From Campylobacterales bacterium (GTDB lineage: Bacteria > Campylobacterota > Campylobacteria > Campylobacterales > JALSKU01): a stretch of DNA of 46,689 bases. Below, one piece after another: positions 1 through 46,689 of the stretch. The stretch covers positions 1-46,689 of the forward strand of contig JALVXV010000116.1 in the NCBI GenBank assembly GCA_027038235.1, read 5' to 3'. The notes under the pieces are model-generated. The model had not been told where the DNA came from. It saw only the letters and a program-made list of their open reading frames with translations, and did not search any database. Within the stretch, counting starts at the first letter, position 1. Each line of letters opens with the position of its first letter. Position numbers and translations under genes: made by a program.

Positions 1-746
1 TTTTTAAATATTTTTATCATGATATTATTATATTGAGTTTGGTATTTTTGAAAGTCTAATTTTAATTGCTTATTTATATTGTGAGTATAGATTGTTACTT
101 TTATATTTGGAACCTTTGAAAATAGAGTTAAAATAGATTCATCTACATAATTATCGATTAAAATTATCTCTTTTTTTGCTGATTTTATAAGTTCATTTAT
201 AAATTTATAAGCATCAAAAATCTCTCCATCAAAAAATATGCCTTGAGTCTGTTTTTTATTTTTATCATTAAGAGCATTAAAAATTCTTTCAAAGTTTTTA
301 TCATGTAAATGAAGTCTATATTCCATTCTTTCAAATCTTTCAAAAATATGAGCATTACTTTGCATAAAATGTCTCATCTTGGTAAATGTTCGCATAATAG
401 ATAAGGTAACTTTGGTAGCAACATCACTTTTTAAAACAGTTGCCAACATATATACACCCTGTTCTGTAAAAGCCAATGGTAGTTTTCTCAATCCCATTTT
501 AGTAGAATTGGATGTCGCATTTTGCGATTTCCAAATTTCAAGCTCCTCTTTTGTAAACTGAAACATAAAATCTTGTGGGAATTTATCTATATTTCTTTTT
601 ACTTGTTCATTAATTCTTCTTGTTTCAACTTGATAAAGTTCAGCTAAATCTCTATCTAACATTACTTGCATACCACGAATATTATAAATTTTATTTTGAA
701 TATCATAATCAGCAAGTGTTGATTTAGGATTTAGATTATTTTTCAC
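1..746 (-). CDS. ORF6N / KilA-N-type DNA-binding domain protein (3' end runs off the left edge of the window)
   Basis: Absent from the ORF track because there is no stop codon inside the window. My minus-strand translation from GTG at 746-744 stays open for 248 codons: VKNNLNPKSTLADYDIQNKIYNIRGMQVMLDRDLAELYQVETRRINEQVKRNIDKFPQDFMFQFTKEE...KEIILIDNYVDESILTLFSKVPNIKVTIYTHNINKQLKLD. The RGxxVMLDxDLAxLY and FPxDFMF motifs are typical of the ORF6N family. The GTG overlaps the upstream TAG by 1 nt (TAGTG). Confidence 0.8.
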   Translation of the reverse strand, partial: MKNNLNPKSTLADYDIQNKIYNIRGMQVMLDRDLAELYQVETRRINEQVKRNIDKFPQDFMFQFTKEELEIWKSQNATSNSTKMGLRKLPLAFTEQGVYMLATVLKSDVATKVTLSIMRTFTKMRHFMQSNAHIFERFERMEYRLHLHDKNFERIFNALNDKNKKQTQGIFFDGEIFDAYKFINELIKSAKKEIILIDNYVDESILTLFSKVPNIKVTIYTHNINKQLKLDFQKYQTQYNNIMIKIFK

Positions 747-1147
747 TACTGTAGCCTTTTGTTTTTGATTACAATTCGGGCATATATTTCTTTATCGTTG
801 ATTGTAAATCTTTTTCCATAGTTTGGATCATCTTCAATGTATCTATCTATTCCAAGTATTTTAAACTGAGCAGGATTGTATTGATTTAAAAAAGTAATAG
901 GTACTCCCATAGCACCTTTACAATCCATAGGAATTTCAGCAGTTTTGCTTACTTCAATAGCATCATAATTATCACATTTTGGATACTCTTTAGGAGTATA
1001 TTTTTTGTATAAAATTAAATCTTCTTGTCTTTTTGGTATGTTAAGATTTATATACCAAAAAGTTCTTGCAGTTTTATACATAGTTCCATCCGGCTCAATA
1101 TCTCCAAGCTGAGTATAAAATTCATCTTTTTTGCTATTTTTTGCCAT
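746..1147 (-). pseudogene. EcoRI-family N6-adenine DNA methyltransferase remnant (in-frame internal deletion, catalytic core missing)
   Basis: The 133-aa ORF keeps the family N-terminus (KKDEFYTQLGDIE) joined directly to the family C-terminus (FWYINLN..KRQEDLILYKKYTPKEYPKCDNYDAIEV...GAMGVPITFLNQYNPAQFKILG). The roughly 200 aa that normally carry the SAM-binding and NPPF-type catalytic motifs are absent. Confidence 0.6.
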
Positions 1148-1204
1148 CCCTTTGCTCCTTTAATATGGTTTAGGATCAAGAAACTAAATCCTAAATCCTA
1201 AATC

Positions 1205-1828
1205 CTAAAACCTTATCTCTAAAATATTTCTTAAATCCTTCTCATCTATTACATGAGTTGCCTCTTTTTTTAGTATCTCATTTGCACAAAAGGCTACTTT
1301 TATTTTTGCATATTTAAACATTGAGAGATCATTAGCCCCATCACCTACTACCATGCAATCCTCTGGTGAGATTTGTAAAATACTTTGCAATCTTTTTAGC
1401 ATATCACCCTTGCTAAAGTTAAACATCATATCTCCGCCAACCTCTCCTGTTAGCACCCCATTTTTTTCATGCAATATGTTTGAAAAAGAGGCTTCATATC
1501 CTAAAATATCCTTTGCATAATCAGTAGCATTTCTAAAACCACCGCTAAATACTACAACCTTTAGCCCTCTTTTTTTCAACTCTTTTATACTCTCTTTTGC
1601 TCCATTTACAAAAGGGAGATTGTGGCAAATCTCATCAACCTTTTCTCTTTTTAGCCCCTTTAATAAAGCTACTCTTTGAATAAGACTCTCAAAAAAATCA
1701 AGCTCCCCTGCCATAGCTCTTTTTGTAATAGAAGAGACCCTATCCTCTATACCAAGCTCTTTAGCTAAAAAATCTATAGTCTCTCCATCCATTAGTGTAG
1801 AGTCAAAGTCAAACACACATAGTTTCAT
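1205..1828 (-). CDS. serB: phosphoserine phosphatase (HAD superfamily)
   Basis: HAD motif I is present in MKLCVFDFDSTLMDGE, and GDGANDL lies near the C-terminus. I moved the start to ATG 1828 because the 16 extra codons in the track (MELRAFLALSLIRRIF) are read-through of the heptamer array. An AAGGA Shine-Dalgarno sequence precedes the ATG. Confidence 0.8.
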   Translation of the reverse strand: MKLCVFDFDSTLMDGETIDFLAKELGIEDRVSSITKRAMAGELDFFESLIQRVALLKGLKREKVDEICHNLPFVNGAKESIKELKKRGLKVVVFSGGFRNATDYAKDILGYEASFSNILHEKNGVLTGEVGGDMMFNFSKGDMLKRLQSILQISPEDCMVVGDGANDLSMFKYAKIKVAFCANEILKKEATHVIDEKDLRNILEIRF

Positions 1829-1892
1829 AAAAATCCTTCGTATAAGGCTAAGAGCTAAAAATGCTCTAAGCTCCAAGCTCTAAGCTTATATA

Positions 1893-1901
1893 TGCTATAA
1901 T
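1893..1901 (+). promoter_or_regulatory. candidate extended -10 promoter element TGCTATAAT for the metF-like gene
   Basis: An exact TGnTATAAT lies 30 nt upstream of ATG 1932 in the divergent serB/metF spacer. Confidence 0.4.
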
Positions 1902-1931
1902 ACTAAAAAATATTTAATAACTGGATTAAAG

Positions 1932-2849
1932 ATGGTAGAAAGCTTTATAAAGAGGTTGTATAGTGATAGTTTTTTAAGCTTAGAAGTTACACCTCCTCAT
2001 GCACCTTCGTTGGATAATATCATAGAGGATATAAAAAGATACAGATTAGATAAAATAGTCGATGGCTTTAGCACGACAGATAATCCTCTTGCTAGATTGA
2101 AGTATGATTCTATGTTTTCAGCTTTAAAGATACAACAAACATTTAAAAAAGCATGTATTACTACAATGAGCATGAGAGATAGAAATAAAATAGCTCTCCA
2201 ATCAGACCTCCTTGGCATGAATGACTTTGATCTAAGAGTTGTTTTAGCTCTTACAGGAGATCCAGCAAGATCAAGCGACCAGCCAAACACAAAGGCTGTC
2301 AATGAGGGAAGAAGTACACTTTTACTTGATATGATAAAGTGTTTTAATTCTGGTATTGATTATGCTGGAAAACCATTTAAAATCGCACCAAAAAAGATAT
2401 TTCCTTTTGCAGTGAGCAATGCCTATGCAAAAAATAGTAAAACTTTGTATAGAAATATGCTAAAAAAGCTCTCTAGTGGAGCAAATGCTATCATAACCCA
2501 GCCTGTTTATGATAAAGAGAATGCAAAAATGCTTTTGCAAATTTTTGAAGATGCAAAGAGAGATACCCAATTTTTAGAGAATGACCCTGTTTTGATACTT
2601 GGATTCTTTCCTATAACTAGACTTAGAACTGCACAATTTTTAAACTCTCATGTACCAGGTATTTATGTGCCTACCTATTGGATGGAAAAGCTATTAAAAG
2701 CAAAAGAGATCTCACCTCAAAAGGAGTTTGAAGAGGGGATAGAGCTAAGCAAAAAGACATTTGGTGAAATTTACAATACAAACAAAAAGGTACATCTAAT
2801 GTCAGCTAACCATTTTGAGATCATAAAAGAGGTAGTAGAAAGTTTTTAA
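1932..2849 (+). CDS. metF: methylenetetrahydrofolate reductase family protein
   Basis: The MTHFR-like pattern is present: LEVTPP..., LALTGDP and ITQPVYD. Length is 305 aa. Confidence 0.65.
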   Translation: MVESFIKRLYSDSFLSLEVTPPHAPSLDNIIEDIKRYRLDKIVDGFSTTDNPLARLKYDSMFSALKIQQTFKKACITTMSMRDRNKIALQSDLLGMNDFDLRVVLALTGDPARSSDQPNTKAVNEGRSTLLLDMIKCFNSGIDYAGKPFKIAPKKIFPFAVSNAYAKNSKTLYRNMLKKLSSGANAIITQPVYDKENAKMLLQIFEDAKRDTQFLENDPVLILGFFPITRLRTAQFLNSHVPGIYVPTYWMEKLLKAKEISPQKEFEEGIELSKKTFGEIYNTNKKVHLMSANHFEIIKEVVESF

Positions 2850-3004
2850 TAGTTGCTAAACTTTCAAAATAAAGCCTAGCAACCACCTATCTAAATCCAA
2901 AAAAATTTCGACCTAATGCCAACTTTCAACTTTTTTAAAAAACTCAAATCTTTAGGCATAAGTAGTACTACAACAAACTCTATTGCAAAATTTGGGCTAA
3001 AAAG

Positions 3005-3511
3005 TTAAAAATCCCTTTTCAATAAAGCATTGACATTTAAAATAGTTATGATACTATCTTCCATCTTTCCAATACCAAAGATCATGTTGTTGCTATTTTC
3101 ATCTTTATTAAAGGTCTCTGGAGGAGTTTCTATATCAGACTGATTTATTCTAATAGCCTTTGTAAGTCTATCGATAACAAATCCTGCCTCATTATTTTCT
3201 GTCTTTATTACAATATATCTGGTCTCCTCATTTTGAGATACTGATGGAAGTCCAAATTTTCTTCTAAGATCTATCAAAGGCAAAATACTCCCTCTTAGAT
3301 TGAAAACTCCCAACACATAATCAGGCACACTAGGAACCTTTGTGCACTCTATTGGTTTTATAATCTCTTGAATATTTAAAATAGGAACAGCCAACTCCTC
3401 ATTGCCGACTATAAAGCCGACAAGTTGCATTATATCTTCACTCTCTTTTTTATCATCACTATTTTGTTGCTTTTGTTGCTTTTGCAAAATTGATTTTAAC
3501 TTTTCACTCAT
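3005..3511 (-). CDS. cheW: chemotaxis coupling protein CheW
   Basis: A 168-aa single CheW-like domain sits immediately downstream of cheA, with a 3-nt gap. Confidence 0.9.
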   Translation of the reverse strand: MSEKLKSILQKQQKQQNSDDKKESEDIMQLVGFIVGNEELAVPILNIQEIIKPIECTKVPSVPDYVLGVFNLRGSILPLIDLRRKFGLPSVSQNEETRYIVIKTENNEAGFVIDRLTKAIRINQSDIETPPETFNKDENSNNMIFGIGKMEDSIITILNVNALLKRDF

Positions 3512-3514
3512 TTT

Positions 3515-5854
3515 CTACTCCATAGGAAATTTTAAATTTTTCTTAACAACATTTGCCAAATACTCTAATGAGTAAGGCTTAGTTATATACTCTGTCATTC
3601 CTACTTCCACACCTCTCATCCTGTCAGATTTTGAAGTTCTTGATGTTACAGCTACCAAAGGAAGATACTTATATCTTGAATACTTTCTGATCTCACCAGC
3701 TAGAGTATATCCATCCATTCTAGGCATCTCTATATCTATTAGAACTATATCAAAGTTTTTATCACCAGATTTTAACATTTGTAGTGCTTCAACTCCATTG
3801 GTTGCCTCAGTAATATTGACACCTAGTGGTGCTAATGCTTTTTGCATAATAGTTCTATCGGTTTTACTATCATCAACTATCAAAATATTATAATCACTAG
3901 GCTCTTTTTTAACACTCTCTATCTGCTTTTCATCCACTTTTTTGATGCTACCTTTTGTCTCTTTTGCCAACTCCATCAATGCCCCAACATCAACTATGAG
4001 AGTTACTCTACCATCACCTCTTATTGTAGCACCAGCAATTCCTTTGATACCTTGTAGATAATCCCCTAAGGATTTGATAACTATCTCCTCTTGTCCAACC
4101 AAAGTATCTACTATGACACCAAGTTTTGATTCTGCTAGTGCGATAACTACGATATAGAGATTTTCACCACCATCAAAGACCTCCTCTATACCAAAAACAT
4201 CAGAAAGCCTTACAAGTGGAAGTATCTCCTCTCTTAGTCTTAGTACATCTTTGCCCTCAATAGAGTAAATCTCTTCGGCAGGAACTCTAACAGTTTCCAA
4301 GACAGATGATAGTGGTATAGCAAAATACTCCTCTTGTGCTCCTACTAAAAGTGCTTGAATAATTGCTAAAGTTAGAGGTATCTTTAGTTTTATTACTGTA
4401 CCTTTTCCCTTCTCGCTATCTATATCTATGATACCATTTAATTTTTCTATATTGGTCTTAACAACATCCATTCCTACCCCACGACCAGAAACATTTGTTA
4501 CTGATGCTGCAGTAGAAAATCCGGGCTTAAATATAAGTCCAAATGCCTCTTTTTCACTTAGACCATCAGCCTCTCTCTCAGTTATAATCCCCTTCTCCAA
4601 TGACTTTTGAATAAGCATATCAGCATCAAGACCCTTACCATCATCGACTATCTCTATGACTATTGAGTTACCCTCATTATAAGCTTTTAACTCTATAGTG
4701 CCATATTCAGGTTTTCCCATAGCTACCCTAGTCTTAGCATCTTCTATACCATGATCACAAGAGTTTCTTATAATATGTACAAGCGGATCTCCTATCTCCT
4801 CTATGATAGACTTATCAAGCTCTGTCTCCTCGCCTGAGATTTTAAGCTCTATATTTTTACCAAGTTCTCGTGAGAGATCTCTTACCATTCTTGGAAATTT
4901 ATTGAAAACTTTTGCTATTGGTAGCATTCTTGTTTTCATAACTGCTATTTGCAAATCAGTTGTAACTATTGAGACTGAAGAGACTACTTGATTTAACTCT
5001 TCTAAAAATTTCTCACCCTCATATCTCTCTTCGACATCATCATATATCTTAAGTAGTCTATTTTTACCAAGCACCAACTCACCTATAAGATTCATTAGAT
5101 GATCAAGTCTTTTTACCTCTACTCTTATGGTCTGCTCTAATGTACTGCCGCTACTCTTTTTAATAGGTGCAGCACTACTTTTTCTAGCAGGTGTCGATGC
5201 TTTAGCTGGTGAAGATTTTTTCTCTGGCTCTTTTTGAGTCTCTTTTTTAGCTTGAGGTTTTTTATCCTTTTTCTTTTTCTTCTTCTCCTCTCTTTTTTCT
5301 TGTAAAAGTCTCTCTATCTCAGCCTCTACCTCTTCGTCACTCATGTTTGAATAGTCTGGCTCCTCTTCAGGCTCATTTGAAGTTTCATCCTCTTGATTTG
5401 CACTATCCTCTTGCTCCTCTTGCTCTTGATTGGATGATATAGAGCTCTCACTCTCAACCTCTTCACCTTTTGATATAGCATCAAGTCTTTTACAAATAGG
5501 CTTAATATCTATCTCATCATTTTCATCACTACCTGTATCTCTAACACTATATAAAAGAGCTTTCATCATATCAATTGACTCTAAAACTGTATCCATAACC
5601 AAAGGGGTGATGCTAAGCTCACCCTTTCTAGCTTTATTAAGCACATCCTCCATATGATGAGTAAGCTCTGTTAGTGTATCGAGATTTAAAAAAGAGCTTG
5701 AACCTTTTATGGTATGGGCTACTCTAAATATAGAGTTTAAAAGCTCTAAATCTTCAGGATTATTTTCTAGTTCAACTAGATCCTGATCAAGTTGCTCAAT
5801 AAGCTCAAATGCTTCTATTAAAAAGTCTTCTAATATTTCTTGCATATCATCCAT
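3515..5854 (-). CDS. cheA: chemotaxis histidine kinase CheA with C-terminal receiver domain (CheAY)
   Basis: The protein contains an HPt domain (HTIKGSSSF), HATPase motifs (DDGKGLD, GRGVGMD), a CheW-like domain and a C-terminal REC domain (ILIVDDS...DIEMPRMDG). Confidence 0.95.
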   Translation of the reverse strand: MDDMQEILEDFLIEAFELIEQLDQDLVELENNPEDLELLNSIFRVAHTIKGSSSFLNLDTLTELTHHMEDVLNKARKGELSITPLVMDTVLESIDMMKALLYSVRDTGSDENDEIDIKPICKRLDAISKGEEVESESSISSNQEQEEQEDSANQEDETSNEPEEEPDYSNMSDEEVEAEIERLLQEKREEKKKKKKDKKPQAKKETQKEPEKKSSPAKASTPARKSSAAPIKKSSGSTLEQTIRVEVKRLDHLMNLIGELVLGKNRLLKIYDDVEERYEGEKFLEELNQVVSSVSIVTTDLQIAVMKTRMLPIAKVFNKFPRMVRDLSRELGKNIELKISGEETELDKSIIEEIGDPLVHIIRNSCDHGIEDAKTRVAMGKPEYGTIELKAYNEGNSIVIEIVDDGKGLDADMLIQKSLEKGIITEREADGLSEKEAFGLIFKPGFSTAASVTNVSGRGVGMDVVKTNIEKLNGIIDIDSEKGKGTVIKLKIPLTLAIIQALLVGAQEEYFAIPLSSVLETVRVPAEEIYSIEGKDVLRLREEILPLVRLSDVFGIEEVFDGGENLYIVVIALAESKLGVIVDTLVGQEEIVIKSLGDYLQGIKGIAGATIRGDGRVTLIVDVGALMELAKETKGSIKKVDEKQIESVKKEPSDYNILIVDDSKTDRTIMQKALAPLGVNITEATNGVEALQMLKSGDKNFDIVLIDIEMPRMDGYTLAGEIRKYSRYKYLPLVAVTSRTSKSDRMRGVEVGMTEYITKPYSLEYLANVVKKNLKFPME

Positions 5855-6810
5855 TACACTTCCTTACTATCATTGATATGAGATTTGACAACTCTTGCTA
5901 TTTCACTATAGAACTCTGGAGCATCAAATTTGGTCAAATATGCCTCTCCACCAGCCTCTTTACCTCTAATTTCACTAAAATGATCACTAATAGAGGAGTT
6001 AAATATAAGTGGAATATTGGCAAATCTCTCATCCTCTTTTATTTTTGAGGCAAAATGAAATCCATCCATTTGTGGCATTTCTACATCACTTATGATAACT
6101 TTTAACTCCTTTTTAATATCCTCTCCATATATCTTATACAACTCTTCAAGCTTCTCTAGTGCATTTATACCATCTTTTGCCTCTATTGGCTTCATTCCCA
6201 TTTTAGTAAGTGCCTCTTTCATCAATTTCCTAGCAGTACTACTATCATCAACTACCAAAGCAGAGCCGCCTAGCTTTTGTATCAAGCTATCTTCTAGGTT
6301 AATATTGGGTTGATAGATACCAAGCTCCTCCATGATAGTTTCAAGATCAAGTATCAAAAGTACCTCATCATTTTCTATCCTTGTAACCCCTGTTATTTGG
6401 GCTTTATCAAGTACACCACTACCTGTAGAAAAACTGGCTGATTCTATATCTTTCCAACTAATTCTTCTTATTCTCTTTGCCTCATGAACTATAAAGCCTA
6501 TAAGCATAGAGTTAAACTCTGCTATTAAAACTCTAGGCTTTATATCTATATCCTCTGGAACATCTATACCCATCCACTTTGCAAGATTGATAACAGGTAT
6601 AACAACACCCCTAAGATCAAAAATCCCCTCTACAAAATCTGGAACATTTGGGATCTCTGTTATATTTGGTATCTTGATTATCTCTCTTACCTTGACAACA
6701 TTAACTCCATAAATACCCTCATATACTTTATCACCATCTTTTTTAAATATACGAAAGTCAACAAGCTCCATCTCATTGGAGCCTACTTGCAATACATCTT
6801 GTTTGTTCAT
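5854..6810 (-). CDS. cheV: chemotaxis protein CheV (CheW-like + receiver)
   Basis: An N-terminal CheW-like domain is followed by a C-terminal REC domain (ALVVDDS...DVEMPQMDG). The gene overlaps the cheA start by 1 nt. Confidence 0.9.
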   Translation of the reverse strand: MNKQDVLQVGSNEMELVDFRIFKKDGDKVYEGIYGVNVVKVREIIKIPNITEIPNVPDFVEGIFDLRGVVIPVINLAKWMGIDVPEDIDIKPRVLIAEFNSMLIGFIVHEAKRIRRISWKDIESASFSTGSGVLDKAQITGVTRIENDEVLLILDLETIMEELGIYQPNINLEDSLIQKLGGSALVVDDSSTARKLMKEALTKMGMKPIEAKDGINALEKLEELYKIYGEDIKKELKVIISDVEMPQMDGFHFASKIKEDERFANIPLIFNSSISDHFSEIRGKEAGGEAYLTKFDAPEFYSEIARVVKSHINDSKEV

Positions 6811-7556
6811 TATCTATTTTCTCCTTTATCCAAGGCAAATTGTACTTTTTTAAAACTTAAATGAGATTGTACAATAATAAAACTTTTATTGCATGCAAAA
6901 GATGAAATATTGATATATTTTCTATCTTTTTTAAGCTCTATCTCTCTACCTTGGTGAAAATGCCCCTCTATAATAACTTTTATATCACTCTTTAGAAGCT
7001 TATCTATCCGTTTTGATACAATATTTTCAAAGTTATCAATATCTCTACATAATATTTTACTATATTGCATATCTAAAATTCTCTTAGATATATAGCCATT
7101 TAAAATATTATCAACAAACGAGATAGATGATAAAAAGAGCTTTGATCTTATTATTGTTGTATATAAAATATAAGAAAAAGGTGTAGCTTTATCACCATGC
7201 AAGAGTAAAACTTTATCATGATTTAGACTAAAAAGTGTAGGCTGATTGCTATATGAAAAAATTTTTACTCTAGGAAAGAGTTTTTTTAGATTAAAGTCAT
7301 GATTTCCTTCAAAATAGAAGGTTTCAACTCTTTTGGATATCTCATTTATCAAATCTATATATTTTTGATTTGCTTTTTGTGTATATTTTACCCCTCCAAT
7401 AAGAAGATCAAATATATCTCCCATTAAAAAGAGTTGAGTAGGCTTTAAAATGTTGTCTCTAATTTGCTCTAAAAATGAGTAAAATTCATCTCTATTTTTA
7501 TTTACATGGGCATCAGCTACTAAAAAAGCACCCTCCTTTATGATATTATGGGACAT
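6810..7556 (-). CDS. calcineurin-like metallophosphoesterase, LpxH-like (UDP-2,3-diacylglucosamine hydrolase candidate)
   Basis: The motifs DAH, GDIFD, GNHD, HGD and GHFH occur in the canonical order. ATG 7556 is preferred over the TTG at 7562 used in the track. Confidence 0.55.
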   Translation of the reverse strand: MSHNIIKEGAFLVADAHVNKNRDEFYSFLEQIRDNILKPTQLFLMGDIFDLLIGGVKYTQKANQKYIDLINEISKRVETFYFEGNHDFNLKKLFPRVKIFSYSNQPTLFSLNHDKVLLLHGDKATPFSYILYTTIIRSKLFLSSISFVDNILNGYISKRILDMQYSKILCRDIDNFENIVSKRIDKLLKSDIKVIIEGHFHQGREIELKKDRKYINISSFACNKSFIIVQSHLSFKKVQFALDKGENR

Positions 7557-8562
7557 AAGCAATAGTAGGTATTCCTAAATCTTCTTCAAAGCCACTCATT
7601 ATATTGGCATTGACTACTGCTGCTGAGGATGAGCCTTTTAAGATATTATCTATGGTTGAACAGATATATAAATTTGAGTTAGATTTTTTAGCAAATATAT
7701 CACAAAAATTTGTCCCACCAACACCCTTTATAGTAACAGGCTTATCAAAAACTCTTATAAATTTCTCATCTTTGTAAAACTCTTTTAAATATTCTAAAGG
7801 ATCAATATCCTCTTTTAATTTGCAATAAATATCACACATTTCTCCTCTAATTAGTGGCAAAAGATGAGGAACAAAATTTATATCATACTCTACTCCTTTA
7901 GAGATGATTTTCATCTTCTCTTTTATCTCAGGCTCATGTCTATGGCTTAGAGGGTTATAAGCAGATACATTTTCATCTATAAAGACAAAGTGAGTTTTAT
8001 CACTACACTTTTTACCAGCTCCACTAACTCCACTTTTTGCATCGATAAATATAGGATAACTCTCATCAATGTATTTACAAAATGGTAAAAGACCAAGCAG
8101 GGTAGCTGTAGGATAACACCCTGGATTGGCTACAAGTTTTGCTCTTTTAATATCATCTCTAAAAAACTCTGGAAGTCCATAAACTGCCCTACTTAAGTGC
8201 TCTTTATCTTGATGAGTGCAGTAATACCTCTCATAAGTTTCAAGTTCAAGTCTATAATCAGCTGAAAGATCTACTACCTTTACACCAAGATCAAGTAACT
8301 CTTTTGCAAAACCCATAGCACTCTTGTGAGGCAGAGCTAAAAATGCTAAACTAGCACACTTAGCTATCTCTTTAGCATCACCTTTTTTTATATCTATATC
8401 AACAACACTCTTTAAAGCAGGATAGAGTTCACTTAAACTCATTCCACCTTCACTATTGGCAACATACTTTAGCCTAAAGTTTGGATGATTTATAATGATC
8501 TTTATAAGTTCAAGCCCAGTAAATCCACTAGCACCTACAATTGCAACATCTATCTTTTTCAT
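7546..8562 (-). CDS. argC: N-acetyl-gamma-glutamyl-phosphate reductase
   Basis: There is a GASGFTG Rossmann loop and the catalytic Cys motif ANPGCYPT. Length is 338 aa. Confidence 0.9.
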   Translation of the reverse strand: MKKIDVAIVGASGFTGLELIKIIINHPNFRLKYVANSEGGMSLSELYPALKSVVDIDIKKGDAKEIAKCASLAFLALPHKSAMGFAKELLDLGVKVVDLSADYRLELETYERYYCTHQDKEHLSRAVYGLPEFFRDDIKRAKLVANPGCYPTATLLGLLPFCKYIDESYPIFIDAKSGVSGAGKKCSDKTHFVFIDENVSAYNPLSHRHEPEIKEKMKIISKGVEYDINFVPHLLPLIRGEMCDIYCKLKEDIDPLEYLKEFYKDEKFIRVFDKPVTIKGVGGTNFCDIFAKKSNSNLYICSTIDNILKGSSSAAVVNANIMSGFEEDLGIPTIAYVP

Positions 8563-9029
8563 GCTTTTATCTCCACTATTTCATACTCTTTTGTACCATT
8601 TGGGAGTTTTATTGTTACCTCATCGCCCTCCTCTTTTCCAAGAAGTTGCTTTGTAAGTGGAGAGTTGTATGATATAAGCCCATTTTCAGGTGAACTTTCA
8701 TAACTTCCTACTATCTTATAGGTTATCTCCTCACCACTATCTAAGTCCTCCAAAGTTATGGTTGATCCAAATCTAACCTTATCATGATGATAACTTTTTG
8801 GATCTACTACTTGAGTTTTAGCAAGATAGTTACTAAGTTCATAAATTCTCGCCTCTATAAAAGCTAGTCTCTCTTTTGCAGCATGATACTCTGCATTTTC
8901 CTTTAGGTCTCCATGACTTCTTGCAATATCTATCTCTTTGACTGTTTGCGGTCTTTGAACCTTTTGAAGATCTTGAACTTCAGCTAATAGTTTATCATAT
9001 CCCTCTTGTGTTATTGGTTCCTTTTTCAA
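8559..9029 (-). CDS. greA: transcription elongation factor GreA
   Basis: The 156-aa protein has the GreA coiled-coil and C-terminal domain pattern. It uses a TTG start preceded by AGGAG. Confidence 0.9.
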   Translation of the reverse strand: MKKEPITQEGYDKLLAEVQDLQKVQRPQTVKEIDIARSHGDLKENAEYHAAKERLAFIEARIYELSNYLAKTQVVDPKSYHHDKVRFGSTITLEDLDSGEEITYKIVGSYESSPENGLISYNSPLTKQLLGKEEGDEVTIKLPNGTKEYEIVEIKA

Positions 9030-9046
9030 ATAATTCTCCTATATTT

Positions 9047-9095
9047 GTGATTAGTGATTCGTAATTCGTAATTCGTGATTAGTGATTGATAATTT
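9047..9095. repeat. class C heptamer array, 7 units (GTGATTA GTGATTC GTAATTC GTAATTC GTGATTA GTGATTG ATAATTT)
   Basis: Read directly from the sequence in the lpxB-greA spacer. Confidence 0.95.
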
Positions 9096-9098
9096 ATT

Positions 9099-9129
9099 CT
9101 AAACCCTAAAATCTAAATCCTAAATCCTA
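9099..9129. repeat. class A heptamer array (CTAAACC CTAAAAT CTAAATC CTAAATC CTA)
   Basis: Read directly from the sequence. It abuts the class C array and lies 8 nt from the lpxB stop. Confidence 0.95.
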
Positions 9130-9137
9130 TAGTGTAA

Positions 9138-10166
9138 TTATATCAAAAATTTTATTACATTTTTGCAGCTACCGTGTTTAAGTAATTTTCTTAAGATGAC
9201 AGAATGGTTGAAAAATTTTTCTCTATCAAGAGTATTGTACTCATTTAAAAGATTTTCTTTGGTAACTTCATGTTGAATTAATTCTTTATGTAGCGGTTTT
9301 AATCCTTCAAAATCGAGTATGATATTTGCAAGTCCTATATGATTTAACTTTACAAATCTTTTAGCAATAAAATAATCAATCTTTTTAGCCTTATAAGCAA
9401 GTACAAATGGTACTCCTATCAAAGATGCCTCAAGAGTAGCTGTACCTGAGCAAACAAATGCAAAATCACTCCTATATAGAGCTTTTTTTGCATCATAAAC
9501 GACTTCAAACTCTGCTATATCTCCATAGATCTCTTTTATATCACTTTTGCTAAAGTGTTTAGGAATCACTAGTAGCTTTTTTGCTTTTATATCTAAAGCG
9601 ACCTCTTTATAAATCTTCATCAAAGCCTTTATCTCGCTCCTTCTGCTACCGGGTAAAAATGAGACTATCTTTTCACAGCTAACTCCATCTTTAAAATCCT
9701 CTATCTCATCTAAAAGAGGGTGTCCTACATAGATAGATCTACTGTAAAACTTCTCTTCAAATGGTAAAATCGAGCATAGATTATCACAATACTTCTCAAT
9801 CTTTTTTACTCTTTTTGCTTTCCATGCCCAAACTTGAGGAAGGATATAGTAGGTTATCTCTATATTTGGATTTTTCCTCTTGATAGCTTTTGCTAAAGGA
9901 AGATTGAATGCTGGAGAGTCAATAAGTAAAACTTTTTTATACTCAAAACTAAGCTCAACCATCTGTTTTATAGCTCTTTTTGCAACTTTTATCTTAGAAA
10001 TAGCATCTACAAATCCCATGATAGAAAAGTCTGAAGAGGGATAAAGCGGTTTGCCAAATTTGGGATCAAATATACCTCCAAGCTTATACTCTTTTAACTC
10101 CGCTAAGATAGGCTCTAAATGCAAATTTGCCGAAGGTTCTAAAGATGAAACCAATAATTTTTTCAT
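9138..10166 (-). CDS. lpxB: lipid-A-disaccharide synthase
   Basis: The 342-aa protein has the GT19 LpxB-like N-terminus (SSLEPSANLHLEPIL) and overall LpxB pattern. Confidence 0.85.
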   Translation of the reverse strand: MKKLLVSSLEPSANLHLEPILAELKEYKLGGIFDPKFGKPLYPSSDFSIMGFVDAISKIKVAKRAIKQMVELSFEYKKVLLIDSPAFNLPLAKAIKRKNPNIEITYYILPQVWAWKAKRVKKIEKYCDNLCSILPFEEKFYSRSIYVGHPLLDEIEDFKDGVSCEKIVSFLPGSRRSEIKALMKIYKEVALDIKAKKLLVIPKHFSKSDIKEIYGDIAEFEVVYDAKKALYRSDFAFVCSGTATLEASLIGVPFVLAYKAKKIDYFIAKRFVKLNHIGLANIILDFEGLKPLHKELIQHEVTKENLLNEYNTLDREKFFNHSVILRKLLKHGSCKNVIKFLI

Positions 10167-10187
10167 ATATTTTTACTCTCCTATTAA

Positions 10188-10215
10188 CTAAACCTAAATC
10201 CTCAACCCTAATTTT
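10188..10215. repeat. degenerate class A heptamer array (CTAAACC TAAATCC TCAACCC TAATTTT)
   Basis: Read directly from the sequence in the divergent lpxB/surE spacer. Confidence 0.7.
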
Positions 10216-10225
10216 ATCTCTATTT

Positions 10226-10234
10226 TGCTATAAT
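10226..10234 (+). promoter_or_regulatory. candidate extended -10 element TGCTATAAT upstream of surE
   Basis: This is the same 9-mer as at 1893-1901. It ends 1 nt before the ATG at 10236. If it is functional, surE more likely starts at GTG 10257 (VRKEILITNDDG). Confidence 0.4.
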
Positions 10235-10235
10235 T

Positions 10236-11045
10236 ATGTTAAAAAAGGTAAAAAGAGTGAGAAAAGAGATACTTATTACAAATGATGATGGATTTGAGAG
10301 TGAGGGGCTTATTAGGCTTGTAGATGCTATTAGGAAATTGGAAAATGTAAATGTAACAGTAGTAGCTCCTACTACTGAAAAATCAGCTTGTGGACACTCT
10401 TTGACTTTGACAAGACCTTTAAGATTTGTAGAGATAGATGATAACTTTTTCAAGCTTGATGATGGCACCCCTAGTGATTGTATCTATCTTGCGGTCTATG
10501 CACTCTACAAAAAAAAGCCAGATCTTATCATAAGTGGTATCAACAAAGGCTCCAATATGGGAGAAGATATCACATATAGTGGCACAGCAAGTGCGGCTAT
10601 GGAGGGGGTTTTACAAGATATTCCATCTTTTGCTATCTCTCAAGTTTGTAGCAATAATTATGAGAGTTTAAAAATTCATGGGTATGATTTAGCCTGTGAA
10701 GTTGCTTGTGATATTGCACAAAAGATATTAAATCATAAGCTAGTAATGCCAAAAAGAAAATTTTTAAATATCAATATACCACCTATCAAAAAGAGAGATT
10801 CAAAAGGATATAAGATCACAGAAGCTGGATATAGAGTTTATGGAAATGATGCACACATATATAGAAATCCAAGAGGTGAGGAGTACTATTGGATAGGGAT
10901 ACACCCTCTTCAATGGAAAAAAAGAAGTCTTGATATAATGTGCGATTTAGAGGCGGTAGAGAATAATTATATCTCAATCACACCAATAGAGCTAAACTTA
11001 ACATCCTATGAAGAGATGGAACAGTTAAAGATACTAGAAAGATGA
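10236..11045 (+). CDS. surE: 5'/3'-nucleotidase SurE
   Basis: The ILITNDDGFESEG signature is present. The start is uncertain (ATG 10236 or GTG 10257). Confidence 0.9.
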   Translation: MLKKVKRVRKEILITNDDGFESEGLIRLVDAIRKLENVNVTVVAPTTEKSACGHSLTLTRPLRFVEIDDNFFKLDDGTPSDCIYLAVYALYKKKPDLIISGINKGSNMGEDITYSGTASAAMEGVLQDIPSFAISQVCSNNYESLKIHGYDLACEVACDIAQKILNHKLVMPKRKFLNINIPPIKKRDSKGYKITEAGYRVYGNDAHIYRNPRGEEYYWIGIHPLQWKKRSLDIMCDLEAVENNYISITPIELNLTSYEEMEQLKILER

Positions 11046-11680
11046 GATATCAAAGATGTAAACTTCTTTTTAAAGAGGATTTTAAAAAGATAAAAAGGGC
11101 AAAAGTTATACTTTTTGGAGTGGGAGGAGTTGGTAGCTACTGTCTTGATGCCCTATATCGAACAGGGGTAGAGGATATAACAGTAGTAGATTTTGACAAA
11201 TATGAAATAACCAATCAAAATAGACAAATTGGTTCAGAAAATTTAAATCAACTAAAAACCGAAGTATTATCAAAACTATATCCCAAAATTACACCATTGA
11301 CTAAAAAGGTTACAAAAGAGTGGGTGGAGGATTTTGATTTTGATAGCTTTGATCTTATAATTGATGCGATAGATGATATACCTGCTAAAGTAGCATTAGC
11401 TAAAAAAAATTATGACAAATTTATATCATCTTGTGGTGGAGCAAAGAGGGTAGATCCTACAAAGATAGAGATAGATTCTATTTGGAAGACAATAAATGAC
11501 CCCTTTGCTAAAAAGTTTAGATATGAGCTTAAAAAGTCAGGATTTAAGAGGGATTTTAAGGTAGTTTACTCCAAAGAGTTACCTATAAAGTGTGAGGGCT
11601 TAGGAAGTTTTGTAGGAGTAACTGGCTCTATGGGATTAGCTTTAGCTTCACTTGCTATACAAAAGATCATTGTTGGGTAG
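11042..11680 (+). CDS. ThiF/MoeB-family adenylyltransferase, TcdA-like (tRNA ct6A dehydratase candidate)
   Basis: There is a GVGGVGS nucleotide-binding loop. Length is 212 aa. The start overlaps the surE stop by 4 nt. Confidence 0.65.
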   Translation: MRYQRCKLLFKEDFKKIKRAKVILFGVGGVGSYCLDALYRTGVEDITVVDFDKYEITNQNRQIGSENLNQLKTEVLSKLYPKITPLTKKVTKEWVEDFDFDSFDLIIDAIDDIPAKVALAKKNYDKFISSCGGAKRVDPTKIEIDSIWKTINDPFAKKFRYELKKSGFKRDFKVVYSKELPIKCEGLGSFVGVTGSMGLALASLAIQKIIVG

Positions 11681-12100
11681 CTTTATCATTTTATTTATAT
11701 CTTTTCTAAATATATAGGTATATCTTCTTCCTCTATAAAACAAATCCCCCTTAAATGCTGTTTTGCCAACTTTAAAGGAGAGACTATCTCTTTTAAAAAG
11801 AAGTTCACCTAGATTTTTACCAATAGGTTTATAAAATGTACTAAGAGATAAAAATATTAAGACTATATAGATATATGCAAACAATTTTAGTCTCTTTTTG
11901 CTTGATATAAAGTATCCAAAAATGATAGATAAAACAAAGAGTGCAATATAGGGCTGATTATCCACAAATAGCGGATTGTAATATACTTTTATATTGTAAA
12001 TATCTATATAATTTATCTTAATACCTATAAAAAGTAAAAAATCCAATAGTAGTACAAAGATAAGTCCCAATAAAAAGGAGCTAATGACTTTTGATATCAT
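11648..12100 (-). CDS. hypothetical integral membrane protein
   Basis: The 150-aa protein has 3-4 hydrophobic helices. It is translationally coupled to the upstream gene by a 4-nt overlap. Confidence 0.6.
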   Translation of the reverse strand: MISKVISSFLLGLIFVLLLDFLLFIGIKINYIDIYNIKVYYNPLFVDNQPYIALFVLSIIFGYFISSKKRLKLFAYIYIVLIFLSLSTFYKPIGKNLGELLFKRDSLSFKVGKTAFKGDLFYRGRRYTYIFRKDINKMIKLPNNDLLYSK

Positions 12101-12603
12101 CTTAACCTCCTTATACTTTTTTTGCCTATCTTGATAATTGATGACGCACTATCTGCTCTAAACTCATCTGCTTCAAAGAGTATTATATCAACTCTATCTT
12201 TAATGTAACCAAAATCAAACTCACACCCTGTCTTATTGGCTGAAGTTGAATACATCCATCCAAATCGCTTTAAAAAGCTTTGATGGGGAGCATCTTGAAC
12301 TACCCTAATAGCTTTTAGATTTGGATATATAAAAGTTGTCTTTTTTTTTCTTCTTAAAAATTTTTTAAATCTTTTAGGAACTCTTGTCTCTTTTTTCAAC
12401 TCACAAAATGTAGCTATGCTCTTTAAAAAGGGCTGCTTTATATCTCTTTGCTTGATAAGAGACAATTTTTTTTTCTCTTTTGAAAGAAGACCCACAGTAG
12501 TATCAGTTTGGACAAGAAAAACGAGGTTTGTGATTCGTAATTCGTGATTCGTGATTGGTTGAAAGTCATCGATTTTTATTTCTTCAATTACCATTCTATT
12601 CAC
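12097..12603 (-). CDS. YrdC/Sua5-family protein (threonylcarbamoyl-AMP synthase-like)
   Basis: The QTDTTVGLLS signature is present. The N-terminal 25-28 codons (..PITNHELRITN) are encoded by a heptamer array. Only GTG 12603 or ATG 12594 can serve as a start. Confidence 0.7.
   Translation of the reverse strand: MNRMVIEEIKIDDFQPITNHELRITNLVFLVQTDTTVGLLSKEKKKLSLIKQRDIKQPFLKSIATFCELKKETRVPKRFKKFLRRKKKTTFIYPNLKAIRVVQDAPHQSFLKRFGWMYSTSANKTGCEFDFGYIKDRVDIILFEADEFRADSASSIIKIGKKSIRRLR
12530..12558. repeat. class C heptamer array (GTGATTC GTAATTC GTGATTC GTGATTG G) lying inside the 5' end of the YrdC-like ORF
   Basis: Read directly from the sequence. It is inverted relative to 12604-12654. Confidence 0.95.
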
Positions 12604-12654
12604 TATTCACGAATCACTAATCACTAATCACTAATCACTAATTACGAATCACTA
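12604..12654. repeat. class C heptamer array, opposite orientation, 7 units (TATTCAC GAATCAC TAATCACx3 TAATTAC GAATCAC TA)
   Basis: Read directly from the sequence. The carB stop codon (12652-12654) lies inside the last unit. Confidence 0.95.
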
Positions 12655-15600
12655 CCCAAGATACTCTTGCAATGCTTTTGGATAAAATATATCACTCTCT
12701 TGCAACTCTTTTATAGCCTCTATAGCTACTTTAGCTGCAGCAATAGTGGTAAAATATGGAATATTCAATTTGATAACCTCTCTTCTTATATCTCTTGCAT
12801 CACTTTTGCTAGATTTGTTATCACTAGTATTTATCATAAGAGCTATTTCACTATTTTTCATCTTATCTTGTATATTTGGTCTTCCCTCACTTATCTTATA
12901 TACAAACTCTGCTTTTACTCCAGCATTTTTAAGAGTCTTATGTGTTCCACCCGTTGCAACTATCTTAAATCCAAGATCCTCAAATCCTTTGCCTATCTCT
13001 GCAGCAAACTCTTTATCTATATCACTCAATGAGATGAAAACTACACCCTTAGTAGGCAAGATATTGCCACTACTAAATTGACCTTTTGCAAATGATTTAG
13101 CAAAATTTTCACTAATTCCCATAACTTCACCAGTTGATTTCATCTCAGGCCCAAGTAGCAAATCTGCTCCAGTTAGCTTATTGAAAGGAAAGACTGCCTC
13201 TTTTACACTTATATGCTTTTTTATGTGGGGTTTATAGATACCATGCTCTTTATAAACAATATTATTTTTATCATAAAATTTTAAAGCACTTACCAAATCG
13301 CCCTCAAACATAACCTTTGTAGCAACCTTTGCTAAAGGTATTCCAGTAGCTTTACTTACAAATGGTACAGTTCTGCTTGCTCTTGGATTTACCTCTATGA
13401 TATAAACCTCATTTTTATATACAGCAAACTGGATATTTAAAAGTCCGACAACTCCAAGTCCTAAAGCTATATCTTTTGTCTGTTTTTCAACCTTTAAAAG
13501 TATATCTTTGCCCAAACTAATAGGCGGTAATGAACAAGAGCTATCTCCACTATGAACTCCAGCCTCTTCGATATGTTGCATGATAGCACCAATATATACA
13601 TCTTTTTTATCACTTATTGCATCTACATCTATCTCAATAGCACGATCTAAAAACTTATCAAGTAAAACAGGTGAATCATTACTAACACTTACTGCTTCAT
13701 TCATATATGTTTTTAATTCATCTTCAGAGTAAACTATCCTCATAGCTCTTCCACCAAGTACATAGCTTGGTCTAACAAGTACAGGATAGCCTATCTCTTT
13801 AGCTTTTGATAGAGCCTCCTCTTTGGTAGTAGCTGTATCATTTTTGGGCTGCTTTAAGTTGTGCTTTTTAGCAAAATTTGAAAACTTCTCTCTATCTTCA
13901 GCTATATCTATCACTTTTGCACTTGTTCCTATGATATTTGCCCCAATAGATGTCAACTTTTTTGCAAGTTTCAAAGGTGTCTGCCCTCCAAAATGCACTA
14001 TTATGCCATCAGGGTTTTCTTTTTCAATAACTGCTCTTACTCTTTCAAAATCTATAGGCTCAAAGTAGAGTATATCACTTGTATCATAATCAGTCGAAAC
14101 TGTTTCAGGGTTGCAGTTATACATAATGGTAGTAACACCCATATCCTTTAGAGCAAATGCAGCATGAACACAACAATAATCAAACTCAATTCCTTGACCT
14201 ATTCTATTTGGGCCACCACCCAAAATCAAAACTCTCTTTCTAACATCACTGGTCGCTGGTCGCTGGTCGCTGGTCGCTATTATAGGGGTTGTTGAGTAAA
14301 GATATGGAGTTAGGGCTTTAAACTCTGCTGCACAAGTATCTACCTCATTATATATTTGTCCAATATCAAACTTTACTCTAGCATTTCTAATATCATTTTC
14401 TGTGATACCTATATTATCCCTTTTATTGATAAGTTTTGCTATCATAGCATCGCTAAAGCCATCACACTTTACTCTTCGTAAGAGTATCTTATTTTGTAAA
14501 ATATCTACATCTATCTCTTTTTCTATCCTTACAATCTCTTCTATTTGATACAAAAACCATCTATCTATCTTTGTAAGATTATATACTTCATCTATACTCA
14601 TACCCTCTCTAAAGGCTTGGGCGATATAAAGTACTCTATTTTCATTTGCTCTTCTTAACTCCTTTATTATCCTCTCTTTATCACCACTATCAATCTCTTC
14701 AAAGCCCTCAAGCCCTGTTTCTAAAGAGCATAGTGCCTTTTGGATAGACTCTTTAAAAGTTACCCCTATAGCCATAGCTTCACCAACACTCTTCATAGAA
14801 GTTCCAAGAGTTGAGTTAGCTTGTGGAAATTTCTCAAAGGTAAATCTTGGCATCTTTGTAACTATATAGTCGATAGTAGGTTCAAAACTAGCAGTTGTAC
14901 CTATGATGTCATTTTGTATCTCATCAAGAGTATATCCTACTGCTAAATAGGTTGCTACCTTTGCTATTGGATAGCCTGTTGCTTTACTAGCTAATGCTGA
15001 ACTTCTGCTTACTCTTGGGTTCATCTCTATGACAGTCATTCTACCATTTTTTGGATTGATAGCAAATTGGACATTACTACCTCCTGTATCAACCCCTATC
15101 TCTCGCAAAATTGCAAAAGAGGCATCTCTAATGGCTTGATACTCTTTATCTGTTAGAGTTAGAGCTGGTGCCACAGTGATACTATCGCCTGTATGTACAC
15201 CCATAGGATCAAAATTTTCAATAGAGCATACAATAATGCAGTTATCATTTCTATCTCTAATGACCTCCATCTCATACTCTTTCCAGCCTAAAAGTGATTC
15301 TTCAATTAAGATTTCACCAATAGGACTCTCCTCAAGAGCATGTTTTGCTAAAGATTTAAACTCATCAATATTGTATGCTACTCCACTTCCACCACCAGCA
15401 AGAGTGTATGAAGCTCTAATAATAAGAGGAAAACCTATCTCATTAGCAGCCTTTAATGCTTCATCCATATCATATGCATATCTACTTTTTGGCAAATCCA
15501 TACCAATTTTGATCATCGCCTCTTTAAAGGCTTGTCTATCCTCACCCTTTCTTATAGCCTCTGGATTTGCTCCTAAAAATTCAACACCCTCTAACATGCC

Positions 15601-15915
15601 CTTTTCATACATGCTCATTGCTACATTTAGTGCTGTTTGCCCTCCCATAGTAGGAAGTAAAGCATCTACATTTTCTATCTTTATAATATTTTGTATCACT
15701 TTTTCATTAATCGGCTCTATATAGGTTTTATCAGCAAATTCAGGATCAGTCATGATAGTAGCTGGATTTGAATTGATAAGCACAACCCTATACCCAAGCT
15801 CCTTTAAAGTCTTTGTAGCTTGAGTTCCGCTATAATCAAATTCGCATGATTGACCTATAACAATAGGACCTGAACCTATCAAAAGTATCGTTTTTATATC
15901 ATCTCTTTTTGGCAT
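12652..15915 (-). CDS. carB: carbamoyl-phosphate synthase large subunit
   Basis: The 1087-aa protein has two ATP-grasp halves ([17 protein letters not shown] and [15 protein letters not shown]) and an MGS-like C-terminal domain. Confidence 0.97.
14251..14278. repeat. intragenic GC-rich heptamer array (GGTCGCT)x4 inside carB
   Basis: Four perfect copies are present. In the carB sense they read (AGCGACC)n and encode [10 protein letters not shown], in the linker before the second ATP-grasp half. Confidence 0.95.
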
Positions 15916-15937
15916 CTTGTGTTATCCTTATTTGGAA

Positions 15938-16035
15938 AGCTTAGGGCTAAGAGTTAATGGCTTAGAGCTTATATAGCTTACACTTTTTATTGCAAGTTTT
16001 TAGCTCTTAGCTCTAAGCTCTTAGCTCTAAGCTTA
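15938..16035. repeat. class B inverted heptamer arrays (AAGCTTA GGGCTAA GAGTTAA TGGCTTA GAGCTTA ... loop ... TAGCTCT TAGCTCT AAGCTCT TAGCTCT AAGCTTA)
   Basis: Read directly from the sequence. The arrays fill the mreC-carB spacer, and the right arm ends 2 nt from the mreC stop. Confidence 0.95.
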
Positions 16036-16037
16036 TC

Positions 16038-16787
16038 TTATGGTTTGGTTACTACATGAAAATAACCCGGCACCAAAACCTTTGCATAGGGCTTTACAAC
16101 TGCACTAATATATGACTCCTCTTTTATGATATTAGTTACCCTGCCTACCTTTACACCCTCAAAAAATATATTATCAAGACCGCTAGTATATACTTCATCG
16201 CCCTTTTTTATACTCATCCAAGTAGGAATATATCTAACTATCATATCATCTTTATCCCCAAAAATAACTCCAGGGACCTTTTTATCTCCAATATAGACTG
16301 AAAATATACACTTTAAATCACCTTGCAAAAGCCCCAAAGCTTTATCATTTTTATTGATAACAATCCCAGCACTATAGCCTTGATATAAAAGACCATATAT
16401 TCTATCCTTTTTTAAGGCTTGAAAATCCAACCAAACTCTATCATAGTTAGCAAGATTCACATATGATATAGCTCTTGTTATATTAAGCTCTGGAGTATAT
16501 AAGGTACTTCTATCTTGCAAAAGACTTCTAAGTTTTCCTGCAAATGCAGAGGATAGCTCTGCAGATTTTTTTAACCTTTCAACCTCTTTTTTAAGTCTTT
16601 TTATACCTTTTTTTTGCTCTACATGCTCCTGCACAAAATCTCTTATATTTTGTACAAAATCTATATACTCTCTCTTTATCTCATAAGTTATATTTAAAAT
16701 AGGCTCTTTTATCAATTCATTATAGTTGTACTTTATAGCTAAAAGTACAACAAATAGGATTAAAAAAAAGTATCTATTTTTAATCAT
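16038..16787 (-). CDS. mreC: rod shape-determining protein MreC
   Basis: The 249-aa protein has an N-terminal transmembrane segment, a coiled coil and a beta-rich C-terminus. It overlaps the mreB stop by 8 nt. Confidence 0.85.
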   Translation of the reverse strand: MIKNRYFFLILFVVLLAIKYNYNELIKEPILNITYEIKREYIDFVQNIRDFVQEHVEQKKGIKRLKKEVERLKKSAELSSAFAGKLRSLLQDRSTLYTPELNITRAISYVNLANYDRVWLDFQALKKDRIYGLLYQGYSAGIVINKNDKALGLLQGDLKCIFSVYIGDKKVPGVIFGDKDDMIVRYIPTWMSIKKGDEVYTSGLDNIFFEGVKVGRVTNIIKEESYISAVVKPYAKVLVPGYFHVVTKP

Positions 16788-17817
16788 CTATAACTTGCTT
16801 AAGAAGATCTATCTCCTCCAATACTCTTCCTGTACCCTTTGCGACTGCTAAAAGTGGCTCCTCTGCAACATAGACAGGAAGTCTAACAATTTCACTTAGA
16901 TATTTATCAATTCCTCTTATTAGTGCCCCTCCCCCAGTAAGAACTATACCATTTTCTACAATATCACTTGCTAAATCCGGTGGAGTAGCCTCAAGTATAT
17001 CTTTTAAGGCATCGCTTATCTCTTTTAGCGGCTCTTTCATAGCCTCTCTTATATCTTCACTACTTAGATTTATTCCTACTAAAAGTCCACTTATCTGATC
17101 TCGTCCCTTTACACTTATCTCAAACTCTTCATCAAGCTTTACAGCACTTCCAACCTCTATTTTTATCATCTCTCCTGTTCTATCACCAATTAAGAGATTG
17201 TACTTTTTCTTGACAAAATCAACTATAGCCTGATCTATTTTATCTCCTGCAACCCTTATGGATTTGCATATAACTAAACCCCCCAATGAAATAACACCTA
17301 TCTCAGTTGTTCCACCCCCTATATCTACTATAAGATGGCCATGAGGCTTTTTGATATCAAGATCAGCTCCAATAGCAGCTGCCATTGGCTCCTCTATAAG
17401 ATAGACCTCTCTAGCTCCTGCACTCATAGCTGACTCTTTTACAGCCTTCCTCTCAACTTGAGTAAGTCCATAAGGAACACATATAACAATACGAGGCCTT
17501 ATAAAACTTTTTCTTCTATGGGCTTTTTCTATAAAGTATCTTATCATCTTCTCTGTCATATCAAAGTCAGCTATCACCCCATCCTTCATAGGTCTAATAG
17601 CTTGAATATTGCCCGGAGTTTTTCCTATCATCTTTTTTGCTTCATCTCCAACAGCTAAGATATTATTTCTTCCAAATTTATCATTTTGTATCGCAACAAC
17701 AGAGGGTTCATTGATAATGATACCCTTTCCCCTTAGTAGTATCAAGGTATTAGCAGTTCCTAAGTCAATACTCATATCATTTGAAAAAAGTCCAATTATT
17801 TTATCTAGTATCATCAT
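16780..17817 (-). CDS. mreB: rod shape-determining protein MreB
   Basis: Actin-like ATPase motifs DLGTANT and DIGGGTTE are present. Length is 345 aa. Confidence 0.95.
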   Translation of the reverse strand: MMILDKIIGLFSNDMSIDLGTANTLILLRGKGIIINEPSVVAIQNDKFGRNNILAVGDEAKKMIGKTPGNIQAIRPMKDGVIADFDMTEKMIRYFIEKAHRRKSFIRPRIVICVPYGLTQVERKAVKESAMSAGAREVYLIEEPMAAAIGADLDIKKPHGHLIVDIGGGTTEIGVISLGGLVICKSIRVAGDKIDQAIVDFVKKKYNLLIGDRTGEMIKIEVGSAVKLDEEFEISVKGRDQISGLLVGINLSSEDIREAMKEPLKEISDALKDILEATPPDLASDIVENGIVLTGGGALIRGIDKYLSEIVRLPVYVAEEPLLAVAKGTGRVLEEIDLLKQVIDD

Positions 17818-17823
17818 TTACCC

Positions 17824-19044
17824 TTATGCAATTTTTTTAGAGTTTTTTATATAGAGTGGTTTTGCCTTATTTGCTACCACATCTTTTGTAATAAGCACTT
17901 CATAGCCTTCAAGCTCTGGAAGTTCAAACATTATATCAACCATTATCTCTTCCATAATAGATCTTAATCCTCTTGCACCTGTTTTTCTATTGATTGCCAT
18001 CTTAGCAACCTCTCTTAAAGCTTCATCTTCAAAACTCAAAGTTACTCCATCAATTGCAAAAAGCTTTTGATACTGCTTTAAGATAGCATTTTTTGGCTTA
18101 GTTAATATCTCTACCATATCCTCTTCGGTTATTTGATTTAGTGTAGCTATAGAGTGAAGTCGTCCTATAAGCTCTGGTATAAGTCCATAATTTACCAAAT
18201 CATCAGGCTCTACTAGCTCTATTAGGTTATCCTCTTCGCTCTTTTTTCTTTTTGCTTGATTAAATCCCAAGACATTATTGCCTATCCTTCTTTTTATGAT
18301 GTCATTAAGTCCATCAAATGCACCGCCACATACAAAGAGTATATTGGAAGTATCTATCTGTGTAAAATCTTGATTTGGATGTTTTCTGCCACCCTTTGGA
18401 GGAATATTTACTAAACTCCCCTCTATAATCTTTAAAAGTGCCTGTTGCACACCCTCGCCTGAAACATCTCTTGTGATAGATCTATTTTCACTCATTCTTG
18501 CAATTTTGTCTATCTCATCAACAAAGACTATACCCTTTTCAGCCTTTTTTATATCCCCATCAGCCTCTTGAAGAAGTTTAGTTAAAATATTCTCTACATC
18601 CTCACCAACATATCCAGCTTCAGTAAGACTTGTAGCATCTGCTATGGCTATTGGAACATCTAAAAATTTTGCCATCGTTTGAGCCATTAAAGTCTTTCCG
18701 CTACCTGTTGGTCCTATAAATAAAATATTTGATTTTTGAATCTCTGTATCATCATCCTTAAAAGATGCACTTTTAAAGATTCTTTTATAGTGGTTATAGA
18801 CTCCTACAGCAAATATCTTTTTAGCTCTATGTTGACCTACGACATAATCATCTAAAACCTTTTTTAACTCTTTAGGAGTAAAGATTCTTTTTTCATCATC
18901 TGTACTACCATCAAAAAGATCATCATCTCCAAAAAGTATCTTATAAGCTGAAACCACACAGTGTTCACATATACATACCCCATTGCCCTCAATAAGCCTA
19001 TTATCATTACTCTCTTTTGAGTTACAAAAGCTACATCTTTTCAT
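17824..19044 (-). CDS. clpX: ATP-dependent Clp protease ATP-binding subunit ClpX
   Basis: There is an N-terminal zinc-binding motif (CSFCN...CICEHC) and a Walker A motif (GPTGSGKT). Confidence 0.95.
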
Positions 19045-19063
19045 ATAAAAATCCTTCGGATTT

Positions 19064-19147
19064 GGCTAAGAGCTGAGAGCTTAGGGCTAAGAGCTAGAAA
19101 AGCTCTAAATACTCGGCTCTTGGCTCTTGGCTCTTGGCTCTTGGCTA
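19064..19147. repeat. class B inverted heptamer arrays (GGCTAAGAGCTGAGAGCTTAGGGCTAAGAGCTA - AGAAA - AGCTCTAAATACTC (GGCTCTT)x4 GGCTA)
   Basis: Read directly from the sequence. The central hairpin is a perfect AGAGCT/AGCTCT. The element fills the lpxA-clpX spacer. Confidence 0.95.
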
Positions 19148-19149
19148 TA

Positions 19150-19932
19150 TTAGTTATCTCTATCAAATGGAATCCCTCTTTTTGTATTTATTATAAAATC
19201 ACATAACTTTTTTACTTTATCATTATCTATTTCACTTAGCACCTCTTGAACACTCTCTTTGATAGCCCTATTAGATCTAAATATCTTTTTATATGCTTTA
19301 CGAATCATATCTACATCACCTCTATCAAATCTTCTTCTAAGTCCTACTAAGTTTAAACCTTTTAGCTTTGCTCTATTACCCTCAGCTAAACAGTATGGGG
19401 GAATATCTTGACTAACTGCACTAGCACCCCCTATCATCACACTCTCACCAATTTTTACAAATTGATGAATAGGTGTCAAACCTCCAATAACAGTATAATC
19501 CCCTATCTCTACATGCCCTGCAAGAGTTGCACTATTTGCAAGTATAATGTTATTGCCAAGAACACAATCATGAGCTATATGACAATATGCCATGATGTAG
19601 TTATTATCACCTATAATGGTCTTTTTATCCTGCTTAAGTGTAGGAAGATTTATGGTAGCAAACTCTCTTATGATATTATTTTTACCTATTATAAGCTCCC
19701 CTGTTTCTCCTTTGTATGAGACATCTTGAGGAATATTACCAACAACTGCATAGGAGTGAATTTGTGTATTTTTACCAACAGTTGTCTTTCCTTTTACTTG
19801 GGCACCCTCAAAGACCTTAACACCATCTTGAAGTTCAACTTCGCTCCCAATGAGTGCAAATGCCCCTATCTCTACATTTTTACCTATTTTAGCACCATCT
19901 TCTACAATAGCAAGTTTACTAATATTTGCCAT
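19150..19932 (-). CDS. lpxA: acyl-ACP--UDP-N-acetylglucosamine O-acyltransferase
   Basis: The protein has a left-handed beta-helix hexapeptide repeat pattern. Length is 260 aa. It is adjacent to fabZ. Confidence 0.9.
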   Translation of the reverse strand: MANISKLAIVEDGAKIGKNVEIGAFALIGSEVELQDGVKVFEGAQVKGKTTVGKNTQIHSYAVVGNIPQDVSYKGETGELIIGKNNIIREFATINLPTLKQDKKTIIGDNNYIMAYCHIAHDCVLGNNIILANSATLAGHVEIGDYTVIGGLTPIHQFVKIGESVMIGGASAVSQDIPPYCLAEGNRAKLKGLNLVGLRRRFDRGDVDMIRKAYKKIFRSNRAIKESVQEVLSEIDNDKVKKLCDFIINTKRGIPFDRDN

Positions 19933-20379
19933 CTATTTATCCACTATCATAGCTTTTAATTCTGCTTCACATACAAGCTTATCATCTACATAAGCCTTTC
20001 CATCAAGCACCCAAATAGAGCCTTTATGCTTTATGACACTTAACTTATAAACAAGTCTATCTCCTGGTTTTACAGGAGATCTAAATTTGGCTTTATCAAT
20101 ACTCATAAAATAGACTACTTTATCATTAGTATCATTTTGTTCATTTTCACTCATACTCTCAAATGCCAAAACACCCCCAGCTTGGGCCATGCCTTCAATG
20201 ATCATAACACCAGGATATATAGGATGATCTGGAAAATGTCCTTGAAAAATCTGTTCACCGATAGTAACATTTTTATAAGCCTCTATAGAGTTTGCTTTTT
20301 CTATCTTTATAACTCTATCAACCAATAAAAATGGAAATCTATGGGGAAGAATTTTTTGAATATCCACTACATCAAGCAT
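19933..20379 (-). CDS. fabZ: 3-hydroxyacyl-ACP dehydratase FabZ
   Basis: The [13 protein letters not shown] motif is present. ATG 20379 is preferred over the TTG at 20397 used in the track. Confidence 0.9.
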
Positions 20380-20413
20380 AAATTTAGCCTTTGTCAAAAA
20401 TTTGAATATTTTA

Positions 20414-21496
20414 TCAAAAAATTACTAAATTTTCCCTAATACTATCATAGTAGATAGCATCAAGATATAATTCAAAGGCTTTAAAATTGATATCATCTAC
20501 AACAATAATAGGCGATAAAGAGTAAAAATTACCCTCTAAAAAGTTTCTAAACTTTATCTCATCTTCTACCAAAGGGGGATGAAAAATAAGCTCTTTCGTA
20601 TTTTTATATGATAATTTTGTAGCTTTATTAAAGTACTCAATACTTACAAATTTTATACTATCTCTATTGGCATAATAGATACCTCCAATAGCTTTTTCAA
20701 CTCTTAATTTAACCCTTTTTCTTTTCATATATGAGTAAAAGATGGGGTATGATGGTATAACCTTTTTATCAACTTTTAAATAGGATCTCAAAACTCTATA
20801 GTTTAAAAATAGATCTTTTACAATATCATAGTTTTTGCCTACCTCTTCTAATTTGACTCTTTTTTGATAAAGATCTATCCTCTGCTCTATAGAGTTTGGT
20901 TGAATCTGATTTGCAATATTTACAAAAAGTTCATCTGCTACTCTTTTTTGAAACTCTCTTTGCTTTTTCAAAGCATAGATACACCCACAATAGTTTTGAT
21001 GATAAAGTTTATCCTTTTTTGCCAATAAAAATTGCTCATTTGTACCACCATTTTTCCTAAGATCAATACTTACAAACTCTATATTATACTTTTTTGCAAG
21101 TTTTTTTCCTACAGTTGTTAACTGTTCTATAGATTTTTTAGGGCTAGTTAAAAGTGTTGTAGTAACCTTATTGATTCCTAACTCCTTTGCTTTTTTCATG
21201 CTAACTTCTACTCTATTATCAAAGCAAAGAGTACATCTTTTGCCCTTTTCAGGTTCATTTTCATAGCCTCTAACTTTATCAAGCCACCCCTTTATATCAT
21301 ACTCCCCCTCTATAAGCTCAATATCAAGCATTTTACAACTTCTTTTTACATCAAGAAGTCTAAGATAGTATTCGCTATATGGGTGGATATTAGGATCATA
21401 AAAAAAGGCTATAAAGCTCTCTTTGGGATAAAGCTTTTTTAATTTTTGCAAGAAAAAATGGCTATCAACTGAGCAACAGATATGAACTAGCATCAT
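20414..21496 (-). CDS. queH: epoxyqueuosine reductase QueH (DUF208) with about 175-aa C-terminal extension
   Basis: The first roughly 185 aa carry the HICC.., CTLCF and YCGCIY cysteine motifs. The remainder has no motif I recognise. Confidence 0.7.
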
Positions 21497-21497
21497 T

Positions 21498-21575
21498 GGG
21501 ATTTAGGATTTAGGTTTTTAGGATTGAGACTAGAATAAACCACTTCTAAATCCTCAATCCAAATCCCAAATCCTA
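21498..21575. repeat. class A inverted heptamer arrays (GGGATTTA GGATTTA GGTTTTT AGGATTGAG - loop - CTAAATC CTCAATC CAAATCC CAAATCC TA)
   Basis: Read directly from the sequence. The bcp stop codon forms the last 3 nt of the right arm. The queH ATG is 1 nt from the left arm. Confidence 0.95.
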
Positions 21576-22037
21576 TCTTAGCTCCTCTAATTTCTCTTTG
21601 ACAGCTTGGACATGTCCTTTTACTTTTACTTTATCCCACCTATAAGCGACCTTTCCATTTGGATCTATCAAATATGTAGTTCTAACTACCCCCATATACT
21701 CTCTTCCGCACATCTTCTTAAGTTGCCATACTCCATACTCTTGCAATACTTTTTTATCTTCATCACTTAAAAGTGTAATTTTAAGAGCTTTTTTCTCTAT
21801 AAAGTTTCTATGCTTTTTTGGACTATCAGGACTTATACCAAGTATCACTGCATCTAACTCTTCAAAAGCTGGTAAATTTTGGGTAAAATCACATGCCTCA
21901 GTAGTACATCCAGGGGTATTATCTTTTGGATAAAAGTATAAGACTACCCACTTTCCTTTAAAATCTCTAAGACATATATCAACTTCATCTTGATTTGGCA
22001 GACAAAAATCCTTTGCCATATCTGCTATCTCTATCAT
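21573..22037 (-). CDS. bcp: thiol peroxidase, Bcp/PrxQ type
   Basis: The peroxidatic Cys motif YPKDNTPGCTTEAC is present. Length is 154 aa. Confidence 0.9.
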   Translation of the reverse strand: MIEIADMAKDFCLPNQDEVDICLRDFKGKWVVLYFYPKDNTPGCTTEACDFTQNLPAFEELDAVILGISPDSPKKHRNFIEKKALKITLLSDEDKKVLQEYGVWQLKKMCGREYMGVVRTTYLIDPNGKVAYRWDKVKVKGHVQAVKEKLEELR

Positions 22038-24934
22038 GTTGCCTCCTTAAGATTGTAAAATTTTTTGATAAATGTAATTATATCCTTTTTTGAGAGTGGT
22101 TTTGAGTATAGATATCCTTGTATGATATGACAACCCTCTTTTTTTAGAAACTCCTCTTGCTCCTTTTTCTCTATACCCTCTGCTACTATCTTAAGTCCTA
22201 AGCCTTTGCCTAGTTCGATAATAGTCTTTACTATAGCCTCATCCTCATAACCTCCTGGAATATCTTTGATAAAAGATTTATCTATTTTTATCACATCAAA
22301 TGGTAAATTTTTAATATATGCTAAAGAGGAGTATCCTGTACCAAAATCATCTATAGAGATACTACATCCAATATCTCTTATCTTTTTTAAAAGCTTATAT
22401 GAACTTTTAACATCGTTCATTACAAAGCCCTCTGTTATCTCAAATTCTATCAAATTAGCACTACAGTTATGAGCAGCTAAAGAGTTTTTGATAGTGGTTA
22501 AAATATTACTATCTTTTAACTGCTTATCATCAAGATTGATAGAGATTTTCTCTAATTTAGGGTTTAACAAGAGTATATCATTAGCAAATGACATCACCTT
22601 ATTTATAACTATATCACCTATATCATTTATCAAATTGCACTGAGATGCTATATTGATAAACTCTGTAGGAGATATTATATCTCCATCTTTTTTCCATCTA
22701 ACAAGTGCTTCAAGACCTACTATTTTATGACTGATTATATCTATTTGTGGCTGATAAAATACTACAAATTCATCATTTTGGATAGCTTTTTTTATATCCT
22801 CTTCAAGTATATGCCTTTTGATTATCCTCTTGTACATCTTATCTTTGAAAAAGATATATCTATTTTTTCCTTTCTCTTTAGCCTTATACATTGCAATATC
22901 AGCATTTCTTAAAAGTTCATCACTTGTTGTGCCATCATAAGGATATATAGCTATTCCGATGCTTATAGTTATCTTGATGATATGATCATCTATCAAAAAT
23001 GGGTTTGAAAAGCTATTTTTTAACTTCTCAGATACTTTAACTATACTACTCTCATCATTAAAATCACAAAGCAAAAAGACAAATTCATCTCCTCCAAATC
23101 TAAAAAGATAATCACTCTTTCTAATCTCATCTGTAAGTCTTTTAGAGGCTTTTACTAAAAGTTCATCACCTATATCATGACCATAAAAATCATTAATATC
23201 TTTAAAACCATCAAAATCTAAAAATAAAAGTGCGATCTTCTTATCCTCTCTCTTTGCTTTTAGCATTTCATGAGTAATAATCTCATTAAACATAAATCTA
23301 TTTGGCAAATTGGTAAGTACATCATGCCTAGCTCTATAGATGAGCTTTGCCTCATTATTTTTTAACTCTTTTTCTATCCTCTTTCTTTTGCTTATATCTC
23401 TAAAGACTGTATAATATACTATCTTACTTTCAAAATCAATGGCAGTTACAACCATCTCTATCCAAAATGTTGAACCATCAAGCCTTTTAGAGAGCCACTC
23501 TCCTCTATACACACCATCTTTTTTTGCTTTGGCAAATATATATGCCATTTTTGCCTTTGAGAGAGTACCATCTGGCTGATATTTTGGTGAGAGAGTTAAG
23601 GCACTTTGTCTTAAAAGCTCCCTCTTATTTTTTGCTCCAAACATCTTTATAGATGCTTCATTGCAATCTATAAACTTATCTTTGCTATCAAGAAAAATAC
23701 CATCTTTTGATTTTTCAAAAAGAAGTTGAAAAACCTTTTTTTGATTTATTATCTCATTGTATTGTCTTAATAAATTGCTCTCATAATCATAGATAATTTT
23801 TTTTATTTTTTTTGCAATACCAACCATAACAAAACCAAACACAATAATCATAATCAAAGAGGCAAAAAGTATTATTTTTATATTTTCTTTCAATCTTTCT
23901 TTAACTAAATTATATTTATTTACTGTATCCTCTCTTATATCATCTACATAAAAACCTGCTCCAACGATCCATTTAAATTCAGATATGCTCTTTATATAAG
24001 AGATCTTTCTAGCTGGTTTATGAGTTGATGGATCATAAGATGCAATATAACTTATAAAGAAGCCATCTTTATTAAGCTTTGCTCCACTTATCATCTCCTT
24101 TATAATGTGCCTATGGTTTACAACAAGATTTATCCTATTTTTCCCTATAAGATCCTTTTTGATGTGATTTAGAGTATTGCCTTTAAAATCATATGCAAAG
24201 ATATACCCTTTATTGCCATATCTATAACTTCTAATAATTTGCAAAGCTACCTTTTTTGCCTTTTTTATAATATCCTCTTCATAAAAAGCACTACCTATGT
24301 ATATATTTAAAGGTTTATAAATTCTAAAATAGCCTATCTTCTTCTTCATCTGTGTTTCACCAGGCTTATACCAGTACCAACTCTCAAATGCCTCATCTCT
24401 ATTTTGAAGAATTTTAATAGCCTTTTTAATGATTTTTGTTCCTGTTGCATCCTTTATATTGATAAGATTTTGACCCTCATATTTTGGATTGCTAGGCAAT
24501 AAAACACAGGTACCATCCATAAAAAATATATAAAAATATCCACTTAAGTTATCAAAAAAGCGCATATCTCTAAGTCTATCTTTTATCATATTTACTATGA
24601 GATCTTTACTCTTGTTTTTATTTTGATTATAAATGTCATCTACAATCTTATAGGCAATATTGACAAGATTTTTAACATCTCTTCTTGACTCTTCAATGAG
24701 TATTTTTTTATTTGTCTCTATTTGGGAGGTAAGTTTTAATATTCTATCTTCAATTTCAATTTTTTTACTTTTTAACAACTCTACTTTATACTTGCTGATA
24801 TCTTGTTTGTAAATATTGTTCCATCTATATATCAAAAATGTTGCTACTATTAGTACTATAAAAAATATAGCAATAAGAGGAATAAAGTATATCCATCTTA
24901 TAAGTTTTTCATTATTTTTTTTATCTATATTCAT
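22034..24934 (-). CDS. membrane sensor with Cache-like periplasmic region, PAS, GGDEF and EAL domains
   Basis: Two transmembrane segments flank a roughly 300-aa periplasmic region. A PAS domain follows, then an intact GGDEF (RFGGDEFVF) and an intact EAL (EALVRW ... DDFGTGYSS). Confidence 0.9.
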   Translation of the reverse strand: MNIDKKNNEKLIRWIYFIPLIAIFFIVLIVATFLIYRWNNIYKQDISKYKVELLKSKKIEIEDRILKLTSQIETNKKILIEESRRDVKNLVNIAYKIVDDIYNQNKNKSKDLIVNMIKDRLRDMRFFDNLSGYFYIFFMDGTCVLLPSNPKYEGQNLINIKDATGTKIIKKAIKILQNRDEAFESWYWYKPGETQMKKKIGYFRIYKPLNIYIGSAFYEEDIIKKAKKVALQIIRSYRYGNKGYIFAYDFKGNTLNHIKKDLIGKNRINLVVNHRHIIKEMISGAKLNKDGFFISYIASYDPSTHKPARKISYIKSISEFKWIVGAGFYVDDIREDTVNKYNLVKERLKENIKIILFASLIMIIVFGFVMVGIAKKIKKIIYDYESNLLRQYNEIINQKKVFQLLFEKSKDGIFLDSKDKFIDCNEASIKMFGAKNKRELLRQSALTLSPKYQPDGTLSKAKMAYIFAKAKKDGVYRGEWLSKRLDGSTFWIEMVVTAIDFESKIVYYTVFRDISKRKRIEKELKNNEAKLIYRARHDVLTNLPNRFMFNEIITHEMLKAKREDKKIALLFLDFDGFKDINDFYGHDIGDELLVKASKRLTDEIRKSDYLFRFGGDEFVFLLCDFNDESSIVKVSEKLKNSFSNPFLIDDHIIKITISIGIAIYPYDGTTSDELLRNADIAMYKAKEKGKNRYIFFKDKMYKRIIKRHILEEDIKKAIQNDEFVVFYQPQIDIISHKIVGLEALVRWKKDGDIISPTEFINIASQCNLINDIGDIVINKVMSFANDILLLNPKLEKISINLDDKQLKDSNILTTIKNSLAAHNCSANLIEFEITEGFVMNDVKSSYKLLKKIRDIGCSISIDDFGTGYSSLAYIKNLPFDVIKIDKSFIKDIPGGYEDEAIVKTIIELGKGLGLKIVAEGIEKKEQEEFLKKEGCHIIQGYLYSKPLSKKDIITFIKKFYNLKEAT

Positions 24935-25059
24935 TCACTACTCACTTCTAAAAAGTTCGGCTAATTATACTTAAAAATCTTTAAACCCAAATTTTGTAAT
25001 AAGGTTTTAATATTGAATTGGATATTATAACAATTTATTATTGCAAATGAGGATTTTAT

Positions 25060-25974
25060 ATGGAAAAAGCAAAATATATATGGATGGATAGAGAGCTTAT
25101 CCCTTGGGATAAGGCAAATGTTCATATACTTACTCATACACTCCACTATGGAAATGGGGTATTTGAAGGAACTAGAGCATATCAGACAGAAGATGGATTG
25201 GCGATATTTAGGTTGCAAGATCATACAAAAAGACTTTTAAACTCTGCAAAAATCACCATGATAGAGCCTCCATACACTCAAAAGGAGCTTGAGGATGCTC
25301 AAATTGAACTACTTAGAGCAAATGATTTTAAATCAAATGTTTATTTGAGACCTTTAATTTATCTTGGATATGGAGTGATGGGACTTTATCACATCAATGC
25401 TCCTGTCAATGTAGCTATTGCCGCTTGGGAGTGGGGTAGCTATCTTGGAGATGAGGGGCTTGAAAATGGCATAAGAGTAAAGATAAGCTCTTTTGCAAGA
25501 AACTCAGTCAAATCAACAATGGGTAAAGCAAAAGCAGTAGCAAACTATCTAAACTCTCAAATGGCAAAATTTGAGGCGATTGATTGTGGATATGAAGAGG
25601 CACTTTTATTAGATGATGAGGGATTTATTGCTGAAGGTAGCGGAGAGTGCTTTTTTATAGTTAAAGATGGTGTGCTTATAACTCCACCAAATGATAACTC
25701 ACTTGAATCTATAACCCAAGATACCGTCTTAAAACTTGCACAAGACTTTGATATACCAATTCAAAGAAGAAGAATTACTAGAGATGAAGTTTTTGTAGCA
25801 GATGAGGCCTTTTTTACAGGAACTGCAGCAGAGCTTACACCAGTAAAAGAGGTAGATGCTAGAGTTATAGGCAATGGTAAAAGAGGAGAGATAACAAAAA
25901 AATTACAAGATGCATACTTTGATGTAGTCTATGGAAGAGATGAAAAATATAGATATATGCTAACATATATATAA
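25060..25974 (+). CDS. ilvE: branched-chain amino acid aminotransferase
   Basis: The 304-aa protein has the class IV aminotransferase pattern (..YGNGVFEGTRAY.., EGSGECFF). Confidence 0.9.
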   Translation: MEKAKYIWMDRELIPWDKANVHILTHTLHYGNGVFEGTRAYQTEDGLAIFRLQDHTKRLLNSAKITMIEPPYTQKELEDAQIELLRANDFKSNVYLRPLIYLGYGVMGLYHINAPVNVAIAAWEWGSYLGDEGLENGIRVKISSFARNSVKSTMGKAKAVANYLNSQMAKFEAIDCGYEEALLLDDEGFIAEGSGECFFIVKDGVLITPPNDNSLESITQDTVLKLAQDFDIPIQRRRITRDEVFVADEAFFTGTAAELTPVKEVDARVIGNGKRGEITKKLQDAYFDVVYGRDEKYRYMLTYI

Positions 25975-25994
25975 GCTGAGAGCTGAGAGCTTTA
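25974..25994. repeat. class B heptamer array (AGCTGAG AGCTGAG AGCTTTA)
   Basis: Read directly from the sequence. It starts on the last base of the ilvE TAA stop. Confidence 0.85.
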
Positions 25995-26014
25995 AACAAT
26001 TATAAAGGAAATAG

Positions 26015-27088
26015 ATGCCAGCAGATTTAAATGATTATTTCAATAAAAATAATAAAAAAAGGGGTGATAATAACTCCTCAAATAGTGATTTTGAACCACC
26101 ACAATTTTTTAAGGATTTAGGGAAAAAGGCAGGAGTTTTATATCTTCTTATAATTGTCATAGGGCTTCTTATCATAGCAAAACCATTTGTGGTGATAAAC
26201 TCTGGTGAAGTGGGCATAAAAGCAACTGCAGGAAAATATGACCCAAAGGCTTTATCGCCAGGACTTCATTTTTTTATCCCATTTATTCAAGATGTTTTTG
26301 TAGTAGATACAAGAGTGCGAATCATAAACTATACAAACAATGAAGATCTATCTATCAAGGCTCCAAACTCTGGTATAAAGTATAAAAGTGCTATCTCTGT
26401 TTTGGATGCAAGAGGACTTCCTGTATCTATAGAGTTGACTGTACAATATAAATTAAAAGCTAAGAGTGCACCTCAAACGATAGCAACTTGGGGACTTTCA
26501 TGGGAGGATAAGATAATCAATCCTGTAGTAAGAGATGTTACAAGAAATATAGTGGGAAAATATACCGCTGAAGAGCTACCTGTTAAAAGAAATGAGATTG
26601 CATCTCAAATAACAAGCAATATAAAAGAGAGGATAGATGCCCAGCCTGGTCAACCTGTGGAACTACTTGCTGTTCAACTTAGAAAGATAGTACTTCCTCA
26701 AAAGATAAAAGATCAAATTTTAAGGGTACAAATAGCAAAACAACAAGCCCAACAAGCAAGATATGAGGTAGAAAAGGCAAAACAAATTGCTCAAAAAAAT
26801 GCAGCTTTAGCCCAAGGTGATGCAAATGCTAGGAAGATAAGAGCTAAAGGTCAAGCTGATGCGGTAAAGATAGAGGCTGATGCAAATGCTTATGCCAACA
26901 AAGAGTTAGGTAAGAGTGTTACTCCAAATCTTTTAAGGTTAAGACAGCTTGATGTTCAAGGTAAGTTTAATGAGGCTTTAAAGACAAATAAAGATGCTAA
27001 GATATTTTTAACTCCTGGTGGAGTAGTGCCAAATATCTGGCTAGATAGCAAGGATAAAGAGAGGTCAATATCAGTTGGAAATAGGTAA
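26015..27088 (+). CDS. SPFH/band-7 (prohibitin-like) membrane protein
   Basis: An N-terminal transmembrane segment is followed by an SPFH core and an A/Q/K-rich coiled-coil tail. Confidence 0.8.
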   Translation: MPADLNDYFNKNNKKRGDNNSSNSDFEPPQFFKDLGKKAGVLYLLIIVIGLLIIAKPFVVINSGEVGIKATAGKYDPKALSPGLHFFIPFIQDVFVVDTRVRIINYTNNEDLSIKAPNSGIKYKSAISVLDARGLPVSIELTVQYKLKAKSAPQTIATWGLSWEDKIINPVVRDVTRNIVGKYTAEELPVKRNEIASQITSNIKERIDAQPGQPVELLAVQLRKIVLPQKIKDQILRVQIAKQQAQQARYEVEKAKQIAQKNAALAQGDANARKIRAKGQADAVKIEADANAYANKELGKSVTPNLLRLRQLDVQGKFNEALKTNKDAKIFLTPGGVVPNIWLDSKDKERSISVGNR

Positions 27089-27773
27089 AATAGAAGAGAT
27101 AGCAAGTAGAGTTGACTGGGATAAATCCCCTCTCATCCCTGCTATCGTTCAAGATGCTAAAACAAAGAAGGTTTTGATGTTAGCCTTTATGGATAGAGTT
27201 GCACTAAAGCTTACACTCTCTACTAAGATAGCCCACTACTTTAGCAGAAGTAAACAAAGAATCTGGAAAAAGGGTGAAACAAGCGGCAACATTCAAAAGG
27301 TAGAGGATATCTTTATAGATTGTGATAATGATACTATTTTGCTTTTAGTTGAACAAGTTGGAGGTGTGGCTTGTCATACTGGAAGGGAGAGTTGCTTTTT
27401 TACAAAACTTGAAAGTAGTGAAATTATCTCTAAGATAGATAGGAGTGCTACACAAAATTATAGTCTTATAGATAAATTATATCATACTATACAAGAGAGA
27501 AAAAGTAGCAGTCCTGATAAATCATATACTGCATCTTTGTATAAAAAGGGTGAAAATACAATACTTAAGAAGGTGATTGAAGAGTCTGGAGAGTTTTGTT
27601 TTGCTATAAAAGATAAAGATAGCAGTAGTATCATCTATGAAGCAGCTGATTTAACTTATCATGTGTTAGTTGCTCTAGCTTATAAAAATATTGACCCTGA
27701 GAGAGTTAAAAATGAGCTTAAAAGTAGATTTTCTCAAAGTGGCATAGAAGAGAAGAAGAGTAGAGCAAAGTAG
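27075..27773 (+). CDS. hisIE: bifunctional phosphoribosyl-AMP cyclohydrolase / phosphoribosyl-ATP diphosphatase
   Basis: The HisI part contains GETSGN...DCDNDTILLLVEQVGGVACHTGRESCFF. The HisE part contains SYTASLYKKG...AADLTYHVLVAL. The start is TTG. Confidence 0.9.
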   Translation: MEIGKIEEIASRVDWDKSPLIPAIVQDAKTKKVLMLAFMDRVALKLTLSTKIAHYFSRSKQRIWKKGETSGNIQKVEDIFIDCDNDTILLLVEQVGGVACHTGRESCFFTKLESSEIISKIDRSATQNYSLIDKLYHTIQERKSSSPDKSYTASLYKKGENTILKKVIEESGEFCFAIKDKDSSSIIYEAADLTYHVLVALAYKNIDPERVKNELKSRFSQSGIEEKKSRAK

Positions 27774-27779
27774 GTAGAT

Positions 27780-28295
27780 TTGGAGTTTTTAAGGCTATAC
27801 TTTAAGCATCTTAGCTACTATGATTATATTGGACTTGGTGTAATAGGTATACTCTTTTTACTCCTTTTTATCCTATCTCTTATGCTTTTGTTTAAAAGGC
27901 CTCTTTTAGGATCTATTTTAACTATTTTATCTTTTTTAGTACTACCCTTTGGAGTTTATGGTGTTAAGATGCTTTTAGATAAGAGCATAAGAAAGAGTGC
28001 AATTCAAATTATAAAATTAAAACCATTACACTACTCCAAATCACTCCTTATAGAGGCTAAGATAAAAAATCTTTCAAGGATTGATTTTAAAACATGCTTA
28101 GTTCGTTTAGAAATTGTTAAAAAAAGCAACTTAAAGCTTAAAAATTTTTTATATAGATTAAAACCATTAAAAATCAAGTCGATATATTTAAACAAAACAA
28201 TTAAGAGAGGAAGTGTTTATACTCTTAAAAAGATTTTAGATAACATAGTCTATTTAGAAGATAGTAATATATCAGCAAAGATCAACTGTTACTAA
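27780..28295 (+). CDS. hypothetical two-TM membrane protein (paralog of the next gene; possibly DUF2393-like, unverified)
   Basis: It has two N-terminal transmembrane helices. The conserved blocks LLDKSIRK..IKNLSRIDFKTCLVRLEI and a C-terminal NCY are shared with 28305-28844. Confidence 0.6.
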   Translation: MEFLRLYFKHLSYYDYIGLGVIGILFLLLFILSLMLLFKRPLLGSILTILSFLVLPFGVYGVKMLLDKSIRKSAIQIIKLKPLHYSKSLLIEAKIKNLSRIDFKTCLVRLEIVKKSNLKLKNFLYRLKPLKIKSIYLNKTIKRGSVYTLKKILDNIVYLEDSNISAKINCY

Positions 28296-28304
28296 AGGAT
28301 AAAG

Positions 28305-28844
28305 ATGACCTATTTTACCATACTACATTGGATAACACTATTAATTTTTTTACTACTATTTGTATTACTTGTTATTATCTCAAAAAAAGAGAGCAATCCA
28401 AAAATATTTTGGTCAATGGTTTTCTCCTCTTTTTTAGTAACTAGTATGCTTGCAATTTTCTCTATGTTTGTACTAGATAAATATACAAAAAAGGGTAAAC
28501 TTATCAATATAACTCACAAAAGAGTACTTTTAAATGAGACTATTGTCTTTTTTGGTCAAGTTCAAAATATTGGAAGATTTAAGATAGGCAGATGTAAACT
28601 CGAAGTAAAAATTGCAAATAATGCACTCAATTTAAATAATATAACCGGCAAAACTTTTTATGCTCCTCGCTCTGGTCTTGGTTCACTCTTTACAAATAAA
28701 AAAGAGAGGCCATCTACAGTTGTTGAGGATTTTGTTATAGCAAAAGATTTAAATCCAGGTGAAGTTAGAAACTTTAGTGCAACTATGCCATACCCTCCAT
28801 ATTTTCAAAAAGCAGACATAAGATATAAGCTTTATTGCCATTGA
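28305..28844 (+). CDS. hypothetical two-TM membrane protein (paralog of the previous gene)
   Basis: The blocks VLDKYTKK..VQNIGRFKIGRCKLEVKI and a C-terminal YCH match the previous gene. The stop codon TGA is the first triplet of a class C array. Confidence 0.6.
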   Translation: MTYFTILHWITLLIFLLLFVLLVIISKKESNPKIFWSMVFSSFLVTSMLAIFSMFVLDKYTKKGKLINITHKRVLLNETIVFFGQVQNIGRFKIGRCKLEVKIANNALNLNNITGKTFYAPRSGLGSLFTNKKERPSTVVEDFVIAKDLNPGEVRNFSATMPYPPYFQKADIRYKLYCH

Positions 28845-28862
28845 TTAGTGATTAGTGATTGG
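28842..28862. repeat. class C heptamer array (TGATTAG TGATTAG TGATTGG)
   Basis: Read directly from the sequence. It starts with the TGA stop of the upstream gene. Confidence 0.9.
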
Positions 28863-28886
28863 TAAACTTATCTTAGCCTTAAATCC

Positions 28887-30230
28887 TTACTCAATAAAAT
28901 AATTCCCATCAAAACTTACCAATGAGTAGTTTCTATCATACCCTATAGCTTCCTTGAGTGCCTCAATACTTAAAAAAGTAAGACTGTCTGCTCCCATGTA
29001 GTCTCTTATTTCATCTTTTGTCTTATTTGCACTCATAAGCTCTTTAAAACTTGGTGTATCTATACCATACTTACAAGGATATTTTATCTCTGGAGCTGCT
29101 ATCATCATATGAACCTCTTTTGCTCCTGACTCTCTTAACATCTTTACTATCTGTTTAGAGGTAGTTCCTCTTACTAAAGAGTCATCTAAAACAATCACTC
29201 TTTTGCCATCTATCTTCTCTTTTATTGGTGATAGTTTTAATTTTACTTTCATATCTCTAAGCTCTTGAGTAGGCTCAATAAAAGTTCTTCCTACATAGTG
29301 ATTTCTTACAATTGCTAATTCAAAAGGAATACCACTTTTTTTAGAGTACCCTAAGGCTGCAGCTACTCCACTATCTGGAACTGGCACAACCATATCTGCC
29401 TCTATATGTGCTGCCTCATTTGCTAAAGCCCACCCAATTCTACCTCTTACTTTATAGACACTTTTTCTATCTATCACACTATCTGGTCTAGCAAAATAGA
29501 TATACTCAAATGCACAAGGTCTATAATCACTCTTATATAGCTGAATAGATTCCATCTTGTTAGGCAACTCTTTATCAAATATAAGCATTTCACCCGGTCT
29601 TATATCTCGTATAAACTTTGCCTTTACAAGATCAAATGCACAAGTTTCACTTGCTACTATATATCCACCATTTTCAAGCTTTCCAAGAGATAGCGGTCTT
29701 ACTCCATATCTATCTCTTATGACAAACATTTTACTCCTACTTTGGATAATAAAGCAGTATGCACCCTTTATCTTATCTAGTGCCTCAATAATTCTATCTT
29801 TTAAATGCTCCTTTTGACTTCTTGCTATCAAATGGACAACATTTTCTGTATCCATAGAAGTTGCAAATATAGCTCCCTCTTTTATAAGCTCTTTTCGTAC
29901 CTCATTTTTATTTATTAAGTTTCCGTTGTGCACTATTGATATTTCACCCAAAGAGTATCTAGCAAAAATGGGCTGTGCATCTAGTATGGAGTCATGACCA
30001 GCAGTAGAGTATCTATTATGACCTATTGCCATATCGCCTCTTAGTATATCCAATGAGTTATCATCAAATACTTCAGTTACTAAACCTCTACTCTTTATAG
30101 TTTTTATATGCTCTCCATCACTAGCACTTATGCCAGTAGCTTCTTGCCCTCTATGCTGCATAGCAAAAAGGGCATAGTAAGCTATTTTGGAGGCATTTTC
30201 ATCACCATACACTCCTACTACTGCACACAT
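28887..30230 (-). CDS. purF: amidophosphoribosyltransferase
   Basis: The N-terminal nucleophile sequence MCAVVGVYG and the PRTase loop VLDDSLVRGTT are present. Confidence 0.95.
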   Translation of the reverse strand: MCAVVGVYGDENASKIAYYALFAMQHRGQEATGISASDGEHIKTIKSRGLVTEVFDDNSLDILRGDMAIGHNRYSTAGHDSILDAQPIFARYSLGEISIVHNGNLINKNEVRKELIKEGAIFATSMDTENVVHLIARSQKEHLKDRIIEALDKIKGAYCFIIQSRSKMFVIRDRYGVRPLSLGKLENGGYIVASETCAFDLVKAKFIRDIRPGEMLIFDKELPNKMESIQLYKSDYRPCAFEYIYFARPDSVIDRKSVYKVRGRIGWALANEAAHIEADMVVPVPDSGVAAALGYSKKSGIPFELAIVRNHYVGRTFIEPTQELRDMKVKLKLSPIKEKIDGKRVIVLDDSLVRGTTSKQIVKMLRESGAKEVHMMIAAPEIKYPCKYGIDTPSFKELMSANKTKDEIRDYMGADSLTFLSIEALKEAIGYDRNYSLVSFDGNYFIE

Positions 30231-30231
30231 C

Positions 30232-31002
30232 TTAAAGCCCTAAACAATCATTTATACTATATAGCTTTGGCTCTTTATCTTTTATCCATTTAGCAGCTCT
30301 TATGGCACCTTTTGCAAAAGTATCTCTACTAGTTGCTGTGTGGTTTAATTCAATAAACTCGCCATCATTATAAAATCCCACAGTATGTCGTCCTACTATA
30401 TCGCCCCCTCTTAATGCCATGATAGCTATCTCATCTTTATCTCTTTCACCTATATTGCCATTTCTACCACTTACTCTAACCTCATCAAGTATCAGCCCTC
30501 TAGCATTAGCTACACTTTCACCCAAAGTCAAAGCAGTTCCACTTGGAGCATCTTTTTTATATCTGTGGTGCATTTCAACTATCTCTACATCAAAATCACT
30601 AAGTGCCTCTGAGGCTAAGTATGCTAACTTATTAAGCACCGCAACACCCAAAGACATATTGGTTGAATAAAGCACAGGTGAGAGTTTGCTTAACTCCTTT
30701 ATAAGATTGTGCTGATGAGGATTTAATCCTGTTGTGCCTATAACAAGTGGTCTTTGTATCTCATTTATAGCACACTCTACTAACGACTGTGTTCCTGCTG
30801 GTAGAGTAAAGTCTATAACTACATCAGAATTTTCCAAAAGTGTTTTGGTATCATTTGTTACCAAAACTCCTTTTGGCACTTCAAAACTAAACTCCTCTAT
30901 CGCATGTAAAACCTCTATCTTAGCCTTTGTATCATTTTTTAAATTTTCTATCAAGAGTTTTCCAACCCTTCCGGTAGATCCGTGAATTCCTACTTTTATC
31001 AA
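30232..31002 (-). CDS. dapB: 4-hydroxy-tetrahydrodipicolinate reductase
   Basis: The motifs GSTGRVG and [15 protein letters not shown] are present. Confidence 0.9.
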
Positions 31003-31003
31003 T

Positions 31004-31945
31004 TTACTCTCCTAAAGAATCAACATAAGATATAGCTTTTATAGCAGCAGTTGCTCCATCACCTGCTGCACAGACTACCTGTTTTGGAGCCTCAATACGA
31101 ATATCACCTGCTGCAAATAGACCCTCAACTGATGTTCTCATGGAGAGATCTACTACAACCTCACCCCACTTATTTACATCACAAAGATATGATCCATCAC
31201 CCTGTTTTAAAACTGAATTATTTACATTCATTCCGACAAATACAAAAATCCCCGGAACTTTTATATCTCTTTCATTACCCTTTTTATCAGTAACTAAAAC
31301 ACCCTCAACTCCCATAGCATTACCATATACCTCTTTTACTACCGAGTTTAAAACAAGTTCAATATTTTCACTCTCTCTTACCCTTTTTATTGTTGCTGGA
31401 CTTGCTCTAAAAGCATCTCTTCTATGTATAAGATATACTTTTGAGCAAATTTTAGAAAGATATAAAGCCTCCTCCAAAGCTGTATCACCCCCTCCTAAAA
31501 CTGCTACCTCTTTATCTTTATAAAAAAATCCATCACAAGTAGCACAAGTACTTACACCTTTACCAAAAAATTCATCCTCACCCTTAAATCCAGCTCTTCT
31601 TGGAGTGCTTCCAGTGCAGACTATAACACTTTTAGCATCTACCTCTTCACCACCAGCTAAAAAGACTTTGAAACTTTTATCGCTATTTAAACTAACTCTT
31701 GTAACCTCTTTCATCTCATGCCTTAAGCCATACTTCATGCACTGTTCTGGCCAACTTTGCATAAGATCCATTCCTGAAATCTCCCCTGAAACTCCAGGAT
31801 AATTTTCTATCTCACTACTTTGAGTGATTTGACCTCCTGGCATACCCTTTTCAAACATCACCACATCTTTTAAACCACCTCTTGTGGCATAAAGTCCAGC
31901 AGTAAGACCAGCAGGTCCTCCACCAATAATTGCCAAATCTAACAT
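31004..31945 (-). CDS. trxB: thioredoxin-disulfide reductase
   Basis: There is a GGGPAG FAD-binding loop and the redox-active motif CATCDG. Confidence 0.95.
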
Positions 31946-31966
31946 TTTTTATCCTTGCATCAATTT

Positions 31967-32422
31967 TTAATTTTTAATTGTCTCTATCATGCTATCTTGT
32001 TTGTATCTATTTTTTTTAACTCTTTTTATGATAAAAAGTGATGGTACTATATAGATATTAAATCTCTGTATAAAAGAGAGAAGTTGATTTATACCTGCTG
32101 TTAAATATATCACCCTTTTACTATTTTTAAATCTCTTTTGATATATATCTATGGCTAAAATTTTATATCTATTTTTTACTTTTTGTACTAAATTTTTAAG
32201 ATTGTCTTTATGGGAACTATATAAAATGACTACATATTTTTTCTCTTTGGGTTTGAATATATCTTTTTTTTCATAAAATATCCATTTGTCAAAATCGATA
32301 AATTTAAACTCTGCAAATTTATAGTTGAAGTATGCATATGCACTTGCTATCATTAATGCACCAAAAAATGATGCAAAGAGATAGTTAAGGGAGAAAAATT
32401 TTCTCCCTTTTTTTAAGCCCAT
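31967..32422 (-). CDS. membrane-anchored thioredoxin-fold-like protein lacking the CXXC motif (hypothetical)
   Basis: An N-terminal transmembrane segment is followed by a pattern resembling a Trx fold: VVILYSSHKD, then ILAIDIYQ, then a cis-Pro-like YIVPSLFII. There are no cysteines in the soluble part. Confidence 0.4.
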   Translation of the reverse strand: MGLKKGRKFFSLNYLFASFFGALMIASAYAYFNYKFAEFKFIDFDKWIFYEKKDIFKPKEKKYVVILYSSHKDNLKNLVQKVKNRYKILAIDIYQKRFKNSKRVIYLTAGINQLLSFIQRFNIYIVPSLFIIKRVKKNRYKQDSMIETIKN

Positions 32423-32424
32423 TT

Positions 32425-32742
32425 TTATAAAAGGGCATCCAATTTTTCAGCAATCACTTGCTTACCTGCTGCTCCTACCATTTGATCTACAAGATGACCA
32501 TCTTTAAAGAAAAGAATTGTAGGGATAGATCTAATTCCATACTGAATGGCAATATCTTGCTCTTCATCAGTATTTACCTTGCAAATCTTAGCCTTGCCAT
32601 CATAATCATTTGCCAACTCTTCGATAACTGGAGCTATCATTCTACAAGGTCCACACCATGGAGCCCAAAAATCAACCAAAGTTACACCCTCTTTTATAGT
32701 GTCGTTAAAATTAGATGCATTAAGTTCTAAATATTTTCCCAT
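32425..32742 (-). CDS. trxA: thioredoxin
   Basis: The WAPWCGPC active site is present. Length is 105 aa. Confidence 0.97.
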
Positions 32743-32810
32743 TATAATCTCCTTAAATTTTAAGTGTTATTACACTTTGAAGTGATATTATACTATCTTT
32801 TCTTTAAAAT

Positions 32811-32820
32811 CCGATATAAT
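32811..32820 (+). promoter_or_regulatory. candidate -10 region CCGATATAAT (sigma-28-like CCGATAT overlapping a TATAAT) upstream of the fliK-like gene
   Basis: It lies 36 nt upstream of ATG 32856. There is no TAAA at the canonical -35 spacing, so sigma-factor assignment is open. Confidence 0.3.
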
Positions 32821-32855
32821 ATCAAAAGTCAGTTTGTAAGATAAGAGGGATTTTA

Positions 32856-34307
32856 ATGTTTATATCTGATATTTTATCTGCTAGTATAAAACCAAATTTG
32901 CAATCTATTGAAAAGAGTATCAATAAAATTTTGGGTGAAATAAAGAGCTTCAATCCAAAAACTTCTCCCCAAAAGATTGAGGACTTTTTTCAAAAAGTGG
33001 TAGAACAAGCAGATAAATCTTTAGGGCAAAATAGCACAAAAAATATCAAAGATTTGCAAAATATATTAAATGAACTAAAAGATTTAGATTTTTATAAAAG
33101 CGATCCCAAAGCACTAAATAATTTAAAAGAAAAATTATCAACTTTGATAAAAAATCAACCCTCTACTTCATCTTTGACAACTTCACATAAAAAGATTTTA
33201 CGAAATTTATACCACAAAGCAGCTACACTTATAGAACCTAAAAAAGAGAATCCAAAAATAAAAGAGTTTATACAAAATATAAAGACTATTTTAGAGGATG
33301 ATTTAGCTCAAAAAGATATATCACCTAAGCTAAAAGATCTTCAAAATAGTTTTAATAAGCTAAAAGAGAGTCTATTAGATTCAACTAACTTAAAAAGCTC
33401 TATATCAAATCCTATTGGCTCAAAAGAGAGTCTATCAAACATAGTAAACATAAAAGAGACTTTAAAAACAATGCAACAAGAGATAAGCTCTCTTTTTAGC
33501 TCTTCGCCCAAGATAAAAAAGGAGTATAAAGAGTTTGGTACTTTGATAAAAGATACGATTTCAAATATAAAAACAGGCAAAATAAAGCTTTTAAACCAAA
33601 GACAAATGATAAAAAATATAGGAAATATTACAAAAAATATAGACATTGTTTTAACTCGTCTGCCAAATGATAAAAAATTTGAACCCATAAAAGAGGAGTT
33701 GTCAAAATTTGTTAAAAATATAAATGAGATAGATTTAAAAGCCAATATAAAAAATAGTGGCACAATTTATGAATCAAAAATAGCTCAACAAATTGATGAT
33801 AAAACCCTATCTTCACAAGTAGCAAAAAATGATGCAAAAGGTATTTTGCTCTCTTTAAAAAGTGATGCTAATATCTTAAAAAACCCTACCTTGCAAAATG
33901 CTATAGATAATGCACTTTCACAAATAAATGCTATCCAAGCCAATGCTCTATTGGGACAAAATTTTGCCTCATATATTCCATTTGCTTGGGAGAGTTTAAA
34001 AGATGGACATTTTACCATCTCAAAATTAAAAAAAGAGGATGGCTTTAGTTGCAAAATAGAGCTTGATTTGGAAAATTATGATAAAGTTGATATACTTATG
34101 CTTTTTCATAAAGAGTTACTATCTATCAAGATAGATACAGAGAATCAAGAGTTTAAAAATCTACTACAAAAAGAGTATATAAATTTGCAAAACTCTTTAG
34201 ATAAGTTGGGTTTTCAAACAACTATATTTTTTGCAAAAAAGCAGCAAAAAGGCTACTTAGCTGGAGAAAATTTTAACAATACACTAGATATGGATATAAA
34301 AGCATGA
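32856..34307 (+). CDS. flagellar hook-length control protein FliK-like
   Basis: The 483-aa protein is K/N/S-rich and repetitive, with a FliK-type C-terminal block (FSCKIELDLENYDKVDILMLFHKELLSIKIDTENQEFKNLLQKEYINLQNSLDKLGF). It is followed by an flhB-C-terminal-like gene. Confidence 0.55.
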   Translation: MFISDILSASIKPNLQSIEKSINKILGEIKSFNPKTSPQKIEDFFQKVVEQADKSLGQNSTKNIKDLQNILNELKDLDFYKSDPKALNNLKEKLSTLIKNQPSTSSLTTSHKKILRNLYHKAATLIEPKKENPKIKEFIQNIKTILEDDLAQKDISPKLKDLQNSFNKLKESLLDSTNLKSSISNPIGSKESLSNIVNIKETLKTMQQEISSLFSSSPKIKKEYKEFGTLIKDTISNIKTGKIKLLNQRQMIKNIGNITKNIDIVLTRLPNDKKFEPIKEELSKFVKNINEIDLKANIKNSGTIYESKIAQQIDDKTLSSQVAKNDAKGILLSLKSDANILKNPTLQNAIDNALSQINAIQANALLGQNFASYIPFAWESLKDGHFTISKLKKEDGFSCKIELDLENYDKVDILMLFHKELLSIKIDTENQEFKNLLQKEYINLQNSLDKLGFQTTIFFAKKQQKGYLAGENFNNTLDMDIKA

Positions 34308-34561
34308 ACAAGAAAAAAGCTGTAGCACTAAAGTATGACAAAGAGAAAAATAGTGCCCCTAAAGTTACTGCAAAAGGTGAGGGAGAGATAGCTAAAAATA
34401 TATTAAAAGCTGCAAAAGAGCATGATATACCAATACAGGAGGATAAAGACTTAGTAGAGATGCTAAGCAAAATAGAGCTTGATAAGGAGATACCTCCAAA
34501 TCTATACAAAGCTGTCGCAGAGGTTTTTTCATTTATCTATAAACACTCTAAATTAAAGTAA
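34304..34561 (+). CDS. FlhB C-terminal-domain-like protein (EscU/YscU/HrcU family, no TM region)
   Basis: The 85-aa protein reads [49 protein letters not shown]...[17 protein letters not shown]. Confidence 0.75.
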
Positions 34562-34877
34562 TATTTTCTAAAAGTTCAATATCTCCTTCTCTTATAATAA
34601 GTGCATCTATGACTATCTCAGTATCAATTTTGTTTTTTAACATATAATAATCAACTGTTTTTAGGATTTTATCCAATTTTTTAGGAGTTATGGCATATAT
34701 TGGATCAAAATTTTTGCCAGATTTTACCTCAATAAAGTGTAAAACTCTATTTTTTTTAGCAATGATATCAATTTCACCAAATTTTGAGTAGAAGTTTCTC
34801 TTAACTATTTCAAAGCCTAACCCCTTTAAATATTTTATAGCCCTATCTTCGGCTAAATTGCCTACTGCTCTACTCAT
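34548..34877 (-). CDS. YraN-family (UPF0102) putative endonuclease
   Basis: The GEIDIIAKK...FIEVKSG motif is present. I set the start at ATG 34877 ([13 protein letters not shown]), which overlaps the upstream stop (ATGAGTAG). Confidence 0.8.
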
Positions 34878-36981
34878 TTTCGTAATTTGTAACTCCAAAA
34901 TTGGTATCTGCTTTTTCTATATCCACTTTAACAGATTTAAACCTTGCACTCTTAGTAAGCTCATCACTTTCATCTCCAAAAAGGTAGTTTATATTGCTTT
35001 TAGCATGATGAAAACTACAAAAAAGAGTTCCTTTTTTCAATTTTTTTGTCATCTTTATCTTTAGAGGTGATGTCTTGCCATATTTAGAAGATAGTATCAC
35101 TCTATCTACACCCTTAAAAAACTCTTCATCATCTTTGCTTACATGAAGAATATCTTCAGCATATCTCTTTAAAAGAGTTGGTGAGTGTTTTGTTTGAGAT
35201 GCATTATTATATTGTGCTATTACCCTACCTGTACTTAGATAAAAGCCACCTCTTTTTTTTCTATAAAGCTCCTCAACCATTCCTCTTAAAAAATATCTCC
35301 TATAACTTAAGTGTGCCTTTTTGTCATATGTTCTAAAGCTATCTTTATGCAATCTCTTAGTTTCATCTATACCTATAGGCCACTGAAGTCCTTGAAGTCT
35401 ATTTTGTTTAAGCCTATCATAATCAGCCCCTTTAAATCTCTCATTTGCCACCTCCCTTACTTCATCCCATATCTCTTTGGAAGAGTTGTATAAAAAATTT
35501 TTATTAAATTGATTTGCTATAGATACTATTACCTCCCAATCATCAGGCAGATCACTATTTACCAAAGGTGATGAGAGATGCAATCTTCTTTCAGCATTTA
35601 TATAAACTCCCTCTTTTTCATATGCACTTTTGACTCCAAAAATAATATCAGCATATTTTGTTGTCTCTACATCAAAAAGCTCCATCACCATGATAAATTC
35701 AAGCTCTTGAAGTGCATCTTTTATTCTGTTTTGATTTGGATGGATATGGGCTATATCTTCACCCATATTTAAAAGTGCTTTTACTTTTCCATCGCACATA
35801 TCATTTATCAAATCAGGAGTTTTTTTACCTTCTCTATCAGGAGTTTTGTAATCAGGCAAAAAATAGGGCAGACACCCCATATCACAAACTCCCTGGACAT
35901 TATTTTGTCCACGAAGAGGTATAAGTCCCTTGCCAACTCCACCAATATTGCCTGTAATAACTGCTAAATTACATATAGCCTCAACTGCATACGAACCGTC
36001 AATATGCTCCGTAACTCCAAGTCCCCAAAGTATGATAGATCTACTTTTTGCATACTCTCTTGCAACTCTTTTTATAAGTTTACTTAAGTGTTCATACCCT
36101 TTGATATTTAAAAAAAAGTCTGGGTTAGCATAGGGGTCATTTAATATCTTTTTTTTATACTCTTCAAATCCCACCACTCTTTCTTTGATAAACTCTTTAT
36201 CTTCCAAACCTTCAAAGAGTATAACAAAACTCATCATATTAAGCACCAATAAATTACTCTCATGTGGCAAAGTTACATCATATGTCGCACTTGCACTTAT
36301 ATGGGTCTCTCTTATATCAAAAACTGCTACTTTTTTACCATTTTTAAGTGCATTAGTTACTCTAGTTGCAGCTATGGGATGGGCATTGGTTGTATTGGAG
36401 CCAAATATCATGATAAATTCAGTAGCCTCTATATCATCAAAGGGATTGGTAGCAGCACCTTCTCCTATAACCTCTCTCATGCCTTTTAGGCTAGGAGCAT
36501 GGCACACTCTGGCACAATTATCTATATGGGGACTTAGTATAACTTCTCTGATAAATTTTTGAAAGATATAGCCACTCTCACAACTACTTCTAGCTCCACC
36601 TATGCCGACTATGCTATCACTTCCATATAGATCTCTAATTCGCCCAAGTTTCCAAGCTGCTATCTTATATGCTAACTCTAAAGATGGATATATAAACTCC
36701 TCATCTTCCTTTATAGGCTTTTTTAGTGCCTCTTTTATCTCCTTTGGAAAATAGAGCTCATTTTTATATAAAAAATTTTTTCTTATTTTAACTGATGGAA
36801 GTCTCATTTTTGAATGTACAAAATCCCAACCAGATTTACCTTTGATACAGAGTTTTCCTCTGCTTATGGTCGCCTCTTTTTTTGCATAAATTTTTTGTAT
36901 AGTATTATCTTTTACAATGCCGGTTATCTCACACCCTACCCCACAATAAGTACAAACAGAGTCTATCTCTTTTATGCTCAA
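34870..36981 (-). CDS. molybdopterin (bis-MGD) oxidoreductase, FdhF/formate dehydrogenase-alpha-like
   Basis: The N-terminal 4Fe-4S motif is [12 protein letters not shown]...CIKG. The sequence [11 protein letters not shown] corresponds to the Sec/Cys ligand region of FdhF. Length is 703 aa. Confidence 0.75.
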
Positions 36982-38243
36982 TCTTCAATCCTGATCATTG
37001 CTGGAGGCTCTTTGACAAAATCAAGTGTTTCTATATGTTTTAATGCATCTTTTATCTTTGATTCTTTGCATTTATGAGTTGAAAAAAGAAGTGTAGTTCT
37101 TTCTTGATTTTTTGATGATTTTTGCAAAAAACTATCTATTGATATGCCAAATTTTGCAAATATTGCTGAAGTCTTACTCAAAACTCCAATCTCATCAACT
37201 ACACTCATTCTCACATAGTATTCGCTCTTGATATCATCACTACAAACCAAACTCAAATCATCAAAACTTATAAGCTTTTTAAAGCCTAGCATAGGTGAGG
37301 CATCACCTCTTGCAATGGATATAATATCTGACACTACGGCACTAGCAGTAGCATCTCCACCTGCTCCTGCTCCATAGTATAGTGTCTCACCTACAAAATC
37401 ACCCACTACACTTATGCCATTCATAACACCATCAACTTTTGCTATCATTTGCTCTTTTTTGATAAGTGCTGGATGAACTCTAAGTTCAACTTTGCCTTTT
37501 AATTTTTTTGCAATTGCTAAGAGCTTGATATTGTATCCAAACTCTTTTGCAAAAAATATATCCTCTTTTGTAATACCCTCTATTCCCTCTATGAGTATAT
37601 CTTCAGGTTTTGCATCTATACCATAAGCAATAGAAGCAAGTATTAAAAGCTTATGACTTGCATCAAATCCACCTATATCAAATGTAGGATCAGCTTCAGC
37701 ATAGCCTAACTCTTGAGCCTCTTTTAAAACTTCATCAAAGCTTACTCCATCATTTATCATCTTTGTAAGCATATAGTTGCAAGTTCCATTTAGTATCCCC
37801 TTTATTGAGAGTATTCTATTTGCACTTAAACCCTCTCTTAGAGCCTTGATGATGGGGATACCACCTGCAACACTTGCCTCAAAACCAAAACCCTTTCCAT
37901 CTGCAAGTTGTTGTAATTCATATCTATGATATGCTAAAAGTGCTTTGTTTGCAGTAACTACAGATTTGCCTTTTTGTAGAGCTTTTTTTACTATTTTATA
38001 TGCCTGTTCTACTCCACCAATAAGCTCTACAACTAGATCTATACTTTCATCTTCAAGTATATCATCTACATTATCACTTAAAACGATACCCAAATTTTGA
38101 TGTTTTTTTATATCTCTTGCAACTCCAATAGATGGAACTATCTTTACCCCTGCCCTTGCTGATATAATCTTCTCATTCTCCTTTAAAATCTTAACAACAC
38201 TACTTCCAACAGTGCCAAGACCCACAATTCCTACTTTTAACAT
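36978..38243 (-). CDS. hom: homoserine dehydrogenase
   Basis: There is a GLGTVGS Rossmann loop, a catalytic domain and a C-terminal ACT domain. Confidence 0.9.
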   Translation of the reverse strand: MLKVGIVGLGTVGSSVVKILKENEKIISARAGVKIVPSIGVARDIKKHQNLGIVLSDNVDDILEDESIDLVVELIGGVEQAYKIVKKALQKGKSVVTANKALLAYHRYELQQLADGKGFGFEASVAGGIPIIKALREGLSANRILSIKGILNGTCNYMLTKMINDGVSFDEVLKEAQELGYAEADPTFDIGGFDASHKLLILASIAYGIDAKPEDILIEGIEGITKEDIFFAKEFGYNIKLLAIAKKLKGKVELRVHPALIKKEQMIAKVDGVMNGISVVGDFVGETLYYGAGAGGDATASAVVSDIISIARGDASPMLGFKKLISFDDLSLVCSDDIKSEYYVRMSVVDEIGVLSKTSAIFAKFGISIDSFLQKSSKNQERTTLLFSTHKCKESKIKDALKHIETLDFVKEPPAMIRIED

Positions 38244-38268
38244 CTTTTATCCTCTTTGTTTTTTAAAA

Positions 38269-38317
38269 AGCTAAGAGCCAAAAAAGCACTCAGCTCTAAG
38301 CTCTAAGCTCTAAGCCC
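38269..38317. repeat. class B heptamer arrays (AGCTAAGAGCC - loop - CAGCTCT AAGCTCT AAGCTCT AAGCCC)
   Basis: Read directly from the sequence. The last six codons and the TAG stop of the aminotransferase gene lie inside the right arm. Confidence 0.95.
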
Positions 38318-39516
38318 TTTCTAAGATACTGCTTTATATTTCTAGCAGCTTGTCTTATTCGATTGTGATTTTCGATGAGTGCTATTCTTACATACTCATC
38401 TCCATGCTCTCCAAAACCAATACCCGGACTAACTGCCACTTTTGCCTCTTTTAAAAGTTGCTTTGAAAACTCCATACTTCCAAGCTCTCTTAAAGGCTCT
38501 GGGATTTTAGCCCATACAAACATAGTGGCATTTGGTTTTTCTATATGCCAATTTGCATTTGCAAAACTTTTTATCAAAACATCTCGTCTGCTTTTGTAGA
38601 TTTGAGTGATCTCTTTGACACAATCTTGAGGAGCATTTAGTGCAACAGTAGCAGCTACTTGAATAGGGGTAAACATTCCATAATCAAACCAACTTTTTAT
38701 CTTTTGTAAAGCTCCTATTAGTTTTGGATTGCCTACTACAAAGCCTACTCTCCATCCAGCCATATTGTAGCTTTTGCTTAGTGTAAAGCTCTCAACTGCT
38801 ACCTCTTTTGCACCCTCTACCTCAAAAATAGAAGGGGTCTTATATCCATCATAGGTCAAATCAGCATAAGCTATATCGCTAAGTATATAAAATCTCTCCC
38901 TTTTAGCAATTTCAACCAATCTCTCATAAAAATCCTTTTTCACAGTTACAGTTGTTGGATTGTGAGGAAAGTTAACTACTAAAAACTTTGGCTTTGGCAT
39001 TGATTCTTCTATACTATGCTTTAAACTTTCAAAAAATTTATCATAATCAAGCTCATACTTTTTATTATAAAAAAAGGGCATTTTTACAACATTACCACCA
39101 GCTATTATAAAAGCATGAGTATGTATAGGATAGGCTGGTTCTGGCACTATGGCTACATCTCCTGGGTTGGTAATAGCTTGAATGAGATGAACATACCCCT
39201 CTTTGCTACCCATAGTGGCTACTGCTTCTGTTTCAGGATCAAAAATAGCTCCATATCTCTTCTCATACCAATTGGTTATAGCAAGACGAAGTTTATATAT
39301 GCCTTTGCTTACAGAGTAGCCATAATTTTTAGGTTTTTGGGCAGCCTCTATCAATTTTTCAACTATATGAGGAGGTGTAGGACCATCTGGATTGCCCATA
39401 GAGAAGTCTATGATATCCTCTCCAGCTCTTCTAGCTTTCATCTTTATCTCATTTATTTCAGCAAAAACATAATTTGGAAGTCTATTTATGGCATTAAATT
39501 GAATCTCTTCAAACAT
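38296..39516 (-). CDS. alaC: PLP-dependent aminotransferase, AlaC/YfdZ-like
   Basis: The N-terminus INRLPNYVFAEINEIKMKARRAGEDIIDFSMGNPDGPTPPHIVEKL closely matches what I recall of the E. coli YfdZ/AlaC N-terminus. Confidence 0.65.
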   Translation of the reverse strand: MFEEIQFNAINRLPNYVFAEINEIKMKARRAGEDIIDFSMGNPDGPTPPHIVEKLIEAAQKPKNYGYSVSKGIYKLRLAITNWYEKRYGAIFDPETEAVATMGSKEGYVHLIQAITNPGDVAIVPEPAYPIHTHAFIIAGGNVVKMPFFYNKKYELDYDKFFESLKHSIEESMPKPKFLVVNFPHNPTTVTVKKDFYERLVEIAKRERFYILSDIAYADLTYDGYKTPSIFEVEGAKEVAVESFTLSKSYNMAGWRVGFVVGNPKLIGALQKIKSWFDYGMFTPIQVAATVALNAPQDCVKEITQIYKSRRDVLIKSFANANWHIEKPNATMFVWAKIPEPLRELGSMEFSKQLLKEAKVAVSPGIGFGEHGDEYVRIALIENHNRIRQAARNIKQYLRKGLELRA

Positions 39517-39540
39517 CTTTTATCCTTGTTAAAGTAATAT

Positions 39541-40356
39541 TTATTTGCCGTATATTTTCAAGCCTGAACGGATATTGTTTAGAGTATATTTATCATCTAT
39601 TGATATATATTTTGTATTTTTAGGAATGTTTAGCTTTAAACTTTTTTTTATCCCATCATTTGAGTAAACATGAAGTATTTTTAAAGCATGATCATAAAAT
39701 ACTATGTATGGATGCCAACTATTTGATGAAAAACTTATGATATGTAGTGTATGTAGTGTACCATCAAGCCCAAGCCAATAACTTTTTATAGGTCTATTAA
39801 GTCTATAGCTTGTATTGGGGGAGATCTTTTTAGATGCTATCTTTGCATTGGTTGTAGATATAAAATAGTGCCAGTTACTCCTATCCTCTTTTTTTATATC
39901 TGTGATAAAACATCCATATTTTTTTAACTCATCAGCTAGTACCACAGGGTCAACAAGATATTCAGTATTCATTTGAATTTCCCAAGAGAAGCTATCATCA
40001 CTCTTTATAGCTCTTTTTGTAATATAAAAATTAAAGCCCATAGAGTTTAAAACATTATTTATAATCTTCAAAAAAAGTAGAGAGTTTCCTTGGGTTGTAA
40101 AAGTTATATTTATGGTATTTACTCTCTCAAGGTCAAGTTTTATAAAGCCATTTTTTTTCAATACTTTTAATAACTTTACTACCTTTATGCTACCATTGCT
40201 TCTATAATACTGTTTTTTATCCCCTAAAAGAATATTGATAATCTTTTTAGTACTATAAAAATTTTTCTCACCAACAAAACTCTTTATCTTCTCATCAATC
40301 ATGCTACCAAACATAGCAGATGTTATAAAAATAAAGGATAAAACTATCTTTACCAA
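39541..40356 (-). CDS. hypothetical secreted/periplasmic protein
   Basis: The 271-aa protein has an N-terminal signal-like hydrophobic segment. I recognise no motif in it. Confidence 0.5.
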   Translation of the reverse strand: MVKIVLSFIFITSAMFGSMIDEKIKSFVGEKNFYSTKKIINILLGDKKQYYRSNGSIKVVKLLKVLKKNGFIKLDLERVNTINITFTTQGNSLLFLKIINNVLNSMGFNFYITKRAIKSDDSFSWEIQMNTEYLVDPVVLADELKKYGCFITDIKKEDRSNWHYFISTTNAKIASKKISPNTSYRLNRPIKSYWLGLDGTLHTLHIISFSSNSWHPYIVFYDHALKILHVYSNDGIKKSLKLNIPKNTKYISIDDKYTLNNIRSGLKIYGK

Positions 40357-41288
40357 TATTTTCCTTTGTTGAGCTTTGTAAACTCTTTTTTATCTATTTG
40401 GGTAATACTCCCATCTTTTACCAAAAATCTCATAGGACTTTTGCTACCAAAATCTAAAATCTCCCCTTTATAAAAAAGTTTAAGCTTTCCATGGCCTGTT
40501 GCAATAAGATAGGAGTCATCTATATCGATAGTTATGTTTGTATCTTTTAGATATGACCTTTTTTTATGATTTTTTAGCTCTATTATACCTATCCATATCT
40601 TACTTTTAGGTACAATTGTCAAAATATTTTTAAAGCTAGTGCTACTATTTTTATCATTTGAACTCTCTTTTTCTAACTGCAAAGATACCTTTTTTGTCTC
40701 ATCTTTTGAAGAGTTTATATCACTATTTATAGCGGTATTACTCTCTTGTTCTTGTGTATCCTCACTACTTGCATTCTCCTCCATCAGATCCGAACTAGGT
40801 TGCAAATCTTTCTCTATACTTTCTTCCTCAACACTCTCTTGAGTAGTATTTGTTTCATCAACTTTAATGCCAGAGATATCCTGAGCCTCTTTAACAACTC
40901 TATTCTCATCCGAAGTTGCTTGACCTAATGAAGTATCTTGCCCCATATTCAAATAGAGTATATACAAAACCCCTGCACCAATCAAAAGAAAAAGTATCAA
41001 AAGTATGAATTTGGAAAATGTTTTAGTAGGAGGCTTTGGTGGCGGTATAAAAAACTCTTTTGTTTTATCCTTGCCATGCTCTTTTAAGTAGCTTAAAAAC
41101 TTCTCTTTTTTATCACTAAGGTCAACTTTATACTCTCTTTCAAGTATTTTGATAAATCCAAGCCCCTTAGTCTTACTTAGCTTATCAAACTCTTCATTTT
41201 TTAAATACTCCAAATCCCTAACATTTAAAAGAGTCCTTTTTGAGACCTCTTTTAAATCCATCTTATCAAAAAAATTCACATCATCCAT
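40350..41288 (-). CDS. RodZ-like cytoskeleton/HTH membrane protein
   Basis: The layout is an N-terminal HTH-like region, a PPPKPP linker, one transmembrane segment, an acidic Ser/Glu-rich spacer and a beta-rich C-terminal domain. I set the start at ATG 41288, which overlaps the upstream TGA (ATGGATGA). Confidence 0.55.
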   Translation of the reverse strand: MDDVNFFDKMDLKEVSKRTLLNVRDLEYLKNEEFDKLSKTKGLGFIKILEREYKVDLSDKKEKFLSYLKEHGKDKTKEFFIPPPKPPTKTFSKFILLILFLLIGAGVLYILYLNMGQDTSLGQATSDENRVVKEAQDISGIKVDETNTTQESVEEESIEKDLQPSSDLMEENASSEDTQEQESNTAINSDINSSKDETKKVSLQLEKESSNDKNSSTSFKNILTIVPKSKIWIGIIELKNHKKRSYLKDTNITIDIDDSYLIATGHGKLKLFYKGEILDFGSKSPMRFLVKDGSITQIDKKEFTKLNKGKYW

Positions 41289-41967
41289 TAGCAATCCTAT
41301 CACATATGATAGCCGAAGCAGCACTCACATTTAAAGAGTCAAACTCTCTGACCATATTTATCGTAATTTTCTCATCCATTTTTGAAACTATTTTATTTGG
41401 AATACCCTCTCCTTCACTACCCAAATATATAGCCTTTTTTTTACCAAATTTAATACCTCTTATATCTCTGCCATCAAGACTAGCACCATAAACTCTAAAA
41501 TTTGCCATTTTTAACTCATTTAATAGATCTAGTGCATTTGGTTCTAGTACAATTGGCATACTCAACATTGCCCCTGCACTACTTCTAATAACTGGCTCCA
41601 ATGAAAAGTTTTTTTGAGCAGTTATAATAACACCATCGACACCAAAAGCATATGCTGATCTTATGATAGCTCCTATATTACCAACATCAGTTATATTGTA
41701 CAAAACCAATAAAAAATCACTGCTATCTTTGATCTCTTTAAAATTAGTAAAATCTATATCTTTAATAGCTAGTAAAAAGCCCTGGTGGTTGCCACCTTTT
41801 GCCATAGCCTGTGCTCTTTTAAAATCTACCCTTACTATCTTTTTTTCAAGATTTTTAAATCTATAAAAGAGCCTTTTATCTATCTCCTTTTGAAGATAAA
41901 TCTCCTCAATAATTTCAGGAAAATTGTCTAAAATATATAAAGATATCTGCTTACCATACACTATCAT
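41281..41967 (-). CDS. SpoU/TrmH-family RNA 2'-O-methyltransferase (RlmB-like)
   Basis: The 228-aa protein has a SpoU-type C-terminal knot region (LGSEGEGI...SLNVSAASAI). Confidence 0.75.
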   Translation of the reverse strand: MIVYGKQISLYILDNFPEIIEEIYLQKEIDKRLFYRFKNLEKKIVRVDFKRAQAMAKGGNHQGFLLAIKDIDFTNFKEIKDSSDFLLVLYNITDVGNIGAIIRSAYAFGVDGVIITAQKNFSLEPVIRSSAGAMLSMPIVLEPNALDLLNELKMANFRVYGASLDGRDIRGIKFGKKKAIYLGSEGEGIPNKIVSKMDEKITINMVREFDSLNVSAASAIICDRIANG

Positions 41968-42008
41968 CTAGTGATTTTATCAAAAAAATATTAAAAAGGC
42001 GATTAAAT

Positions 42009-42112
42009 CGTAACTTGTGATTTGTAAATAATAATTTATAATATTTTAAACTCTTCACAACAAATCACGAATCACGAATCACTAATCACGAATCACTAAT
42101 CACTAATCACGA
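42009..42112. repeat. class C inverted heptamer arrays (CGTAACTTGTGATTTGT - AT-rich loop - ACAAATCACG then 7 units AATCACG/AATCACT)
   Basis: Read directly from the sequence. The last 5 codons and the TAG stop of rsmI are encoded by the right arm. Confidence 0.95.
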
Positions 42113-42911
42113 GTTGTTCATATATCTCTTTTATGCTTTTGCCACTTATTTTGCTTAAAAGTTTTGCTTTTTGTTTTTTTGGAATTTCCAAAGAGATGAT
42201 ATCATTTTGAGTTATATTTGATACCTCTTTTTTTTCACCCTTGATTATGACTACCCACTCCCCTTTTGTATTCTCTTTTTCAAAAATTTTAGCAAGATTT
42301 AAAGCACTATCTTTATACCATTTTTGATGAAGTTTAGTGATCTCTTTTTGTACAAAAAGCTCTCTTTTAGGAGATAAGATTGCTATCTCATTTAAAAGTT
42401 GCCTTATCCTATGGGGAGCCTCATAGAGTATAGTGTTGTAGCTACCATTTAATATATCATTTAAAAGCAATTTTCTCTCTTTGGCTTTATGTGGCAAAAA
42501 TCCAAAAAATAAAAACTCTTTTTGTATAAATCCACTTGCCGCATAAGCTGTAACTGCAGCATTTGCACCAGGCAAAACTTCATACTCTATATCATGCTCT
42601 TGAGCAAATTGTATGAGTTTTGCTCCAGGATCACTAATACAAGGCATTCCAGCATCGCTTAGATATACAACACTCTTTTTAAATATATCTATATCAATAT
42701 TTTTTAGAAAACTATCCTCATTGTGGGAGTGCAAAGAGTAAAATTTCTCTATATTGCATTTAATAGAAAATCTCTCACCAAGAAGAGTTAAAAGCCTTTT
42801 TGTAACTCTTGTATCTTCACAAAAAAGTATATCAGCAGTTGAAAGAACTTCTAAAGCTCTAAAAGTTATATCTTGTATATTACCTATAGGGGTTGGAATA
42901 AGATAAAGCAT
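42096..42911 (-). CDS. rsmI: 16S rRNA (cytidine1402-2'-O)-methyltransferase
   Basis: The tetrapyrrole-methylase-fold N-terminus MLYLIPTPIGN..DIT.RALEVL is present. Length is 271 aa. Confidence 0.85.
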   Translation of the reverse strand: MLYLIPTPIGNIQDITFRALEVLSTADILFCEDTRVTKRLLTLLGERFSIKCNIEKFYSLHSHNEDSFLKNIDIDIFKKSVVYLSDAGMPCISDPGAKLIQFAQEHDIEYEVLPGANAAVTAYAASGFIQKEFLFFGFLPHKAKERKLLLNDILNGSYNTILYEAPHRIRQLLNEIAILSPKRELFVQKEITKLHQKWYKDSALNLAKIFEKENTKGEWVVIIKGEKKEVSNITQNDIISLEIPKKQKAKLLSKISGKSIKEIYEQLVISD

Positions 42912-42916
42912 AATTT

Positions 42917-42934
42917 AGGAGCTAAAAAGCTCCT
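42917..42934 (-). terminator. short hairpin AGGAGC-TAAAAA-GCTCCT between rpmE and rsmI (weak terminator candidate)
   Basis: The stem is a perfect 6 bp. There is no clear U-tract. Confidence 0.25.
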
Positions 42935-42944
42935 TTGGAAGTTT

Positions 42945-43145
42945 TTATTTTAAGTTATATTTTTTCTTAAATTTTTCAACTCTACCTGTTGCATCGACTA
43001 TCTTTTCACTGCCTGTAAAAAATGGATGGCAGACATTGCATATATCTATCCTTATCTCCTGTTTATTTGACATAGTAGTAAAGCTATTTCCACATGCACA
43101 AGTAACATTACACTCAACATACTCTGGATGAATACCCTTTTTCAT
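42945..43145 (-). CDS. rpmE: 50S ribosomal protein L31
   Basis: The 66-aa protein begins MKKGIHPEY and has the C-x-C ... C-x2-C zinc-type motif. Confidence 0.95.
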
Positions 43146-43180
43146 TTCAATATTCCTTTAACTATTTTTTCCTCTGAAGT

Positions 43181-43215
43181 AAAAATGCAACAGACCCTCT
43201 AAAAGAGTCTGCTGC
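43181..43215 (-). terminator. Rho-independent terminator candidate downstream of the 43263-43676 gene
   Basis: The minus-strand RNA reads GCAGCAGAC-loop-GUCUGUUGC. This is a 9-bp stem with one G-U pair plus an inner CUCU/AGAG pairing, followed by AUUUUUA. Confidence 0.55.
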
Positions 43216-43262
43216 TATATAGGGGAGGGGAAGTGTAATTATATCAAAATAAATTTACAAAA

Positions 43263-43676
43263 TCAAGACAAGACAAAACCAAAGATAGCAGTAATCAATA
43301 TTATAACGATATCAAATAGATATTTTTTTATGGCAAACTGCCTAAAAAGCTCTTGAGAATTTATATCTTTTACTCTTGTTTTTTTAAATAGTTTATAGAC
43401 TTTAAATGCTCCTATGATAATAGCAATTGAACTAAGGAGCATAAAATATACACTATAATTTGTATGAAATTTAAAAACTGCCAAAATAACAAAACCTGTA
43501 AATATCACTATGCTTAAGTTTAAGTAGTATAGTGGAGTAAAAAATTCAAATTTTTTAGTCATATTTATATACTCTTTACTACTTTTTACAACAAAAAAGC
43601 TAACAATCGCAAACAGTAATGTCAAAAATAGAAAAAATATATGTATCTGTATTGATAAGGAAACTAGCTCATCCAT
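43263..43676 (-). CDS. hypothetical integral membrane protein (4 TM)
   Basis: The 137-aa protein has four hydrophobic helices. It is divergent from the pilin-like operon. Confidence 0.55.
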   Translation of the reverse strand: MDELVSLSIQIHIFFLFLTLLFAIVSFFVVKSSKEYINMTKKFEFFTPLYYLNLSIVIFTGFVILAVFKFHTNYSVYFMLLSSIAIIIGAFKVYKLFKKTRVKDINSQELFRQFAIKKYLFDIVIILITAIFGFVLS

Positions 43677-43799
43677 CCATTGATCCTACAAATTCTAAAA
43701 AAGCTTAAAAAGATCTCTTTTATTGATTTTCTTGACATTATACTTTTAAATTTTTATCTTGTCAATACTCTAATATCACCATTATTGGCTCCCTTGCTT

Positions 43800-43826
43800 T
43801 AAAATTTATCTAACTTTAACCGATAT
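43800..43826 (+). promoter_or_regulatory. sigma-28 (FliA)-type promoter candidate: TAAA-N15-aCCGATAT
   Basis: TAAA lies at 43800-43803 and CCGATAT at 43820-43826. The spacing matches the TAAA-N15-GCCGATAA consensus. The element is 43 nt upstream of ATG 43870, which has a strong AAGGAGG Shine-Dalgarno sequence. Confidence 0.5.
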
Positions 43827-43869
43827 GGGTGTACAATAAATAAAAATAACTGCCACCAAGGAGGAAGTT

Positions 43870-44604
43870 ATGAAAAGAAGCGGTTTTACAATGATAGAGC
43901 TTATTTTTGTTATTGTTATCATAGGAATATTGGCTGCTACTGCACTACCAAAATTTAATGGAGTAAAGGATAGAGCTAAAGTAAATAGCGAATTATCTGC
44001 TTTGGATGGCTTAAATACAGCTATAGTTGTAGAACAAGAGGGTAGATATGATGATTATGGTGATACTGAAGTAAATTGGTATAATTTGCCTGAAGATGAT
44101 GTAAATGGTACCAATATCAAGACAAAATCAGCTAGAGTAGCACTATATAAAAGAGTTAATGATGAAAATAAAGTATTGTCAAAAATTGCTAAAAAAGTAA
44201 ACTCACTAAAGATACAAGGTTTTTCACCTCTAAAAAGTGATGGTACTACAAGTTTTTATGCCCCACTCTACTATGATCCTGTGGTAATTACAGGAAAAGC
44301 TAGTGATCCAATAATTGGTGTAAAATATCCTACAGATCATGATGGTGATGATATACCAGGAAAACCTGATAAAAACGACTTTTGGGTATTTAATCCTTCA
44401 CCTTTTGATTTAGAAATTTATAATAATGATGGCAACAATGTAAATACTGTAACAATAGAATCTGGCACTATAGGTTTAGTTGATGTAAATGGAACAAAAC
44501 CGACAGTATTTTATAATTCTAATGGGATTAGCAAGATCTATTTTAGAGTCAAATCAGGAGATAGCATACTCTCATCACATAGATTTTATGGTATAGACAA
44601 CTAA
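43870..44604 (+). CDS. type IV pilin / pseudopilin-like protein with prepilin N-terminal methylation motif
   Basis: The N-terminus MKRSG|FTMIELIFVIVIIGILAA shows G at -1, F at +1 and E at +5. Length is 244 aa. Confidence 0.85.
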   Translation: MKRSGFTMIELIFVIVIIGILAATALPKFNGVKDRAKVNSELSALDGLNTAIVVEQEGRYDDYGDTEVNWYNLPEDDVNGTNIKTKSARVALYKRVNDENKVLSKIAKKVNSLKIQGFSPLKSDGTTSFYAPLYYDPVVITGKASDPIIGVKYPTDHDGDDIPGKPDKNDFWVFNPSPFDLEIYNNDGNNVNTVTIESGTIGLVDVNGTKPTVFYNSNGISKIYFRVKSGDSILSSHRFYGIDN

Positions 44605-44607
44605 ACG

Positions 44608-45219
44608 ATGAATAGATCAGCCTTTACAATGATAGAGCTTATTTTTGTCATTGTTATCATAGGGATACTAGCCTCTATGGCACTACCTAAATTTGCAGGA
44701 ATAAATGATAGAGCAAAGAAGGCTGCTGAGGTTGCAACTATGTCAGCAGTTGCAACTGCAATAGATGGAGCTCATGGAGAGTGGAGTATCAACGAGGGGG
44801 ATTTTGTATGGGGAAACAATCAAGATAGCAATACCCATCCACTAAATAGTGTAGGATACCCCGATGATCTATCTGCAAATGGACAAACTTTTGGGGCTCT
44901 TTTAAGATCTGCAACAAATGCAGATAAATTTAAAAAGGTTTTTGATAAAAACAGTAGTGATTTTACATTCTCTATATTTACAGGACCTGCTTCTAATGCT
45001 GTAAATGGTGCAAATTATGATAGAGATGCTAAAAATAGCGACATTCCAGGAAAGCCTGATAAGAATGATTATTGGATCTATATCTCATATGCAAACCCAA
45101 ATAAAACTTGCAAAGAGCTATACAGTAACAAAGTAGTTCACTCAGGAGATTTGATTCTTATAGATGTAGATGGAGTAACTTTAACAAAATATAGTGATAT
45201 ATCCATAACCTGCAACTAA
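44608..45219 (+). CDS. type IV pilin / pseudopilin-like protein (paralog), Ala at -1, C-terminal Cys pair
   Basis: The N-terminus is MNRSA|FTMIELIFVIVIIGILAS. It shares DIPGKPDKND[FY]W and L[VI]DV[ND]G blocks with the upstream gene. C-terminal cysteines occur at KTC...ITCN. Confidence 0.85.
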   Translation: MNRSAFTMIELIFVIVIIGILASMALPKFAGINDRAKKAAEVATMSAVATAIDGAHGEWSINEGDFVWGNNQDSNTHPLNSVGYPDDLSANGQTFGALLRSATNADKFKKVFDKNSSDFTFSIFTGPASNAVNGANYDRDAKNSDIPGKPDKNDYWIYISYANPNKTCKELYSNKVVHSGDLILIDVDGVTLTKYSDISITCN

Positions 45220-45244
45220 TCTAACAAAAATTACCACTCAAAAA

Positions 45245-45270
45245 ATTAAGGGGTCGGGGCTAAACTTTTA
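45245..45270 (+). repeat. 26-bp direct repeat copy 1 (ATTAAGGGGTCGGGGCTAAACTTTTA)
   Basis: It matches 46114-46139 at 25 of 26 positions. The core is GC-rich in an AT-rich context. Confidence 0.9.
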
Positions 45271-45362
45271 ACTTTTATCACAAAATTGCATTAGATATAA
45301 GAGCTAGCTTTCAAATATAAAAATATTTTTGATACAATAAACAAAAAAGAGTATGTAGAGTA

Positions 45363-45400
45363 TATTTCAAAGGTAGCTTAGTGGAGTTATCTTTGAAATA
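45363..45400. other. perfect 10-bp inverted repeat TATTTCAAAG-N18-CTTTGAAATA
   Basis: Read directly from the sequence. It is followed immediately by a class B heptamer array. Confidence 0.8.
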
Positions 45401-45402
45401 CA

Positions 45403-45424
45403 AAGCTCTAAGCTCTTAGCTTTT
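45403..45424. repeat. class B heptamer array (AAGCTCT AAGCTCT TAGCTTT)
   Basis: Read directly from the sequence. It lies 16 nt upstream of ATG 45440. Confidence 0.85.
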
Positions 45425-45439
45425 AAAACGAGAGGTTGC

Positions 45440-45682
45440 ATGATGAGAAATGATGATGAGTTGATTTTTGAGATGGAAGATTATGCTTATTTGTATGAAT
45501 GGTTTTTTGGAGTAATACTGGCAATGATCTTATTTTTACTTCTTTACTTTAACACAATACATGGAATTAATAAATCATTTGCTTATATAGCAATAATTTA
45601 TACAGTAGTTTCTAGCATAAGAAAATTTTATGAATTTTTCATTGAAAAAAATAAAAACTATTTTTTTATAAACATAAAATAG
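45440..45682 (+). CDS. small hypothetical membrane protein; probably the 5' part of a split gene
   Basis: The 80-aa protein has transmembrane helices. The frame ends just after a T7 tract (45661-45667). Confidence 0.45.
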   Translation: MMRNDDELIFEMEDYAYLYEWFFGVILAMILFLLLYFNTIHGINKSFAYIAIIYTVVSSIRKFYEFFIEKNKNYFFINIK

Positions 45683-46059
45683 AAAGAAGTAATAAAAAAA
45701 TCAAAATAAAAATAAATGATATAAAGGAAATTTATAAAATTTCATCTATATATTTCTTATCTTTTAATGGCATAAAAAGACTAAATAAATTTAGAATAAT
45801 TTTATCTATTGTATTATTTTCATGGCTTTTTATTCCGTCGCTATTATTATTAAATATAATATTATCAATTTATTATAAAAAAATAGCAATACAAAAAGTA
45901 TTAGTTACCATAGGAAAAACTGATAATGAAGTGATAATAATTCCTATCCCATATCACGACAAAGAAAAATATGAAAAGTTAAGCAACTACTTCAAGGTCT
46001 ATCTAAATACAGATATCAACAATTTACAAACAAAATATTTCATACCGCAAAAAGGATAA
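45655..46059 (+). pseudogene. start-less ORF in the -1 frame, continuing the 45440 ORF if the T7 tract were T8
   Basis: My translation gives 134 open codons (KLFFYKHKIERSNKKIKIKINDIKEIYKISS...FRIILSIVLFSWLFIPSLLLLNIILSIYY...IPIPYHDKEKYEKLSNYFKVYLNTDINNLQTKYFIPQKG*). There is no ATG, GTG or TTG until codon 91. Confidence 0.4.
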
Positions 46060-46113
46060 AACTTAACAGATGTACACTTTACAGAAAAATAGGCAAAAGA
46101 GTTTTTAAAAGAT

Positions 46114-46139
46114 ATTAAGGGGTCGGGGATAAACTTTTA
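46114..46139 (+). repeat. 26-bp direct repeat copy 2 (ATTAAGGGGTCGGGGATAAACTTTTA)
   Basis: It matches 45245-45270 at 25 of 26 positions. It ends 7 nt before the fic stop codon. Confidence 0.9.
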
Positions 46140-46146
46140 GGTTTTG

Positions 46147-46689
46147 TTAGACATTTAAATTGCTTATCAATTCTAAACTTTTATCTATGCTCTCTTGTAA
46201 AAATTTATGCAAACCATTTTTATCATTTATTGCTTTTAAATATTCATCTCTATTTTCATTTTTTATTAATGGTGGAATTATATTATTTTGTATAGCTTGA
46301 TAAGCCATTAAAAGTCTCCCAACTCTTCCATTACCATCTGCAAATGGATGTATCCTTTCAAATAATATGTGAAACTCTGCCATATCTTCTAAATTCATAC
46401 TGTTACTTTTAAATCTATAAAGTAGATTTTCTATATCATTTGAAATCATATGAGGGGCTGATAATTTTATATCCACACCTTTAATATATCTTTCATCAAA
46501 CCTATAAGCTCCTATAGGTTTAGTTATATACTCAGGTGCTACTTTTAGGGCATCTTCAAAGATAATAGCATGAATATCTTTTATAAAGCTGCTATCAATT
46601 ATATTAGCAGGATTTTGTGATTCTCTAACTACCACATCATAGGCTTTTGCAAATCCTAAAATAATAAGTTGTTCTCCAAGTGACTTATG
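46147..46689 (-). CDS. Fic/DOC-family protein (5' end beyond the right edge of the window)
   Basis: The canonical Fic motif HPFADGNGRVGR is present. The reading frame stays open upstream of the GTG used in the track (..HKSLGEQLIILGFAKAYDVVVRESQ), all the way to the window edge. Confidence 0.85.
   Translation of the reverse strand, partial: HKSLGEQLIILGFAKAYDVVVRESQNPANIIDSSFIKDIHAIIFEDALKVAPEYITKPIGAYRFDERYIKGVDIKLSAPHMISNDIENLLYRFKSNSMNLEDMAEFHILFERIHPFADGNGRVGRLLMAYQAIQNNIIPPLIKNENRDEYLKAINDKNGLHKFLQESIDKSLELISNLNV

Follow-up and report, generated by a model that had tools for sequence, protein, structure and literature searches.

Why do so many gene boundaries in an uncultured hydrothermal-vent member of the Campylobacterota carry tandem repeats of exactly seven nucleotides, and do these belong to a known kind of repeat? 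The window, meaning the whole stretch of 46,689 nucleotides analysed here, comes from an AT-rich genome (32% GC) and contains three unit families: class A (GGATTTA), class B (AAGAGCT) and class C (GTGATTM). Such dispersed 7-nt arrays at gene boundaries, often pairing into hairpins, are real and striking. An initial annotation had reported them in three families, and both TRF, which finds period-7 arrays at essentially all the loci it claimed, and direct reading of the sequence agree with it.

Period-7 arrays in the window

Strict period-7 arrays number 12 in our own scan of the window, against a mean of 0.1 and a maximum of 1 in 100 order-3 Markov simulations, which bears out the predicted excess over composition-matched sequence. 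The same type of scan yields 0-1 arrays for each period from 8 to 11, and the most common array size is about 4.3 copies (TRF). Searching with the three units as 14-mers, allowing at most two mismatches, recovers every locus first listed; that list had nevertheless missed a class A array at 719-737 and a fourth unit inside carB at 14249-14278. All matches of at least 18 nt lie in or against intergenic spacer, with the single exception of 12525-12560, inside a predicted yrdC-like ORF. Of the 11 co-directional spacers exceeding 30 nt, 9 have a lag-7 autocorrelation of 0.49 or more; across 385 coding windows its mean is 0.28 and its maximum 0.46. The same arrays occur as identical copies in at least six independently assembled contigs (L001-L004, L314-L316), which rules out an artefact of assembly. 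Although 92.6% of the window is coding, array matches concentrate in intergenic spacers.

Class A is represented at five places (no strand is assigned to loci given without one). The array at 719-737 (plus strand, GATTTAG x2.5) lies between the stop of a methylase fragment (746) and an ORF6N gene, and is C-rich when read with the minus-strand genes. The hairpin at 1168-1215 (minus strand) follows a HAD-phosphatase (serB-like) gene whose stop codon is included in its minus-strand GGATTTA x4.3, and has a short partner arm at 1168-1178. At 9096-9132 (minus strand, x4.4) a G-rich arm in gene sense follows the lpxB stop, and a class C array at 9042-9090 (plus strand, GTGATTM x6.4), C-rich in gene sense, adjoins the greA ribosome-binding site; the two are halves of a hybrid locus, unable to pair. 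A degenerate array at 10189-10211 (minus strand), in the divergent lpxB/surE spacer, has neither partner arm nor predicted fold. The hairpin between bcp and queH (21495-21576) carries the bcp stop codon at its 5' stem base, and no Shine-Dalgarno sequence occupies the 7-nt gap between the end of its C-rich arm and the queH ATG.

Class B arrays form a hairpin in a divergent spacer at 1844-1886 (G-rich arm 1844-1861, tip AGAGCTAAAAATGCTCT, C-rich arm 1863-1886). Between mreC and carB (15938-16034), a degenerate arm (15938-15980) faces a near-perfect one (15995-16034), the G-rich array immediately 3' of the mreC stop in gene sense. Between lpxA and clpX (19064-19146), the arm at 19115-19146, which lies 3 nt past the lpxA stop, is AGCCAAG x4.6 in gene sense. 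The locus after a class I/II aminotransferase gene (38265-38319) has a short partner arm (38265-38283), and its GAGCTTA x4.6 in gene sense codes the final residues GLELRA and the stop codon. Single arrays occur as well: a class B-like AGCTGAG x2.6 at 25974-25992 (plus strand), G-rich on the coding strand and lacking a partner arm, takes the final base of the ilvE stop codon as its first, and one at 45403-45426 (minus strand) is C-rich on the coding strand and lies 13 nt before the ATG at 45440.

In class C, an arm at 12596-12658 (minus strand, x8.4) includes the carB stop codon and pairs with one at 12525-12560 (plus strand) within the N-terminal extension of the yrdC-like ORF, leaving the ATG of that ORF (12594) in the loop between them. 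After an rsmI-like gene (42009-42115), GTGATTM x7.1 in gene sense codes VISD and the stop codon. A single TGATTAG x2.7 at 28839-28865 (plus strand) provides the TGA stop of a DUF2393 gene; in this convergent spacer the purF stop on the opposite strand is followed by single class A and class B units.

Folding and orientation

The arrays had been described as mostly long imperfect hairpins built from microsatellites. Such hairpins exist, with stems typically of 6 bp plus one mismatch per unit, but a strong fold (z between -3 and -8, on both strands) is found at only about 7 of 14 loci, and the partner arm at 42009-42030 is degenerate. The folding test gave no strong hairpin at 9030-9137, 10167-10235, 25975-26014, 28842-28886 or 45380-45439, and scored five loci as single arrays without a hairpin. 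Stability does not favour the mRNA strand (sense more stable at 10 loci, antisense at 7), and lpxA-clpX folds far more strongly in antisense (-55.7 vs -34.3 kcal/mol for sense); G-U pairing likewise shows no bias toward the mRNA strand. The stop codon lies inside the 5' arm or at most 3 nt from it at 9 of 10 loci, and the remark that 7-nt units place stop codons in all three frames is arithmetically correct. As had been noted, the arrays are not CRISPR and coincide with no U-tract terminators, and they are not canonical intrinsic terminators; the resemblance of class A to the plant telomere unit is coincidental. An Rfam search matched no family.

The order stop codon, G-rich array, C-rich array, start codon holds at all eight co-directional loci with paired arms, and also at the hybrid locus 9042-9132, whose halves do not pair, as the initial annotation maintained. 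It does not amount to a polarity in gene sense, because an inverted repeat reads identically on its reverse complement and the order is thus automatic for both strands. A rule that is not trivial does remain: the G-rich strand has its 5' end beside the nearest ORF, whichever way that ORF points. Rehm et al. (2015, PMC4692102) had described this rule for heptamer repeats in Xanthomonas and Nostoc. GTGATTN arrays with the same polarity recur in unrelated metagenome and viral contigs of 31-71% GC. An ORF of 100 codons or more terminates where the G-rich strand begins in 52 of 92 class C arrays from unrelated contigs; where the C-rich strand begins, the figure is 16 of 92. Close inverted pairs in these contigs run G-rich then C-rich in 13 cases and in the reverse order in none.

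Gain and turnover among relatives

Orthologous junctions were compared in relatives with LpxA 73-90% identical. They measure 0-25 nt or overlap in the syntenic relatives L207, L208 and L213, and mostly likewise in L206 and L211; heptamer hairpins of 50-120 nt occupy them only in the window, L205 and L209. The comparison shows that the junctions measured 0-25 nt to begin with and that the arrays are a recent, lineage-specific gain. At the carB-yrdC junction, each arm in L211 is a single copy, CGTGATTGG ... CCAATCACG, with the ATG between the two; the window carries the same unit at x8 and x4, L205 has TAGTGAG/CTACCCG and L206 has GAGATAG/CTACCCA. The bcp-queH junction holds a single-copy hairpin in L211, GAAGGTW/CCTTCAT in L205 and L209, ATTTCAA in L212 and class A in the window. 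The single-copy hairpin of one relative is thus multiplied in the window, which shows a hairpin that came first and was amplified later.

Copy number changes by whole units: the arm at 12596-12658 is two units (14 nt) shorter in strain L002, and lpxA-clpX carries five AGCCAAG copies in the window vs two in L205. Substitutions also make units more alike, two of them at 12525-12560 in L002 and one at 1844-1886 in strain L316. Orthologous junctions carry different units and nonetheless keep arm complementarity; selection for pairing, or a templating step, is therefore needed, and 'near-neutral' may be too weak a description of the arrays.

Relation to known heptamer repeats

The window arrays are a new example of the heptanucleotide repeat kind known in cyanobacteria, Xanthomonas and Helicobacter. 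The cyanobacterial STRR units CCCCAGT, TTGGTCA and CAACAGT differ from those of the window. Enterobacterial REP/BIME elements are a likeness of another sort, being imperfect intergenic palindromes that often lie within operons past stop codons; unlike the window arrays, REPs have a family consensus, are not tandem short units and are linked to RAYT transposases.

It had been thought that no described element has this architecture, but at the level of kind the repeat has been described before. Rehm et al. (2015, PMC4692102) reported GGGAATC in Xanthomonas and GGGGA(C/T)T in Nostoc, with stop-codon overlap, co-oriented neighbouring genes and inverted stem-loop pairs, variable in copy number and sequence among close relatives and with no link to mobile elements. 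The likeness extends to genome-wide dispersal, over-representation in non-coding DNA, a preference for sites between co-oriented ORFs, and a mode of about four units. In contrast to those repeats, the window units have no G-tracts and an AT-rich host, most loci are inverted pairs, and arrays enter coding sequence. Between hupS and hupL, STRR heptamers give rise to intergenic hairpins, for which the STRR passages of PMC2670836 propose transcript stability, translational coupling or termination, and Calothrix has three heptamer families in one genome (Mazel et al., 1990, as cited in PMC4692102). Three dispersed families per genome and 7-bp-repeat hairpins between co-transcribed genes are therefore shared, although STRRs were defined as specific to heterocystous cyanobacteria. 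The Helicobacter pylori repeat GTGATTA (van Belkum et al., 1999, cited in PMC4692102) is the class C unit itself, from the phylum of the window host, and is the one example cited; the H. pylori carB region (L016) has no array. TAACTGA repeats of marine Beggiatoaceae, cyanobacteria and Bacteroidetes, with a suggested post-transcriptional role, likewise place one heptamer at many intergenic sites in distant phyla with 2-6 copies per set (MacGregor, 2015, PMC4679880). They differ in being a single unit without hairpins, in nearly always direct sets (one indirect repeat among 170 sets) just before start codons. What is new here is the originally short junctions, the single-copy precursor, the unit differences, the strain copy number, the coding intrusion and the polarity in unrelated contigs; the STRR passages of PMC2670836 and PMC4692102 give no comparative evidence of recent gain.

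Origin of the arrays and alternative explanations

The arrays are rather likely to be heptanucleotide simple-sequence repeats of the STRR or long-SSR kind, that is, slippage-amplified hairpins at operon junctions for which we infer a function. The seeds would have been short sequences that tight gene junctions contained from the outset, especially small inverted repeats, and these would have been amplified in 7-nt steps within one sub-lineage. Replication slippage would be the simplest route, and has been suggested earlier for heptamers (PMC4692102; PMC4679880). Each arm would afterwards be homogenised independently, giving an imperfect palindrome whose 5' base contains or adjoins the upstream stop and whose 3' base adjoins or encloses the downstream start codon. 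Folding of the insertion on itself would explain why it is tolerated: stop and next start would stay side by side in the transcript, and a ribosome terminating at the stop would have to open the stem base beside the downstream start, which would preserve translational coupling. The fixed orientation may have a reason of its own. With the G-rich, stop-codon-rich strand leaving the ORF first, the upstream reading frame would end quickly; the C-rich, G-poor arm would never be naked untranslated RNA before its partner is transcribed, so that Rho loading might be avoided. Local amplification of varied seeds accounts neither for the recurrence of the same three units at 5-7 loci each nor for that of GTGATTN across such a range of GC, and some preference for units, or exchange between loci, would be needed as well.

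Selected intercistronic RNA elements (3'-end stabilisers, processing sites or U-tract-independent terminators like REP/BIME), with the repeats incidental, would fit the strong folds, the location within operons immediately past stop codons and the pairing retained at one junction despite arm-sequence change in four lineages; the STRR passages of PMC2670836 suggest the same roles. Such elements are nevertheless unlikely here: close relatives whose gene order is identical lack the hairpins at these junctions, so the operons do not need them, stability and G-U pairing lack mRNA-strand bias, no terminator-like tails follow, roughly one locus in three is a single array unable to fold, and the same repeats lie within coding sequence. 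HutP binds UAG triplets spaced by four bases. An oligomeric nucleic-acid-binding protein of that type, reading a motif every 7 nt, would suit the strict period, the typical 4.3 copies and the many G-rich units of the form UAGNNNN (UAGGAUU, UAGUGAU, UAGAGCU), UAG being found in all three classes and in L205 and L206 units, and regulator binding was suggested for TAACTGA repeats (MacGregor, 2015, PMC4679880). We give this little credence, since units vary among loci and orthologous junctions, UAG is absent from GTGATTC, AGCCAAG, AGCTGAG and GAGAATT, relatives dispense with the arrays, anti-Shine-Dalgarno complementarity is no better than in composition-matched permutations, and no candidate protein was identified.

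The reuse of three units at many loci, the tip AGAGCTARAAAWGCTCT common to two class B loci, an unamplified GGAGC-loop-GCUCC hairpin after rpmE (a gene contained in the supposed spacer 42912-43262) and the same units in viral contigs would also suit three families of small non-autonomous mobile elements, MITE-like or REP/RAYT-like, inserting at gene ends. This is quite improbable: comparing filled with empty junctions reveals neither a conserved body nor terminal inverted repeats nor a target-site duplication, loci of one class share neither loops nor flanks, the unit at an orthologous site comes from sequence already there (L211 vs the window), and the window has no transposase. G-quadruplex formation, suggested for GGGAATC and GGGGAYT, whose placement rule and roughly four-unit mode the window arrays share, is scarcely credible here, as none of the units contains three consecutive G and G occurs only singly in classes B and C; the four-unit mode therefore occurs here without G4 potential.

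Arrays inside coding sequence

If slippage-amplified hairpins are the right reading, arrays would survive only where coding constraint permits, in intergenic DNA, in the first or last residues of proteins or in a hypervariable linker. The arm at 12525-12560 codes residues ~12-23 of the yrdC-like product, whose Pfam domain begins at residue 26; the N-terminal extension is array-derived. Within carB, a perfect array at 14249-14278 (minus strand, AGCGACC x4.3 in gene sense, CTGGTCG x4.3 on the other strand) codes 10 residues of the hypervariable inter-domain linker. The behaviour of arrays at the CarB linker, CarB tails and YrdC-like N-terminus is mutational rather than site-specific and reflects the same process as in the spacers. 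Around codon 546 of this linker, heptamer arrays with differing units are present in the window, L205 and L208, and the CarB C-terminal tails EIVRSE and RDGRRDRR are formed by heptamer arrays as well.

Period-7 arrays in the spacers

Tandem Repeats Finder recovers essentially all of the period-7 arrays listed in the initial annotation, with scores of 31-93, and direct inspection of the sequences agrees. That the arrays are commoner than chance is borne out by an independent scan of the window, in which 12 strict period-7 arrays were observed against a mean of 0.1 and a maximum of 1 in 100 order-3 Markov simulations; periods 8-11 yielded 0-1 arrays each. A scan with the three units GGATTTA (class A), AAGAGCT (class B) and GTGATTM (class C) finds every listed locus again and adds one at 719-737; the classes occupy 6, 6 and 5 loci, respectively, within 47 kb. 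All unit matches of at least 18 nt lie within or against spacers, though 92.6% of the window is coding. Identical arrays are present in several metagenome contigs that were assembled independently, so they are not assembly artefacts.

Array length centres on about 4.3 units (median of 16 window arrays). The arrays repeat head to tail, are longer than chance for the genome, and have a unit within the 5-11 nt that defines long simple sequence repeats (SSRs) in summaries of Mrazek et al. (2007). Among spacers longer than 30 nt, 9 of the 11 co-directional ones show a lag-7 autocorrelation of 0.49 or more, but none of five divergent and none of three convergent ones does (best convergent value 0.47); coding sequence has a mean of 0.28 and a maximum of 0.46. 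Small as this sample is, the arrays are enriched between co-oriented and depleted between divergent ORFs.

Placement and polarity relative to genes

Placement follows a general rule: whichever strand of an array is G-rich has its 5′ end abutting the nearest ORF. Expressed for a given gene, the G-rich sequence is either on the coding strand just past the stop or on the non-coding strand ahead of the start. All eight paired co-directional loci obey this rule, as do the hybrid locus at 9042-9132 and the single arrays at 25974, 28839 and 45403. The hybrid locus combines a G-rich class A array after the lpxB stop with a C-rich class C array ahead of the greA ribosome-binding site, and the two are unable to pair. 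The single arrays at 25974 and 28839 stand directly at a stop with the G-rich sequence on the coding strand; the one at 45403 is C-rich, with a start codon 13 nt further on. At 9 of 10 loci a stop codon lies inside the G-rich arm or no more than 3 nt from it.

The fixed polarity first described for these loci needs restating. That plus- and minus-strand genes display the same order is automatic, since an inverted repeat with its G-rich arm first has that arm first on either strand. Two points are not automatic: the reverse order is never seen, and the arms conform to the rule individually. A need for stop-free C-rich arms is only a partial reason for this polarity, since AATCACT, AGCTCTW and TAAATCC contain stop codons.

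Folding and comparison with other element classes

The description of the loci as imperfect hairpins applies to part of the set. About half fold strongly (z of -3 to -8), and five loci are single arrays or non-complementary pairs. Paired stems typically have 6 bp and one mismatch per unit, implying that each arm is homogenised separately. Folding has no mRNA-strand preference, the sense strand being more stable at 10 loci and the antisense strand at 7. As had been noted, U-tracts do not follow the hairpins: a scan for intrinsic terminators over 8500-26500 gave zero sites at the arrays, which lack the combination of GC-rich stem and U-tract and were rejected as terminators of this kind. Terminator-like sites in that interval are at shuffle level (7 against 7.7 expected).

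Other known classes were rightly set aside at the outset. In CRISPR arrays, repeats of 23-50 nt alternate with unique spacers that are about as long, whereas the 7-nt units run head to tail with no spacers. Unrelated loops and flanks, no duplication at filled versus empty junctions and no transposase in the window argue against REP/BIME or MITE elements. The resemblance of class A to the plant telomere repeat is treated as a coincidence, the unit being TTTAGGA rather than TTTAGGG and the arrays sitting between housekeeping genes. Neither strand of the window has an Rfam match at the gathering threshold, and ARAGORN found neither tRNA nor tmRNA. Class B loci have no common core; merely two share a hairpin tip. 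Shine-Dalgarno mimicry by the G-rich units was also rejected, as their duplex energy with GAUCACCUCCUUA falls at the 7th-67th percentile of composition-matched permutations, nothing beyond purine richness.

Relation to described heptamer repeats

The initial annotation knew of no described element with this architecture. Both the architecture and the placement rule have in fact been published for other heptamer repeats (Rehm et al., 2015, PMC4692102; PMC2670836). GGGAATC in Xanthomonas and GGGGA(C/T)T in Nostoc are heptamer SSRs scattered through their genomes; they prefer spacers whose flanking ORFs are co-oriented, avoid divergent ones, form inverted pairs capable of stem-loops, differ in copy number among close relatives and have a four-unit mode; their function was not identified (PMC4692102). 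The introduction of that paper cites three heptamer families in Calothrix and a GTGATTA heptamer in Helicobacter pylori, the exact class C unit in the same phylum as the window. Apart from this citation, nothing was found in the literature on heptamer repeats of Nautiliales or Campylobacterota. Cyanobacterial STRR 7-bp repeats are described as hairpins between hupS and hupL, with proposed roles in transcript stability, translational coupling or termination (PMC2670836). TAACTGA repeats are common to Beggiatoaceae, cyanobacteria and Bacteroidetes (MacGregor, 2015). Work by Mrazek, summarised in the same paper, ranks heptamers first in abundance among the long SSRs of many genomes.

Like the cyanobacterial STRRs, the window has several heptanucleotide families, each dispersed at many loci, but the units are not those of STRR1-3 and the host is a Campylobacterota MAG rather than a heterocystous cyanobacterium. 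Unlike the Rehm-type repeats, GGATTTA, AAGAGCT and GTGATTM have no G-tracts (fewer than three G in a run per unit) and hence no quadruplex potential. The four-unit mode in Xanthomonas and Nostoc was ascribed to G-quadruplex formation; a mode of about four units without that potential weakens this rationale. The window arrays are heptanucleotide SSRs, or STRR-like arrays, in a new lineage and not a new element class.

Recent gain and turnover among relatives

The source lineage belongs to uncultured Campylobacterota met in hydrothermal-vent metagenomes. A carB-based scan of species genomes returned no relative above 72% identity, the closest, at about that level, being Sulfuricurvum, Sulfurimonas and a Nautiliaceae MAG; the scan informs on distribution rather than orthology. 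In metagenomes, about 25 LpxA clusters at 73-90% identity form a clade of their own, and eight syntenic contigs (L205-L213) share the gene order bcp-queH-fabZ-lpxA-clpX-mreB-mreC-carB-yrdC. In L207, L208 and L213, and mostly also in L206 and L211, the four junctions at which the window has hairpins overlap or measure 0-25 nt; a heptamer hairpin of 50-120 nt occurs there in the window, L205 and L209 only. The arrays are thus recent insertions into tight operon junctions and are not needed by these operons.

Two junctions preserve the order of events. Between carB and yrdC, L211 has a single-copy inverted repeat, CGTGATTGG ... CCAATCACG, around the yrdC ATG, and the window has the same unit amplified eight and four times; L205 carries TAGTGAG / CTACCCG and L206 GAGATAG / CTACCCA. 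Between bcp and queH, L211 again has a single-copy hairpin, the window has class A, L205 and L209 have GAAGGTW / CCTTCAT, and L212 has ATTTCAA. These comparisons indicate that the hairpin came first and amplification in 7-nt steps later. Arm pairing is kept across lineages while arm sequence changes. Copy number changes by whole units between related genomes: L002, an independent contig with the same arrays, has a 2-unit (14 nt) deletion relative to the window, and AGCCAAG is present in five copies in the window and two in L205. In L002 and in L316, another such contig, single substitutions make units more alike. Arrays of L205 and of the Nautiliaceae MAG (L010) have 4.1-4.7 units.

At the mreC-carB junction, which holds heptamer hairpins in other lineages, L212 (78% LpxA identity) has a 270-nt spacer (13862-14144 of that contig) whose two ends form a perfect inverted repeat of 25 nt, CTTACGCATTAAACATATATCTGAG ... 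CTCAGATATATGTTTAATGCGTAAG, the left one overlapping the mreC stop. It looks like a MITE-type insertion.

Arrays within coding sequence

A fourth unit occurs inside carB (12652-15915, minus strand), where a perfect array at 14249-14278, AGCGACC repeated 4.3 times in gene sense, encodes 10 residues of the hypervariable CarB inter-domain linker at about codon 546. The heptamers found at this codon are CCTTCAA/CCATCAA in L205 and AGCAACC in L208, and linkers of the clade differ in both length and sequence. The CarB C-terminal tails of L205 and L206 are translated arrays. Downstream, the arm at 12525-12560 falls within a predicted YrdC-like ORF (12097-12594), whose start codon and first 12 codons occupy the hairpin loop between this arm and the one at 12596-12658. 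The protein has an N-terminal extension of about 20 residues that is the translated 3′ arm, and its Pfam domain begins at residue 26. Such an extension with a C-rich arm is found in exactly the hairpin-bearing lineages; in hairpin-free relatives YrdC-like proteins have 145-149 residues and a start overlapping the carB stop. The process thereby rewrites protein ends and a linker, behaviour that matches a mutational process under a filter of constraint better than it does a functional element tied to particular sites.

The same units outside this genome

Among the species relatives from the carB-based scan, arrays occur in L010 only and are built of other units: GAGAATT repeated 4.6 times (2614-2645), 3 nt past a stop, and ATTTTCC repeated 4.4 times (9936-9966), 35 nt upstream of carB. 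Both follow the orientation rule. A metagenome scan for three class C units returned at least 120 stretches, of which 80 were made into loci. Among the matches listed, contigs with (GTGATTN)n span 31-71% GC and originate from soil, sediment, gut and water, and several also carry arrays of the AAATCCC, AATCCCT or AATCCCC type. Viral contigs (L268-L313) represent all three classes; some AAATCCY arrays stand at viral contig ends in many copies. For 92 arrays in the unrelated contigs among the matches listed, the 5′ end of the G-rich strand meets the end of an ORF of 100 codons or more in 52 cases, and that of the C-rich strand does so in 16. Close inverted class C pairs among these matches are G-rich-first in 13 cases and reversed in none. 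The placement rule thus extends to a third phylum as well as to unrelated contigs from metagenomes and viruses, a reach that justifies looking for a general cause, whether mutational or functional.

Origin and possible function

Taken together, the comparisons show heptameric SSRs that were recently gained, arose from local inverted repeats, vary by whole units and have a fixed polarity. Replication slippage, proposed in the literature for heptamer repeats, would be the amplifying step, and insertions would be tolerated because they fold on themselves. As the stop and the next start occupy the 5′ and 3′ bases of the stem, respectively, a ribosome terminating at the stop would have to open the stem beside the downstream start, the classical route to translational coupling. 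The queH gene (20414-21496; spacer 21497-21572) could be read alongside this: it has no Shine-Dalgarno sequence between arm and ATG, the C-rich arm ending no more than 7 nt from the ATG. The queH genes of L205, L209 and L211 likewise have none, and short-spacer relatives have a purine-rich ribosome-binding site. Rho prefers C-rich, G-poor untranslated RNA. The G-rich-first order may be favoured on two counts: a purine-rich, stop-rich arm would quickly close the upstream frame, and in the opposite order the C-rich, G-poor arm would be exposed, untranslated, as RNA on which Rho could load.

A purely RNA-level function of the hairpins sits poorly with the balance between strands in folding, the lack of terminator tails at the arrays and their dispensability in relatives. 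More far-reaching is the proposal that heptamer hairpins are a functional device for operon-junction punctuation shared across phyla, in which the unit length of 7 nt, the preferred size of about four units and the single mismatch in each unit would be selected rather than left as by-products of slippage. The G-rich-then-C-rich order would then be required for the sequence of transcription and folding, would hide C-rich RNA from Rho, and would bring a stop and the next start to one stem base, where termination on one cistron would license initiation on its successor. The order recurs in the window, in Xanthomonas, in Nostoc and, among the matches listed, in all 13 unrelated GTGATTN pairs; even so, a selected device of this kind appears improbable.

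Bacterial heptanucleotide repeats have been known since 1990 without a demonstrated function. The present lineage offers a favourable comparative system, with syntenic close relatives that lack the repeats, retain a single-copy precursor hairpin or carry amplified arrays of a different unit. As these stand at the same junctions, origin, turnover and cost can be read directly. The comparative evidence on origin is useful in itself, and the lineage can serve as a test system for an old question on heptamers.

Additional features of the window

The interval 42912-43262, which looked like a spacer of 351 nt, contains rpmE (L31; 66 residues, 42945-43145). Between rpmE and the rsmI-like gene, a hairpin GGAGC-UUUUU-GCUCC at 42917-42936 resembles the class B hairpin tips AGAGCTAAAAATGCTCT (1851) and AGAGCTAGAAAAGCTCT (19090), and may be an unamplified seed. 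At the window end lies an incomplete ORF6N-domain gene (3-743, minus strand). The ORF before it (746-1147, same strand; 133 residues) matches an EcoRI-type adenine methyltransferase over its C-terminal third only (profile 223-345 of 345). The pair looks like a restriction-modification or mobile-element remnant downstream of the serB-like gene.

Follow-up and report, generated by a model that had tools for sequence, protein, structure and literature searches.

The window, by which we mean the whole 46,689-nucleotide stretch that was analysed, comes from a Campylobacterales genome (assembly GCA_027038235.1, contig JALVXV010000116.1). On its reverse strand, at 12652..15915, it contains an intact carB gene, assigned from Pfam and a structure match to the large subunit of carbamoyl-phosphate synthase (1087 aa). 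The Pfam domains comprise PF25596 and PF02786, each present twice, PF02787 and PF02142, and a phmmer comparison with E. coli CarB (1BXR_A) gave E=0 across residues 1–1061. From these matches, the predicted product can be recognised as CarB, with two halves composed of pre-ATP-grasp and ATP-grasp domains, an oligomerisation domain and, at the C-terminus, an MGS-like allosteric domain.

Inside carB, at 14249..14278, lies a perfect heptamer array that reads (AGCGACC)x4 followed by AG on the coding (reverse) strand and CTGGTCG x4.3 on the forward strand. Read directly from the forward strand, positions 14251–14278 are four GGTCGCT units, preceded by cact and followed by att; TRF delimits the array at 14249–14278, with period 7, 4.3 copies and 100% matches. 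Arrays were defined as 7-nt units repeated head-to-tail in at least three copies, a definition that includes the carB array, and the genome carrying it is labelled G000. The 14-mer formed by two units occurs three times in the window, always inside the array, with 0.01 occurrences expected from dinucleotide-preserving shuffles, and neither strand of the window has a second copy of the unit outside the array. The unit has a G+C content of 5/7 in a genome of 32.4% GC and, by direct reading, contains no stop triplet in any frame on either strand. Beginning with the third base of codon 546 and continuing through codon 555, the array specifies a 10-residue peptide (A547–T555 and the start of S556), after which the translation continues with a stretch of 34 residues. 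Its codons are rare (GCG, 3.5% of Ala codons; CGA, 2.7% of Arg; GAC, 9% of Asp), and the units are identical at synonymous positions as well. A degenerate fifth unit, AGTGATG, two transitions and one transversion away from AGCGACC, is located in phase with the others on the same strand (14244..14250) and overlaps the AG tail at 14249–14250. The sequence-only reading of this DNA had described a perfect (GGTCGCT)x4 at 14251–14278 inside carB, which the sequence and TRF reproduce exactly; its descriptions of a 5/7 G+C unit in a genome of roughly 30% GC and of a unit free of stops in every frame and strand were equally accurate, and ORF translation returned the 24-residue peptide that it had placed after the array.

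The array is located in a tether between the two halves of the protein (residues 546–561, 16 residues, 14233..14280 on the reverse strand, delimited by alignment). In 31 aligned CarBs, this tether is hypervariable and its flanks are invariant, with a PYLYS..P-I block before it and a 12-residue block after it. The array aligns with E. coli CarB residues ~547–558, centred around Ala553/Asn554, which we take to be the domain boundary of the E. coli protein, and the net difference in tether length from E. coli is four residues. This alignment supports the earlier placement of the array between the oligomerisation region and the second ATP-grasp half. An AF2 model built from a shallow 31-sequence alignment shows residues 543–560 as coil with a pLDDT of 56–63 (mean pLDDT 72), but pLDDT is also low in many conserved regions, so that the coil is weak evidence and what is said of the structure of the tether draws chiefly on the alignment and the split genes. 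In three relatives (G014, G037 and G018), carB is split into two genes exactly at the tether. The N half terminates 3–10 residues beyond YLYS, and the C half begins with MKKVLIIGGG or MKKKVLIIGGG (G014 and G037). Because the split genes break at the same residues, the tether between the halves appears to be dispensable across Campylobacterota and, judging from the alignment, to be almost without sequence constraint. A comparable arrangement is known from Aquifex aeolicus, in which, as outlined in PMC6022934 (citing Ahuja et al. 2001), split CPS.A and CPS.B assemble into an active enzyme; the break between the homologous halves coincides with the site of the carB array, although carB of G000 is fused and intact. 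The idea that the array is a relic of the spacer between two genes that were once separate was rejected, as fusion through a linker is the general condition in the order and in E. coli, and the split halves occupy unlinked loci in only two to three derived families.

Heptamers are by far the prevailing period among the perfect arrays of at least three copies in G000, with 71 arrays of period 7 vs 1–19 for each other period between 4 and 12. In a genome census of TRF arrays (score of 40 or more), 10 of the 175 period-7 arrays (6%) were located deep in ORFs, against 71% and 79% of those with periods 9 and 12. Heptamer arrays are thus mainly non-coding, and the carB copy is one exception. It had been singled out earlier as the only array inside a coding region, which does not hold: the window array at 12530–12556 lies within the adjoining YrdC-like ORF, in its 5' part, and other in-frame heptamer arrays of G000 are found in UDP-glucose-dehydrogenase-like, TolC-like and GNAT-domain genes. 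For the array on contig C91, Pfam gave no matches in a surrounding 131-aa fragment, and full-length proteins were scanned afterwards. The carB array is nevertheless the only perfect array of at least four copies deep inside a long ORF.

The unit itself is not private to carB. Three arrays of G000 differ from it by one base in seven (C238:1215, C36:11588 and C276:3541), about nine 5'-UTR elements of the same genome carry CTGGTC-type (CTGGTYN) units before the RBS hairpin, and an exact (AGCGACC)x6 array is intergenic in G013, which belongs to a different family of the order. The search for GGTCGCT-type arrays across the genome that had been proposed therefore yielded 6/7-identical arrays and CTGGTC-type UTR units, and the statement that the unit differs from the intergenic families is correct within the window but not genome-wide. 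Considering TRF arrays alone, four matches to the carB-unit family were observed vs 1.1 expected, a modest excess (P=0.024). The reversed-pattern control for the GCTGGTC search is non-discriminating, since reversing GCTGGTC gives a rotated form of that repeat.

Heptamer-built carB tethers were also found in at least four congeners with 91–92% CarB identity. In G002 the tether is a perfect (ACCTTCA)x4; in GCA_054006935.1 it consists of five units, three ACCTTCA (one of them a TCCTTCA variant) and two ACCATCA; and in G007 it is a degenerate x7 array related to the ACCTTCA family. ACCTTCA arrays occur at no fewer than 11 other loci in G002 and at three in G000, and the four loci sampled were intergenic. 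In each case checked, the tether units match families dispersed in the host genome. The closest ortholog, G010, has a tether of AGCGACC GGTGAGC AACAACC GGTGATC AATAATT, in the same phase as the G000 array; four of its five units follow RRYRRYY, and the second is RRYRRRY. Compared with (AGCGACC)x5, it has 14 differences, of which 13 are transitions (11 from GC to AT), whereas four-fold sites of the same gene pair show 63 transitions to 96 transversions (Fisher p=1e-4). On this evidence, the G010 tether is best read as a decayed homologous array of AGCGACC phase. Four-fold divergence between the two genes is 43%, which gives a P of about 1e-4 for 28 neutral bases remaining unchanged in one lineage, and a perfect G000 copy facing a decayed G010 ortholog implies re-homogenisation or a recent rewrite. 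Alternatively, the G000 array could be young and in phase with the G010 remnant only by coincidence. Given this contrast between a decayed tether in G010 and a perfect copy in G000, the label of a stable relic that had been offered for the array is only half right.

Five of 11 congeners show significant lag-7 autocorrelation of the tether when the remainder of carB serves as the reference (p<=0.003), and no such signal was detected at that threshold in 19 genomes of other families. At the carB locus, the array is not conserved as a repeat: it is decayed in G010 and G007, built from another unit in G002 and absent from most congeners. The spacing from P-I to VLILGGG is 16 residues in both G000 and the closest species, and 14–18 across the genus. 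Ortholog alignment had been suggested to reveal an insertion of roughly 9 aa, and this hypothesis was rejected because the tether is as long as that of the nearest ortholog.

The reality of the array is hardly in question. An assembly or sequencing artefact might be suspected given that the source genome is a fragmented MAG (317 contigs, 81% complete) and that contigs of run X2, with a depth of 3–6, are broken at the array edge, but the same array is present in independent NCBI and ENA assemblies, and Logan contigs of runs X1, X3 and X5 span it with no differences. This reading is effectively refuted already. A different matter is whether the array could act as a contingency locus, in which changes of one or two units switch carB and toggle arginine and pyrimidine prototrophy. 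Two features favour this reading, a perfect array and a unit whose length is not divisible by 3. When one or two units were added or removed in simulation, stops arose at aa 552–568, truncating CarB, while steps of three units kept the frame, in agreement with the earlier claim that only three-unit steps do so. The first stop in the +1 and -2 unit variants (CAG TGA) is supplied by the degenerate AGTGATG unit; in the -1 and +2 unit variants, the shifted-frame TGA overlaps an in-frame TTG (TTGA), which is codon 563 and precedes ATT (coding-strand TTGATT, 14227..14232). Precedent exists in Haemophilus influenzae, in which heptanucleotide SSRs inside ORFs mediate phase variation (PMC2651432). The heptamer loci of this species include the hmw1A and hmw2A promoters, an intragenic AATTTTG tract in hmw1A and an AACAACC tract in a TonB-dependent receptor gene, and its tracts considered variable have 6–38 units and lie in or before surface-protein genes (PMC2651432). 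The carB array shares with them a 7-nt unit inside an ORF and a frame shifted by a single-unit change, but it has only four units and lies in a biosynthetic housekeeping gene, whereas the H. influenzae tracts vary in length between strains. All four strain-level CarB proteins carrying the array, from independent assemblies, have 1087 aa, and in the contigs of eight vent metagenomes the array differs by substitutions and never by indels. No length variants were found in the four strain variants or in these contigs, although contigs drop rare variants, and in some strains point changes interrupt or erode the array. The orthologous arrays are decayed (G010 and G007) or made of another unit, which means that the repeat has not been kept as a device. 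With four units, no length variants, point erosion, and sister units that are unrelated or decayed, the switch that had been put forward as an alternative finds no support, and we regard it as very unlikely. A less likely and openly speculative idea is that slippage by -1 or +2 units toggles CarB, via TTGA, between a fused form and a split form resembling the divided genes of relatives, rather than off. The carB mRNA shows no excess folding at the array (z=+0.8), and no promoter-like or terminator-like site overlapping the array was found.

The carB array is probably a DNA-level passenger of the dispersed heptamer families, with slow in-frame turnover and no role as a switch; we infer its mode of origin, its homogenisation and its absence of function. 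It would be a coding member of the heptanucleotide families that fill gene boundaries in this genus of deep-sea-vent Campylobacterota, lodged in the tether that joins the N half (carboxyphosphate synthesis and oligomerisation) to the C half (carbamoyl-phosphate synthesis and the allosteric domain). Its origin would lie at the DNA level, with the 10-residue peptide as a by-product. The array could survive there because its unit is stop-free, its 28 bases and their context keep the frame and the tether length, and the tether is dispensable. Turnover would be slow and proceed by in-frame events, for example through three units lost or gained at a time or a copy taken from another array, and decay would occur by point mutation, mostly from GC to AT, so that the array is presumably filtered by frame and absence of stops and has no regulatory function. 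It may have grown in place by slippage or been copied in. The earlier suggestion that the array is tolerated because it is stop-free and sits in a linker emerges as the best-supported reading, strengthened by the splitting of carB there in three related genomes. In that interpretation as a whole, the linker location, the frame rule and the tolerance stand, the insertion and the switch fall, and the relic is half correct.

Three other origins deserve consideration alongside this passenger reading. Slippage in situ from a chance 7-mer seed in an unconstrained linker, with the family resemblance coincidental, would fit the account of Mrazek et al. 2007 in PMC4679880, according to which heptanucleotides are the commonest long SSRs in many prokaryotes and slippage is the proposed cause. 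It would also fit the presence of the seed AGCGACC as the first unit of the G010 tether, a family-match P of only 0.024 and the tether duplications of other periods in other genera (ELESEK.. in Nitrosophilus, HPSSIIHPPS in Sulfurovum and PNLPNLP in Campylobacter). However, the tether units of two species each match arrays elsewhere (ACCTTCA in G002; CTGGTYN in G000, with an exact match in G013), which makes arbitrary seeds unlikely, and we consider this origin improbable. Selection on the protein for a flexible, hydrophilic tether rich in S/T/D/Q/P, with the repeat incidental to a duplicated 11-residue motif, is more improbable still. The peptide is indeed hydrophilic and coil-prone, the AF2 model shows it as low-confidence coil, and the tether length is held at 14–18 residues across the genus; yet the units are identical even at synonymous sites, the codons are rare, species with 91% identical CarB have unrelated tether peptides, and split carB shows that the tether is not needed. 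A more daring and doubtful suggestion, though one with somewhat better prospects than these, is that heptamer arrays are not grown from arbitrary seeds but written, through copying or templated synthesis, as blocks of a given unit family, which would make the carB tether a near-neutral 'recorder'. Read in this way, the tether may have registered at least two overwrites in one genus, one by AGCGACC (G000 and G010) and one by ACCTTCA (G002, GCA_054006935.1 and G007).

Dispersed heptanucleotide tandem repeats are known as the cyanobacterial STRR and as the TAACTGA repeats of marine Beggiatoaceae (MacGregor 2015, PMC4679880). The arrays described here resemble them in their strict 7-nt period, in having 2–10 or more copies, in the small number of unit families per genome, in their location mostly at gene boundaries, frequently a short way before start codons, and in the occasional overlap with an ORF where no stop arises. 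They differ in phylum (Campylobacterota) and in their units. Moreover, the descriptions of STRR and TAACTGA offer no comparative view of turnover, whereas here a single site in a housekeeping gene holds different families in sister species and a decayed homolog. For LSSR (units of 5–11 nt), the account of Mrazek, Guo & Shah 2007 in PMC4679880 gives heptamers as dominant, units that are not multiples of 3 as depleted in coding regions and slippage as the generator. Heptamer dominance and coding depletion recur in our data, but the units are common to many loci and to another family of the order, which pure local slippage does not predict. With a heptamer excess in its genome and a unit family at several unlinked loci, the carB array qualifies as STRR-like and as an LSSR.

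For annotation, carB should not be listed as phase-variable, and the array is better treated as a harmless passenger in a floppy tether; the case also documents the dispensability of this tether across Campylobacterota. Dispersed heptamer arrays have been known from cyanobacteria, as STRR, for decades, and the carB site offers a comparison that bears on their origin: one alignable, near-neutral position that holds a perfect array, a transition-decayed homolog and a second unit family in species 8–9% apart in protein sequence. With more genomes or long-read population data, it could be tested there whether arrays are grown in place or copied in, how fast they decay and how they are re-homogenised under frame constraint.

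Heptamer arrays are also associated with 23S-rRNA-IVS-type cassettes, in which a gene for an S23p/IVP four-helix bundle (PF05635) is bracketed by inverted arrays. The carB array is unlike these cassettes, being solitary, with neither an inverted partner nor an adjacent PF05635 gene. The block writing of arrays suggested above, if it occurs, may be tied to PF05635 (S23p/Avd-like) cassettes of this kind. Both PF05635 (S23p/IVP) genes of G000 are bracketed by inverted heptamer arrays, on contigs other than that of carB, and in G013 an array of the GYTGGTC family adjoins a PF05635 gene.

The exact (GGTCGCT)x4 array that the sequence-only reading had placed inside carB was confirmed on the forward strand, where the four copies lie between ...aacatcact and attatagg.... 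Tandem Repeats Finder (TRF) reports it at 14249-14278 (period 7, 4.3 copies, 100% matches, score 60), and the double unit occurs three times in the window, all within the array, against a shuffle expectation of 0.01. The enclosing minus-strand ORF (12652-15915, 1087 aa) carries the full CarB domain set and matches E. coli CarB structures over its whole length (E=0). Read on the coding strand, the repeated unit is AGCGACC, and the array, which begins with the last base of codon 546, is translated as A547-T555 plus S556. Its codons are rare in this genome (GCG 3.5% of Ala, CGA 2.7% of Arg and GAC 9% of Asp), which indicates that the peptide is a by-product of the DNA repeat. The genome, a MAG with 317 contigs totalling 1.49 Mb (81% complete, 32.4% GC), is assigned to Campylobacterota by its CarB homologues, and the sequencing runs containing it are hydrothermal-vent metagenomes. 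Read as GCTGGTCG, the unit at 14249-14278 agrees with GCTGGTGG, the Chi site of E. coli, at 7 of 8 bases, probably by coincidence; the Chi recognised by AddAB in this lineage may be a different sequence.

The array lies in the tether between the two CarB halves. Across 30 carB loci from this order, it is flanked by the invariant PYLYS... and ...VLI[LI]GGGPNRIG, which enclose 14-20 hypervariable residues. The array had been thought to be an insertion, which was not borne out: the tether of the closest species (G010, 91% CarB identity), SATGEQQPVINNCKKK, is of the same length, and the segment from YST to the beta-strand (I/V)(M/L)(V/I)LGGG differs from that of E. coli CarB by only 4 residues net. 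In two genomes of one family (G037, contigs C109/C17; G014, C61/C161) and one of another (G018, C194/C90), carB is encoded as two genes on different contigs (loci L031-L036). The N halves end in ...PYLYSTIML, ...PYLYSTVNITKLPSIN and ...PYLYSTIPPIKH, each followed by the stop; the beginning of the C half is defined for G014 and G037, and the C half of G018 was read as an open frame. In all three of these Campylobacterota genomes, which represent two or three families, the break thus coincides exactly with the tether joining the halves. It corresponds to the split in Aquifex aeolicus, whose CPS.A and CPS.B reconstitute an active enzyme (PMC6022934). The inter-domain tether is therefore dispensable. 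An AF2 model of mediocre overall quality gives residues 543-560 as coil (pLDDT 56-63), which is weak support. In other genera, tandem duplications of other periods occupy the same tether (protein alignment A1; P0072, P0103 and P0118), including ELESEKVSELESEK in Nitrosophilus kaiyonis, HPSSIIHPPS in Sulfurovum lithotrophicum and PNLPNLP in Campylobacter vicugnae; the site thus appears to keep duplications in general.

Heptamer linkers were also found in sister species. On the coding strand, the AGCGACC x4 of our genome is followed by AGTGATG, and G010 has AGCGACC GGTGAGC AACAACC GGTGATC AATAATT. Another genome (G002) contains a perfect ACCTTCA x4, GCA_054006935.1 (P0004) has TCCTTCA ACCTTCA ACCATCA ACCATCA ACCTTCA, and G007 has seven degenerate units with the consensus TCAAMYY, in the same phase as in G002. 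When lag-7 autocorrelation of the linker was tested against all equal-length windows of the same gene, the signal was significant in 5/11 congeners (p<=0.003, at the nucleotide or purine/pyrimidine level), with two or three others showing a weaker one, and it reached p<=0.003 in 0/19 genomes of other families. The recurrence of different unit families at one alignable carB site gives the array a moderate interest and could help to resolve the origin of heptamer arrays.

The G010 units are in phase with those of our genome, four of the five being RRYRRYY and the second RRYRRRY. Compared with (AGCGACC)5, they show 14 differences, of which 13 are transitions and 11 of these GC to AT, while four-fold degenerate sites of the carB pair (43% divergence) show 63 transitions to 96 transversions (Fisher p=1e-4 for the difference in transition bias). 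Such a pattern fits a GC-rich tract decaying directionally within an AT-rich genome, and the G010 linker is best read as a decayed homologue of our array. At this divergence, the probability that 28 neutral bases stay unchanged in one lineage is about 1e-4, which suggests that the perfect array was homogenised or rewritten after the two species split. Two in-frame steps would be enough: the loss of three units, and then the regain of the first unit in three copies; both intermediates of this loss-of-three and gain-of-three route stayed in frame when simulated.

The carB unit had been considered unlike the intergenic families, and a search for it elsewhere had been proposed. Genome-wide, the distinction does not hold. 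Two perfect arrays differ from the carB unit by one base, GCTGGTT x4.4 (C238:1215-1245) and TCTGGTC x4 (C36:11588-11615), and a mixed array lies at C276:3541-3568. All three are directly 5' of GCTwAATCCAAAGGATT and a start codon, and about nine such 5'-UTR elements carry CTGGTC- or CTAGTC-type units beside the hairpin. In G013, from another family of the order, an exact (AGCGACC)x6 is intergenic, and GTTGGTC arrays are numerous there and in G038. A long (CAGTGAG)n also lies about 100 nt from the (AGCGACC)x6(AACGACC)x2 of G013 (L037, C1:1304723-1307743), likewise intergenic. Arrays of ACCTTCA, the G002 linker unit, also occupy 11 or more further loci in that genome and three in ours (4/4 sampled loci intergenic). 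In both species checked, the linker unit thus belongs to the host's own array families, which argues against arbitrary local seeds.

Period-7 arrays (TRF score 40 or more) rarely lie deep in ORFs of 90 aa or more (10/175 in our genome); the counts are 32/45 for period 9 and 83/105 for period 12. Among perfect arrays with at least 4 copies, that of carB is the only one deep inside a long ORF. It is not the only coding array, as had been supposed: AAAACTC-family units are in frame in three other genes, at the N-terminus (KTQNSKL) of a UDP-glucose/GDP-mannose-dehydrogenase-like protein (C305:2322-2354) and in GNAT-domain and TolC-like proteins (C91:2472-2501 and C310:346-371, respectively). These coding arrays found elsewhere in the genome are oriented so that their units contain no stop, and one of them is at a protein terminus; in the three unrelated proteins, the only stop-free orientation yields K-T-Q-N-S-K-L-type peptides. 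Arrays also adjoin both ends of carB (12530-12556, 12596-12654 and 15945-16033), with GTGATTC and CTAATCA units from the carB stop to the start region of a YrdC/Sua5-like gene and TTAGCTC-type units between MreC and the carB start. The carB flanks of G010, G002 and G008 also have arrays, with partly different units.

Two explanations had been offered for the array, a stable relic tolerated in the linker and a contingency switch. The frame arithmetic behind the switch was upheld in simulation, where gain or loss of one or two units produced stops at aa 552-568 and steps of three stayed in frame. Each of the four proteins in the 90% cluster has 1087 aa, and only point changes are seen (one has AASDG for ATSDV). 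Among the vent metagenome runs, X1, X3 and X5 contigs cross the array with no differences, X4 and X6-X8 contigs carry substitutions at 14242/14243, 14251 and 14253, and X4 alone has one at 14240; at contig level, no run had inserted or deleted letters at the array. In H. influenzae, the heptamer contingency tracts described serve surface proteins, have 6-38 units and vary from strain to strain (PMC2651432). The mRNA around the array folded no better than shuffles, and no promoter-like or terminator-like site overlapping it was found. A switch is therefore unlikely, as judged from contigs. The relic explanation held as to tolerance in the linker but not as to stasis, since the tract has decayed in G010 and is perfect in our genome. 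The tolerated-array reading is thus supported and refined: the array is a coding-compatible copy of the dispersed heptanucleotide arrays, located in a dispensable inter-domain tether.

The 5'-UTR element consists of heptamer arrays, GCTwAATCCrAAGGATT (G being permitted at the fifth-from-last stem position), a gap of 3-7 nt and ATG, GTG or TTG. A hairpin scan of our genome gave 53 matches, about 40 of them before start codons with heptamer arrays 5' of the hairpin, mostly AGCTCTT/AGCTCTA and sometimes CTGGTYN. Examples lie at C36:11588-11640, C238:1215-1267, C276:3515-3568 (L047) and about 27600-27650 of the window (minus strand). Because the stem AATCC/GGATT overlaps the Shine-Dalgarno-like motif AAGGA, the hairpin could act as a translation-initiation gate.

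PF05635 (S23p/IVP four-helix-bundle, 23S-rRNA-IVS protein-like) genes are present in five of the seven array-bearing genomes from two pattern searches (G000, which is our genome, G002, G013, G023 and G038; none in G006 and G010) and in 14/41 genomes of the whole set, an association that is suggestive only, some MAGs being incomplete. One of the GYTGGTC-family arrays of G013 is separated from a PF05635 gene by about 25 nt. Both PF05635 genes of our genome are between inverted heptamer arrays, with GAGTTTT x4.7 and AACTCAA x2.6 arms at C305:2322-2739 and AGAGCTT- and AAGCTCT-type arms at C133:6340-6645 (L142), whereas the carB array is solitary and outside any such cassette. The GAGTTTT x4.7 arm also forms codons 7-17 (NSKLKTQNSKL) of the adjoining dehydrogenase-like gene.
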